A DNA stretch of 64,000 bases from Haliotis cracherodii (lineage: Eukaryota), in NCBI RefSeq assembly GCF_022045235.1, contig NW_027266266.1, positions 1,612,001 through 1,676,000 of the forward strand, written 5' to 3'. Positions within the stretch are counted from its first letter, which is position 1. Each line of letters opens with the position of its first letter. Positions 1 through 64,000 of the stretch are shown here, piece by piece. Made by a program: the position numbers and the translations under genes. Below the pieces are notes generated by a model that was not told where the DNA came from, ran no database searches, and was given only the letters and a program-made list of their open reading frames with translations.

Positions 1-1279
1 CGGCAGCAGGTAGGCGACTGCAGGATGTCCTGCATGAACTGGTGTGGCGGATGCTGTTGAGGCTGGTGTTTTGGTCGTTGCCGTAGCTGACAAAACCAGA
101 TGTAGCGGCCCTGCTCTTCGGTGTTTACAATTTGTCTACAGGACCTGTGAAAGTCACGTGTTATCCTTTGGTGTTAGTAATGAATAAAGATGGTGGTTGG
201 AAATACGTGAAAAACGATGACGGCCGACAAGGATGTGTTCGTTTTCAAGCGACCGATGGCGTTGTTTCAGTCTGCTTCAAGTATCTGTTTGCTGTTGTGC
301 AATCTCCCAATCTTTCAGAACAGGTAAACGAAAACTATGCACACAGATGCGTTTGGGTGAATTTCTGCGGTCTGCATTTCGCCCTTGCTGTGTTTTGGCT
401 ACTGTAACAATCGCGATATGTTTGAACAACCAAACTACAATATATTCTGTACCGTTTGTGTAACTATTTGATATATATAATGGCTTAATTCATATTGCGT
501 TTCTTTTTTGTTGAGTATATACAAGAGAAATCTATACATGTACACATGTAAATAAATAACATACGTTGTCTCTAAGGACAAAACACATAATTCGCCAACA
601 CGAACGGCCACGAACACACAGGGAATCGTACGGCTCTTCAATTAACCGCCACATTTACATTTATGGGCAGATAGTCTTCGAAATAAGTTTTGATGCCATT
701 TTTTTGTTGACATTCAAGGTGGCACTTTTGAAAAAAGGTACACAACATCTCAGCTTCACTCATGCATTCGACCTGGTAATATTTTCTTTCGATACATGGA
801 ATTTTGCCACATTGTGGAATTTGATGATTATCAGTATGGAAAACAGATTTAAGATACTAGGCCCTGAACACATTTTTAATAAATCAGATCATCCCAAATG
901 TTTAAATAAACATGGAGTAACTGGGGTATGTAATCATCAGTTTTCTTTTTATTCATCTTTTCAGTCATCATGTGGCATCTCTGAAGGCGACAGATAACTA
1001 TACAGAATATGTTTCCCACAACGCGATCAACCATGTCTTACCCCTAGTGACTTTGATGATCATCAGAGGAGGAAAAGGATTATATATATATATATATTAT
1101 TATTTCTTCTAAGAGGGTCATGTGTATATTGTGACCTGGATGTTGTTTTTGTTGTAAATATTTTAGCAAGTAGAGCTGTCAAGTGCGTTAATGAATCACT
1201 ATCCAATAGTAATGGTACCAGGTGTTCGCGTGAAGGTGAACGCATCCTGCTCCACGGATTGCACCCGTCACAAATAACA

Positions 1280-2100
1280 ACTGTAAAACCCTGCAGTTAG
1301 TCTGGGTTATCACCTACTTGAGGGCGTAGATGTGATTTATAATGCTATAACAACTTAAAACCCTGCAGTCAGGCTGGGTTATCACCTACTTGAGGGCGTA
1401 GATGTGATTTATAATGCTATAACAACTTAAAACCCTGCAGTCAGTCTGGGTTATCACCTACTTGAGGGCGTAGATGTGATTTATAATGCTATAACAACTT
1501 AAAACCCTGCAATCAGTCTGGGTTATCACCTACTTGAGGGCGTAGATGTGATTTATAATGCTATAACAACTGTAAAACCCTGCAGTCAGTCTGGGTTATC
1601 ACCTACTTGAGGGCGTAGATGTGATTTATAATGCTATAACAACTTAAAACCCTGCAATCAGTCTGGGTTATCACCTACTTGAGGGCGTAGATGTGATTTA
1701 TAATGCTATAACAACTTAAAACCCTGCAGTCAGTCTGGGTTATCACCTACTTGAGGGCGTAGATGTGATTTATAATGCTATAACAACTTAAAACCCTGCA
1801 ATCAGTCTGGGTTATCACCTACTTGAGGGCGTAGATGTGATTTATAATGCTATAACAACTTAAAACCCTGCAGTCAGTCTGGGTTATCACCTACTTGAGG
1901 GCGTAGATGTGATTTATAATGCTATAACAACTTAAAACCCTGCAGTCAGTCTGGGTTATCACCTACTTGAGGGCGTAGATGTGATTTATAATGCTATAAC
2001 AACTGTAAAACCCTGCAGTCAGTCTGGGTTATCACCTACTTGAGGGCGTAGATGTGATTTATAATGCTATAACAACTTAAAACCCTGCAGTCAGTCTGGG
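1280..2100. repeat. Tandem satellite, 72/73-bp monomer, ~11 copies
   Basis: Unit AAAACCCTGCAGTCAGTCTGGGTTATCACCTACTTGAGGGCGTAGATGTGATTTATAATGCTATAACAACTT recurs at 1285, 1357, 1429, 1501, 1574, 1646 etc., nearly identical. Confidence 0.97.
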
Positions 2101-2940
2101 TTATCACCTGTCTAAACGGGTAGATGTGATTTGTAGGTATCACTATAACCACTGTGACACAATGCAGTGAGTCTTGGTTATCACCTGTCTAAACGGGTAG
2201 ATGTGTTAAGTAGCTGTCACTATAACCACTGTGACACAATGCAGTCAGTCTTGGTTATCACCTGTCTAAACGGGTAGATGTGATTTGTAGGTATCACTAT
2301 AACCACTGTGACACAATGCAGTCAGTCTGGGTTATCACCTATCTAAACGGGTAGATGTGATTTGTAGGTATCACTATAACCACTGTGACACAATGCAGTC
2401 AGTCTTGGTTATCACCTGTCTAAACGGGTAGATGTGTTAAGTAGCTGTCACTATAACCACTGTGACACAATGCAGTCAGTCTTGGTTATCACCTGTCTAA
2501 ACGGGTAGATGTGATTTGTAGGTATCACTATAACCACTGTGACACAATGCAGTCAGTCTGGGTTATCACCTATCTAAACGGGTAGATGTTATTTGTAGGT
2601 ATCACTATAACCACTGTGACACAATGCAGTCAGTCTTGGTTATCACCTGTCTAAACGGGTAGATGTGTTAAGTAGCTGTCACTATAACCACTGTGACACA
2701 ATGCAGTCAGTCTTGGTTATCACCTGTCTAAACGGGTAGATGTGATTTGTAGGTATCACTATAACCACTGTGACACAATGCAGTCAGTCTGGGTTATCAC
2801 CTATCTAAACGGGTAGATGTTATTTGTAGGTATCACTATAACCACTGTGACACAATGCAGTCAGTCTTGGTTATCACCTGTCTAAACGGGTAGCTGTCAC
2901 TATAACCACTGTGACACAATGCAGTCAGTCTGGGTTATCG
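2087..2940. repeat. Tandem satellite, 77-bp monomer, ~11 copies, 3-monomer higher-order repeat
   Basis: Unit GCAGTCAGTCT(T/G)GGTTATCACCT(G/A)TCTAAACGGGTAGATGT...TCACTATAACCACTGTGACACAAT at 2241, 2318, 2395 etc. The TTAAGTAGCTG variant returns every third monomer. Confidence 0.96.
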
Positions 2941-3609
2941 AGTGGATCAACTGAACATGCGGTGGAGTAACACAAGTCAATTACAAGAGTTTCAAAAATG
3001 TAATTATTTCACGTGAAATATTGTCACGTGACGTTTTTATCTGTCTTGTAAGCACACTATGTTATGAACACCGCCACTACCCACCCCCCACCCCCACCCC
3101 CCACGCCCAACCCCCCTCCCCCACCCCCTTATATCCGTATATTAAATGGTCAGCCACTTAATGATACTGAGGTCAGCTTTAATAATTATATACTGTTGCT
3201 TTACGTATACACATTTTATCGTATATAGACACATTACACATGCAACCCCTATTACTGACCAAGAGGGGATATTGCTCTCCAGCAAGAAAGTGATAGAGCG
3301 ATAGAGCGAGAAAGCGATGTCCCCTCTCGGCTACCATAATATACCGCATCAACACAAATTGCAAACTGACATGTCTAAACTATCTACTGTAATGCTTATA
3401 AAACAAGTTAGTGGATGAGGTCTTTCTACCGACTGTCCTAACGTGGACATTATTCAGCTAACTTTCTGTCGGATGTGGCAATGTACTGGCGTTTGAATCT
3501 AATCAGAAGACCTGGAGAACCAGTAATGAAAATAATTAATTAACAAATTAACCCGTGGTATGAACAGGATAGACGGCATAACAGATGAGGGATGGAAAAG
3601 ACGAATTGT

Positions 3610-3762
3610 TGTATGTTTGTTGTTTAACCCCGCACTCTAATGTTCCAGCTATATGACGGTGGTCAGTAAATAATCGAGTCTGGACCACTCAATCCAGTGA
3701 TCAATATGACGAGCATCGATCTACACATTTGGGATACGATGACACGCATCAACCAAGTCTGA
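3610..3762 (-). mobile_element. SINE 3' portion (family B)
   Basis: TGTTTGTTGTTTAAC..GCACT..TTCCAGCTATAT..TAAATAATCGAGTCTGGACCA..GATACGATGACA..ATCAACCAAGTC. Related pieces at ~9560-9760, ~13290-13390, ~21255-21440, ~42430-42600, ~50410-50560 and ~62260-62450. Confidence 0.6.
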
Positions 3763-5295
3763 AATAGTAATTATAGTTTAGCAGATTCCACATTGTGCAT
3801 GCAAGCTAACTAGCGGGTTCCCCATGCAAAAACACTTTGCTGCTGAAACTGACGCAACATATCTGCCTCTCAATCTCACCTCTCATATCTGATACACATG
3901 TAGTCTATTTGTTTATTAAGAAGCCACGTCAAGTACCCCTTTATGGCTATGGCGACATTACCGTGAAATAACACCCCACGGCACCCTACATACAGACTAG
4001 AGTATCACTTCTAAATGCCTTTCAAAGACCTTGACTAACCAATTTAAGCCGGTAGAATTAGCAATAATATTTCATATAATCTGTTGGATTGTTCTAATTT
4101 TTTTATTTGAAGTTTGATATACGGCTTTTTCGATTACAAGAGAGGCCAGTCACATGTCTGATCCTTCCTTGTGAAAAATACACCTTAACTATCGTAATAT
4201 CGACTCCATTCGAGTCTTGGCTGACATTTATAGTCTACAGCAATCTATGAATTTACCTTCGTATCTATTTGACACATAATCTTCTTTATTATGACCTTCC
4301 AATGATCGACCAACTGATCAATGATGACCAACACACGCTACTGCCACAGGTTCATACAACTTCGGCCATCGTGTCGGCCATTTTGACGTCTTTTACTTGT
4401 AAATGTTGTAAATGTATTACGACGCGCTGTCATTGTAACTGACTTACTGAGGTAGTTCTTAGCAGACCTTTCTCATTATATGATGATATTTGAATACATT
4501 TGTTATAAACAAACTACAACAGGTGTTCCTGTAGAGTAAGTTGAGCATAGAGACGCTCACGTCACCTCTCGTTTTTAGGCACTAAGCTCCGACGTTCATA
4601 CAGATTGGCATGTAATGGTTCAGACTCCAATGAAACTTAAAGTGAATTCTTAAATATAGACTGATGCATTTTTTATTGTCTATTTGTCACTTGTGAGCAG
4701 TGAGTATCTAGCTGTACCATTTGAACAATGACTGGCTCTGGTCTGTTGTCACTGTTCACATTCATATCGATTACATTCTGTGTCACATAGAGGGACGTTG
4801 AAATTGAAAACAGCCAACACTACTTACTGTGAATACTTATCAGCTGCCTTTGTCTGACCAACTCAGTTATAAAAGCTTTACACAGATGGTCATAGCACAT
4901 CGCGATTGAAAGTCAGATTTGAATTAAAAATATAAAAGCGATTTACACTTATCCCCGCGTATATGCAACACCTGCCTGAAGGTGGCATGTCCTGTTTTGA
5001 AATATAATCAGTTGTCACTATCATTGAGGGATGGAAGAGTGGTGAAACTTTCGTTCACTCGGATGGGGACTGGGGATTGATTTTACAAATGCCCTGCTGT
5101 GTGTACTCAATCGATATTACTGCAATATTGTTTAAAGCTCGCTTGCTCATTCGACAATTATTTTGTAATTATTGCAACATTTCAGTTTGCTTTACTTGTT
5201 AATTGATTTTGTGTACATACAAGTGTTCTTGAGATCATAGATAAAACGAATTATGACAGTGTTATTTCAAATAATTGGTTATGCATCATTACATA

Positions 5296-7248
5296 TACTC
5301 AACAACTAAAGTTCCTGTGACACCAATATTTAAGTGTATTTTTCAAACAAGTAAAGTTTGGTTTTCAATATTGTAGTACATGTATGTAATCAAGTCACAA
5401 AAACGCAACTGCTACAGAAAAGCATGCATTCCATGCAAAAGTTTACTTTTATGCAAGCCCAAAAATCGCTACATCCGGGTTCCACAGCTGCAGGACCGTT
5501 TCACCACGGCGGTGTCAACATCCTCACAACTACCGGGACTGCATCGAATATCGGATCATACTGTTCGAATTCGTCTGGGAGCAGCCGGTATTCTAGACAG
5601 GAGACCCGTGCAGCGTAACATCCTGATGCTGCATCATCTCCGTGAACGTCTGCAGTGCTGTCGTCAGAGAGTCTCATGGCATTTAGCAGATGGAGATGTG
5701 TTCAGTTCACAGACGAGTCCCTTTTTCTGCTGGGATATGCTGATGGACGCGTGTACGGACGTCGTAACTAACATTATGCTGAAAATTGCGTTCAGCAAGT
5801 GGATCTTTTTGAGGGGGAAAACGTCATGGTGTGGGGAGGCATTTATCACGGAGGCCGGACAGCACTTGTAGGAGTGGATGGTTCTCTGGTCTACGCTACC
5901 GAGACGAGATCCTGCAGCGCCACGTTGTCCCCTTCATCAACGACAATGGCGCCATCTTTCAGCAGGACAAAGCCAGACCCCACGTCGCACGTGTTTGCAC
6001 AAAGTTTCTGCGTCAGAACAACGTGCCTACGCTACCCTGGGCTGCCCGCTCTCCAGACTTGTCCCCCTATCTGTGGGACGTGCTCGACCGTCGTGTCCGT
6101 CAACGTCAACCACCGCCACAGACACTTCAGGAAGTGTTTGCTGCGCTAGAGCAAAAGTGGCAGAACATCCCTCTGGCTGTTGTTCGGACTTCGATGGTGT
6201 CTAGTGACAGTCGCTGTCATGGAGTGATAGCAGCTCTAAGGAAGGCCATGATGGTTACTGATGGTTTCTGTTCAGTGCATATTGTACAGCATTAATTAAT
6301 CTTTACATTCCGCTATTTATAATATTTATGAAATCTAAACTCGAAACGTAAACTCAGTTGCACTCTGATGTATAGTTTCTTTTTTTAAGGGTATAATTTC
6401 ATTTTGATTCTATTAATCCTTTATTGCCTTTTATAAAATATCTACGCGATAAATCGCAAAGAACAATGATAGTATGAAGGGTTGTTTATTTTACGATAAA
6501 ACATTGTTTTATCATGGCGTCTTTTCTGGAGACGTCATTTATTAGACTACGTTATTTTTTAGAAGGGAGTGTCCGATGAGTTGTTCCCCATAGATGTAGC
6601 TAGGCAACGCAGAGAAACGCAATGGCCGATTAATCACATCCAAAGGTTGAAGAGATATGACGATTGTCATTGGGAAAAGGTGCAGGTAATCGATGTAAGG
6701 ACTGAGAATGTGTGGGAAATACTCACCTGTGCATAAAATGGACTTGTCCGACATTGACGTGGTCGGATTCTATTAAGGGAGTCATCATTATTCAAATACG
6801 GGTAAATATTTTTGAACCTTTTACATTTCATCATCAGCCTTTATGAGGTTGTACATAATGTTTATATCCCTTCAACAAAACAACGTGAATGTCGCTCCCC
6901 TGGTCTCTCACCAATAGAGCACACGTGGGATGAGATGCTCCAGCAGATATGGACAGATATCCCATAGGACTTTATGCGACGCCTGGTCCATTCCATGAGA
7001 CGAAGATGTGTTGCTTGCATCGCAACCAGAGGTGGACACACACGCTATTGATTTGTAAATTGACATTTTGGTATGTTCATGTGTTTTATGAATTCACGCA
7101 TTTTCTGAAGTCACTATGGCAGATTAACCATTTTAACACTTACAGGAGTTTTTTATCTGTTGCAAACCGAAATGGTTTCAGATTTGGTAAAAAACATAAC
7201 TTTGCATTAAATCTTATTCAATGTAACAGGAACTTTTGTTGTTAAGTA
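5296..7248 (+). mobile_element. Degenerate Tc1/mariner DNA transposon, composite, with a nested second Tc1-like fragment
   Basis: Left TIR TACTCAACAACTAAAGTTCCTGTGACA versus reverse complement of right end TACTTAACAACAAAAGTTCCTGTTACA, with TA on both flanks. Frameshifted transposase at ~5460-6230 (RISDHTVRIRL; VMVWGGI; FQQDKARPH; SPDLSP). A second DDE C-terminal remnant lies at ~6870-7050. Confidence 0.88.
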
Positions 7249-9093
7249 TATTTATTCTCGAAATAACACAATATTATACTCACAAAAGCCTTTCTTCTGG
7301 CCAGGTCTCACGACAGTGAAAGATCAACTGTGTCTTAAAACTGCTAAGACATGGCTTTATATAATAAAGTCAGAGACAAAACGCATGCTTTTCACATGTC
7401 AAAATGGTGTTATTTGGGCGACCCGTTCCAGTATTAAGGATGACATCTACCCCTACTAAAATACACCTCAAAAGTTATGATAAAAGAGCACATGGTGTGA
7501 CAACAAGTGCTACTCATGTAGCCAGTGTTACAATGACGATGGCCAGTGGCGGACATTCCAAATGTACGGAACACTGACCCGGCAGAACCCACGGTAGCCC
7601 GGATACAGTGACGTCAGCACCGTTTAACTCTCACCGATCGAGGGGGAATGTTTCACGCGACAACAGAAAGCACTATCTGTTGACGATTTGATGATGTGCG
7701 ACGCTTCTGATCTCGTATCAAACCATGAAAGAATTAAATTCTTTGATAGGCATTACTTAGAAGTTGGCGTATGACAAGGTAGACACAATTTCTATGGATA
7801 ACAACTTCTTTAATACTGTAAACAGCGACGTTTCGGTATAGATACTTATACCGTTGTCAAGCACGGTCGCTTTTTACAGTTTTAAAGAAGTTATTATCCA
7901 TAAAATGTGTGTCTTCCATGAAAGAATTTACAATAGTATGTTTGACATTTTTAAAAATGAGAGTTGGAGATTCGTAATGACGCCTACCGAATGCGTGACT
8001 GTAATAGTGCTTATTGTTGTCATGACAGGTGCGTTACACAGTGGAAGCGTTCGGAATATTGATGACATTCTAAAATATATGTTGCCAATAGAAACCTGTG
8101 GGTGAGATTTAACATTGCATCACCGTGTATGATTTACTGTAGAGCCATGTGACTTACTCAATTAAAGTATATTGTATGTCTGACTTACGCTAAAACAGTT
8201 GGACATATTCATGTAGGCAGATAGAGCATGGTGTATAAATCAATACATGTATGTGCGTGTGGATGTTTGTGACTCGGGCAGTCAACTGTGACGCCGTACT
8301 TGGTAACAGATGAAGTTTAGCTTTGAAAACCTTACATGTATTTCTGTTTTTGCTGACACGGAATCTACCAAAATGTCATGTTTGTATAATTACTTGCATG
8401 AAACTCAGAAAACATTAGTAGATTGTGCTTACTAACGGATGAAGTTTAGCTTGTATAACATCCGTTATTGCTGACAAGGCGTTTGTGTAATTGTTTACAT
8501 GAGGCCCAGAAAAGATGAAATGCCCTGTCAATAACAATACAACACCTCATGTTCGTAAATACAAAGCACAGTTATCAAACAACTCACACCATACACCAAT
8601 TACACCATAGCATGATGTGTATCCTGTCAGTGTCTCATCTTCTCTTCTGTTACTCATTCATCAATAACTAAACACAGATAATATCAACGTTTCATCATGC
8701 ATCTGTTAACCCTTAATCACATACACATCTTTATTTAACATACAAAACAAATACGAATGGCAGTGTTTTCCACATAAAATAAAATGAATGACCAGTATAA
8801 ACATAAGTTATTTAGCCTTAGCTCGTACGGGTTGGATAAAATGTATGTTCATCTGATACCTCTGAGTGACTGAGTGGGAATGGATTTTCGCCCTTTTCAG
8901 CTATATTCCAACAATATCATATATGTGCTTTGCATGTGGCAGCTATTGGAGCTATTGGAAAAAGACAACCCGTCCCTGGCTGGTGATTAGGTCACACCCT
9001 ACTCGAGTGGGATAATTATCTTTCAATCAAATGTGATGTTTGGTAACATTTGTTCAGAGACATTCGAGTAGGTGTTAGGTCCTGGTAGATGAG

Positions 9094-9124
9094 TATATAT
9101 GTCTCCCTGCTCTACCTTCACTGT
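9094..9124 (+). promoter_or_regulatory. Candidate TATA box and initiator-like TCACT of G1
   Basis: TATATAT at 9094-9100, TCACT ~25 nt downstream, ATG at 9134. The same arrangement precedes G2, G3 and G4. No transcript data. Confidence 0.45.
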
Positions 9125-9133
9125 CGGTGTGAA

Positions 9134-11996
9134 ATGAAGACAATGACGATGCTGCATACAACGTTCATCCTCCTCCTCTGCCTGGGATTTGTAGCAGGAG
9201 ACTATAGTTTCAATTATCTTTACAAATGATCATAATATGTGTATTGATGTTAATGTCTTAGCGAGTAGTTGTATGCAGGATGGGTGTGTTATTTGTAGCT
9301 TCGAGTTTTTCGTCTTGCAGTTCTCAACAACAAACCGTGCACGTCCAACATTATTTATAAGCATACACTATTTTTAATCACTAAACAAGTCGTACTCAGT
9401 TTTCAACTATTGAGGCCACTATTCAATTGTCGACCCAGGTTGGCATTTGTTTTATAAATCAGACACGTTATCAGTTGCGTTCGGAACTAGATATATAGTT
9501 TTAAGTCACCCGCACACTCTCTATGAAGTTGAACCCATGGGCTATTTGAGGGACATTTTGTCCGTTGTTGAACGCCACATTCAACAATATTCCAATTGTA
9601 TGATGGCGGCCGGTAAAATATCGAGTGTGGACACACGACTGAACCACGATCAACGGCACAAGGGTACGATGACACGGAATCAACCAAGTTGACCACTGAC
9701 CACAGTTTTCATTCAGTCGCCACTTACAAATATCTGAGGTTGTCTGGACCCGGAAGTTCTAAAGGAGCTGTCCATACGGAGATGACCAACACAGACAAGT
9801 ATATGGACACGTTAAATAAGTAGCTGAATTGGACATTCTTATCTTCGTTAAGATTCAAGTGTTCCGTTGTTTTAAAAAATGGATATGTTTTGCAGAATAT
9901 ATATTGTACCCATGTTGCTACGCATTCAATAACATAAAAAAACATTTGATTCCACCAGATAAATGACTAGGTGCGTTTCTGTAATACACTAGTAATGAAA
10001 AGGGAAACTTATAAACACATGACGTGGCAACTTTGCTTTGTGTTTTGGAGGTGCTTCCTTGAAGAAAAACAAAACTGATGTCATTACTCCATGCTCGGCT
10101 TCCACGAACTGACAGTTCTTGCATGAGCTGAGGTCGTTGCTGAGCTTCTATCTGGGGGAGAAGGTTCTACAGCCAGTGACCTCCACTCCAATAAGTAGCA
10201 GCTCGGGTAAACACGCCTTTGTGTTTCTGTGTATGTTTAGTCTCTGATCTCAGGAAGGTATACATAAGATGGTGATTTCAATACCTGAGGATTACTTTCA
10301 ATTCATGAAAATTATGTTTCCGTCGTCTGTATTCAACCGTTTACACTATCTCATGTACTTCGAATAATATAGCAAAAAACTGTGAAAAGTATCAAATATG
10401 CATGTCTCTCCCCGCCATGTATTTATTTGTCTGTACTGGAATCTATGTGTTTTCAGGTGGAGGAGCTGTGTTCACTCGGTGGGGAAAGACAACATGTCCG
10501 TCAGGAAATGATGTCATGTATAAAGGTAAAAAACATTTCGAGAGATACTTTTTCGGAGCGTCAAAAGGAAGTAAATAAGTTGGGTTTTTTTCAAATGGGG
10601 TCATAGCTGTGTTTTTAAGACATTTAAAAATTGTCAGGGTGTCAGTTGAATCAAAGTAAACTTTTTAAATGGAAGAGCATGTCATCTCTTGAGTAAGGTC
10701 TCTGTTTTGCCTTTCTTCGTTAGGACATATGAAATTAATTTGAAAAGGCCAATATCGAATATACTCCATTTCATGTATGAACAATCATGAATGTACTTTA
10801 CACGAATTGTTTTCGATCAATATTTATCGGTATATAAATCACATATTATTGTATTTTGGATAGCTAATGCTTCTGTGCATTCGATTCCAAATTTATTCTT
10901 GTACGGTTAAATCTACTAGTAACCTAGCTCTACACTGGAGACACAGTATGTTAATCTCCATTCCTATATAAAAAACACTCTTTGGTGTCAGCAATGTTAT
11001 TTATGGTGAGAAGAGATGAGGTTAAACATTGTGTTCACGATGAGTGCACTTGTATAGCGACGTGAATTCACAATCTGTGTGTGGCTGCTTGTGCGAGCCC
11101 TGACTGATGCCAGTTGCATTGTGTAAGCCTACTGAGATACCATAATAACAAGTTGATGAAATGACAATAAGGCAACGTTACATCAAACCATGCAGATTTC
11201 CAAAACATCCATGATTAACCCTGATCATCATGCATACATATCTCATACAACTTCAGTAAACATGCCATGCCCAAGATAGCAGCCCAGCATTATGTTCCGG
11301 AAGAATATCCACATTTCTGGTGTCAGCAATCTCTGCTGGCAAACATTTTACCATTATCTCGTGATATTTCTCGATATAAGGATCACGCGACCTTGATTAA
11401 CTAAGACTTATCAAAGCATTAACAATATGATGAGCACAAGTATTCTCTAAATTATTTGGTTTCCAGGCAACTATTTGTTTTGACTAAAACACAAGTAAAT
11501 GCTAGTCCCTTTCAATCTCCCAGGTTATGCAGGAGGAAGCCATTACACGGCCAAGGGTGGACCAGGGACAACTCTGTGCCTTCCTGACTCTCCGATCTAC
11601 GCCAATCATTCTACCACTGGTTCACGCAGTTATCTTTATGGAACTGAGTATCAAGTTGAACATCCCTCTCTTCCACTACGAAACATGTATGAACATGATG
11701 TACCTTGTGTGGTGTGCCGCAGTCGTCACAGGAGGAGTGCTGTCATGGTCCCTGCCAGGAATGAGTGTTTCCCTCAGTGGAATCTGGAATACAAGGGGTA
11801 CCTCTTCGGGGGAGCCACTTCACACCCAGGTTCAAGTGATTATGTGTGTGTAGATGGAGACCCAGAAGCCATAAAGGGAGGCCATGAAGACAAAAACGGA
11901 CATCTCTTGTACCCGGTGGAGTCCAAATGTGGCGCTCTGCCTTGTCCACCATATGTTGATGGATGGGAGATGACCTGTGCTGTTTGTACAAAATAA
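9134..11996 (+). pseudogene. G1: secreted spongin short-chain-collagen-related (C4-like NC1 domain) paralog, probably disabled or exon-skipping. Exons 9134-9197, 10051-10206, 10457-10525, 11524-11996
   Basis: Signal peptide MKTMTMLHTTFILLLCLGFVAG; exon 3 GGAVFTRWGKTTCPSGNDVMYK; exon 4 YAGGSHY..LCLP..YGTEY..DVPCVVC..EYKGYL..YVCVD..CGALPCPPY..TCAVCTK is intact. Lesions: intron-1 donor is GA (9198-9199) where the paralogs have GT, and exon 2 has TGA at 10110-10112. Family call is confident; pseudogene status is not. Confidence 0.7.
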
Positions 11997-12107
11997 AACA
12001 CTCCATTCAGTCCATACTGTCCGTCAAATATGTACATTAACTGTGTCTTACATACATGCGATAAACACATTCAGCTTTCATAAGACTAACGATATCCATT
12101 GAAAACT

Positions 12108-12220
12108 GTGAAGATCCGGGATAGAATAGGTCTTCAGCAACCCATGCTTGTCATGACAGGCGACTATGCTTGTCGTAAGAGGCGACTTAAGGCGTTAAAC
12201 AACAAACAAACCAAACAAAC
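12108..12220 (+). mobile_element. Internally deleted SINE (family B) just 3' of the G1 stop; same position after G2, G3 and G4
   Basis: GTGAAGATCCGGGATAGAATAGGTCTTCAGCAACCCATGCTTGTC..GACTATGCTTGTCGTAAGAGGCGACT joined to GGCGTTAAACAACAAACAAACC tail. Paralogs at ~27535, ~41785 and ~61105. Confidence 0.6.
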
Positions 12221-23800: not shown

Positions 23801-26800
23801 GGATGATATTAGTTACATCTCTTCGTGTTTAGACTAACATGCTCTAAGATATTTGTGAATTTGTTTCGCTATTCATACTTAAAACTGAAACATTAAAATA
23901 TGCATTGAACTGGAACACATAATTAGTGAGTGAGTGAGTTGTGTAAAGCTTTTTCTAATTATTGGTCCAGTTATCAGTACACAAGTATATTTTTCACTGA
24001 ATTGGTTATGATTATGATAACAGAAACGTTCCAATTTTTAAACGGCGTGTCAGCTTAATGTGGAAGGAAAGCCCTAAATGATGCAGGTCTTAAATGTTTA
24101 CCACTTTGGTGAAACCCACGAGCACGGGTATGGTGCTGACAAACCTACAAACATAATCGGGGCGAACTGGGATTCGAACTCACAATCATAGGTTTCTGGC
24201 GTGCCCAAGGGACACAACTCTGCACAGCGAAACGACTGGGCCACCCGTGCCCTCCGAACACATAATGAATTACATGATTTATACAGTGAGAAATAAGTGT
24301 CAGTATTATCAGTCCACTGTTTGTATTGTTTGCATTGTTTTGTCGGTCAACAGATTTGAACGTTACGCCGAATACGTGCTCGTCCGATTAAGAAATGACA
24401 ATTATATTGATAATGATGCATGTAAATTATGCAGACAAACGTTATACAAAATACAAAATAGTGATTGATTAGATATGTGTATCTATCTTAAGTCAGATAT
24501 ACGACGCTTGAGAGCGTCATTAACCAGTATATTCATTCCTTGGACAATAGAAAGTGGATGTGTTGTAAATTTCATTTAAAAACCCTAAACTCTCACAATT
24601 TCCTTCATTCTTACTGTCTTCAGAAATTAAATTCAATGCTAATGTGCTTCTAAAATATAGTTCAACAGATGTTAAGTCGGATTTCCCGACATATTTGTGC
24701 TTATTTGTAAATATCTACCACAGTGAGTCAAACTGATAGACTAACAGACAGATGCACAAACAAAAACTATACTTAAAATATACATACAATATAAGGATGA
24801 CAGCTGATTTAACATATGTTGGATGCCTCTCCATATGTGTAGTGTATCCAAGTACACATATCAACTGTGATAACACCATTGTCACAGCGATGGGAGCGGT
24901 GAGGTAACCTAGTGGTTAAAGCATTCGCTCCTTACTGAAGACCCAAGTTTGATTCCCCACATGGGTACAATGTGTGAAGCTCTGCTGTCCCCACCATGAT
25001 ATTGCTGGAATATTGCTAACAGCGGCACAAAACCATAACGTGATCAAATTACTATATACAAACTTTGTTTTGAGTTTTGTAGGTGCTTCCGTGAAGAAAA
25101 ACAATACTGATGTCATTACTCCATGCTCGGCTTCCACGAACCGGCAGTTTCTGCATGAGCTTAGGTCATTGCTGAGCTTCTATCTGGGGAAGAAGGTTCT
25201 ACAGCCAGTGACCTCCACTCCAATAAGTAGGAGCTCGGGTAAACACGCCTTTGTGTTTCTGTGTATGTTTAGTCTTTGATGTCAGGAAGGGATATATAAG
25301 ATAGTGATTTCAATACTTGATCATTGTTTTCAATTCATGAAAATTATGTTGCCGACGTCTGTATTCAACCGTTTACACTATCTCATGTACTTTGAATAAT
25401 ACAGCAAAAATGCGAAAAGTATAAAATATGCATGTCTCTCCCCGCCATGTATTTATTTGTCTGTACTGGAATCTATGTGTTTTTTTCAGGTGGAGGAGCT
25501 GTGTTCACTCGGTGGGGAAAGACAACATGTCCGTCAGGAAATGATGTCATGTATAAAGGTGAAGCATTTCGAGAGATACTTTTGCGGAGCGTCAAAAGGA
25601 AGTAAATAAGTTGTTTTTTTCAAATGGGGTCATAAATGTGTTTGATTTTATGACATTATAAAACTTGTCAGGGTGTCAGTTGAATCAAAGTAAACTTATT
25701 AAATGGAAGAGTATGTCAACTCTTGAGTAGGGCTCTGTTTTGCCTTTGTTCGTTATAATATATAAAGGCCAATATCGAATATACTCCATTTCATGTATGA
25801 ACAATCATGAATGTACTTTACACGAATTGTTTTCGATCAATATTTATCAGTATATAAATCACATATAAGATATGTATTTTGAATACCTAACGCTGCTGTG
25901 CATTCGATTCCCTATTTAATCTTGCACGGTTAAATCTACTGGTAACCTAGCTCTACACTGGAGACACAGTATGCTTATCTTCATTCTTATATCAAAAGCA
26001 ATCTCTTTGGTGTCAGCGATGTTATTAATAAGGTGAGATAAGATGAGCTTTAACGTTGTGTTCAAGATGATTGAACTTGTATAGCGACGTGAATACACAC
26101 ATTCTATGTGTGGCTGCGAGTTCTGACTGATGCCAGTTTCATAGTGTTACCCTACAGAGATACCATGCTTCATGCATACCTCACTTAGATGCATATAATA
26201 CCTGCCAGTCCTTGTTTTATCCCCTTTGAAGCTCGTTCACGAAGATTTCGAAGAGCATCAGAGAAAGCAGATTATAGAGTTCTGATACAACTTCAGTAAA
26301 CATGCCATGCCCAAGGTAGCAGCCCAGCATTATGTTCGGGAAGCATATCCATATTTCTGGTGTCAGCAGTCTCTGCTGGCAAACATTTTTACCGTTATCT
26401 CGTGATATTTCTCGATATAAGGATCACGTGGCCACGTTTATCACGCTGAAAATAGTGTTCGCATTTGCTTACACACGTATGTTGTACTTGGTTTAAATGA
26501 TGTACACTCGCCTGTTGCTGTGAGATTTCACGTCATTTTATCCATATGAGATATCAACGTACTTTGTACATGGTCTACATTCGCGGTTGCTGGTAGAAGT
26601 GGACATGCGTACCCATTCTGCGAACATCAATATTTTTCAGCTATCCATCTACATAATTTCACTACTATTTTGCCTTTTACACCCAATGGAATCTGTTTCT
26701 GTGAACAATCGAAATTGAGTATTCTCGGGCGTTGACGTTTTATATTTGTAAAAGGGTAAGCTTTCAGATGAAAAATGATCAATAGAATTCACCTCTTGTC

Positions 26801-27423
26801 TTGCCAAAGACTCAGTAAATTGATAAACTAAGACTTATGAATTCATTTACAATATGATGAGCACAAGTATTCTCTAAATTATTTGGTTTCCAGGCAACTA
26901 TTTGATTTGACTAAAACACAAGTAAATGCTAGTCCCTTTCAATCTCCCAGGTTATGCAGGTGGAAGCCATTACCAGGCCAAGGGTGGACCAGGGACAACT
27001 CTGTGCCTTCCTGACTCTCCGATCTACGCCAATCATTCTACCGCTGATTCACACAGTTATCTTTATGGAACTGAGTATCAACTTAATTATCCCTCTCTTC
27101 CACTACGAAACATGTATGAACACGATGTCCCTTGTGTGGTGTGCCACAGTCGTCGAAGGAGGAGTGCTGTCATGGTCCCTGCCAGGAATGATTGCTTCCC
27201 TGAGTGGCATCTTGAATACAAGGGGTACCTCTTCGGGGGAGCCACTTCACACCCAGGTTCAGGTGATTACGTGTGTGTAGATGAAGACCCAGAATCCATA
27301 AAGGGAGGCCATGCAAACAAAGACGGACATCTCCTGTACCTGGTCGAGTCTATCTGTGGTGCCCTGCCATGTCCACCATATGTTAATGGCTGGGAGATGA
27401 CCTGTGCTGTTTGTACAAAATAA
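20847..27423 (+). CDS. G2: secreted spongin short-chain-collagen-related (C4-like NC1 domain) protein, 253 aa. join(20847-20910,25083-25238,25490-25558,26951-27423)
   Basis: All GT-AG, phase-1 introns and an uninterrupted frame: MKSMTMLHKTFMLLLCLELVAG + ASVKKNNTDVITPCSASTNRQFLHELRSLLSFYLGKKVLQPVTSTPISRSSG + GGAVFTRWGKTTCP.. + ..CGALPCPPYVNGWEMTCAVCTK. Motif and Cys pattern match the sponge short-chain collagen C-terminal domain family. Confidence 0.9.
23167..23560. mobile_element. Non-autonomous MITE-like element with internal purine-rich GAGAAAGCRATA tandem repeats, in G2 intron 1
   Basis: Start TATGGTGGCTGAGGGGGAACATCG is close to the reverse complement of CGATGTCCCCTCTCGGCTACCATA, which ends related GAGAAAG-containing pieces at ~3285-3338 and ~50130-50177. 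Confidence 0.5.
24038..24255 (-). mobile_element. tRNA-derived SINE (family C); internally deleted + strand copy at ~34475-34582
   Basis: Minus strand has GGTGGCCCAGTCG (A-box-like) and GAGTTCGAATCCC (B box). Body GTGCTCGTGGGTTTCACCAAAG..CACATTAAGCTGACACGCCGTT is shared with the 34.5 kb copy. Confidence 0.65.
24892..25040 (+). mobile_element. tRNA-derived SINE (family A), ~40 bp upstream of G2 exon 2
   Basis: GGTAACCTAGTGGTTAAAGC..GATTCCCCACATGGGTACAATGTGTGAAGC..GATATTGCTGGAATATTGCTAACAGCGGC. Confidence 0.82.
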
Positions 27424-28704
27424 AACACTCCATATAGACCATATTATCTGTCAAATATGTACATTAACTGTGTCTTACATACATCCGATATACACATTCC
27501 GCTTTCATTAGACTAACGATATCCATTTAAAACTGAGAAGATCCGGGATAGAATAGGTCTTCAGCAACCCATGCTTGCCGTGACAGGCGACTATTTTTGT
27601 CGTAAGATCCGACTTAAGGCTTAAACAACAAACAAACCAAACAAACACACCATTTAACTCTGTGTATGTAAGTTTATTGAAGTGCATGAGGCACAAATGA
27701 TAGCATTTGGTTGTCTCATTATGTAAGGACAGACTGACCACGTTGACCAGTCAGTTTAGTTATTTTGTGCTGAAGGTCATAGCTGAAAACTTTCTCAATC
27801 CATAGAGAATACTACACTATTCTCGTTAGATACCATTTTTAAGAAACGATTGGACTTTCTATGGTATCTAACCGAGTGAAAGCAAGGTCAAATACCAGAG
27901 AATGTTCACGAATGAATATTGGCATATGCCAAAATATGAGCATTGTTGACATTTCTATGCATACGCATTAACAACATGCTCCTACTGTTGTGTATGCAAA
28001 TATAACAGCGTCGGCGTTCAAGATGCTTTTTGAACTCTGGACACTTATGACAAAACTACAGTTTCTTACCAAGTCTGTGTTAATATAAACCTTTTCTAAA
28101 AGAGTTTGGATGTTAATTATATATCTTGTCGGTAGTTACAAACCTTTACAAAACCCTTCAACTGATGTGAAATGTATTGTTTCATAACACAAGAGACATA
28201 ATGTACTCATGACGTGCATTCAAAACTATGGATAGCTGCAAACTGTGTCAGCATTAGAGAAATTCCTGGCTGAATCGACAGAAGCACTGATTGGGTAAAC
28301 GAGTTATTTTACGTCGCTTAAGACAATACCCAAGACACATCTCAAGATGCAAACTGTGTGAGCATTATAGAAATTCACCATTGAATCGACAGAAGCACTG
28401 ATTGGGTAAACGAGTTATTTTACGACGCTTAAGACAATACCCTATTCATATCACTGTGGAAAATATAATGATAACGTAACAGAGCCAAACTATGTGTGGA
28501 AGTCACAGGTAGATTCAGTCATCAAATGCTCGAAAACAGTGATATTCCTGATGTGTTGGTAAAGTATGGCCTTTGTCAACACACCCAACATCATCTGTGA
28601 CACGTGGAACTGCTATGAAGGGTAGCGCTATTGTTATCAGTGACTTATTTCATCATTGATACGTCACTTGTCACCATGAATTCATACGACTACTATACAA
28701 AGTA

Positions 28705-29095
28705 GACTCACGAATCCAACGTCGGCTTTCTTCCAGCTGGAGAGGTGCAGCTATGTTTATGGTAGTGAAGACCAATTTCATTTTGTTCTTCCTTTGTATA
28801 AAATATTTCACCCGGATGTACCATTTACCGTCACAGGTGGAGCGTGTCCTGGTCCGTGCCAGGAGCGAGTGCTTTCCTGGGTCTTATTTTGGAACGGTGT
28901 CTCTGTGGTAACTGGTGCACACAATAGATTCTGTTCTTTTCACAGTGGATGTCTGAACACAGGTATGTATAATAGCACAGCTTGTAATACAAAAAGGCAG
29001 ATACAGAAGTTAACTGGCGTTCAGTATGGTGGGGTACTCGTTTGCTAAAATGGTCCCATAATAGAGTCACATATGTTGTGTCGTTTTTACTTAAA
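28705..29095 (+). pseudogene. Decayed last-exon remnant of the older paralog (copy b, longest)
   Basis: SYVYGSEDQFHFVLPLYKIFHPDVP, then after a frameshift RHRWS..ARSECFPG, versus SYLYGTEYQ..LPLRNMYEHDVP..RHRRS..ARNECFPQ. The 3' part (Q(Y/C)GGVL..VTYVV) is a weaker match. Confidence 0.75.
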
Positions 29096-31089
29096 AGCAA
29101 GTAACGTACTCGATGATTCTATAATGAAGCGTCCCAGCCTTAAAGTAATGAGTCCAATTTTAATCGTTCTGTTTAATAGTGATCTAAGCCTAATAGGCAA
29201 GAGCCCTATTGTAATCGTTTTGTTTATTAGACATCCAAGCCCAATATATAGGCAAGAGCCTTATTGTAATCGTTCTGTTTATTAGTGATCTAAGCTCAAT
29301 AGGCAAGAGGCCTGTTGTCATCGTTGTGGTTATCACTTATTTCTATTTATTATTTATTATTCCGCAGTTTGTTTTGTACAAGAGATAACCCAACAACCCA
29401 TCATCAGCATCTGGACATTATGTGAAGCAGATCACACAAAGATCCCAAGACTCTGGGCCCAACGTCCAATAGCAGGCACTTCCAAAATAATTAACTAAAA
29501 GCAACTAAACCAGAAACTAATGGTCCATTAGAGAAAACGTATTATTTTTATTAAAGATAGGGAGTGACAAACTAGATCCATGTAGCGGGAATTACTATGA
29601 CCTTTGTACATTATTAACCAAAAGCCATATAACTTTCAATCTAACTGATTGTTCTTGAGGGATATGTTCCTTTGGTCACATATATTCCGAATAAATAAGT
29701 GATGTACTTAAATCTATGCAATAAATTGAGCTATACCATACTTTCGGTTGAAAAGTTCCAGGCAGGCAGTTCCTAGTTTGAAATAAATAAAAGTATAGGT
29801 GCATTTGTTTTATGTCTAAACCGAGATAGGGCCACGGGACTTCAGATATATGGATTTAATGCTGTAAGAACGTATTTTCTATTTCCGGAAGTTAGAAAAT
29901 TCAAACACTAATAGTTTTCTTGTAAAACGAACTACAAGCTTGGGACTTTTTTACTTTATTACGTTTTTTTATTAAACCTCAAATGACAGAATTCAAAGAC
30001 AGAAAGTACTAATAATTTTGTTATAAATCGAGCTAGAACTATTTGACTTTATAATTTAAGATGTCAAGTTTGCATACAATTTTCTTTCGGAACCAGAAGT
30101 GATTTACTCTTTAAGCAACTAGAGGAGTATCTCATGGCAACATGTATCTCACTAAAAAATAGCATCTACATGAGCTTACAGAAAACTTTGTAAGTGGTCC
30201 AACTGATTTACACACAGGGGTCGCTGTCTGATTTTACATCATATCAAGAGAGTTTGGCAAGTACATTGTTTTAGAATCAAGGGAAATTTAAAAGTCAATG
30301 CCAGAGAGGAATCAGTGTCGATTAACTTCCGAAACAAATTCCATTGGGCATAAATTAAGAATTAAATAAATGGATAACTGGAAATCTCTTCTCTACGGAG
30401 CTGTACAAGTATCACCATGTGTCATCATTTCCGAGGGCTGATCAATGTCCACCCAAAGTCATGTTGCTGGTATTTTCAAGCAACACATAACCCAAATTGG
30501 ACATTTAAGTTGTAGCTCAACAAGAATAGAGAAATATATTTTAAGATCTATGCACAAAGAATCAGAGTGCCTAAAAATATATGCGCAAATATATGACCAG
30601 ACGGATTACTTCAACTAGTCAACATTCGCTACATGTTGGAGCCATTTCAAGCAGCTTGAACCTTTAGTTTCAACATTTCACAACTTAAGATACAATCGAG
30701 CATGCCCTTTCTTCGAATCTTTCAAAGAGCGTCATACAGGTCCTACAGCTCAAAAGTTGTTTGATCAAGGTCAAAAGATTCAAGGCCTTAGTAAAGCTTT
30801 CAGAACGTTTTAGGGTGCACATGTGAAGGGCAGTTCTCAATTTGATTTTAGTGATTTTACTATGCTTCAGTGTAACGGAACAATGCTGATCCGTTCATAC
30901 AGAAGGCATAGACAGCTTACATCGAGGCTCAAATATATACGACACATCTATTTTCCTATTCCTGAGACATTCCTGCTGAAAGCATCATCAATTCTCTATT
31001 GAATTACATTATCTCAGTGTAATCCTTCATTCATCCTGTAGTACTGATAGTCAATATGTAAAGACGATTTCATCCGGCACCTGACATGA

Positions 31090-31495
31090 CACGTCGGATT
31101 TGTAGCTACCACAATAACCACCGTCACATCGCGCATTTAGACGTTGCTATCACATGTCCAAGGAGGTATATGTGATTTGTAGCTTCCACAATAGCCACCA
31201 TCACAAAGCGAAGTAATTCGTTGTTATCACACGTCCAAGGAGGTATATGTGATTTGTAACTTCCACAATAGCCACTGTCGCATCACGCAGTAACTCGTTG
31301 TCTCACGCCCAAGGGGGTATATGTGATTTGTAGCTACTTCAATAACCACCGTCACATCGTGCAATATGTCTTTGTTATCACACGTCCAAGGAGGTATTTG
31401 TGATTTGTAACTTCCACAATTAGCCACCGTCACATCACGCAGTAAGTCGTTGTTATCACACGTCCAAGGGGATATATGTGATTTGCCGCTTCTGT
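31090..31495. repeat. Diverged 77-bp satellite family, ~5 monomers
   Basis: TTATCACACGTCCAAGGAGGTATATGTGATTTGTA(A/G)CTTCCACAATAGCCAC repeated at ~77-bp spacing. Confidence 0.85.
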
Positions 31496-31544
31496 AATGA
31501 GCACTTTAAGCATTCAATCTGGGTTTTCACCATCTAACACCGCC

Positions 31545-33470
31545 TACTCTGGTATGTTCATCACCGACTGCCCTGTCATAGGTGTGCTCATGTCCAGTCG
31601 CCATGACATGTGTTTACTCATGACTGACTGCCATGACATTGGTGTGCTCATGCCTGGCCGCCCTGATAATGGTGTACTCATAACTGACTGCCATGAGATT
31701 GGTGTACTCTTGCCTGGCCGCCATGACATCGGTGTGCTAATGCCCGTCCACCATGACATTGATGTGTTCATGACTGACTGTCATGACATTGGTGTACTCA
31801 TGACTGACTGCCATGACATTGGTGTGCTAATGACTGCCATGACATTGGTGTGCTCATGCCTGACTACCTAGACATTGATGTGTTCATGACTGACCGCTAT
31901 GACATTGGTGTGCTAATGACTGCCATGACATTGGCGTACTCATGACTGACTGTCATGACCTTGGTGTACTCATGACTGACTGCCATGACATTGGTGTACT
32001 CATGACTGACTGTCATGACCTTGGTGTACTCATGACTGACTGTCATGACATTGGTGTGGTCATGACTGACTGCCATGACCTTGATGTACTCATGACTGAC
32101 TGCCATGACATTGGTGTGGTCATGACTGACTGCCATGACATTGGTGTGGTCATGACTGACTGCCATGACATTGGTGTACTCATGACTGACTGTCATGACA
32201 TTGGTGTGGTCATGACTGACTGCCATGACCTTGGTGTACTCATGACTGACTGTCATGACCTTGATGTACTCATGACTGACTGCCATGACATTGGTGTGGT
32301 CATGACTGACTGCCATGACATTGGTGTACTCATGACTGACTGTCATGACATTGGTGTGGTCATGACTGACTGCCATGACCTTGGTGTACTCATGACTGAC
32401 TGCCATGACCTTGGTGTGGTCATGACTGACTGCCATGACCTTGGTGTGCTCATGACTGACTGCCATGACATTGGTGTGGTCATGACTGACTGCCTTGACA
32501 TTGGTGTTGTCATGACTGACTGCCATGATATTGGTGTACTCATGACTGACTGCCATGACATTGGTGTGCTAATGACTGCCATGACATTTGTGTGCTCATG
32601 CCTGACTACCTAGACATTGATGTGTTCATGACTGACCGCTATGACATTGGTGTGCTAATGACTGCCATGACATTGGCGTACTCATGACTGACTGTCATGA
32701 CCTTGGTGTACTCATGACTGACTGTCATGACATTGGTGTGGTCATGACTGACTGCCATGACCTTGATGTACTCATGACTGACTGCCATGACATTGGTGTG
32801 GTCATGACTGACTGCCATGACATTGGTGTACTCATGACTGACTGTCATGACATTGATGTGGTCATGACTGACTGCCATGCCCTTGGTGTACTCATGACTG
32901 ACTGCCATGATATTGGTGTGGTCATGACTGACTGCCTTGACATTGGTGTTGTCATGACTGACTGCCATGATATTGGTGTGGTCATGACTGACTGCCATGA
33001 CATTGGTGTACTCATGGTTGACTGACATGACATTGGTGTGGTCATGACTGACTGCCATGACATTGGTGTACTCATGACTGACTGCCATGACATTGGTGTG
33101 ATCATGACTGACTGCCATGACCTTGGTGTGCTCATGACTGACTGCCATGACATTGGTGTGGTCATGACTGACTGCCATGACCTTGGTGTGCTCATGACTG
33201 GCTGCCATGACATTGGTGTGGTCATGACTGACTGCCATGACATTGGTGTGGTCATGACTGACTGCCATGACATTGGTGTGCTCATGACTGACTGCCATGA
33301 CCTTGGTGTGCTCATGACTGACTACCTAGACATGGATGTGTTCATGCCTGGCCGCCATGACATTGGTGTACTCATGACTGCCATGACATTTATGTGCTCA
33401 TGACTGACTACCTGGACATTGATGTGTTCATGACTGACCGTGTGCTATTTCTGTGCTCATGACTGACTGC
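31545..33470. repeat. 30-bp minisatellite (GACATTGGTGT(GG/AC)TCATGACTGACTGCCAT), ~60 units, with a 742-bp higher-order duplication
   Basis: Direct inspection. The irregular block at ~31830-31940 recurs 742 bp later (ORFs 31897 and 32639). Confidence 0.97.
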
Positions 33471-34385
33471 CAACTCTGTGAGTCTCCTACACCAATTACT
33501 GACAACTCCGAGTGTGTTTCCAACAACACTACGGACAACTCGATGTATATCCGACAACACTACTGACAACTATGTGTGCCTCCTACAACAATACTCCATA
33601 TGTGTCTCCTACAACGATACTGACACCTCAGTTTGTGTCTCCTACAACAATACTCACGACTCCATGTGTCTCCAACAACAATACTGACAACTCAGTAGGT
33701 CTCCCACAACAATACTCACAACTCCGTGTGTGTCTCCTACAACAATATTAAAACTCCGTGTGTGACTCCCACAAGAATACTTACAACTCCGTTCGTCTCC
33801 TAGAACAGTACAGTCAACATCGTGTGTGTCTCCTACAACGATACATACATCTACGTGTGTGTCTCCTACAACAATACTGATTACTCCGTGTGTGTCTCCT
33901 ACAACAATACTGACATCTCCGTTTGTCTCCTACAACAATACTGACATCTCCGTGTGTCTCCCACAACAATACTGATTACTCCGTGTGTGTCTCCTACAAC
34001 AGAACTGACAACTCCGTTTGTCTCCCACAACAATACTGACATCTCTCTGTGCACTCCCTACAACAATTCTGACAACTCTCTGTGCACCCCCTACAACAAT
34101 ACTGACAACTCTGCGTGTGTCTCCTACGACAATACTGCACCCCCTACAACAATACTGACAACTCTCTGTGCACTCCCTACAACAATTCTGACAACTCTCT
34201 GTGCACCCCCTACAACAATACTGACAACTCTGCGTGTGTCTCCTACGACAATACTGACAACTCTGTGTGTGTCTCCTACAACAATACTTACAGCTCGGTG
34301 TGTGTCTCCTACGACAATACTGACAACTCTGTGTGTGTCTCCTACAACAATACTGACAATTCCGTGTCCATACAACTACAGTACT
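33470..34385. repeat. 33-bp minisatellite (ACTGACAACTCYGTGTGTGTCTCCTACAACAAT)
   Basis: Same family as 17480-18940; directly abuts the 30-bp array. Confidence 0.94.
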
Positions 34386-35839
34386 CACAATAACGTACGT
34401 GCGCTACAATACGACCACATTGCTGACACGTATGTATACAACTCACCTCCGACTCCCCCCACTCACTGAAATAGGGGGCACTGGAGGCCCAGTCGTGCTC
34501 GTGGGTTTCACCAAAGAGGTAAACGCCTGAGACCTGCATCACTTCGGGCTTAACTCTCACATTAAGCTGACACGCCGTTAAATAGCTGCGTCAAACACAA
34601 CTCACTCACTCACTCACTCACTCTCTGAAATAATTTCGGAGAATTTCTTTGATGACATTACCATCGCACAGAACATATTTTTAAGAAATAAAACATATCC
34701 AGGCATCATCTGTTGTCTTCTAGGTGATGCTTAGGACCCGGCAGAGTTATAGTGAAATCACTACAACGAAGCCAACAGTTAATGCCTATACATGATAATT
34801 ATAGTTCGATTCCACTAATCCCTGGACTGCCTTGTAACTTATGTATTAGACTACACATTTTATCATGACTATTATTATTATGACTATCATGATTATTCGA
34901 CAAACAGATCTATCAGCTGATAGCTTTACCCCTCACGTTTAGTTCCCTCACTGTCGATAATTCCCGTCTTGTATATCAAATAGGATTAAAATAAACTTAA
35001 CACAAACAAAACATAAGGGAACCAGAATGCACAGAATTCATGACTGTAATAGTACATTGTTGACATGACAGGTGCGTTACACAGTTGAAGCGTTCGGAAT
35101 ATTGATGATATATAACTGAACATGTGTTCCCTATACAAACAGCGAACATCCGGGTGAGATTTAACATGGTATATCACCTTGTATGATTTACTGTTGAGTC
35201 GTTTGGATTGCACCATTAAAATATATTGGATGTTTGACTTGAGCAGTAATAGTTGGACATGTTCACGCAGGCTGATAGAGAATGATGTATAAATCATACA
35301 TGGATGATTGTGACGCTGGCAGTCAACTATCATCAAATGTGTTTTTTCTGTGTTGTTGTACATTGTAACAGATGAGATTTAGCTTTAAGAAACCTTACAT
35401 GTATTTCTGTTATTGCTGACACGATATCTACCAAAATGGCATGTTTGTGTAATTGCTTGCATGAAACTCACGATCAGAAAAGACCAGTAGATAGTGCTTA
35501 GTAACGGATGAAGCTTAGCTTTATAACTTCCGTTATTGCTGACTCGAAGATTGTGTAATTGTTTAGTTGAGGCTCAGAAAAGATGAAAAGCCCTGAAAAT
35601 AATAAACATTTTTTTGTGAAATATAAAGCACAATTTTCAAATAACTCACAATACCAATGTTCGAAGGTATAAATAAGCTATTCTAAGGAGAATGTCTCAT
35701 CTTCCTTATCAAATGTCGTCTTACACTCCTGGCATGGTCCGCCTTACATTTTGCACGTGGGCATTCTACAGTGTAATAGAAACACTTAGTCTATACACAG
35801 ACAGTCTCACATACAGATGATATGTGATCTTGTAAGACA

Positions 35840-35970
35840 GGGGCGATGGGGTAGTTTAGTGGCTAAAGCGTTCGCTCGCCACGCCGAAGACCAGGGTTCG
35901 ATCTCCCACATTAGTATTCGTGTCCCTCGCCGTGTAATTGCTAAAATCGGCATAAAACAATACTCACTCA
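35840..35970 (+). mobile_element. tRNA-derived SINE (family A), internally deleted; paralogous copy at ~55546-55712
   Basis: GGGGCGATGGGGTAGTTTAGTGGCTAAAGCGTTCGCTCGCCACGCCGAAGACCAGGGTTCGATC..ACTCACTCA tail. Confidence 0.8.
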
Positions 35971-36245
35971 TTGACAATACTGCATGAAAAAAGCAAACCA
36001 TGCAACAAACGTCATCCAACGGGTAACAGGTACAATGTTCATTTTGACAGCATAGTAAGCGTCTGTGTACATACTGGCATTCTGGTAAACATTCTGGGCA
36101 CCAATTTATCTTCCCGTCTTGGTGTTCTGTTTCTTTTTGCTTCGGAAACGGAATTTATGCTCGGATTGGCAAAGTAAAATGAATTTGGCCAAGGAGTTTA
36201 ACTTAAGCTTCAGTTATATCAATAACCATCATCTTTAGATCTATG

Positions 36246-36352
36246 TGTGAAGCCCATTTCTGGTGTCCCCCGCCGTTATATTGCTGGAATATTGCTAAAA
36301 GCGGCGTAAAACCATACTCACTCACTCACTCACTCACTCACTCACTCACTCA
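36246..36352 (+). mobile_element. 5'-truncated family A SINE with (ACTC)n tail and 13-bp TSD
   Basis: CTTTAGATCTATG at 36233-36245 and 36353-36365 flanks TGTGAAGCCCATTTCTGG..GCGGCGTAAAACCAT(ACTC)n. Confidence 0.88.
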
Positions 36353-38433
36353 CTTTAGATCTATGCACAAAGATTCAGTGACAAAACACTCTCCACAAGA
36401 CTTTATGACTTCAACTTTCCTGCCTTTTGTGTCTGCATTTCACAACTTTTGAGGTATAATCTATCATGCTCTTTCTACCAAGATGTCAAAGAGCGTTATA
36501 CAACTCTTGCTCAAAAGCAATTTCATCCAGATTACAATTTTCAAGGCCCCAGTTTTATGGTAGACATATAGAGGACATTTCCAAATTTTGACGCATAAGT
36601 GAGAATTGACTTGGGTTTGCATGTGTTTGTGATGGGTGCCAGGATACACTCACCGTTTCGCGAACACCTGGTATCATCACTATTTGATAGCGATTCATAA
36701 ATGCAAACATACATATGCCGATTTCTTATAAACATGGAAACGGTTTTCTTTCTTTTATTATCATGTGGCGTGCACTTAGATAAGTTTGTGAATGAAGCCC
36801 CCGATGGGGCAGGATACGCTAACACTAGGTCTCATCAAAATTTGATAGCTATTCATAAACACATGCCCATTACAGCCGGAAACGTACCTTCAACTCTGAT
36901 TTTAACAGAGACTTCTTGTGGTTATGGAAAGGGACATTTCCCTTTTATTAATACTTATTAAGTATTCACGAGAGTGGCGTTAGGCCTAAAACAAAATAAC
37001 TACATTGTTTTAAGAAACGTTTATGAGTAGCGGGACATGCTCACCTTTTTTCGCGAATCGAAATCATCCATTCGTTAATTAGAATTTTCACCACTATGTT
37101 GCCTTTCAATCCCAATGGACTTTGGTCAGATAATCGCGACTCGTTATTCTCAAGCGTTGACGTTTTATATGCGTTAGGGGATAACTTTCAACATGAATCT
37201 CTCACTTGTGGGAAGTATTGAAATAGATTACAAACAACCCTCTTGTTTTGTACCGTGTCCGTGTCTGCATAAACAACACAAATGGTTATGTATGTTTATG
37301 GACGCTCTTATCATACATTTTCGTTCACTTGATAATGATATGCTAGTATTTCACACAGAAAATAAATTTGGTTGATTTATTGAACTGTCAAATAAGAAGA
37401 CCATTCCTTTCCGTTCTTGTGTTTAGTTTACCGTTAACAAAATCCATTATCCAAAACATAACCATCTGTCTCCCGAAAACTGACCAACGGTAATGTTAGC
37501 TAAATAAGCCAGCATGTTGCATACTCTATTAGACAAGAGTTTCCGAATGTGCAGTTATCCCATTACCATAAGGATTCCAACGATACCTTCAGCTGATATA
37601 TTGTTCGGACTTTTCATAATGAGTTATTTAGTTTGGTTATTGAGACATGCAATTGGCACATGGAAAAAAACAATAACATTTGAAGTCATTGTTGTATAGC
37701 ATAACGTCGTCACAAACTTGAAGGTGAAGAAACATGCTCGCGTGTGGTGTGTATGCTAAGTGCTGTGGCAGAGGCAATGCTACATTTATTACCAACAGCT
37801 GTCACTTGCTGGTTTTGTGAACACAGCCATTAAGGCCTGTGTTGAACAATACATGACGTGTGAAGCAATCAGGGCCAGGTGTGAGCATGTGTATCATGTA
37901 GTGTACTACAGCACTGTAATTACACCACAGCATGATGTGTGTCCTGTCATGGTCTCATCTTCTGATACTCATTCATCAATAATTAAACACAGATAATATC
38001 AACATTTCATCATGCATCAGTTACACATCTTTATTTAACATACAAAACAAAAACGAATGGCAGTGTTTTCCACATAAGATAAAATGAATGACCAAACATT
38101 TAATACATGGTATGGATATTTTCGGAGGTATAAACATAAGTTATTTAGCCTCAGCTCGTACGTGTTGGATAAAATGCATTTTCAACTGATACCTCTGAGT
38201 GATTGAGTGGGAATGGATTTTCGCCCTTTTCAGCTATATTCCAACACCATCACAGCTGGAGACACCCCGTACGGGCCGACTGATGATTAGGTCACACTTT
38301 ACACGAGTGGGATATTTATCTTTTAAACAACTGTGATGTTTGGTAACATTTGTTCAGAAACATTCGAGTAGGTGTTAGGTCCTGGTAGATGAGTATATAT
38401 GTCTCCCCTCTCTACCTTCACTGTCGGTGTTGA

Positions 38434-41400
38434 ATGAAGACAATGATGATGCTGCATACAACGTTCATCCTCCTCCTCAGCCTGGGACTTGGTGCAGGTA
38501 ACTATAGTTTCAATTATCTTTACAAATGATCATAATGTGTGTATTGATGTTAACTTCTTAGCGAGTAGTTGTAAGCAGGATGGGTGTGTTATTTGTAGCT
38601 TCGAGGTTTTCGTCTTGCAGTCCTCAACAACAAACCTTGCACTTCAAACATTACTTATAAGCAAGTTGTACTCAGTTTTCAACTATTGAGGTCACTATTC
38701 AACTGTCCACCCAGTTTGGTACTTGTTTTATAAATCAGACATGTTATCTCTGGCGTTCGGAACTAGATATATAGTTTTTATTCATCTGCACACTCTCTAT
38801 GAAGTTGAACGCATGGGCTATTTGAGGGACATTTTGTCCGTTGTTGAACGCCACATTCAACAATATTCCAATTGTATGATGGCGGTCGATAAAATATCGA
38901 GTGTGGGCACACGACTGAACCACGATCAACGGCGCAAGGGCACGATGACACGCAATCAACCAAGTTGACCACTGACCACAGCTTTCATTTAGTCGCCACT
39001 TACAACTATCTGAGGTTGCCTGGACCCAGAAGTTCTAAAGGAGCTGTCCATACGGAGATGACCAACACAGACAAGTATATGGATACGTTGAATAACTAGC
39101 TGGATGGGACATTCTTATCTTTGTTAAGATTCAAGTGTTCCGTTGTTTTAAAAAAATGGATATGTTTTGCAGAAGATATATTGTACCCATGTTGCTAGCA
39201 TTCAATAATGAAAAAATGAAAAGGGAAAACTTAAAAACACATGACGTGGCTACTTTGCTTTGTGTTTTGGAGGTGCTTCCTTGAAGAAAAACAAGACTGA
39301 TGTCATCACTCCGTGCTCGGCTTCCCCGAACAGGCAGTTTTTGCATGAGCTGAGGTCGCTGCTAAGCCTCTATCTGGGGGAGAAGGTTCCTGAGCCAGTG
39401 ACCTCCACTCCACAAAGTAGGAACTCGGGTAATCACGCCTTTGTGTTTCTGTGTATGTTTAGTCTTTGATGGCGCGAAGGTATATATCAGATGATGATTT
39501 TAATACTTGATGATTGCTTTCAATTCATGAAAATTATGTTGCCGACGTCTGTATTCAACCGTTTACACTATCTCATGTACTTTGAATAATACAGCAAAAA
39601 ATGCGAAAAGTATAAAACTGCATGTCTCTCCCCACCATGTATTTATTTGTCTGTACTGGAATCTATGTTTTTTTCAGGTGGAGGAGCTGTGTTCACTCGG
39701 TGGGGAAAGACAACATGTCCATCAAGAAATGATGTCATGTATAAAGGTAAAGCATTTCGAGAGATACTTTTTCGGAGCGTCAAAAGTTAGTAAATAGTTT
39801 TGGGTTTTTTTCAAAAGCGGGTCATAGCTGGGTTTTAAACATTGTCAGGGTGTCAGTTGAATCAAAGGAAACTTATTAAATGGTAGAATATCTCATCTCT
39901 TCAGTAAGGCTCTGCTTTGCCTTCCTTCGTTAGGACATATAAAATTAACTTGAAAAGGACAATATCAAATATACTCCATTTCATGTATGAACAATCATGA
40001 ATGTACTTTACACGAATTGTTTTCGATCAATATTTGTCGATATATAAATCACATATAAGATATGTATTTTGGATAGCTAACGCTGCTGTGCATTCGATTC
40101 CAAATTTAATCTTGCTCTACACTGGAAACACAGTATGTTTATCTCCATTCTTATATCAAAAGCAAACTCTTTGGCGTCAGCAATGTTATTTATTAGGTGA
40201 GATGAGATGAGGTTTAACGTTGTGTTCAAGATGATTGCACTTGTATAGCGACGTGAATACAGACATTCTATGTGTGGCTGCTTGTGCGAACCCTTACTGA
40301 TGCCAGTTGCATAGTATTAGCCTACTGAGATACAATGCTTCATGCATACCTCACTTAGAAGCATATAATGCCGGCCAGTACTTGTTTTATCCCCTTTTAA
40401 GCTCATTCTATGAAGATTTCGAAGAGCTTCAGAGAAAGCAGAATATAAAGTTGACTTAATGACAATAAGGTTACACTACATCAAACCATGCAGATTTCCA
40501 AAACATCCATGATTAAAACTGATCATCACGCATGCATATCTGATACAACTTCAGTAAACATGCCATGCCCAAGGTAATAGCCCAGCATTATGTTCCGGAA
40601 GCATGTCCACATTTCTGGTGTCAGCAGTCTCTGCTGGCAAACATTTTACCATTATCTCGTGATATTTTTCGTTCGGAGGATCACGTGGCTACGTGTATCA
40701 CGCTAAGAATAATATTTGCATTTGCTTACAAACGTATGTTGTACTTGGTTTAAATGATGTACACTCGCCTGTTGCTGTGAGATTTTACATAATTTTTCCA
40801 TATGAGATATCAACGTACTTTGTACATGGTCTACATTCGCGGTTGCTGGTAGAAATGGACATGCGTACCCTCTTTGCGAACATCAATACTTTTCAGTTAT
40901 CCATTTACATAATTTCACTACTATTTTGCCTTTTACACCCAATGGAATCTGTTTCTGTGAACAATCGAAATTGAGTATTCTCGGGCGTTGACGTTTTATA
41001 TTTGTAAAAAGGGTAACCTTTCAGATGAAAAATGATAAATAGAATTCACCTCTTGTCTTAACAAAGACTCAGCAAATTGATTAACTTAGACTTATCAATG
41101 CATTAACAATATGTTGAGCACAAGTAATCTCTAAATTGTTTGGTTTCCAGGCAACTATTTGATTTGACTAAAACACAAGTAAATGCTAGTCCCTTTCAAT
41201 CTCCCAGGTTATGCAGGTGGAAGCCATTACCAGGCCAAGGGTGGACCAGGGACAACTCTGTGCCTTCCTGACTCTCCGATCTACGCCAATCATTCTACCG
41301 CTGGTTCACGCAGTTATCTTTATGGAACTGAGTATCAAGTTGAACATCCCTCTCTTCCACTACGAAACATGTATGAACATGATGTACCTTGTGTGGTGTG

Positions 41401-41680
41401 CCGCAGTCGTCACAGGAGGAGTGCTGTCATGGTCCCTGCCAGGAATGATTGCTTCCCTGAGTGGCATCTGGAATACAAGGGGTACCTCTTCGGGGGTTCC
41501 ACTGAACACACAGGTTCAAGTGATTATGTGTGTGTAGATGAAGATCCAGAATCCATAAATGGAGGCCATGCAAACAAAAACGGACATCTACTGTACCTGG
41601 TCGAGTCTATCTGTGGTGCCCTGCCATGTCCACCATATGTTAATGGCTGGGAGATGTCCTGTGCTGTTTGTACAAAATAA
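38434..41680 (+). CDS. G3: secreted spongin short-chain-collagen-related (C4-like NC1 domain) protein, 253 aa. join(38434-38497,39273-39428,39678-39746,41208-41680)
   Basis: Open frame through all four exons: MKTMMMLHTTFILLLSLGLGAG; ASLKKNKTDVITPCSASPNRQFLHELRSLL..; GGAVFTRWGKTTCPSRND..; ..WEMSCAVCTK. The exon-2 acceptor is the rarer GAG, so a 201-aa skipped form is possible. Confidence 0.87.
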
Positions 41681-43621
41681 AACACTCCATATTGTCCAAA
41701 CTATCTGTCAAATATGTACATTAACTGTGTCTTACATACATCTGATAAACACATTCAGCTTTCTAATGATATCCATTTAAAACTGTGAAGATCCGGGATA
41801 GAATAGGTCTTCAGCAACCCATCCTTATCGTGACAGGTGACTATGCTTGTCGTAAGAGGCGACTTAAGACGTTAAACAACAAACAAACCAAACAAACACA
41901 CCATTTGAAACTGTATATGTAAGTTTATTGAGGTGCATGAAGAACGAATGATAGCATTTGGTTGTCTCATTATGTAAGGACAGACTGACCACGTTGACCA
42001 GTCAGTTTAGGTATTGTTGGCTGAAGGTCATAGCTGAAAACTTATCGTCAATCCATAGAGAATACTACACTATTCTCGTTTGATACCATTTTTATGAAAC
42101 GAGTGGACCTTCTAGGGTATCTGACAGCAAGGTCAAGTACCAGAGAATGTTCACGAGTGAATATTGACATATGCCCAAGTATGAGCATTGTTGACATTTC
42201 TATGCATACGCATTAACAATGTGCTCCTAATTTCTGATTCCTGAATTTCTTCAACTTTTGGTAATTCAAGTGCATTGTTGTTTGTACGCAGCAAACTTTC
42301 ATTTCACTACGCCTAACCTTTTAAGTTAAATCAAATTGAAAGTCGCGAAAGTGGTCGGATACGTCACGCTCATTGGGACCCTCGACAGAGGTCACGGTTA
42401 TCCAGTCAAAATGAATGAAACCTGTTTTCTTCACCACGTGGGTAATTAAGTGCTTGACATCATGAGCATTGATCCATGCAATTGGGATACGATGACATGC
42501 ATCAACCAAATCAGCGAGCCTGACCACCCGATCAAAGTCGCCTCTTACGACAAGCATAGTCGCCTTTTATGACAAGCATGGAAGACCCATCCTATATCGC
42601 CACTGATGAGCTTCTGGTCAGTGTCATTACACAAGGTATTTAACATGTATGGTTTCCTAATTGATAAAGGGCTAACATTGCAGCTTATCATCTAAATCAA
42701 TCAATCAAATAATGGTTTATTGAATGAAATGACATCGGCCCAAAGACACGCAAGTTACATTGACATGTTAGATTTTAGGCAACACCCAAGGTCCAAGACA
42801 CTCGTTACGGGGTGAGAACGTTTTATTCAGATCAATTAACACACCCTGAAACAATATATCATTCAATAAAAACAGCGTCATACAATATACTTGAGGCTTA
42901 AAAACAGTCCATTACACAAATTAGGTGAAGCATAAATGACAGATCGTATGACAATACAACAAGGGGAGATAACTCCTTGATTAACTCATATCTTCAAAAT
43001 ATCTTCAAATTAAATATATATGACACAGACGTCTTAATGCAATACGTATATCAAATGGAATAGATGTGATACTAAGTATCACATAAACATACGAGAATGC
43101 AAAATAACATAGTTCCTACCCGGTGTATGGCACTAGGGTGCTCACGACGTTCACCAAGCTCCGCCGAGCCAGATATACCAAGCGTACCTAAAATCCGTGT
43201 AAACTGATGTGAAATAAATTGTTTCATAACACAAGAGACATAATGTACTCATGACATGGATTCAAAACTATGGATAGCTGCAAACTGTGAGCATTATAGA
43301 AATTCACTGTTGAATCGACAGCAGCACTGATTGGGTAAACGAGTTATTTTAAGACGCTTTAAACAATACCCAATCCAAATGACTGTAGAAAATATCATAA
43401 TTACGTAGCAGAGCCAAACTGTGAGTGGAACTCACAGGAAGATTCAGTCATCATATGCTCAAAAACAGTAATATTTCTGATATGTAGGCAAAGTATGTCC
43501 TTTGTAAACACACCTACCATCATCTGTGACACGTGGAACTGCTATGAAGGGAAGTGCTATTGTTATCAGTGGCTTATTTCATCATTAATACGTTACTCGT
43601 TACCATGAATTCATACGACTA

Positions 43622-43965
43622 CTACCTTCCAGCTGGAGAGGTGCAGCTATGTTTATGGTAGTGAATACCAATTTTATCTTGCTCTTCCTTTGTATAAAAT
43701 GTTTCACCCGGGTGTCTCATTTACCGTCACAGATCTTATTTTGGGTCTTATTTCGGAACGGTGTCTCTGTGGTAACTGGTGCACGCAATAGATACTGGTC
43801 TTTTCACATTGGATGTATGAACACAGAAATGTATAATGAACACACCCTGTAATACAAAAAGTTAAAAAAATACAGAAGTTCACTGATGTTAAGTAAGGTG
43901 GGGTACTCGTTTGCTAAAATGGTTCCTCATTATAGTGCCATATATGTTGTGCCATTTTTACTTAA
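43622..43965 (+). pseudogene. Decayed last-exon remnant of the older paralog (copy c)
   Basis: AGCTATGTTTATGGTAGTGAATACCAA = SYVYGSEYQ; colinear with 28705-29095. Confidence 0.72.
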
Positions 43966-44820
43966 AAGCAAGTAACGTACTCGGTGATTCTATAATTAGG
44001 AGACCCAGTCTAACAGGCAAGAGCCCTATTGTAATGGTTCTGTTTGTCGTTTATTATTATTTATTATTCCGCCATTCTCTTGTGCAAGATATAACTCAAC
44101 AACCAGTGGACAGAATCTCTTCCCCAAAATCATCAGCATCTGGACTTATGTGAAGTAGATAACACTAAGACTCAAATGCTCTAGGCCCAATGTCCAGTGG
44201 CGGATAATTCAAAATTAAGAAACTAAGAGCAACTCTCACAGAAACCGATAGTTTGATGGCTTTTAAAGCTGGCATGCGACAGCAGCATCAGATGCTAATC
44301 AATTTCGCCTCGACGTCCCATGTCGCCAATGACATGGTGTGGCAGCCGTATTGGATTGAAGATTGCAGCAGTGTTCTCAGTAGCTGTCTGACAAAATCCT
44401 CTCGTCGGTATCTATCCGAGCATCAGCAGCTTCTACATTTTGCTTACTTCCACGTCACAAACTGTCTTTTAGAATGCTAAGATACGTGCATTGGTGGCCG
44501 CCATATTGAATGCTACTTCTGTCCGAAAGTAACTGGCAAAACATTTTTGTGTGCCTTGTGTGTCTTTTTTAAAACTCATTATGTAAAGTTTGTTTTTTAA
44601 TTCGTTAGACGCTAAAGTCGATAGCGTCGATAGACGCTAAAGTTCAGAGCATTTAGGGTTCTTAGTTAATTGTCAAAAGTAAGGATTGAAAACTGTCTGA
44701 ATACAATAATTTCACAAACTGGCATGAAGTATCATGCATATCAGACGCTATAGGCCCAACAGCTTCTAGATCTGGCATGTGACACCATTATGAGATGCTT
44801 ATCAATTTATACTGTAGTGT

Positions 44821-44886
44821 CACGGTAATGAGGCTTCAAATACTCGTTGTATTTGAAGCTGTTGTATTTGAAGCCTCATTACCGTG
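44821..44886. repeat. Perfect 23-bp inverted repeat with 20-nt spacer
   Basis: CACGGTAATGAGGCTTCAAATAC (44821-44843) and GTATTTGAAGCCTCATTACCGTG (44864-44886). Confidence 0.92.
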
Positions 44887-46509
44887 GAATTGTTTGACTG
44901 TTGACCAGTTCATGCATCAATGTAAAGGCAGCGAAAAGGTGTTTTGTAACGTATTTTATTAAGACGAAGCATAAATAAAATATGGGAAATACGCCAATTA
45001 TCTACCTTTGTATCCAACGAGAATCTGTTGTAAAATAATAGAATAACCTTGGTAATGTTTCTATTCATTTTTTAAAGTCCATTAGAGAAAACACATTTTT
45101 TTGTTAAAGAGAGAGTGACAAAATAAATACATGTAACGGGAATTACTATGATCTTTGTCCATTATTTACCATATTTTTCAATCTTGCTGACTGTACTTAA
45201 TGGATGTGTTCCTTTGGTTTAAGGTCACACGTGTCATCTACATTTAGCTTTGCAATAAATTGAGCTAAAGTTACAGTACATTCAGTTGAAAAGTGATAGG
45301 CAGGCATCCTTTATTTCAAGTACAAATCGCTAAGTTTCAAGGTAAGCTACAGCCATAATACTTTTTTCTTTAAAGTCCTAATATGTAGTAAGCATCTGTA
45401 TCCGAAGCAACAGATGAGACATATTCCAAACCGGAAGTACTCAACTCATGAGAATTCCGTTTTTAAGTTCTCGGTAAATAAGGAAATATTTTCGAAACCA
45501 GAAGTGATATAATCCAAACTAGAAGTGCCAACAGCGAGAAAACACCTTTGGCCTTCAGATTTAAAGTGTTAATGCCGTAAGAAAGTATTATCTGAATCGG
45601 GAAGTTAGACAATTCAAAAACTGATAGTTTTCTTGTAAAACGAGCCATGAGCATGGAACTTTATTTATAAATGACACAGTACAAAGACAGAAAGTACTCA
45701 TACTTTTGTTATAAACTGAGCTAGAACTATTTGGCTTTGTTTTGCTCAAGGTGTTCAGTTTGTATACCTATTTGTTTTGGAAACCAGAAGTAATTATTTC
45801 TTTGAACAAACTGGAGGAACATGAGCTTACAGAATACTTTGTACTTGGTCTAACTGATTTACACACGCGGTCGCTGTGTGATTTTACGTCTCATCAAGAG
45901 AGGTTGGCAAGAATATTTATTTTATAAATCAAAAGAAATTTAAAAGTCAACGCCAGAGAGGAATCAGTCTCGATTATCTTCCAAAACAAATTCCACAGGA
46001 CGTGAAATGAGAAATAGTGGTAAAATTAAATAAATAGATCACTGGAAATTACTTCTCTACGGAGCTGTTTTATCTTTTCCATACATTTGTAAGTATCAAC
46101 ATGTTACATCATTTCCGAGGGTTGATCAGTGTCCACAGAAAGTCATTTTGCTTGTATCTTCAAGCAACACATAACCCAAATTGGACTTTAATGTTGGAAC
46201 ACAACAAGAATAAAAAAAAGATTTCAGATTTATGCACAAAGAGTCAGAGTGACAAAACTATGCCCAAAACTGTACGACAAGACGGATTACTTCCAATAGT
46301 CAAAATTTCACAAGTTTTAAGGTACAATTGAGCATGTACTTTCTACGAATATTTCAAAAAGCGTCATACAAGTCTTGCTAAAAAATTCTTGTATCAAGGT
46401 GACAAGATTCAAGGCCTTAGAAAAGCTCTCTGAATGTATTATCGTACATGAATATGGAAATGTATTTGTCGCAATTATCGGTGCAACGTGCATTGATCTT
46501 TATTGTTAA

Positions 46510-47105
46510 AAGGATGTCTAATGGGGTATATGTGATTTGTAGCTTCCACAATAACCACTGTAACATTGCACAGCAATTCCATGTTATCACGTATCTAAGA
46601 GTGTAAACAGGATTTGTGGATACCGCAATAACCACCGTAACATCGCGCAGTAATTCCATGTTATCGCCTGTCTGAGAGTGTAAACAGGATTTGTAGCTTC
46701 CACAATATCCACCGTAACATCACAAAGTTATCACCTGTCCAAAGGGTAAAGGTCATTTGTAGCTTAGCTCAGTCGGGATAATCGCCTACACAAGGGGAAA
46801 TATGGGATTTACCGTCCCAATATTCGTCTGTGATCATGACCGACTGTCCGACATTTGTGTGTTCATACCCGACTGCCCCGTCATTGGTGTGTTCATGCCC
46901 GACTGACCTGACATTGGTGTGATCATGTCCGACTGTACTGACATTGGTGAGCTTATGACCGACTGTCCCGACATTGCTGTGCTCATGCCCGACTGACCTG
47001 ACATTTGTGTGTTCATAACCGACTGACCTGACATTTGTGTGTTCATGCCCGACTGACCTGTCATTGGTGTGTTCATGCCCGACTGCCCTGTCATTGGTGT
47101 GTTCA
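46510..47105. repeat. Diverged 77-bp monomers (46510-46800) followed by 30-bp minisatellite (46835-47105)
   Basis: Colinear with 15505-16230; unit GACATT(G/T)GTGTGTTCATGCCCGACTGACCT. Confidence 0.88.
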
Positions 47106-48397
47106 AGAATGTGCCTGAGAAAGTAGTACAGTCAACATTATGTTTGTGACGTCATAATGACCTTAAGGTCATAGTCAGTGACAATAGCGTCAGGGGTAAA
47201 TGCATTGCTGTGTGAGTCCACATATACACAGAGAACTACAGAGGGAAGCATTGATAATAATACTTTTGAATTAGGTTGGAGTTTCAAAAGCCTAATGAAC
47301 ATTTTCTCTTTTTCATTCGTAAATGGGTATCAATGTTAAAAAATTTATTACACGAAAAAACACAGAAACGGCTTACATGTATGCAACGAACATTTGGATC
47401 TCGAATTTACTGTCTCTGAACAGTCATGTGTGTTTTTAGCTGCATACAAGTTTCCCCACATTAATACTCTCATCATTAGTGTGTTTATGCCCGGACATTT
47501 ATGCGCTCAATGCCCGACCGTCCTCTCATTGCTGTGCTCAAGTCCTGACATGGGTGTGCTCATGCGAGATTGATATTAGTGTGACATTGGTGAACGGATG
47601 AACAACTGTCCTGACATTGGTGTACTCATGACCAACTGTTCACAAGCGACGCGTCATGTTTAGCAAGTTCCTCTGAATGTCTACCATAGAGTGTCAGGAA
47701 TTACCCAAACAGGAGTACGATGGTGTTATCTTTATTGAATGGGTTAGATGTAAACAACACACGTGTTTCCGTCTGGATAATATGAACATGCTTGGACCTA
47801 TGGTATATTGCTCTCCTGAAAAGAAATGTATGGTGTCACAATAGAAATTGTCCCTCTTGTCAAACATCTTGGTACAGAGACTGCTATCATTTTGAATTTC
47901 TATGCACAGATCCAGATATGTTGTTTTCAGCTTAAATCTTAATTGTAATCATAATTAACTGCAGGTGTTTACTGGCTAGGATAACAAGGCTCAGGCATCT
48001 TGTCTTTCGTGTTGTGAACTTCGAACTGCATCATTTGCATAAGCACCGGTCAGCAGGGTAGGTCAAGTGTGCAGTCAGTCTGGGTTATCACCTACCTGAG
48101 GGGGTATATTTGATTTATAATGCTTTAACAACTGTAAAACCCTGCAGTCATTCGTAGCTCTCACTATAACCACTGTGACACAATGCATTCTGTAATTATT
48201 TGATGTGAAATATTGTCACGTGGCGTTTTTATCTGTCTTGTATGCACGCTATGTTATGAACACCGCCACTACCGCCACTACCGCCACTACCTCCAACCCC
48301 CACCCCCATCCCCCTTATATCCGTATATTAAATGATCAGCCACTTAAGGAGACTGAGGTCTCCTTTAATAATTATTTGCTGTGGTTTTACGTATATA

Positions 48398-50058
48398 TAC
48401 TCTCTCAAAAAGGGAACGCATAACGAAAATTGTAATTTGATGAAGAAATGTAACAGGGTGGGTTTTTCAAAAATATTTGTTTTGATAATGATTTCTCTGG
48501 TGTTTGTCTTAAAACGTCATATCCAAACGCATCCCGCATGAAAAACACGTATGTTAAACCATGATTTTCGATAGACGCATTTAATGTCACAGAACACGTT
48601 TTGCACGTGCAATGCGCGGGAAACTCGGGGACCACCTCGTGTCGTGGATGGGTATAAAAGATCGATCTCCGTCTTTTTTCATTCACTTTATTTGGAAGTT
48701 TGTGAAGACTGCAAAATGCCAAGACTGAGCCGCGCCAATCGTCACATCGCCATAGGTCTCCTGGAAGCAGGACAATCTCAACTCACAGTTGCCCGTCGAA
48801 TGAATGTTCATCAAAGCACGATTTCCCGTCTCTGGGAGAGATATCGGCAGCAGAACTCGGTGGAAGATGGGCTTAGAAGTGGACGTCCTCGAGTCATCAC
48901 TGCGGCGAAAGACAGGTACATCCGGGTACATCACCTGCGTCAGCGAACAGCTACAGCGACCACTACCGCTAGGCAAATACCCGGATTGAGAAGGATGTCT
49001 GCACAGACTGTCAGGAACAGACTACGAGAGGCAGGTTTAAGAGCAAGAAGACCCTACTGTGGCCCCGTTATGCGTCAGCAGCATCGACGTCATCGCGTTC
49101 ATTTGGTGAATTGGAGTCGAATCTGGTTCAGCGATGAATCAAGATTTTTGTTGGAACGACGCGATGGAAGAATGCGGGTGTACAGACGACGTCATGACCG
49201 TTTTGCCGACGCCTGTGTCCCCCAGGTGGACAGATTCGGCAGGGAGGGGGGGGGGGGGGATGATGTGGGGAGCCATATCCTACACTGGAAGAAGTGAGTT
49301 GGTGTTGATCCAAGGCAACCTGACAGCGCAACGCTACTGCGATCAAGTCCTTCGTCCACACCTCCTTCCCATTATCAACCGCCAGAGGGAGCTATTCCAG
49401 CAGGATAACGCCAGACCTCATACGGCACGTGTCACGAGGGCCTTCCTCCAGAATGTGAACATCAGTGTGCTGCTTGGCCCTCCGGATCACCAGACTTAAA
49501 CCCGATAGAACATCCGGATGCCCGGGACAGACGAGTGCGACAGCGTTACCCACAGCCCCAGACACTCCAGCAACTAGCACATGCACTACAGGCAGAGTGG
49601 GCTACATTGCAGCAACATCAGATTCAGAGACTAATTCGTTCTATGCCGAGACGATGTCGCGCAGTTCTGAACGCAAATGGTGGTCATACGAGGTACTGAC
49701 TTCAGCGCCATCAAACGTCGATGTGTGATTCATAAACTGACTTTTTCTGCTGTCTTATTAAACAGTGATATCTTGACATTTCCTGTGTAAAATTTCTTCG
49801 AATTCCATTTGCTATTAACTTGTCCACAGTGTATCAAAATAAAAAGAAATCTGTAGTTTAAATTCTTATATGCGTTTCTTTTTTGAGAGAGTGAGTGAGT
49901 GAGTATGGTTTTACGCTGCTTTTAGCAATATTCCAGCAATATCACGGCGGGGGACACCAGAAATGGGCTTTCACACATTGTACCCATGTCGGGAATCGAA
50001 CCCGGGTCTTCGGCGTGACGAGAGAACGCTACCCGACCGCCCCTTTTTTGAGAGAGTA
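48398..50058 (+). mobile_element. Tc1/mariner (DD34E-type) transposon, near full length; transposase 48716-49699 frameshifted
   Basis: TIRs TACTCTCTCAAAAGGGAACGCATA and TATGCGTTTCTTTTTTGAGAGAGT(A), with TA TSD. Protein MPRLSRANR..HTH..RSGRPR..WFSDESRF..MMWGAIS..FQQDNARPH..SPDL..IEH..GGHTRY*. Frameshifts at the G-run ~49245-49259 and near 49470. The paralogous site at ~3205 is empty. Confidence 0.95.
49893..50043 (-). mobile_element. Family A SINE inserted in the right TIR of the Tc1 element, 14-bp TSD
   Basis: TTTTTTGAGAGAGT at 49879-49892 and 50044-50057; (GAGT)n tail; GGGTTCGATTCCC B box on the minus strand. Confidence 0.92.
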
Positions 50059-52008
50059 TACTTTTTATCGTATATAGACACAATACACATGCCCCCCAAA
50101 AGTGGCCAAGAGGGGATATTGCTCTCCCGCGAGAAAGTGATAGAGCGATAGAGCGATGTCCCCTCTCGGCTACCATAATATACCGCATCAACACAAATTG
50201 CAAATTGACATGTCTAAACTATCTACTGTAATGCTTATAAAACAAGTCAGTGGATGAGGTCTTTATTAACTTTATGTCGGATGTGGCAATATACTGGCGT
50301 TTGAATCTTAAAAGACCTGGAGAACCAGTAATGAAAATAATTAATTAACAAATTAACCCGTGGTATGAACAGAATAGAGAGCATAACAGATGAGGGATGG
50401 AAAAGACAAATTGTTGTATGTTTGTTGTTTAACGCCGATATTCCAGCTATATGAGGATTGTCAGTAAATAATCGAGTCTGGACCACACAATCCAGTGATC
50501 AATATGATGAGCATCGATTAACGCATTTGGGTTACGATGACACGCATTATCCAAGTCTGAAATAATAGTAATTATAGTATAGCAGATTCCACATTGTGGA
50601 TGCAAGCTAACTGGCGGGTTCCCCATGCGAAAACAACACTTTGCTGCTGAAACTGACACAAAATATCTGCCTATATTTGTTTATTAAGAAGCCATGTCAA
50701 GTACCCCTTTATGGCTATGGCCGCATTACCGTGAACTAATATCACACGACACCCTACATACAGACTAGAGTATCACTTCTAAATGCCTTTCTAAGACCTT
50801 GAGTGACCAATTTAAGCCGGTAAAATCAGCAATAATATTTCATATAATCTGTTGGATTGTTCTAATTTTTTAATTTAAAGTTTGATATACGGCTTTTTCC
50901 ATTACAAGAGAGGCCGGTCACATGACTGATCCATCCTTGTGAAAAATACACCTTAACTATTGTAATATCGACTCCATTTTAGTCTTGGCTGACATTTACA
51001 GTCTACAGCAATCTATGAATTTACCTTCGTATCTATTTGACACATAATCTTCTTTATCATGACCTTCCAATGATCGACCAACTGATCAATGAAGAGGAGG
51101 CTCATTTACAACTTCGGCCATCGTGTCGGCCATTTTGACGTCTTTTACTTGTAAATGTTGTAAATGTATTAAGACGCGCTGTCATTGTACCCGACTTACT
51201 GAGGTAGTTCTTAACAGACCTTTCTCATCAAATGATATTATTTGAATATATTTGTTATAAACAAACTACAACAGATGTTCCCGTAGAGCAAGTTGAGCAT
51301 ACAGACGCTCACGTGACTTCTCGTTTTTAGGGAACTAAGCTCCGACGTTCATACAGATTGGCATGTAAAGGTTCTTAAATATAGACTGATGCATTTTTTA
51401 TTTGTCACTTGTGAGCAGTGGGTATTTAGCCGTACCACTTGAACAATGACTGGCTCTGGTCTGTTGTCACTGTTCACATTCATATCGATTACATTCTGTG
51501 TCACATAGAGGGACGTTGAAATTGAAAACAGCCAACACTACTTACTGTGAATACTTATCGGCTGCCTTTGTCTGACCAACTCAGTTATAAAAGCTTAGCA
51601 CAGATGGTCATAGCACATCACGATTGAAAGTCAGATTTGAATTAAAAATATAAAATCGATTTCCACCTCTCCCCACGTATATGCAGCACCTGCCTGAAGG
51701 TGGCATGTCCTGTTTTGAAATATTATCAGTTGTCACTATCATTGAGGGATGGAAGAGTAGTGAAACTTTCGTTCACTCGGATGGGGACCGGGGACTGATT
51801 TCACAAATGCCCTGTGTATTCAATCGATATTACTGCAATGTTGTTTAAAGCTTGCTTGCTCATTCGACAATTATTTTGTAATTATTGCAACATTTCAGTT
51901 TGCTTTACTTGTTAATTGATTTTGTATGCATACAAATGTTCTTGAGATCATAGATATAGCGAACTATGACAGTGTTATTTCAAATAATTGGTTATGCATC
52001 ATTACATA

Positions 52009-54006
52009 TACTCAACAACTAAAGTTCCTGTGACACCAATATTTAAGTGTATTTTTCAAACAAGTAAAGTTTGGTTTTCAATATTGTAGTACATGTATGT
52101 AATCAAGTCACAAAAACGCAACTGCTACAGAAAAGCATGCATTCCATGCAAAAGTTGACTTTTATGCAAGCCCCAAAATCGCTACATCCGGGTTCCACAG
52201 CTGCAGGACCATTTCACCACGGCGGCGTCAACATCCTCACAACTACCGGGACTGCATCGAATATCGGATCATACTGTTCGAAATCGTCTGAGAGCAGCCA
52301 GTATTCTAGACAGGAGACCCGTGCAGCGTAACATCCTGCCGCTGCATCATCTCCGTGCACGTCTGCAGTGGTGTCATCAGAGAGTTAAAAGCATTAAGCA
52401 GATGGAGAAGTGTTCAGTTCACAGACGAGTCCCGTTTTCTGCTGGGACGTGCTGATGGACGCGTGTACGGACGTCGTAACTAACATTATGCTGAAAATTG
52501 CGTTCAGCAAGTGGATCGTTTTGGAGGTGGAAAACGTCATGGTGTGGGGAGGCATTCATCACGGAGGCCGGACAGCGCTTGTAGGAGTGGATGGTTCTCT
52601 GGGCTACGCTACCGAGACGAGTTCCTGCAGCGCCACGTTGTCCCCTCCATCAACGCCAATGGCGCCATCTTTCAGCAGGACAAAGCCAGACCCCACGTCG
52701 CACGTGTTTGCACAAAGCTTTTGCGTCAGAACAACGTGCCTACGCTACCCTGGCCTGCCCGCTCTCCAGACTTGTCCCCCTATCTGTGGGACGTGCTGGA
52801 TCGTCGTGTCCGTCAACGTCAACCACCGCCACAGACACTTCAGGAACTATTTGCTGCACTAGAGCAGGAGTGGCAGAACATCCCTCTGGCTGTCATTCGG
52901 ACTTCGATGGTGTCTAGTGGCAGTCGCTGATAGCAGCTCTAAGCAGGCCGTGATGGTTACTGATGGTTTCTGTTCAGTGCATATTGATACATCGCAAAGA
53001 ACAATGAAAGAACGAAGGGTTGTTTATTTTACGATAAAACATTGTTTTATCATGGCGTCTTTTCTGGAGACGTCATTTATTAGACTACGTTATATTTTAG
53101 AGGGGAGTGTCCGATGAGTTGTTCCCCATAGATGTAGCTAGGCAACGCAGAGAAACGCAACTGCCGATCAATCACATCCAAAGTTTAGAGAGATATGACG
53201 ATTGTCATTGGGAAAAGGTGCAGGTAATCGATGTAAGGACTGAGAATGTGTGGGAAATACCCACCTGTGCATAAAATGGACTTGTCCGACATTGACGAGG
53301 TCGGATTCTATTAAGGGAGTCATCAAAATTCAAATACGGGGAAATATTTTGTAACCTTTTACATTTCATCATCAGCCTTTATGAGGTTGTACATAATGTA
53401 GATATCCCTTCAACAAAACAACGTGAATGTCGCTCCCCTGGCCTCTCACCAATCGAGCACATGTGGGCCGGGATGAGATGGATCGGTGCCTTCGACGTCA
53501 ACCACGTGTTCCACGACACTCCAGGAACTGCTCCAGCAGATATGGACAGATATCCCACAGGACTTTGTGCGACGCCTGGTCTGTTCCATAAGACGAAGAT
53601 GTGTTGCTTGTGTACCGGCCATAAAATTTCCGAGTCCCGTGATGGGATTCGAACCACTCACCTTCTGATCCGAGGTCGGACGCCTTGTCCACATGACCAA
53701 AGAGGTTAACCCCGTCAGCATGCTGACAAGGTAAGGATGTCATCTGTGGGATGACTCCACGTCCTGCTACACTTGCATCGCCACCAAAGGTGGACACACA
53801 TAATATTGATTTGTAAATTGACATTTTGGCATGTTCATGTTTTTTATGAATTCACACATTTTCTGAAGTCACTATGGCAGATTAACCATTTTAACACTAA
53901 AAGGAGTCTTTTATCTGTTGCAAACCGAAATTGTTTCAGATTTGGTAAAAAACATAACTTTGCATTAAATCTTATTCAATGTAACAGGAACTTTTGTTGT
54001 TAAGTA
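52009..54006 (+). mobile_element. Duplicate of the composite degenerate Tc1/mariner element at 5296-7248
   Basis: Same TIRs and TA flanks; ORFs 52410-52930 carry VMVWGGI, FQQDKARPH and WPARSPDLSP. Confidence 0.88.
53611..53771 (-). mobile_element. 161-bp solo LTR-like insertion (TGTA..TACA, 4-bp TSD CTTG) carrying a tRNA-Arg(TCG)-like sequence; Helenus-type TRIM candidate
   Basis: Empty paralogous site GTTGCTTGCATCGC at ~7010-7023. CTTG at 53607-53610 and 53772-53775. Minus strand reads TGGTCATGTGGACAAGGCGTCCGACCTCGGATCAGAAGGTGAGTGGTTCGAATCCCATCACGGG. Confidence 0.78.
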
Positions 54007-57000
54007 TATTTATTTTCGAAATAACATTATTATACTCACAAAAGCCTTTCTCCTGGCCAGGTATCACAACAGTGAAAGATCAACTGTGTCTTAAAACTGC
54101 TAAGACATGGCTTTATATAATCAAGAGACAAAACGCATGCTTTTCACATGTCAAAATGGTGTTATTTGGGCGACCCGTTCCAGTATTAAGGATGACATCT
54201 ACCCCTACTAAAATACACCTCAAAAGTTATGATAAAAGAGCACATGGTGTGACAACAAGTGCTACTCATGTAGCCAGTGTTACAATGACGATGGCCAGTG
54301 ACGGACATTCCAAATGTACGGACACTGACTCCGAAGACCCCGCGGTAGCCCGGATACAGTGACGTTCAGTGCTGTGTAACTCTGTCGCTGCACGTGCTCT
54401 CACCGAGGGGGAATGTTTCACGCGACAACAGAAAGCACTATCTGTTGACAATTAGATGATGTGCGGCTCTTCTGATCTCGCATCCAACCATGAAAGAATT
54501 AAATTGTTTTATAGGCATTACTTAGAAGTTGGCGTATGACAAGGTAGACACAATTTTTATGGATAACAACTTCTTTAATACTGTAAAAAGCGACGTTTCG
54601 GTATAGATACTTATACCGTTGTCAAGCACGATCGCTTTTTACAGTATTAAAGAAGTCGTTATCCATAAAAATTGTGTCTTCCATGAAAGGATTTGCAATA
54701 GTATGTTTGACATTTTCAAAAATGAGAGTTGGAGATTCATAGTGACGCCGACTGAATGCGTGACTGTTATAGTGCTTATTGTTGACATGACAGTGCGTGA
54801 CACAGTTGAAGCGTTCGGAATATTGATGATATTTTAAAATATATGTTGCCTATAGAAACCTTTGGGTGAGATTTAACATTGCATCACCGTGTATGATTTA
54901 CTGTAGTGCCATGTGACTTTCTCAATTAAAGTATATTGGAAGCCTGACTTAAGCAATAACAGTTGGACATGATCATGCAGGCAGATAGAGCATTGTGTAT
55001 AAATCAATATGGTGCGTGTGGATGTTTGTGACTCGGGCAGTTAACTGTGATGCCGTACTTGGTAACAGATGAGGTTTAGCTTTGAAAACCTTACATGTAT
55101 TTCTGTTTTTTCTGACACAGACTCTACCAAAATGTCATGTTTGTGTAATTGCTTGCATGAAACTCAGAAAAGATTAGTAGATTGTGCTTACTAACGGATG
55201 AAGTTTAGCTTATATAACATCCGTTATTGCTGACAAGGCGTTTGTGTAATTGTTTACATGAGGCCCAGAAAAGATTAAAAGCCCTGTCAATAATAATACA
55301 ACATCTCGTGTTGTGAAATACAAAGCACAGTTATCAAACAACTCACAACAGCAATGTTCGAAAGTATAAATAAGTTATTCTGAGGAGAATATCACATCTT
55401 CTTTATTAAATGTTTGTTTTACATTCCTGGCATGGTAGGCCTTATAATTTGCATGTGGACATTCTACAGAGCGACAGAAACACGCACTCTATACACAGAT
55501 GCGAGACAGTCCCACATACAGATGATATGTAATATTTTATAACAGGGGGATGGGGTAGCCTCAGAATTAAAGCGTTTGCTCGACACGCCGACAACCCGGG
55601 TTCGATTCCCAACCTCTTTACAGTGTGAGAAGCCAATTTCTGTTGTCCCCCGACGTGTTATTGCGGGACTATTGCTAATGGCGGTGTAAAACAATACGCA
55701 TTCACTCACTCTGCAGTGTTAAAAGCAAACCATGCAATACTCGTCATCCAATGGGTAACAGGTACACTGTGCATCGTAATATTCATATATTACTGCAGCT
55801 CCAATCCTTGATGTATACTTTTGACATTTGAGGTATAATCTACTAAGATATCAAAGAGCATCATACTGCTCTTGCTCAGAAGTTGTTTGATCAAGGTTAC
55901 ACGACTCAAAGCCTTTGTAAAGCTTTCAAAATGTTAATGGTAGGCAGTTTTATGTTTAGGACATTTCCAAATTTAACGCAACAGTGACAAACATGACAAT
56001 GCCATTCCTTATTTTATGTTATCATATGTTCCTGTGTTTATTCAGGTGATCAATTGACTTGCCTTTGTATGTGTTTGTGACGGATATCACCGGTTGGGCA
56101 GGATACGCTCGCATGGTGTCGGGTGCAATTCTTTATTTTGTGCCATATAATCCTGTGTTTTTTCAGAAGATCAATTGACTTGTCATTGCACCGGTTGGCT
56201 CGCCTTTTCGCGAACACCTGGTGTCATCACTACCTGATAGTTACTCATAAACACAATCATGTCCATGACACAGTCGGAATCATACAATCGACTTTAACAG
56301 AGACTTCTTGTGGCTATGGAAAGGGACTTTTCCCTTTATTGATATCTATTGAATATTCTCAACGTGGGTTTAGGCAAACAAAAACCTACATTTGTTTTTA
56401 TTTGTTAAAGTGTTTGTTGCGGAACATACTTACCTTTGCACGAACACCTGGTGTCACCACTCATTTTAAGTGATGCAGTTGTAATCACACCCTAGCATGA
56501 TGTGTGTCCTGTCATTGTCTCATCTTCTCTTCTGTTACTCATTCATCAATAATAATTTTCACCACTATTTTGCCTTTCTCTCCCAACGGAACATCTTTCA
56601 ATTGTGTAAAGTACTGAAATAGATTGCATACAACCCTCATCTTTAGTACTAGGTCCCTGTCTGTGAAAAACAACACAACTGGTTATGTATATTATGGACG
56701 CTCTTATCATGCATTTTCATTCACTTTCATTTTACAGAATGATTAACGGGTATTTCGCACATTCAGAATATTTGGTTGAATTATTAAACTCTCACAGTAG
56801 ATGATCCTTCCTTTCCGTTCTTGTGTTTAGTTTACCTTTAACAAAGTTCATCTTCCAAAACATAACAATCTGTCTCCCGAAAACAGACAATTCACCTGTG
56901 ACTGCACTGTCGATAATGTCAGCTGATTAAGCCAACATGTTGCATCCTCTCTGATATGCGTTCGTCTCATAACCATAAAGATCACAACGATACTTTCAGC

Positions 57001-58264
57001 TGATATATTGTTTTGATAATTAGTTATTTCAAGTTTTGTTATTGAGACATGGAATAAAAACAATAAAAATATCTTTCTATTGTTGAATAGCATAACGTCC
57101 TCATATACACGAAGGTGAAGAAACATACTCGCGTTTGGTGTGCACACTCAGTGCTGGGGCAATGGCAATGCTACATTGATTACCAACAGCTGTCACTTGC
57201 TGGTTCTGTCAACGCAGCCATTAACGCCTGTGTACTGATACATGATAAGTGAAGCGATCAAGGCCAGGTGTAAACATGTGTATCATGAAGTGCACTATAG
57301 CATGAAATGTACAATTACACCCTAGAATGATGCGTGTCCTATCAGAGTCTCATCTTACCTTCTGTTACTCATTCATCAATAACTAAACAGAGATCAAATC
57401 AACGTTTCAGCTTGCATCAGTTAACCCTTACTGTTGTGAACATCTATATTTAATGTACAAAAAATAAAGATGACAATTCTTTACCAGCTCAAATACAATG
57501 AATAAGCAAAGAATTTAGAAAATGGAATGAGGGATGTTATCGATTTATAAAGTATTTTCAAGCAGAATACATTTGCGGTTCATTCTATATTTAATGTATA
57601 TGACAAATTCATGATGGCACTTCTTTTACCAGTTAAAATACAATTAATAAACAAAAATGCTTTGGATTTGTTGGAGGTGCAGCCATGAATTATTTAACGT
57701 AGCTCGTAAGGATTTGATAATAACATGTTCGTGTGAGACGAGAAGGTGATTTAATCAGAATGGATTTTCGCCCTTTTTACCAATATTCTAGCAATATCAC
57801 ATCAGGCTTTTGCATTTTCTGTGTGAGGATATTTACTGAAGGTCATGTAGGTACGTACAGCATGAACCTTTTAAAGCATGTACACTGTGGGTCAACATTT
57901 TGTTTGCATATGTCTACTAATGCTTGAACAGCCAATATATAGCCATACATCTATTTCATTGTTTATTTATGTGGGTCCATACGGTGAAACAAATGTAACT
58001 TGTTTTTATGCAGACATTCATAAAACACGTTTTCAGACTTTTACTTTGCTTGACTTTGTAAATGTAACATATAGGATATATGTCAGAAGCCACATAAAAA
58101 TATTACTAATGATTGCTACACACCCTACTTGAGTGTGATATTAATCTTTCAATCAACTGTAACGTTTGGTAACATTTGTTCAAAAGGATGATGCAAGAGT
58201 AGGTGTTAGGTCCTGGTAGATGAGTATATATGTCTCCCCGTTCTACCTTCACTGTCGGTGTGGA

Positions 58265-60996
58265 ATGAAGTCAATGACGATGCTGCATACAACGTTCATC
58301 CTCCTCCTCAGCCTGGAACTTGGTGCAGGTTACTATAGTTTCAATTATCTTTACAAATGATCATAATCTGTGTATTGATGTTAACGTCTTAGCGAGTAGT
58401 TGTATGCAGAATGGGTGTGTTATTTGTAGCTTCGAGTATTTCGTCTTGCAGTTCTCAACAACAAACCTTGCACTTCCAACAATATTTATAAGCATACACT
58501 TTTTTAATCACTAAAAAAGTTGTACTCAGTTTTCAACTATTGAGGTCACTATTCAATTATCCACCCAGTTTGGTACTTGTTTTATAAATCAGACACGTTA
58601 TCTCTGGCGTTCGGAACTAGATATATAGTTTTTATTCACTCGCACACTCTCTATGAAGTTTAACGCATGGTCTATTTGAAGGACATTTTGTCCGTTGCTG
58701 AACGCCACATTCAGCAATATTCCAATTGTATGATGGCGGTCGGTAAAATATCGAGTGTGGATATATAAGCATTTGATTCCACGAGATAAATGACTAGGTG
58801 CGTTTCTGTAATACACTAGTAATGGAGAGGGAAACTTAAAAACACATGATGTGGCCACCTTGCTTTGTGTTTTGGAGGTGCTTCCTTGAAGAAAAACAAA
58901 ACATGTCATTACTCTGTACACGGCTTCCACGAACCGACAGTTCCTGCATGAGCAGAGGTCGCTGCTGAGCCTCTATCTGGGGGAGAAGGTTCTACAGCCA
59001 GTGACCCCTACTCAACAAAGTAAGAACTCGGGTAAACACACCTTTGTGTTTCTGTGTATGTTAAGTCTTTGATGTCAGAAAAGTATGCATAGGATGGTAA
59101 TAATGAAAATAATGAAAAGAAAAAACTTAAAAACACATGACGTGGCCACTTTCCTTTGTGTTTTGGAGTTGCTTCCTTGAAGACAAATAAGACTGATGTC
59201 ATTACTCCGTGCTCGGCTTCCCCGAACATTCAGTTCTGATGGTGATTTCAATACTTTATGATTGCTTTCAATTCATGAAAAGTATGTTGCCGTCGTCTGT
59301 ATTGAACCGTTTACACTATCTCATGTACTTTGAATAATACAGCAAAAAATGCGAAAAGTATAAAATATGCACGTCTCTCCCCGCCATGTATTTATTTGTC
59401 TGAACTGGAATCTATGTTTTTTCAGGTGGAGGAGCTGTGTTCACTCGGTGGGGAAAGACAACATGTCCTTCAGGAAATGATGTCATGTATAAAGGTGAAA
59501 CATTTGGGATAATTTTTCGGAGCGTCAAAAGGATGTAAATAATGTGGGTTTTTTTTAAATGGGGTCATGATTTTTTATGACATTTTAAAAATTGTCAGGG
59601 TGTCAGTTGAATCAAAGTAAACCCTGTAGGCTCTGTTTTGCCTTTCTTCGTTGGGACATATGAAATTAATTTGAAAAGGCCAATATCGAATATACCCCAT
59701 TTCATGTATGAACAATCATGAATGTACTTTACACGAATTGTTTTCGATCAATAGTTATCGGTATATAAATCACATATTATTGTATTTTGGATAGATAATG
59801 CTGCTGTGCCTTCGATTCCAAATTTAATCTTGCACGGTTAAATCTACTGATAACCTAACTCTACACTGGAGACACAGTATGTTAATCTCCATTCTTATAT
59901 CAAAAAAACTCATTGGTGTCAGCAATGTTATATATGGTGAGATGAGATGAGGTTTAACGTTGTGTTCAGGATGATTGCACTTGTATAGCGACGTGAATTC
60001 ACACATTCTGTGTGTGGCTGCTTGTGTGAGCCCTGACTGATGCCAGTTGCATTGTGTTAGCCTACTGAGATACCATAATAAGAAGTTGATGAAATGACAA
60101 TAAGGCTACGCTACATCAAACCATGCATAAATCCATGATAAATCCTGATCATCACGCATACATATCTGATACAACTTCAGTAAACACGCCATGCGAACAT
60201 CAATATTTTTCAGTTATCCATTTACATAATTTCACTACTATTTTGCCTTTTAAACCCAATGGAATCTGTTTCTGTGAACAATCGAAATTGAGTATTCGCG
60301 GTCGTTGACGTTATATATTTGTAAAAGGGTAACCTTTCAGATTAAATATGATAAATAGAATTCACCTCTTGTCTTGCCAAAGACTCGGCAAATTAATTAA
60401 CTAAGACTTATCAATGCATTAACAATATGATGAGCACAAGTATTCTCTAAATTGTTTGGTTTCCAGGCAACTATTTGATTTGACTAAAACACAAATAAAT
60501 GCTTGTCCCTTTCAATCTCCCAGGTTATGCAGGAGGAAGCCACTGCGGGGCCAAGGGTGGACCAGGGACAACTCTGTGCCTTCCTGACTCTCCCATCTAC
60601 GCCAAGCATACTACAGCAGGATCAGGCAGTTATCTTTATGGAACTGAGTATCAAGTTGAACATCCCTCTCTTCCACTGCGAAACATGATTCAACACGATG
60701 TACCTTGTGTGGTGTGCCGCAGTCGTCACAGGAGGAGTGCTGTCATGGTCCCTGCCAGCAATGCGTGCTTCCCTGAGTGGCATCTGGAATACAAGGGGTA
60801 CCTCTTCGGGGGAGCCACTACACACACAGGTTCAAGTGATTACGTGTGTGTGGATGGAGACCCAGAACCCATAAGGGGAGGCCATGAAGACAAAAACGGA
60901 CATCTCTTGTACCCGGTGGAGTCTAAATGTGGCGCTCTTCCTTGTCCACCATATGTTGATGGTTGGGAGATGACCTGTGCTGTTTGTACAAAATAA
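58265..60996 (+). CDS. G4: secreted C4-like NC1 domain paralog, intact only if exon 2 is skipped. join(58265-58328,59426-59494,60524-60996), 201 aa; exon 2 (58878-59031) is frameshifted
   Basis: Exons 1, 3 and 4 are open and joined in phase 1; donor is GTTACT. Exon 2 is 154 nt (2-nt deletion at ACTGAT). A partial second exon-2 copy at ~59169-59241 ends in TGA. Could be a pseudogene. Confidence 0.68.
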
Positions 60997-62679
60997 AACA
61001 CTCCATATTGTCCAAACTATCTGTCAAGTATGTACATTAACTGTGTCTTACATACATCCGAAACACATTCAGCTTTCCTAAGACTAATGATATCCATTTA
61101 AAACTGTGAAGATCCGGGATAGAATAGGTCTTCAGCAACACATGCTTGTCGTAAGAAGCGACTTAAGGCGTTAAACAACAAACAAACCAAACAAACATAC
61201 AATGTGTATGTAAGTTTATTAAGGTGCATGAGGCACAAAAGGCAGCATGTGGTCGTCTCATTATGTAAGGACAAACTGACCACGTTGACCAGTCAGTTCA
61301 GTTATTATTGCCTGAAGGTCATAGCTGAAAACTTATCGTCAATCCATAGAGAATACTACACTATTCTCGTTAGATACCACTTCTACGAAACGAGTGGACT
61401 TTCTATATGGTATCTGACCGAGTGAAAGCAAGGGTCAAATACCAGAGAATGTTCACGAGTGAACATTGACATATGCCCAAATATGAGCATTGTTGACATT
61501 TCTATGCATAAGCATAAACAACATGCTCCTACTGTTGTGTTTGCTAACATAACAGCATCGACGTTCAAGATGCTTTTTGAAGAATTTCTTCAACTTTTGG
61601 TAATTCAAGTGCATTGTTGTTAGTACGCAGCACATCTATCAGAAAATTTTAAAAGTCGAATGATTTGTATCGGAAATGTTCACGTTTAGTGATCTGGTCA
61701 TGCTGCTGTGTATGTTCATTCATAAACAAACAACTTCGGAAGCACAAAATGTCACAAAATACGTTTCTAATGGCGACACTGATGGCACAACCGGAGCCTC
61801 AAACGGAAGTCTAGATATCTGTCCAGATAGTTTACACTGACTTCATTTCACAACGCTTAACCTTTTATGTTAAATCAAATTGAAAGTTGCGAAAGTGGTC
61901 GGGAGCGTCATTGGGACCCTCGATCAATCGGTAGACATTGCATATGGACAGCCTAAAAGCTCGATTATATAATATCTACAGTAGCTCTATGCATAACTAA
62001 TATAGAATGCAGAGCGAATTTAATACGTGTGACGATCTTGTTTGGTTTAATAAAGTGTTGTAAATATATCTCGCTTTGGTAATATACCTTCACTTCTGCC
62101 ATGTAGTTGTAAAACTGAATGACGAAAGGCGATAGTTATGAATGAAAAAGTACTCCCGTGTGACAGAGGTCACGGTTATCCATTCAAAATGAATAAAACG
62201 AGGTTCACCTTGTACGACACACGTGTGTCGTACGGATTGAGTATCTTGAAACCTGTTTTCTTCACCACGTGGCATGGGTAATAAAGTACTGGACATCATG
62301 AGGATCGATCCACGCAATTGGGATACGATGACGTGCATCAACCAAATCAGCGAGTCTGACCACCCGATCAAAGTCGCCTCTTACGACAAGAATAGTCGCC
62401 TTTTATGACAAGCATGGAAGAGCCATTCTATACCGGATCTTGACGGGTCTTTAAGTTTACTGGTGTACATCAGACACAAAAGGCAGCAATTGGTTGCCAC
62501 ATTTTGTAAGGACAGACGGACCACGTTGACCAGACAGTTTAGTTATTGCTGGCTGAAGGTCCTAGCTTCGCCACTGATGAGCTTCTGGTCAGTGTCATTA
62601 CACAAGGTATTTAACATGTATGGTTTCCTAATTGATAAAGGGTCAGCATTGCAGCTTATCAAATCCAACGAATCCAACG

Positions 62680-63065
62680 AATCCAACGAATCCAACGTCG
62701 GCTTTTTGACAGCTGGTGCAGCTATGTATATGGTAGTGAAGACCAATTTCATTTTGTTCTTCCTTTGTGAAAATGTTTCACCCGGGTGTCCGATTTACCG
62801 TCACAGGTGGAGTGTGTCCATGTCCGTGCCAGGAGCGCATGCTTTCCTTCGTAGTATTTTGGAACGGTGTCTCTGCGGTAACTGGTGCACACCATAGATA
62901 CTGTTCTTTTAACAGTTGATGTTTGAACACAGAAATGTACAATGAGCACAGCTTGTAATACGAAAAGTCAGATACAGAAGCTCACTGATCTTCAGTGTGG
63001 TGGGGTACTCGTTTGCGAAATGGTTCCTCATAATAGAGTCACATATGTTGTGTCGTTTTTACTTA
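62680..63065 (+). pseudogene. Decayed last-exon remnant of the older paralog (copy d)
   Basis: SYVYGSEDQFHFVLPL..RHRWS..QCGGVLVC; colinear with 28705-29095; preceded by (AATCCAACG)4. Confidence 0.72.
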
Positions 63066-64000
63066 AAAGCAATTAAAACACACCTGTGACGTCATTCCAT
63101 TGTTTGAACGCTCCATTATCTTTCAGGAATAGAGAGTTGCTTGTCAACTGTACATTATCTTGAAGCAACATTTGAATTAATTTCCACTTGAAACAGACGG
63201 AACTATTTTTTTACATTTATTTACAAGTGAATATTTTCAGTTTTTTTCGAAAACTTCTGTCGCCAGCGCTGTTCAAACCCGCATCGTTAGATTTGAAAAC
63301 GTGTAATTGTCAACCTCAGCTACTGCGGCACATGAAGGCATGATGTGAAATTAACTATTAAATATTTTCATAATGATATGTATATATTTTGTGTTAGAGC
63401 AGGTTACCCCCAACAATGTTCATATTTATAGATAGTTAGATAAAACTTTGACGAGAAAAAACAAATAAGGTATTATAAATATCGCTTGTTCAGGGCTCTA
63501 TATTTCCAATTATACCCATCAGCATGTATTAACAATGTGCAACCGATTGATAAATACTAGTTTAGGACCCAACAAAATTATGAAGAGCCGTGTACCATGC
63601 ATTGTTAATGTCTACTCGCCACTGAGCTTGGCGCACGTGCAACAGCGGCAGAGAACACATTCCTCGTGCATCACACAAGGTCGACTCACGCAGTATAAAT
63701 ACAGACAACAAAGAGTTCTGGTTTATTTTTTAAATATTTTCAACTACAGAATATTTGTCAAAGTGTAAAAGTAGGGATGAGTTTTAAGTAGGGGAATATC
63801 TTCGTGTAGAAATATTGAAATTTCCTCTGATTATGTAGGATAGATGGTAGCATTTACGTGCTTAATAGCTCCTTACCGATATGTAGTTCGCTTGGGACAG
63901 CACGTTTCAGATCTTGCCCCACGTGCGGGCACGTGCGTTTGTCGGCTGCATGCCGATTTAGTGTTTACAGTCGTGGGTCGTATGGTAAGAGAGCTCCGAT

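Follow-up and report, generated by a model that had tools for sequence, protein, structure and literature searches.

A question raised by this locus is what is made by genes that carry the C-terminal domain of the short-chain collagens but no collagen, and whether they constitute something new. In the window, by which we mean the whole analysed stretch of 64,000 nucleotides of Haliotis cracherodii DNA, four paralogs 14-19 kb apart had been proposed, and the full motif set of the family is indeed found together four times on the + strand, once in every copy (G1 to G4). The last exons are spaced by 15.4, 14.3 and 19.3 kb, and each copy is composed of exons of 64, 156 (154 in G4), 69 and 473 nt with phase-1 introns (Table 1). 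The description as a cluster of four holds for the window but not for the array, of which the window is a part and which has at least 15 copies in the abalone genome.

Table 1. Exons of the four gene copies and related remnants in the window
Feature	Position	Strand	Remark
G1 exon 1, signal-like leader	9134..9197	+	followed by GA, not GT
G1 exon 2	10051..10206	+	in-frame stop at codon 42
G1 exon 3, start of head domain, RWG motif	10457..10525	+	
G1 exon 4, remainder of head domain	11524..11996	+	open
Decayed exon-4 remnant of older paralog, behind G1	14613..14696	+	tblastn E 0.008
G2 exon 1, signal-like leader	20847..20910	+	
G2 exon 2, linker	25083..25238	+	amphipathic helix coded at about 25142-25195
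G2 exon 3	25490..25558	+	
G2 exon 4	26951..27423	+	G2 intact, 253 aa
Decayed exon-4 remnant behind G2	28749..28878	+	tblastn E 7e-4
G3 exon 1	38434..38497	+	
G3 exon 2	39273..39428	+	GAG acceptor, open
G3 exon 3	39678..39746	+	
G3 exon 4	41208..41680	+	G3 intact, 253 aa
Decayed exon-4 remnant behind G3	43612..43728	+	tblastn E 0.04
G4 exon 1	58265..58328	+	
G4 exon 2	58878..59031	+	2-nt deletion; frameshift if included
Exon 2, partial second copy	59148..59236	+	within G4 intron 2
G4 exon 3	59426..59494	+	
G4 exon 4	60524..60996	+	
Decayed exon-4 remnant behind G4	62720..62848	+	tblastn E 0.06

The intact copies G2 and G3 code for proteins with a signal-like leader, a short amphipathic helix and a two-lobed head that has 10 Cys by count, with the G2 gene model being identical, letter for letter, to database protein P0121. 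The two-lobed 10-Cys domain that had been described for the whole set is thus present in G2 and G3, while G4 has an 11th Cys. The leader of G2 is signal-like by hydropathy and the predicted model of a paralog has a helix at residues 3-18; from this predicted leader, the array proteins are likely secreted. G1, with GA for GT at its first donor and its internal stop codon, is probably a pseudogene. The same view of G4 was dropped, because database protein P0139 (201 aa, no stalk) corresponds to exons 1, 3 and 4 of G4, with the frameshifted exon 2 skipped.

The absence of a collagenous region, which the original prediction had asserted, is borne out by several lines of evidence. No run of four or more Gly-X-Y triplets is present in any + strand frame of the window, the three runs found in the six-frame scan being all low-complexity stretches on the - strand, and no collagenous domain occurs in 20 family loci of about 6 kb each. 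Moreover, in the spliced contigs of relatives exons 1, 2, 3 and 4 are joined directly, with all three introns removed and no collagen exon, so that the upstream collagenous region that might have been spliced in is not seen there. In place of collagen, exon 2, which is present in most copies and is under purifying selection, codes for a conserved amphipathic alpha-helix that forms the stalk. The proposal of free globular domains is therefore right in that there is no collagen rod, but it needs to be modified in that most copies carry the helical stalk and the unit is probably a trimer. It is noted that the spliced contigs from four runs of relatives showed no junction between exons 1 and 3, and the stalk-less form is thus known from automatic database models; the contig depths varied widely across these runs and are unsuited to ranking expression. 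Shuffling of exon 2 onto other gene families was also considered and was not seen, with 14 of its 15 genomic matches adjoining family exons. The remaining match, a weak one, is located some 21 kb upstream of a copy in the array.

The domain itself is known. According to PMC5395295, PMC5560861 and PMC12749355, the description of the spongin short-chain collagen-related family dates from 2006; in PMC5395295 its 10 conserved Cys are made up of 7 common with collagen IV and 3 of its own, with no HSQ motif. The HSQ motif is likewise missing from the G2 and G3 heads. Kinship with the collagen-bearing short-chain collagen C4 proteins, as had been predicted, is supported by the coral member P0031, the best collagen-bearing match (49% identity, E 6.7e-41), and by the tree, where the collagen-bearing homologues among the animal members enclose the abalone proteins. 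Gly-X-Y repeats stand ahead of the same domain in only 7 of 120 listed homologues; the collagen-free members are the majority, with 113 of these 120 and 122 of the 150 in a second listing that includes partial proteins. The idea of an undescribed system cannot therefore be upheld: the domain family is known, and the collagen-free form is annotated, being without a study of its own in the literature searched. The domain falls into 3,171 clusters at 50% identity (E<=0.001) and has neither a Pfam model nor a solved structure.

The fold was approached with the predicted structure of a paralog, P0001. Foldseek returned 33 matches at E<=0.001, the best being collagen IV NC1 (E 5.4e-6), and all the rows listed above E 0.034 were collagen IV NC1; weak rows of apicomplexan perforin beta-domains (E 0.3-0.5) were treated as chance. 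In the VIA comparison with NC1 the model gave Z 8.1 and rmsd 3.8, with 139 residues aligned over residues 72-250, and in a wide structure search NC1 gave Z 6.9 and 5.4, with the next chain at 2.6. The head is thus predicted to have a collagen-IV-type NC1 fold, in agreement with the homology originally proposed. At the sequence level the likeness is slight. Sequence searches against solved structures brought up no genuine match (four rows at E>=0.6 and one at E 0.11), no Pfam family matched the head, none of the four last exons hit C4, and C4 was absent among the 25 families listed for 110 relatives. None of 16 genomic C4 matches lies inside the array, the true collagen IV genes being on other contigs of the genome. 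When its profile was compared with that of collagen IV, the alignment was confined to 38 columns at the lobe junction, and lobe 2 yielded none. In addition, the chloride-site residues of collagen IV (PMC4878091) are absent from G2 and present in the same animal's own collagen IV.

What the domain may do is suggested by its occurrence in protists. More than one match to the domain was present in 38 of 146 new representatives, and where the flanking sequence was present the full domains occurred in runs of three (11 cases), nine (one), two (one) or singly (six). In the tree the repeats cluster by position in the triad, and four proteins were triplicated separately. Receptor-type proteins that have TNFR-like repeats and a membrane segment carry the triads at their outer end (Choanoeca, Bicosta; another has SH2), and in three MACPF proteins of Ancoracysta the triads make up the C-terminal end. 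MACPF proteins usually carry target-binding domains at that end. These runs of three in receptors and MACPF proteins suggest a trimeric binding module, and the working unit in abalone is, on the same sequence comparisons, probably a trimer. The ApeC (apextrin C-terminal) domain is likewise small, Cys-rich and secreted, and is also found after MACPF domains; for ApeC (PF16977) there was no Pfam match, and the Atlas feature score of 0.80 was within the chance range.

The array itself turns over rapidly, consistent with the birth-and-death process that had been postulated: 3 of the 15 copies are clearly broken, 3 more have lost exon 2, decayed remnants are present, and Haliotis asinina has a separate expansion of the family. 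The array units contain satellites and Tc1-like remnants, the copies are mosaic (PHI p=0.001), and some have an unpaired extra Cys. Among 35 distinct Haliotis heads the mean entropy is 0.79 outside the strands versus 0.25 in the strands, with peaks at residues 129-133, 142-152, 194-196 and 231. The variation lies in paired loops of both lobes, Q105 and S196 being equivalent positions of the two, and the variable loops were placed on one face by eye. In codon tests from which L006 (internal stop), L011 and L012 (length change) were left out, M1a/M2a gave p=1e-4 on one tree, a statistic reached by none of 40 recombinant null simulations, and p=0.005 on three segment trees with the 9 copies without lesions; with all 13 sequences the values were p=0.10 on three trees and 0.05 on two, and the site list changed. 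The exon-4 dN/dS is 0.34 overall, with no 10-codon window above 0.8, and exon-4 pN/pS is 0.37-0.47 in broken and intact copies alike, so that it decides nothing on gene status. Positive selection in the heads is thus suggestive only.

Based on these data, the explanation we favour, with a probability of roughly 45%, is that the array encodes collagen-free, likely secreted and likely trimeric recognition proteins, which at mucous epithelia would use their variable loops to bind surfaces of foreign or host origin, in the manner of molluscan C1q-domain proteins. Immunity, mucus, adhesive and shell had all been named as options in the original prediction, and all four stay candidate roles. The head would mediate trimer formation with help from the exon-2 helix, which would stand in for the collagen rod, and the stalk-less form would arise by skipping or loss of exon 2. 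The paired variable loops would be the putative binding face, with new loop combinations being brought about by unequal crossing-over and gene conversion. Relatives matched by name are found among mussel gill-only transcripts beside C1q, apextrin and fucolectin (PMC4581086), in the mussel gill proteome (PMC5302490), as an octopus ink peptide (PMC10142993) and in Nematostella neuroglandular cells (PMC12549020).

The main rival, which we regard as possible though rather unlikely, is structural: the trimers would dock head to head as in collagen IV NC1, cross-linking mucus, pedal adhesive or extracellular matrix, with the variable loops setting the pairing of paralogs. The sole solved relatives are assembly domains, and the face of the variable loops appears to be located at the collagen IV trimer-trimer contact, so that the variation fits self-assembly equally well. 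The unpaired extra Cys of some copies and the raised name-matched genes of the anemone pedal disc (PMC6626399) also point in this direction. However, the abalone proteins have neither a collagen rod nor a second cross-linking end, G2 is without the chloride-site residues, and the domain caps receptors and MACPF proteins in protists. Moreover, the fast turnover and mosaic loops of the array are atypical of matrix scaffolds. A still less probable form of a structural role, as shell-matrix components secreted by the mantle, draws on an oyster short-chain collagen C4-like gene tied to shell substrate and biomineralisation (PMC12040131) and on a pearl-oyster gene that is higher in fast growers (PMC11270918). 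Both, however, are name matches in bivalves, while the abalone heads have a nearly neutral charge and lack any acidic or low-complexity tract, and the literature search on Haliotis short chain collagen yielded no abalone-shell paper by title.

It is unlikely, too, that the array reflects merely an amplification for dosage, or drift, in a region rich in repeats and prone to recombination, with the copies alike in function and the loop variation arising from relaxed constraint. The broken and exon-2-less copies and the satellites and Tc1-like remnants in the units are as this would have it, and the selection test is weak once recombination is allowed for. Yet the p=0.005 persists in the copies without lesions, the top sites lie at matching places in both lobes, and H. 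asinina has expanded the family separately; besides, dosage or drift is silent on what the protein does.

Extending the recognition hypothesis, we tentatively put forward, as a speculation with the odds against it, that the spongin-type NC1 head arose before the animals as a trimeric module for target recognition, a view that takes up the single-chain triads of choanoflagellate receptors and of protist pore-forming proteins. In molluscs the head would make up a third large family of soluble recognition proteins, next to those with C1q and with fibrinogen heads. Gene conversion would, in abalone, shuffle the binding-face loops, specificities would be multiplied by mixed trimers, and the optional stalk exon would toggle between stalked and bare heads. 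If the head is such a module, a family has been overlooked in molluscan immunity and the collagen IV head gains a non-matrix ancestry. Note also that molluscan expression studies routinely misread genes of this family as collagen, while most have no collagen. The array, whose almost identical paralogs diverge chiefly in a small number of loops and occur with and without the stalk, provides a clean test.

Finally, we compare the array with known systems. With the spongin short-chain collagens the abalone proteins have in common the 10-Cys, two-lobed C-terminal domain without HSQ, and both are missed by Pfam C4 (for the former, as stated in PMC12749355); unlike them, the abalone proteins have an optional helical exon instead of a collagenous domain and are encoded by 15 or more mosaic copies arranged in tandem. 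With collagen IV NC1 (Pfam C4, PF01413; 1LI1, 1M3D, 1T60, 5NAZ) the heads have in common the predicted fold, the two-lobe plan and a local sequence likeness across the lobe junction, whereas the abalone head is about 45 residues shorter with its 10 Cys, and HSQ, the chloride-site motif, the long triple helix and the Pfam C4 match are lacking. With the molluscan C1q-domain-containing proteins the abalone proteins have in common the leader, the short helical stalk in place of collagen and the globular head, and both are tandem-expanded with variable loops. By contrast, the abalone head has an unrelated fold, with no C1q match in Pfam or in the fold search, and the ligand binding that is shown for some C1q members is putative for the abalone heads.

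The original prediction ascribed one motif set to four paralogs, and our six-frame motif scan recovers it four times in the window, always on the + strand. Comparing the window with itself shows that the four units, which carry genes G1-G4, are about 70-95% identical, a likeness that extends over exons, introns and flanking DNA. The four exons of a gene measure 64, 156, 69 and 473 nt and are separated by phase-1 introns; exon 1 encodes a signal-like leader, exon 2 a stalk and exons 3 and 4 the two-lobed head. G2 and G3 both start with a hydrophobic leader, which in G2 reaches a Kyte-Doolittle maximum of 2.6 over residues 11-21; in G1 the first donor reads GA and codon 42 is a stop, and exon 2 of G4 is short by a 2-nt deletion. 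The predicted absence of a Gly-X-Y repeat holds, with four or more triplets occurring in none of the + strand frames of the window. Database protein P0121, named by NCBI as an uncharacterised Haliotis cracherodii protein, is identical to the G2 model; such records agree exactly with 8 of the 14 full-length last exons checked and are therefore not independent evidence. In G4 and in two copies outside the window, L004 and L005, the variable lobe-1 hairpin carries an additional Cys at its tip, where chains might be linked to one another.

Coordinates of the features (window positions unless a contig of the abalone genome G000 is named)
Feature	Position	Strand	Remark
G2	20847-27423	+	open, 253 aa, 10 Cys in head
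G3	38434-41680	+	open, 253 aa, 10 Cys in head
Block upstream of G1	3208-8591		5 kb
Duplicate block upstream of G4	50057-55350		87-92% identity
Transposase-remnant ORFs in the blocks	near 5377-6295, 52159-52930		
Further transposase-remnant ORF	48575-49699		
Satellites (77, 30, 33 bp)	1274-2879, 15777-16230, 17546-18939, 31097-34367, 46534-47105		between genes
GAG acceptor before exon 2 (G1, G3, G4)	10048-10050, 39270-39272, 58875-58877		
Extra Cys of G4	60542-60544		
Older family clusters	G000:C3:6.22-6.50 Mb, C6:8.92-9.04 Mb, 13.67-13.73 Mb		L012-L020

The claim of an NC1-like fold is supported by an AlphaFold2 model, built from a 110-row alignment, of the paralog P0001 (locus L005), which has a mean pLDDT of 83 and a beta-rich head at residues 72-250. 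Foldseek places collagen IV NC1 structures in all the top ranks (best E 5.4e-6), the comparison by VIA gives Z 8.1 with rmsd 3.8 over 139 aligned residues, and no chain other than NC1 scores above Z 2.6 in a wide structure search. A Z near 8 is modest, yet the predicted match covers the whole domain and is unrivalled.

Splicing was studied by aligning to G3 the contigs of four runs, presumed to be RNA, from relatives at 82-99% likeness. The gaps are exactly 775, 249 and 1461 nt with ends GT..AG, and removal of introns 1, 2 and 3 is seen in one, two and three of the runs, respectively; in the relatives, splicing of the family thus follows the gene models, which says nothing of the expression of the window copies themselves. 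As had been predicted, no collagenous exon lies between leader and head in these contigs. Exon 2 encodes instead an amphipathic helix, located at residues 37-52 in the P0001 model (hydrophobic moment 0.36-0.58 in all six Haliotis proteins tested), and is under purifying selection (pN 0.028, pS 0.265, seven open copies). With a length of 156 nt and phase 1 at both ends, the exon can drop out without a frameshift: G4 exons 1, 3 and 4 give exactly the 201-aa protein P0139, 201-aa models exist at L004 and L009, and in H. rufescens L009 has a 201-aa sister and two loci each show a pair of isoforms that differ by exon 2, all these models being automatic annotation. The joint of exon 1 to exon 3 was not seen in the four runs aligned to G3. 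An unusual GAG acceptor precedes exon 2 in G1, G3, G4, L003 and L004; exon 2 is broken in three of five copies with GAG versus none of seven array copies with TAG. A weak acceptor of this kind, if it is one, may favour skipping.

Genome-wide there are at least 25 exon-4 matches, of which 15 fall in the 450 kb surrounding the window, and about 6 kb of DNA was examined at each of 20 of the 21 loci outside it. Among the 15 array copies, three (G1, L006, L011) are clearly broken, three (G4, L004, L009) have only exon 2 disabled, and nine are lesion-free in the exons covered, exon 1 lying beyond the examined DNA for most copies and exons 1-3 for two. A decayed exon-4 remnant follows each of G1-G4, so that the duplicated unit already contained a dead paralog. 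Together with the H. asinina copies, which form a separate clade, these broken copies and remnants bear out the proposed birth-and-death evolution. Smaller, older clusters elsewhere share 41-71% identity and the exon 3/4 boundary, with Gly-X-Y absent from the 6 kb examined. A 5-kb block is duplicated upstream of G1 and G4, with transposase remnants that, judged from translations, we take to be Tc1/mariner-like. The satellites vary in length from unit to unit and are possible substrates for unequal crossing-over.

The overall dN/dS of 13 last exons from the array is 0.34. These copies are mosaic in structure (PHI p=0.001), with nearest neighbours differing between thirds. Site models on one tree give p=2e-4 (M1a/M2a) and p=1e-4 (M7/M8), the top sites being Q105, S196 and I231; segment trees give p 0.10 (three trees) and 0.05 (two trees) with the full set of 13 and 0.005 with the nine lesion-free copies, and 40 recombinant null simulations peaked at a statistic of 15.3, none attaining the 18.2 of the one-tree test. 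Positive selection on the heads is thus suggestive, not firm. Variability is concentrated in loops (entropy 0.79 versus 0.25), and Q105/S196 and Q140-N142/I231 occupy equivalent places in the two lobes. In by-eye alignment with the species' own collagen IV, loop 142-146 would fall near the cross-linking Met, at the position we assume for it. Loop 129-133 would align with chloride-site residues 74-78, which PMC4878091 places in the trimer-trimer contact. Of this mapping, profile comparison with collagen IV confirmed the lobe junction alone.

The family comprises 3,171 clusters at E<=0.001. Collagen repeats occur in 7 of 120 close homologs listed and 28 of 150 top representatives, the remainder having helical or other N-termini or being partial. 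Pfam on 68 longer representatives, some of them from the choanoflagellates Choanoeca perplexa and Bicosta minor, gives 19 with collagen, 4 with TNFR-like repeats, 3 with MACPF, 2 with Sushi and 1 with an F5/8 galactose-binding domain. The three MACPF proteins (P0176, P0178, P0189), all from Ancoracysta twista, a predatory protist, have three spongin-type NC1 domains at their C-terminal end, a pairing for which our literature search found no paper. In P0165, P0185 and P0167, membrane receptors of choanoflagellate type, TNFR-like repeats are preceded by 9, 3 and 6 of these domains, respectively; one of the three also has SH2 domains. Full-domain runs in flanked proteins comprise 11 of three, one of nine, one of two and six singles. 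The 39 aligned repeats keep 8 of 10 Cys, do not join the clade formed by 17 animal heads in the tree, and cluster by triad position or as fresh triplications, which speaks against animal contamination and argues for a putative working unit of three domains. Protist members may already be reported in a preprint that treats collagen domains in eukaryotes at large (10.1101/2021.10.08.463732), and we therefore do not claim them as new. Spongins are termed specific to invertebrate metazoans in PMC5560861.

Based on these results, we propose that the leader would export the chain from gland cells, three heads would join in the manner of collagen IV heads, the exon-2 helix would replace the collagen rod, the face that meets a second trimer in collagen IV would be freed for target binding, and duplication and conversion would shuffle the loops of that face. 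We give this joint reading a probability of about 0.45. Published records of name-matched genes (mussel gill RNA and protein, oyster gill, octopus ink, anemone pedal disc and neuroglandular cells; a Pinna genome table gives the family as a count) point to gland-rich surfaces, which fit defence and adhesion alike. That the heads belong to a self-assembling mucus or matrix protein we consider rather unlikely, neutral amplification of the copies improbable, and a role in shell matrix very improbable. In the literature searched, mostly without subscription journals, we found neither a functional study of a collagen-free member nor a paper on these abalone genes.

The window proteins are not collagen IV, the genuine genes of which sit away from the array, where three different contigs hold 16 C4 matches. 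Four collagen IV-type loci, L021-L024, lie on contigs C54, C67 and C12, two of them on C67 on opposite strands about 130 kb apart. Spongins, as defined in PMC5395295, have a short collagen domain and an NC1 domain with 10 Cys, without HSQ and without the swap region. The window proteins differ from these short-chain collagens in the missing collagen domain, and their genes are a real collagen-free variant of an already known domain family.

Follow-up and report, generated by a model that had tools for sequence, protein, structure and literature searches.

Probable copy-by-copy loss of an old in-frame exon in one sub-lineage of an abalone NC1-like gene array

Gene layout and the encoded domain

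The question raised by this locus is whether an internal exon is being lost from duplicated genes whose remaining exons stay open, and whether a weakened splice site came first. The window, meaning the whole 64,000-nucleotide stretch of Haliotis cracherodii (black abalone) DNA that was analyzed, contains four genes, G1 to G4, that belong to a tandem array of spongin-type NC1-domain genes. The array spans C3:1.35-1.80 Mb and comprises 15 copies, all with exon 4 and 14 of them with exon-2 sequence. The array paralogs differ by an internal exon, the ancestral exon 2. Searches of the open literature listed no paper on this array. An earlier note had described the exon and proposed that it decays in parallel in several copies. 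Its description was confirmed: exon 2 measures 156 nt and has phase 1-1; G2 has a TAG acceptor (25080-82), and G1 (10048-50), G3 (39270-72), and G4 (58875-77) have GAG; and omission of the exon preserves the frame, giving 201 instead of 253 aa (lengths that apply from the ATG 9 nt upstream, as in the RefSeq models). A skippable, symmetrical exon with long and short forms is likewise supported.

All gene parts lie on the plus strand. G1 consists of a signal-peptide-like exon 1 coding part read from the upstream ATG (9134 to 9197), an intron-1 donor, GAGACT, in which GA replaces GT (9198 to 9203), a GAG acceptor with a G2-like exon 2 body (10048 to 10206; exon, 10051 to 10206), exon 3 (10457 to 10525; 69 nt, phase 1-1), and the open coding part of exon 4 (11524 to 11996). 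In G2, the exon 1 coding part (20847 to 20910; donor GTAACT) is followed by the TAG acceptor and an intact exon 2 (25080 to 25238; exon, 25083 to 25238), exon 3 (25490 to 25558), and the exon 4 coding part (26951 to 27423), and the RefSeq model is XP_071092850.1 (253 aa). G3 has the same donor, GTAACT, after its exon 1 coding part (38434 to 38497), a GAG acceptor with an open exon 2 whose helix is intact (39270 to 39428; exon, 39273 to 39428), exon 3 (39678 to 39746), and an open exon 4 coding part (41208 to 41680). G4 combines an exon 1 coding part (58265 to 58328) that has the weak donor CAG/GTTACT, a GAG acceptor with a decayed, 154-nt exon 2 (58875 to 59031; exon, 58878 to 59031), a duplicated 5' part of exon 2 with its own GAG acceptor (about 59099 to 59239; first base, 59169), exon 3 (59426 to 59494), and an open exon 4 coding part (60524 to 60996); its RefSeq model, XP_071092851.1, is a 201-aa protein without exon 2. 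Exons 1, 3, and 4 are open in all four genes (597 nt counted from the second ATG).

In G2, exons 3 and 4 encode a 10-Cys NC1-like domain. The AlphaFold model of G2 (pLDDT, 78) had its best Foldseek matches among collagen IV NC1 domains (E=1e-5; probability, 1.0; TM, 0.38-0.43), and VIA gave a Z of 7.4 with an rmsd of 4.2 over 146 aligned residues; only 2 of 48,161 chains reached a Z of at least 2, and both were NC1. Pfam and PDB sequence searches returned nothing significant and no family. The predicted structure thus bears out the NC1 assignment of the earlier note and argues for homology of the C-terminal domain to collagen IV NC1. The G2 domain has 10 Cys and lacks the HSQ motif; G4 has 11 Cys. 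Spongin short-chain collagens are described in PMC5395295 as having ten Cys (7 common with collagen IV and 3 of their own) and no HSQ, a comparison made here by count and not by positions aligned to a named spongin. No Gly-X-Y run of four or more was found in G2, and Pfam Collagen had no match in P0076, P0094, or P0008. Because a Gly-X-Y region is absent before NC1, the array proteins are regarded as collagen-less relatives and not as spongins proper.

The product of exon 2 is a short helix with a Ser/Thr/Pro linker; in the G2 monomer model, helix 40-55 has a pLDDT of about 54 to 62, and its flanks fall below 50. The earlier note had suggested a long form possibly oligomeric or disulfide-linked, for which this helix or the Cys of exon 2 would be the candidate segment. 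The helix is present in 46 of 54 Haliotis proteins (with Cys in 43 of the 46 and a sequon in 17), and an outgroup gene at C3:6.22 Mb has a four-exon layout identical to that of the array genes. Because of this shared layout and the frequency of the helix, exon 2 is judged, on sequence comparison, to be ancestral.

Origin of the GAG acceptor and distribution of exon-2 lesions

The five copies with a GAG acceptor formed one clade in the tree of exon 1 plus flanks (100/100) and also in the intron-1 tree (100/99), and copy C was the sister of that clade (100/100). C was omitted from the exon-2 counts, G10 from the exon-1 and intron-1 trees, and copy A, which has exon 4 only, was used in the exon-4 tree alone. 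The exon trees were discordant among themselves, those of exons 2 and 4 splitting the GAG copies. These copies are nevertheless united by exon 1, by intron 1, and by the bases immediately before the acceptor. The split is therefore read as conversion or recombination, independent origins of GAG were rejected, and GAG is one inherited change common to the five copies. Given such discordance, clean domain exons may owe their state to gene conversion, which also lowers the counts for exons 3 and 4. Sequencing error behind GAG or the 2-nt deletion was rejected, each being present in at least two copies. A 3-kb intron-1 deletion considered as a marker of the GAG clade was dropped; the two kinds of intron end have no relation to each other, and the TAG-type end contains a repeat with 36 matches in the cluster. 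Intron 1 is 98.7% identical between G4 and G8, which might be alleles placed in tandem, and their changes were counted as a single event.

Exon 2 is open in G2 and G3. In G1, it carries a TGA stop at 10110 to 10112; in G4, 2 nt are deleted after 58902 and a stop follows at 58949. The frame of the G4 partial duplicate, which is most like G3 and is without the 2-nt deletion of G4, is closed by a TGA at 59237. These lesions had been reported correctly in the earlier note. Array-wide, there are three independent exon-2 lesions (the G1 stop, the G4/G8 2-nt deletion, and a half-deletion in copy C), all of them in the GAG clade plus its sister C. Exon 2 is open in eight of eight TAG copies and broken in four of the six others (one-sided Fisher test by copy, p=0.015); by lineage, it is broken in 3/4 versus 0/4 (p=0.07). 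That both lesions in the window lie in exon 2 has a post hoc probability of 0.043 by length alone. Copy C has a 201-aa ortholog in H. rufescens (195 of 201 residues identical) and lost exon 2 by deletion before H. cracherodii and H. rufescens split. The claim of parallel decay was thus overstated: GAG is a single inherited change, and real exon-2 decay is limited to G4 and its twin G8, with none in G3.

The earlier note had also held the domain exons to be intact in every copy. Their frames are indeed open in all four genes of the window, but the exon-1 donor of G1 reads GCAG/GAGACT. GT stands at this site in all 12 of the remaining exon-1-bearing copies, and the neighborhood of G1 exon 1 offers no good rescue donor in an open frame. 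G1 is therefore not intact beyond exon 2 and, because of the GA donor, is likely a pseudogene and not the short-form gene that had been envisaged. The TGA and the GA each concern a single base in G1 alone, and either might be an error or an allele.

Selection, splice forms, and alternative explanations

On the G4/G8 branch, exon 2 acquired seven nonsynonymous and no synonymous private changes plus the frameshift, versus five and three in exons 3 and 4, which are 3.5-fold longer (rate contrast, p=0.006; the 7:0 versus 5:3 contrast was not significant, p=0.2). Seven nonsynonymous changes of seven fit neutrality (p=0.14) better than an omega of 0.4 (p=0.015). At 4% divergence, 597 neutral nt should have gathered roughly 5 lesions in each lineage, and the count was zero (P0=0.006). 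The expected number is rough; it was estimated from intron gaps, leaving out the terminal one in every intron-3 alignment, and is inflated by homopolymer slippage. Exon-4 pN/pS was 0.40 within GAG lineages and likewise within TAG lineages (overall range, 0.36-0.40), with no sign of positive selection; pooled exon-2 pN/pS differed little (0.48 for GAG and 0.38 for TAG copies). Release of exon 2 from selection while the domain exons stay open is supported for G4 by these sequence comparisons.

For G3, that part of the earlier proposal did not stand. Exon 2 on the G3/G7 branch has three nonsynonymous and four synonymous changes (neutrality, p=0.07; omega of 0.4, p=0.40), with more of both classes than exons 3 and 4 (nonsynonymous, 3 versus 1, p=0.034; synonymous, 4 versus 1, p=0.011).

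We consider it most probable, at roughly 0.55, that an old, likely optional exon 2 is being lost copy by copy in one sub-lineage, likely by splice-form subfunctionalization within a birth-and-death array. Exon 2 is an in-frame exon that was probably optional already, and one sub-lineage of the array would lose it in one copy after another. G4, if transcribed and spliced from exon 1 to exon 3, would likely yield a short secreted NC1-like domain only; G1 is likely dead, and the long form would be retained by G2 and likely also by G3. GAG may lower exon-2 inclusion without abolishing it, and the driver would be drift, with degeneration and complementation among redundant copies, and not selection. 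The firm ground of this account is the layout, the lesions, their confinement to one clade, the one GAG origin, and the exon-2 decay of G4 and G8; against it stand the unobserved exon 1-exon 3 joint, the weak G4 donor, the discordant exon trees, the excess of exon-2 over exon-3 and exon-4 changes also in G3/G7, the nonsignificant 7:0 versus 5:3 contrast, the small pooled pN/pS difference, and the broken domain exons of E and G10 elsewhere in the array. The exon-less copies have open frames and a pN/pS of about 0.4, and no transcripts were assigned to G1, G3, or G4.

It is rather unlikely that G1 and G4/G8 are all dead or dying copies whose domain exons are clean through recent death or gene conversion. 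The two G1 lesions, the weak exon-1 donor of both G4 and G8, the discordant trees, and the broken or fragmentary state of copies E, G10, and A (domain exons are broken in E and G10) would fit that view, as would the exon-2 share of array coding lesions (3/6; p=0.11, post hoc). However, G4/G8 exon 2 has seven replacements and a frameshift with exons 1, 3, and 4 still open, and the short gene C is maintained in two species. A plain-pseudogene reading is likely correct for G1 alone.

The order proposed in the earlier note, in which the change from TAG to GAG turned a constitutive exon skippable so that all GAG copies, including G3, mostly skip it and decay, is doubtful and distinctly unlikely. 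GAG is the least preferred acceptor (PMC2699507), the lesions of full-length exon-2 copies are confined to GAG copies, and transcripts with non-G3 exon-2 letters showed no skipping among the joints listed. Nevertheless, exon 2 of G3/G7 keeps its helix and shows no decay, and the RefSeq model of G7 runs through exon 2 via GAG. For two H. rufescens genes of the other, D-like sub-group, RefSeq annotates both an isoform that contains exon 2 and one that lacks it, identical over the last 176 aa, and because of these isoforms skipping is likely older than GAG; the deletion in C before the species split also makes an acceptor-first order doubtful. The exon-1 end protein sequence is identical in the short C ortholog, reads of which could be the source of those isoforms. 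A partial H. rufescens model, XP_046365806.2, is G4-like. The RefSeq predictions for G4, G8, and C are proteins of 201 aa that lack exon 2, although a model that skips a frameshifted exon is no proof of splicing; G1, G3, G5, E, and G10 had no model among the matches listed (which leave out 3 of 18 of one cluster). On G3, four contig sets guessed to be RNA (of 21 runs listed; none of the sources listed is recorded as RNA) gave exon 1-2, 2-3, and 3-4 joints and no exon 1-exon 3 junction among the joints listed, a weak test with exon 1 covered in one of the four sets and rare forms prone to loss from contigs.

Selection for dedicated free-domain genes, with exon 2 removed repeatedly and a short protein with a job of its own, is very unlikely: three independent losses in one clade, the conservation of C across two species, and the abundant secretion of a cuttlefish homolog by the oviduct gland (PMC3484142) would suit it, but the counts are compatible with drift, G3/G7 retain exon 2, and positive selection was unseen in exon 4. 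Also very unlikely is a live series of every exon-loss step under selection for a dedicated monomeric NC1-like secreted protein, maybe a waterborne signal like the homologous cuttlefish "sex pheromone" precursors, with long copies oligomerizing via the exon-2 helix and G3/G7 tuning the ratio through a working GAG.

Comparison with known systems

If copy-by-copy loss is correct, the array is a compact invertebrate case that sets the stages in the loss of a symmetrical exon from duplicated genes side by side at a single locus, and a test bed for whether skipping comes before splice-site weakening and for GAG acceptor efficiency. The general view would not change; the case is real but small, and its kind is already known. 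The homology to secreted precursors of cuttlefish may prove more useful to follow up.

The array proteins resemble the spongin short-chain collagen-related proteins (RefSeq "short-chain collagen C4-like"; PMC5395295) in their NC1-like fold, 10 Cys, and lack of HSQ. In coral and sponge homologs, a Pfam collagen repeat precedes the NC1-like domain, whereas in abalone the exon-2 helix and Ser/Thr/Pro linker occupy the place of the Gly-X-Y region. The Sepia officinalis SP-alpha/alpha-prime "sex pheromone" precursors (H9XQ25 and H9XQ26) are 39% identical over 196 aligned residues (E=3e-45) and share with the abalone proteins (PMC3484142) secretion, a length of about 250 aa, a short N-terminal piece, and a cysteine-rich domain. 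They are a functional lead only; reproductive expression or dibasic processing in abalone would be conjecture.

In splice-form subfunctionalization, as described in Lambert et al. 2015 (PMC4417111) and Abascal et al. 2015 (PMC4494069), an ancestral gene with alternative splicing gives rise to paralogs that each settle on a single splice form, and paralogs differ in exon structure as they do here. Unlike in those cases, the putative ancestral cassette in abalone is drawn from annotation, and the genes form a young tandem array in an invertebrate, subject to gene conversion. The abalone array also holds the intermediates side by side: an open GAG exon, a stop, a frameshift, and a half-deletion.

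Organization of the array and its exon 2 lesions

The window spans C3:1,612,001-1,676,000, and RefSeq proteins of Haliotis cracherodii match its genes exactly. The four window paralogues (G1 to G4) lie on the plus strand, and the coding sequence of each is divided into four exons, of 55 (64 if an upstream ATG is used), 156, 69, and 473 nt, with all junctions in phase 1. As the earlier note reported, exon 2 is preceded by TAG in G2 and by GAG in G1, G3, and G4; the stop at 10110 in G1 exon 2 and the 2-nt deletion plus partial duplicate in G4 exon 2 were both present (p = 0.043 for two lesions landing in exon 2, on exon length alone). Its claim that the domain-side exons are intact held for the open frames of exons 1, 3, and 4 in all four copies, but not for the G1 exon 1 donor, overlooked there, which is broken (GCAG/GAGACT). 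No strong in-frame GT or GC was found nearby before a stop, so both the long form (253 amino acids, with exon 2) and the short form (201 amino acids, exon 1 joined to exon 3) are blocked in G1. The G4 first donor (CAG/GTTACT), also overlooked, is without the usual purine at +3 and is presumably weak; GTTACT is common to G4 (window 58329-58334) and array copy G8 (C3:1749716).

Across C3:1.332-1.826 Mb, 15 exon 4 copies were found, 14 with exon 2 sequence. In eight (B, D, E, G2, G5, G6, G9, and G10), exon 2 follows a TAG acceptor and is open, with an in-frame 6-nt deletion in G6 and G10. Five have GAG: exon 2 is open in G3 and G7, has the stop in G1, and has the same deletion and duplicate in G4 and G8. 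In copy C (L050; C3:1407591-1411567, minus strand), an older short-form gene, a deletion has removed the exon 2 acceptor and the 5' half of the exon. Domain exons also break, by a 2-nt deletion in exon 4 of E and by a 1-nt deletion in exon 3 and a stop in exon 4 of G10 (exon 1 not found), and A is exon 4 alone within this stretch; the abalone NC1-like cluster is therefore a birth-and-death array.

Gene order repeats at a higher level in C3:1.63-1.80 Mb (G2~G5~G9, G3~G7, G4~G8, and G6~G10), and the G4/G8 pair may represent tandemly placed alleles. Minisatellite arrays with periods of 77, 30, and 33 lie between genes of every repeat unit (window 1274-2879, 15777-16230, 17546-18939, 31097-34367, and 46534-47105). 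A duplicated element of ~5 kb, 85 to 92% identical (window 2999-8591 and 48191-55350) and with a plus-strand ORF of 240 amino acids (48575-49297), is probably a mobile element. Ten remoter family members, 41 to 71% identical in exon 4, lie at C3:6.22 Mb, C3:6.47-6.50 Mb, C6:8.9-9.0 Mb, and C6:13.67-13.73 Mb.

Origin of the GAG acceptor and decay per copy

Trees of exon 1 plus flanks (support 100/100) and of the first 430 nt of intron 1 (100/99) unite the five GAG copies in one clade, which gives GAG a single origin rather than three parallel ones. Copy C is sister to this clade (100/100), intron 1 is short within it (545 to 853 nt versus 3.3 to 4.4 kb), and its members have in common the sequence directly preceding the acceptor. 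Unlike in the exon 1 tree, G1 exon 2 clusters with G2/G5/G9 (94/94), G7 exon 4 falls outside the G1-G5/G8/G9/C group, and the nearest relative of the G4 partial duplicate is G3. We read this conflict with the exon 1 and intron 1 trees as conversion and unequal crossing-over. Three independent exon 2 lesions all fall in the six-copy clade of GAG copies plus C, with none in the eight TAG copies (post hoc p = 0.015 by copy and 0.07 by lineage); array-wide, exon 2 holds three of six coding lesions (p = 0.11, post hoc). As judged from sequence, the recurrent element is the lesions and not the acceptor change.

The proposed parallel decay of exon 2 applies to G4/G8, which have, besides the frameshift, seven private nonsynonymous and no synonymous changes in exon 2. 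Among the seven are the loss of the exon 2 Cys and an L-to-Q replacement within the helix. Exons 3 and 4 of this pair have 5 nonsynonymous and 3 synonymous private changes (rate contrast, p = 0.006; N:S contrast, only p = 0.2). The decay does not extend to G3/G7 (3 nonsynonymous, 4 synonymous, helix intact) or to G1, where the stop is the sole private change. Pooled pN/pS was 0.38 (TAG) and 0.48 (GAG) for exon 2 and 0.40 in both for exon 4. Under a rough model of neutrality, each lineage should have gathered ~5 lesions in exons 1, 3, and 4, versus 0 seen in the window, an argument that conversion weakens. A Tyr-to-Cys change in G4 exon 4 (window 60542-60544) creates an eleventh domain Cys, also in G8 and in the long-form gene G9; G4/G8 have in addition lost the exon 2 Cys. 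A hypervariable loop (window 27040-27120 and the matching part of every exon 4) occurs as two main types shuffled among paralogues, and the basic RSRHRR-type motif beyond it we take to be a possible convertase site.

Exon 2 as a probable optional exon

The four-exon layout recurs in the outgroup gene at C3:6.22 Mb, which, in the stretches examined, is the only remoter member with an exon 2 homologue; among the 54 Haliotis proteins obtained, which represent four species, the exon 2 helix is present in 46. RefSeq predictions omit exon 2 (201 amino acids) in G4 (XP_071092851.1), G8, and C and give 253 amino acids for G2 and 268 for G7, where exon 2 is entered through GAG. The H. rufescens orthologue of C has 201 amino acids (195/201 identical), LOC124126695 and LOC124126693 are each predicted to yield isoforms that include exon 2 and isoforms that skip it, and a partial model resembling G4 has the PC-to-LY change in common with it and starts just past the G4 deletion position. 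All of these are predictions, and cross-mapping may affect them. Annotated isoforms of H. rufescens P0079, P0087, and P0090 differ by one Gly where exon 3 begins, perhaps through a tandem TAG/GAG acceptor, or are spliced from a donor within exon 2. The only read evidence comes from four contig sets, whose RNA origin is a guess, aligned to G3. The joints listed are exons 1-2, 2-3, and 3-4, so at least one paralogue is spliced to the long form; no exon 1-3 joint was among them, which says little on skipping.

We favor, at a probability of about 0.55, a reading in which some redundant copies are becoming fixed for the absence of exon 2. The exon would have been optional before the copy-specific losses; G4/G8 and C would then have become short genes and G1 a dead gene, with G2 and likely G3 retaining the long form. 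The GAG acceptor likely reduces exon 2 inclusion; GAG ranks last in acceptor preference but does find some use (PMC2699507). That the lesioned copies are plain pseudogenes is rather improbable. Less probable still is the order in the earlier note, acceptor change first and skipping second. An adaptive split into two forms is very unlikely. Short-gene models for the array are already in RefSeq, and literature searches found no publication on it.

The encoded domain and known systems

In the predicted G2 structure, a domain that starts near residue 75 is modeled with confidence and matches collagen IV NC1; the helix at 40-55 (hydrophobic moment, ~0.5) is modeled with low confidence. Precursors of the Sepia officinalis SP-alpha "sex pheromone" (P0159/P0162; UniRef H9XQ26 and H9XQ25) match window 25490-27423 at 39% identity over 196 amino acids and, on this alignment, are homologous to the abalone NC1-like domain. 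They were left as an unknown class in 2012 (PMC3484142), and our literature search found no published link of these precursors to such a domain. The G2 domain has 10 cysteines and no HSQ, like the spongins described in PMC5395295; unlike these, the abalone protein is without a collagenous region. The abalone exon 2 case is probably of the same kind as the splice-form subfunctionalization outlined in PMC4417111 and PMC4494069.
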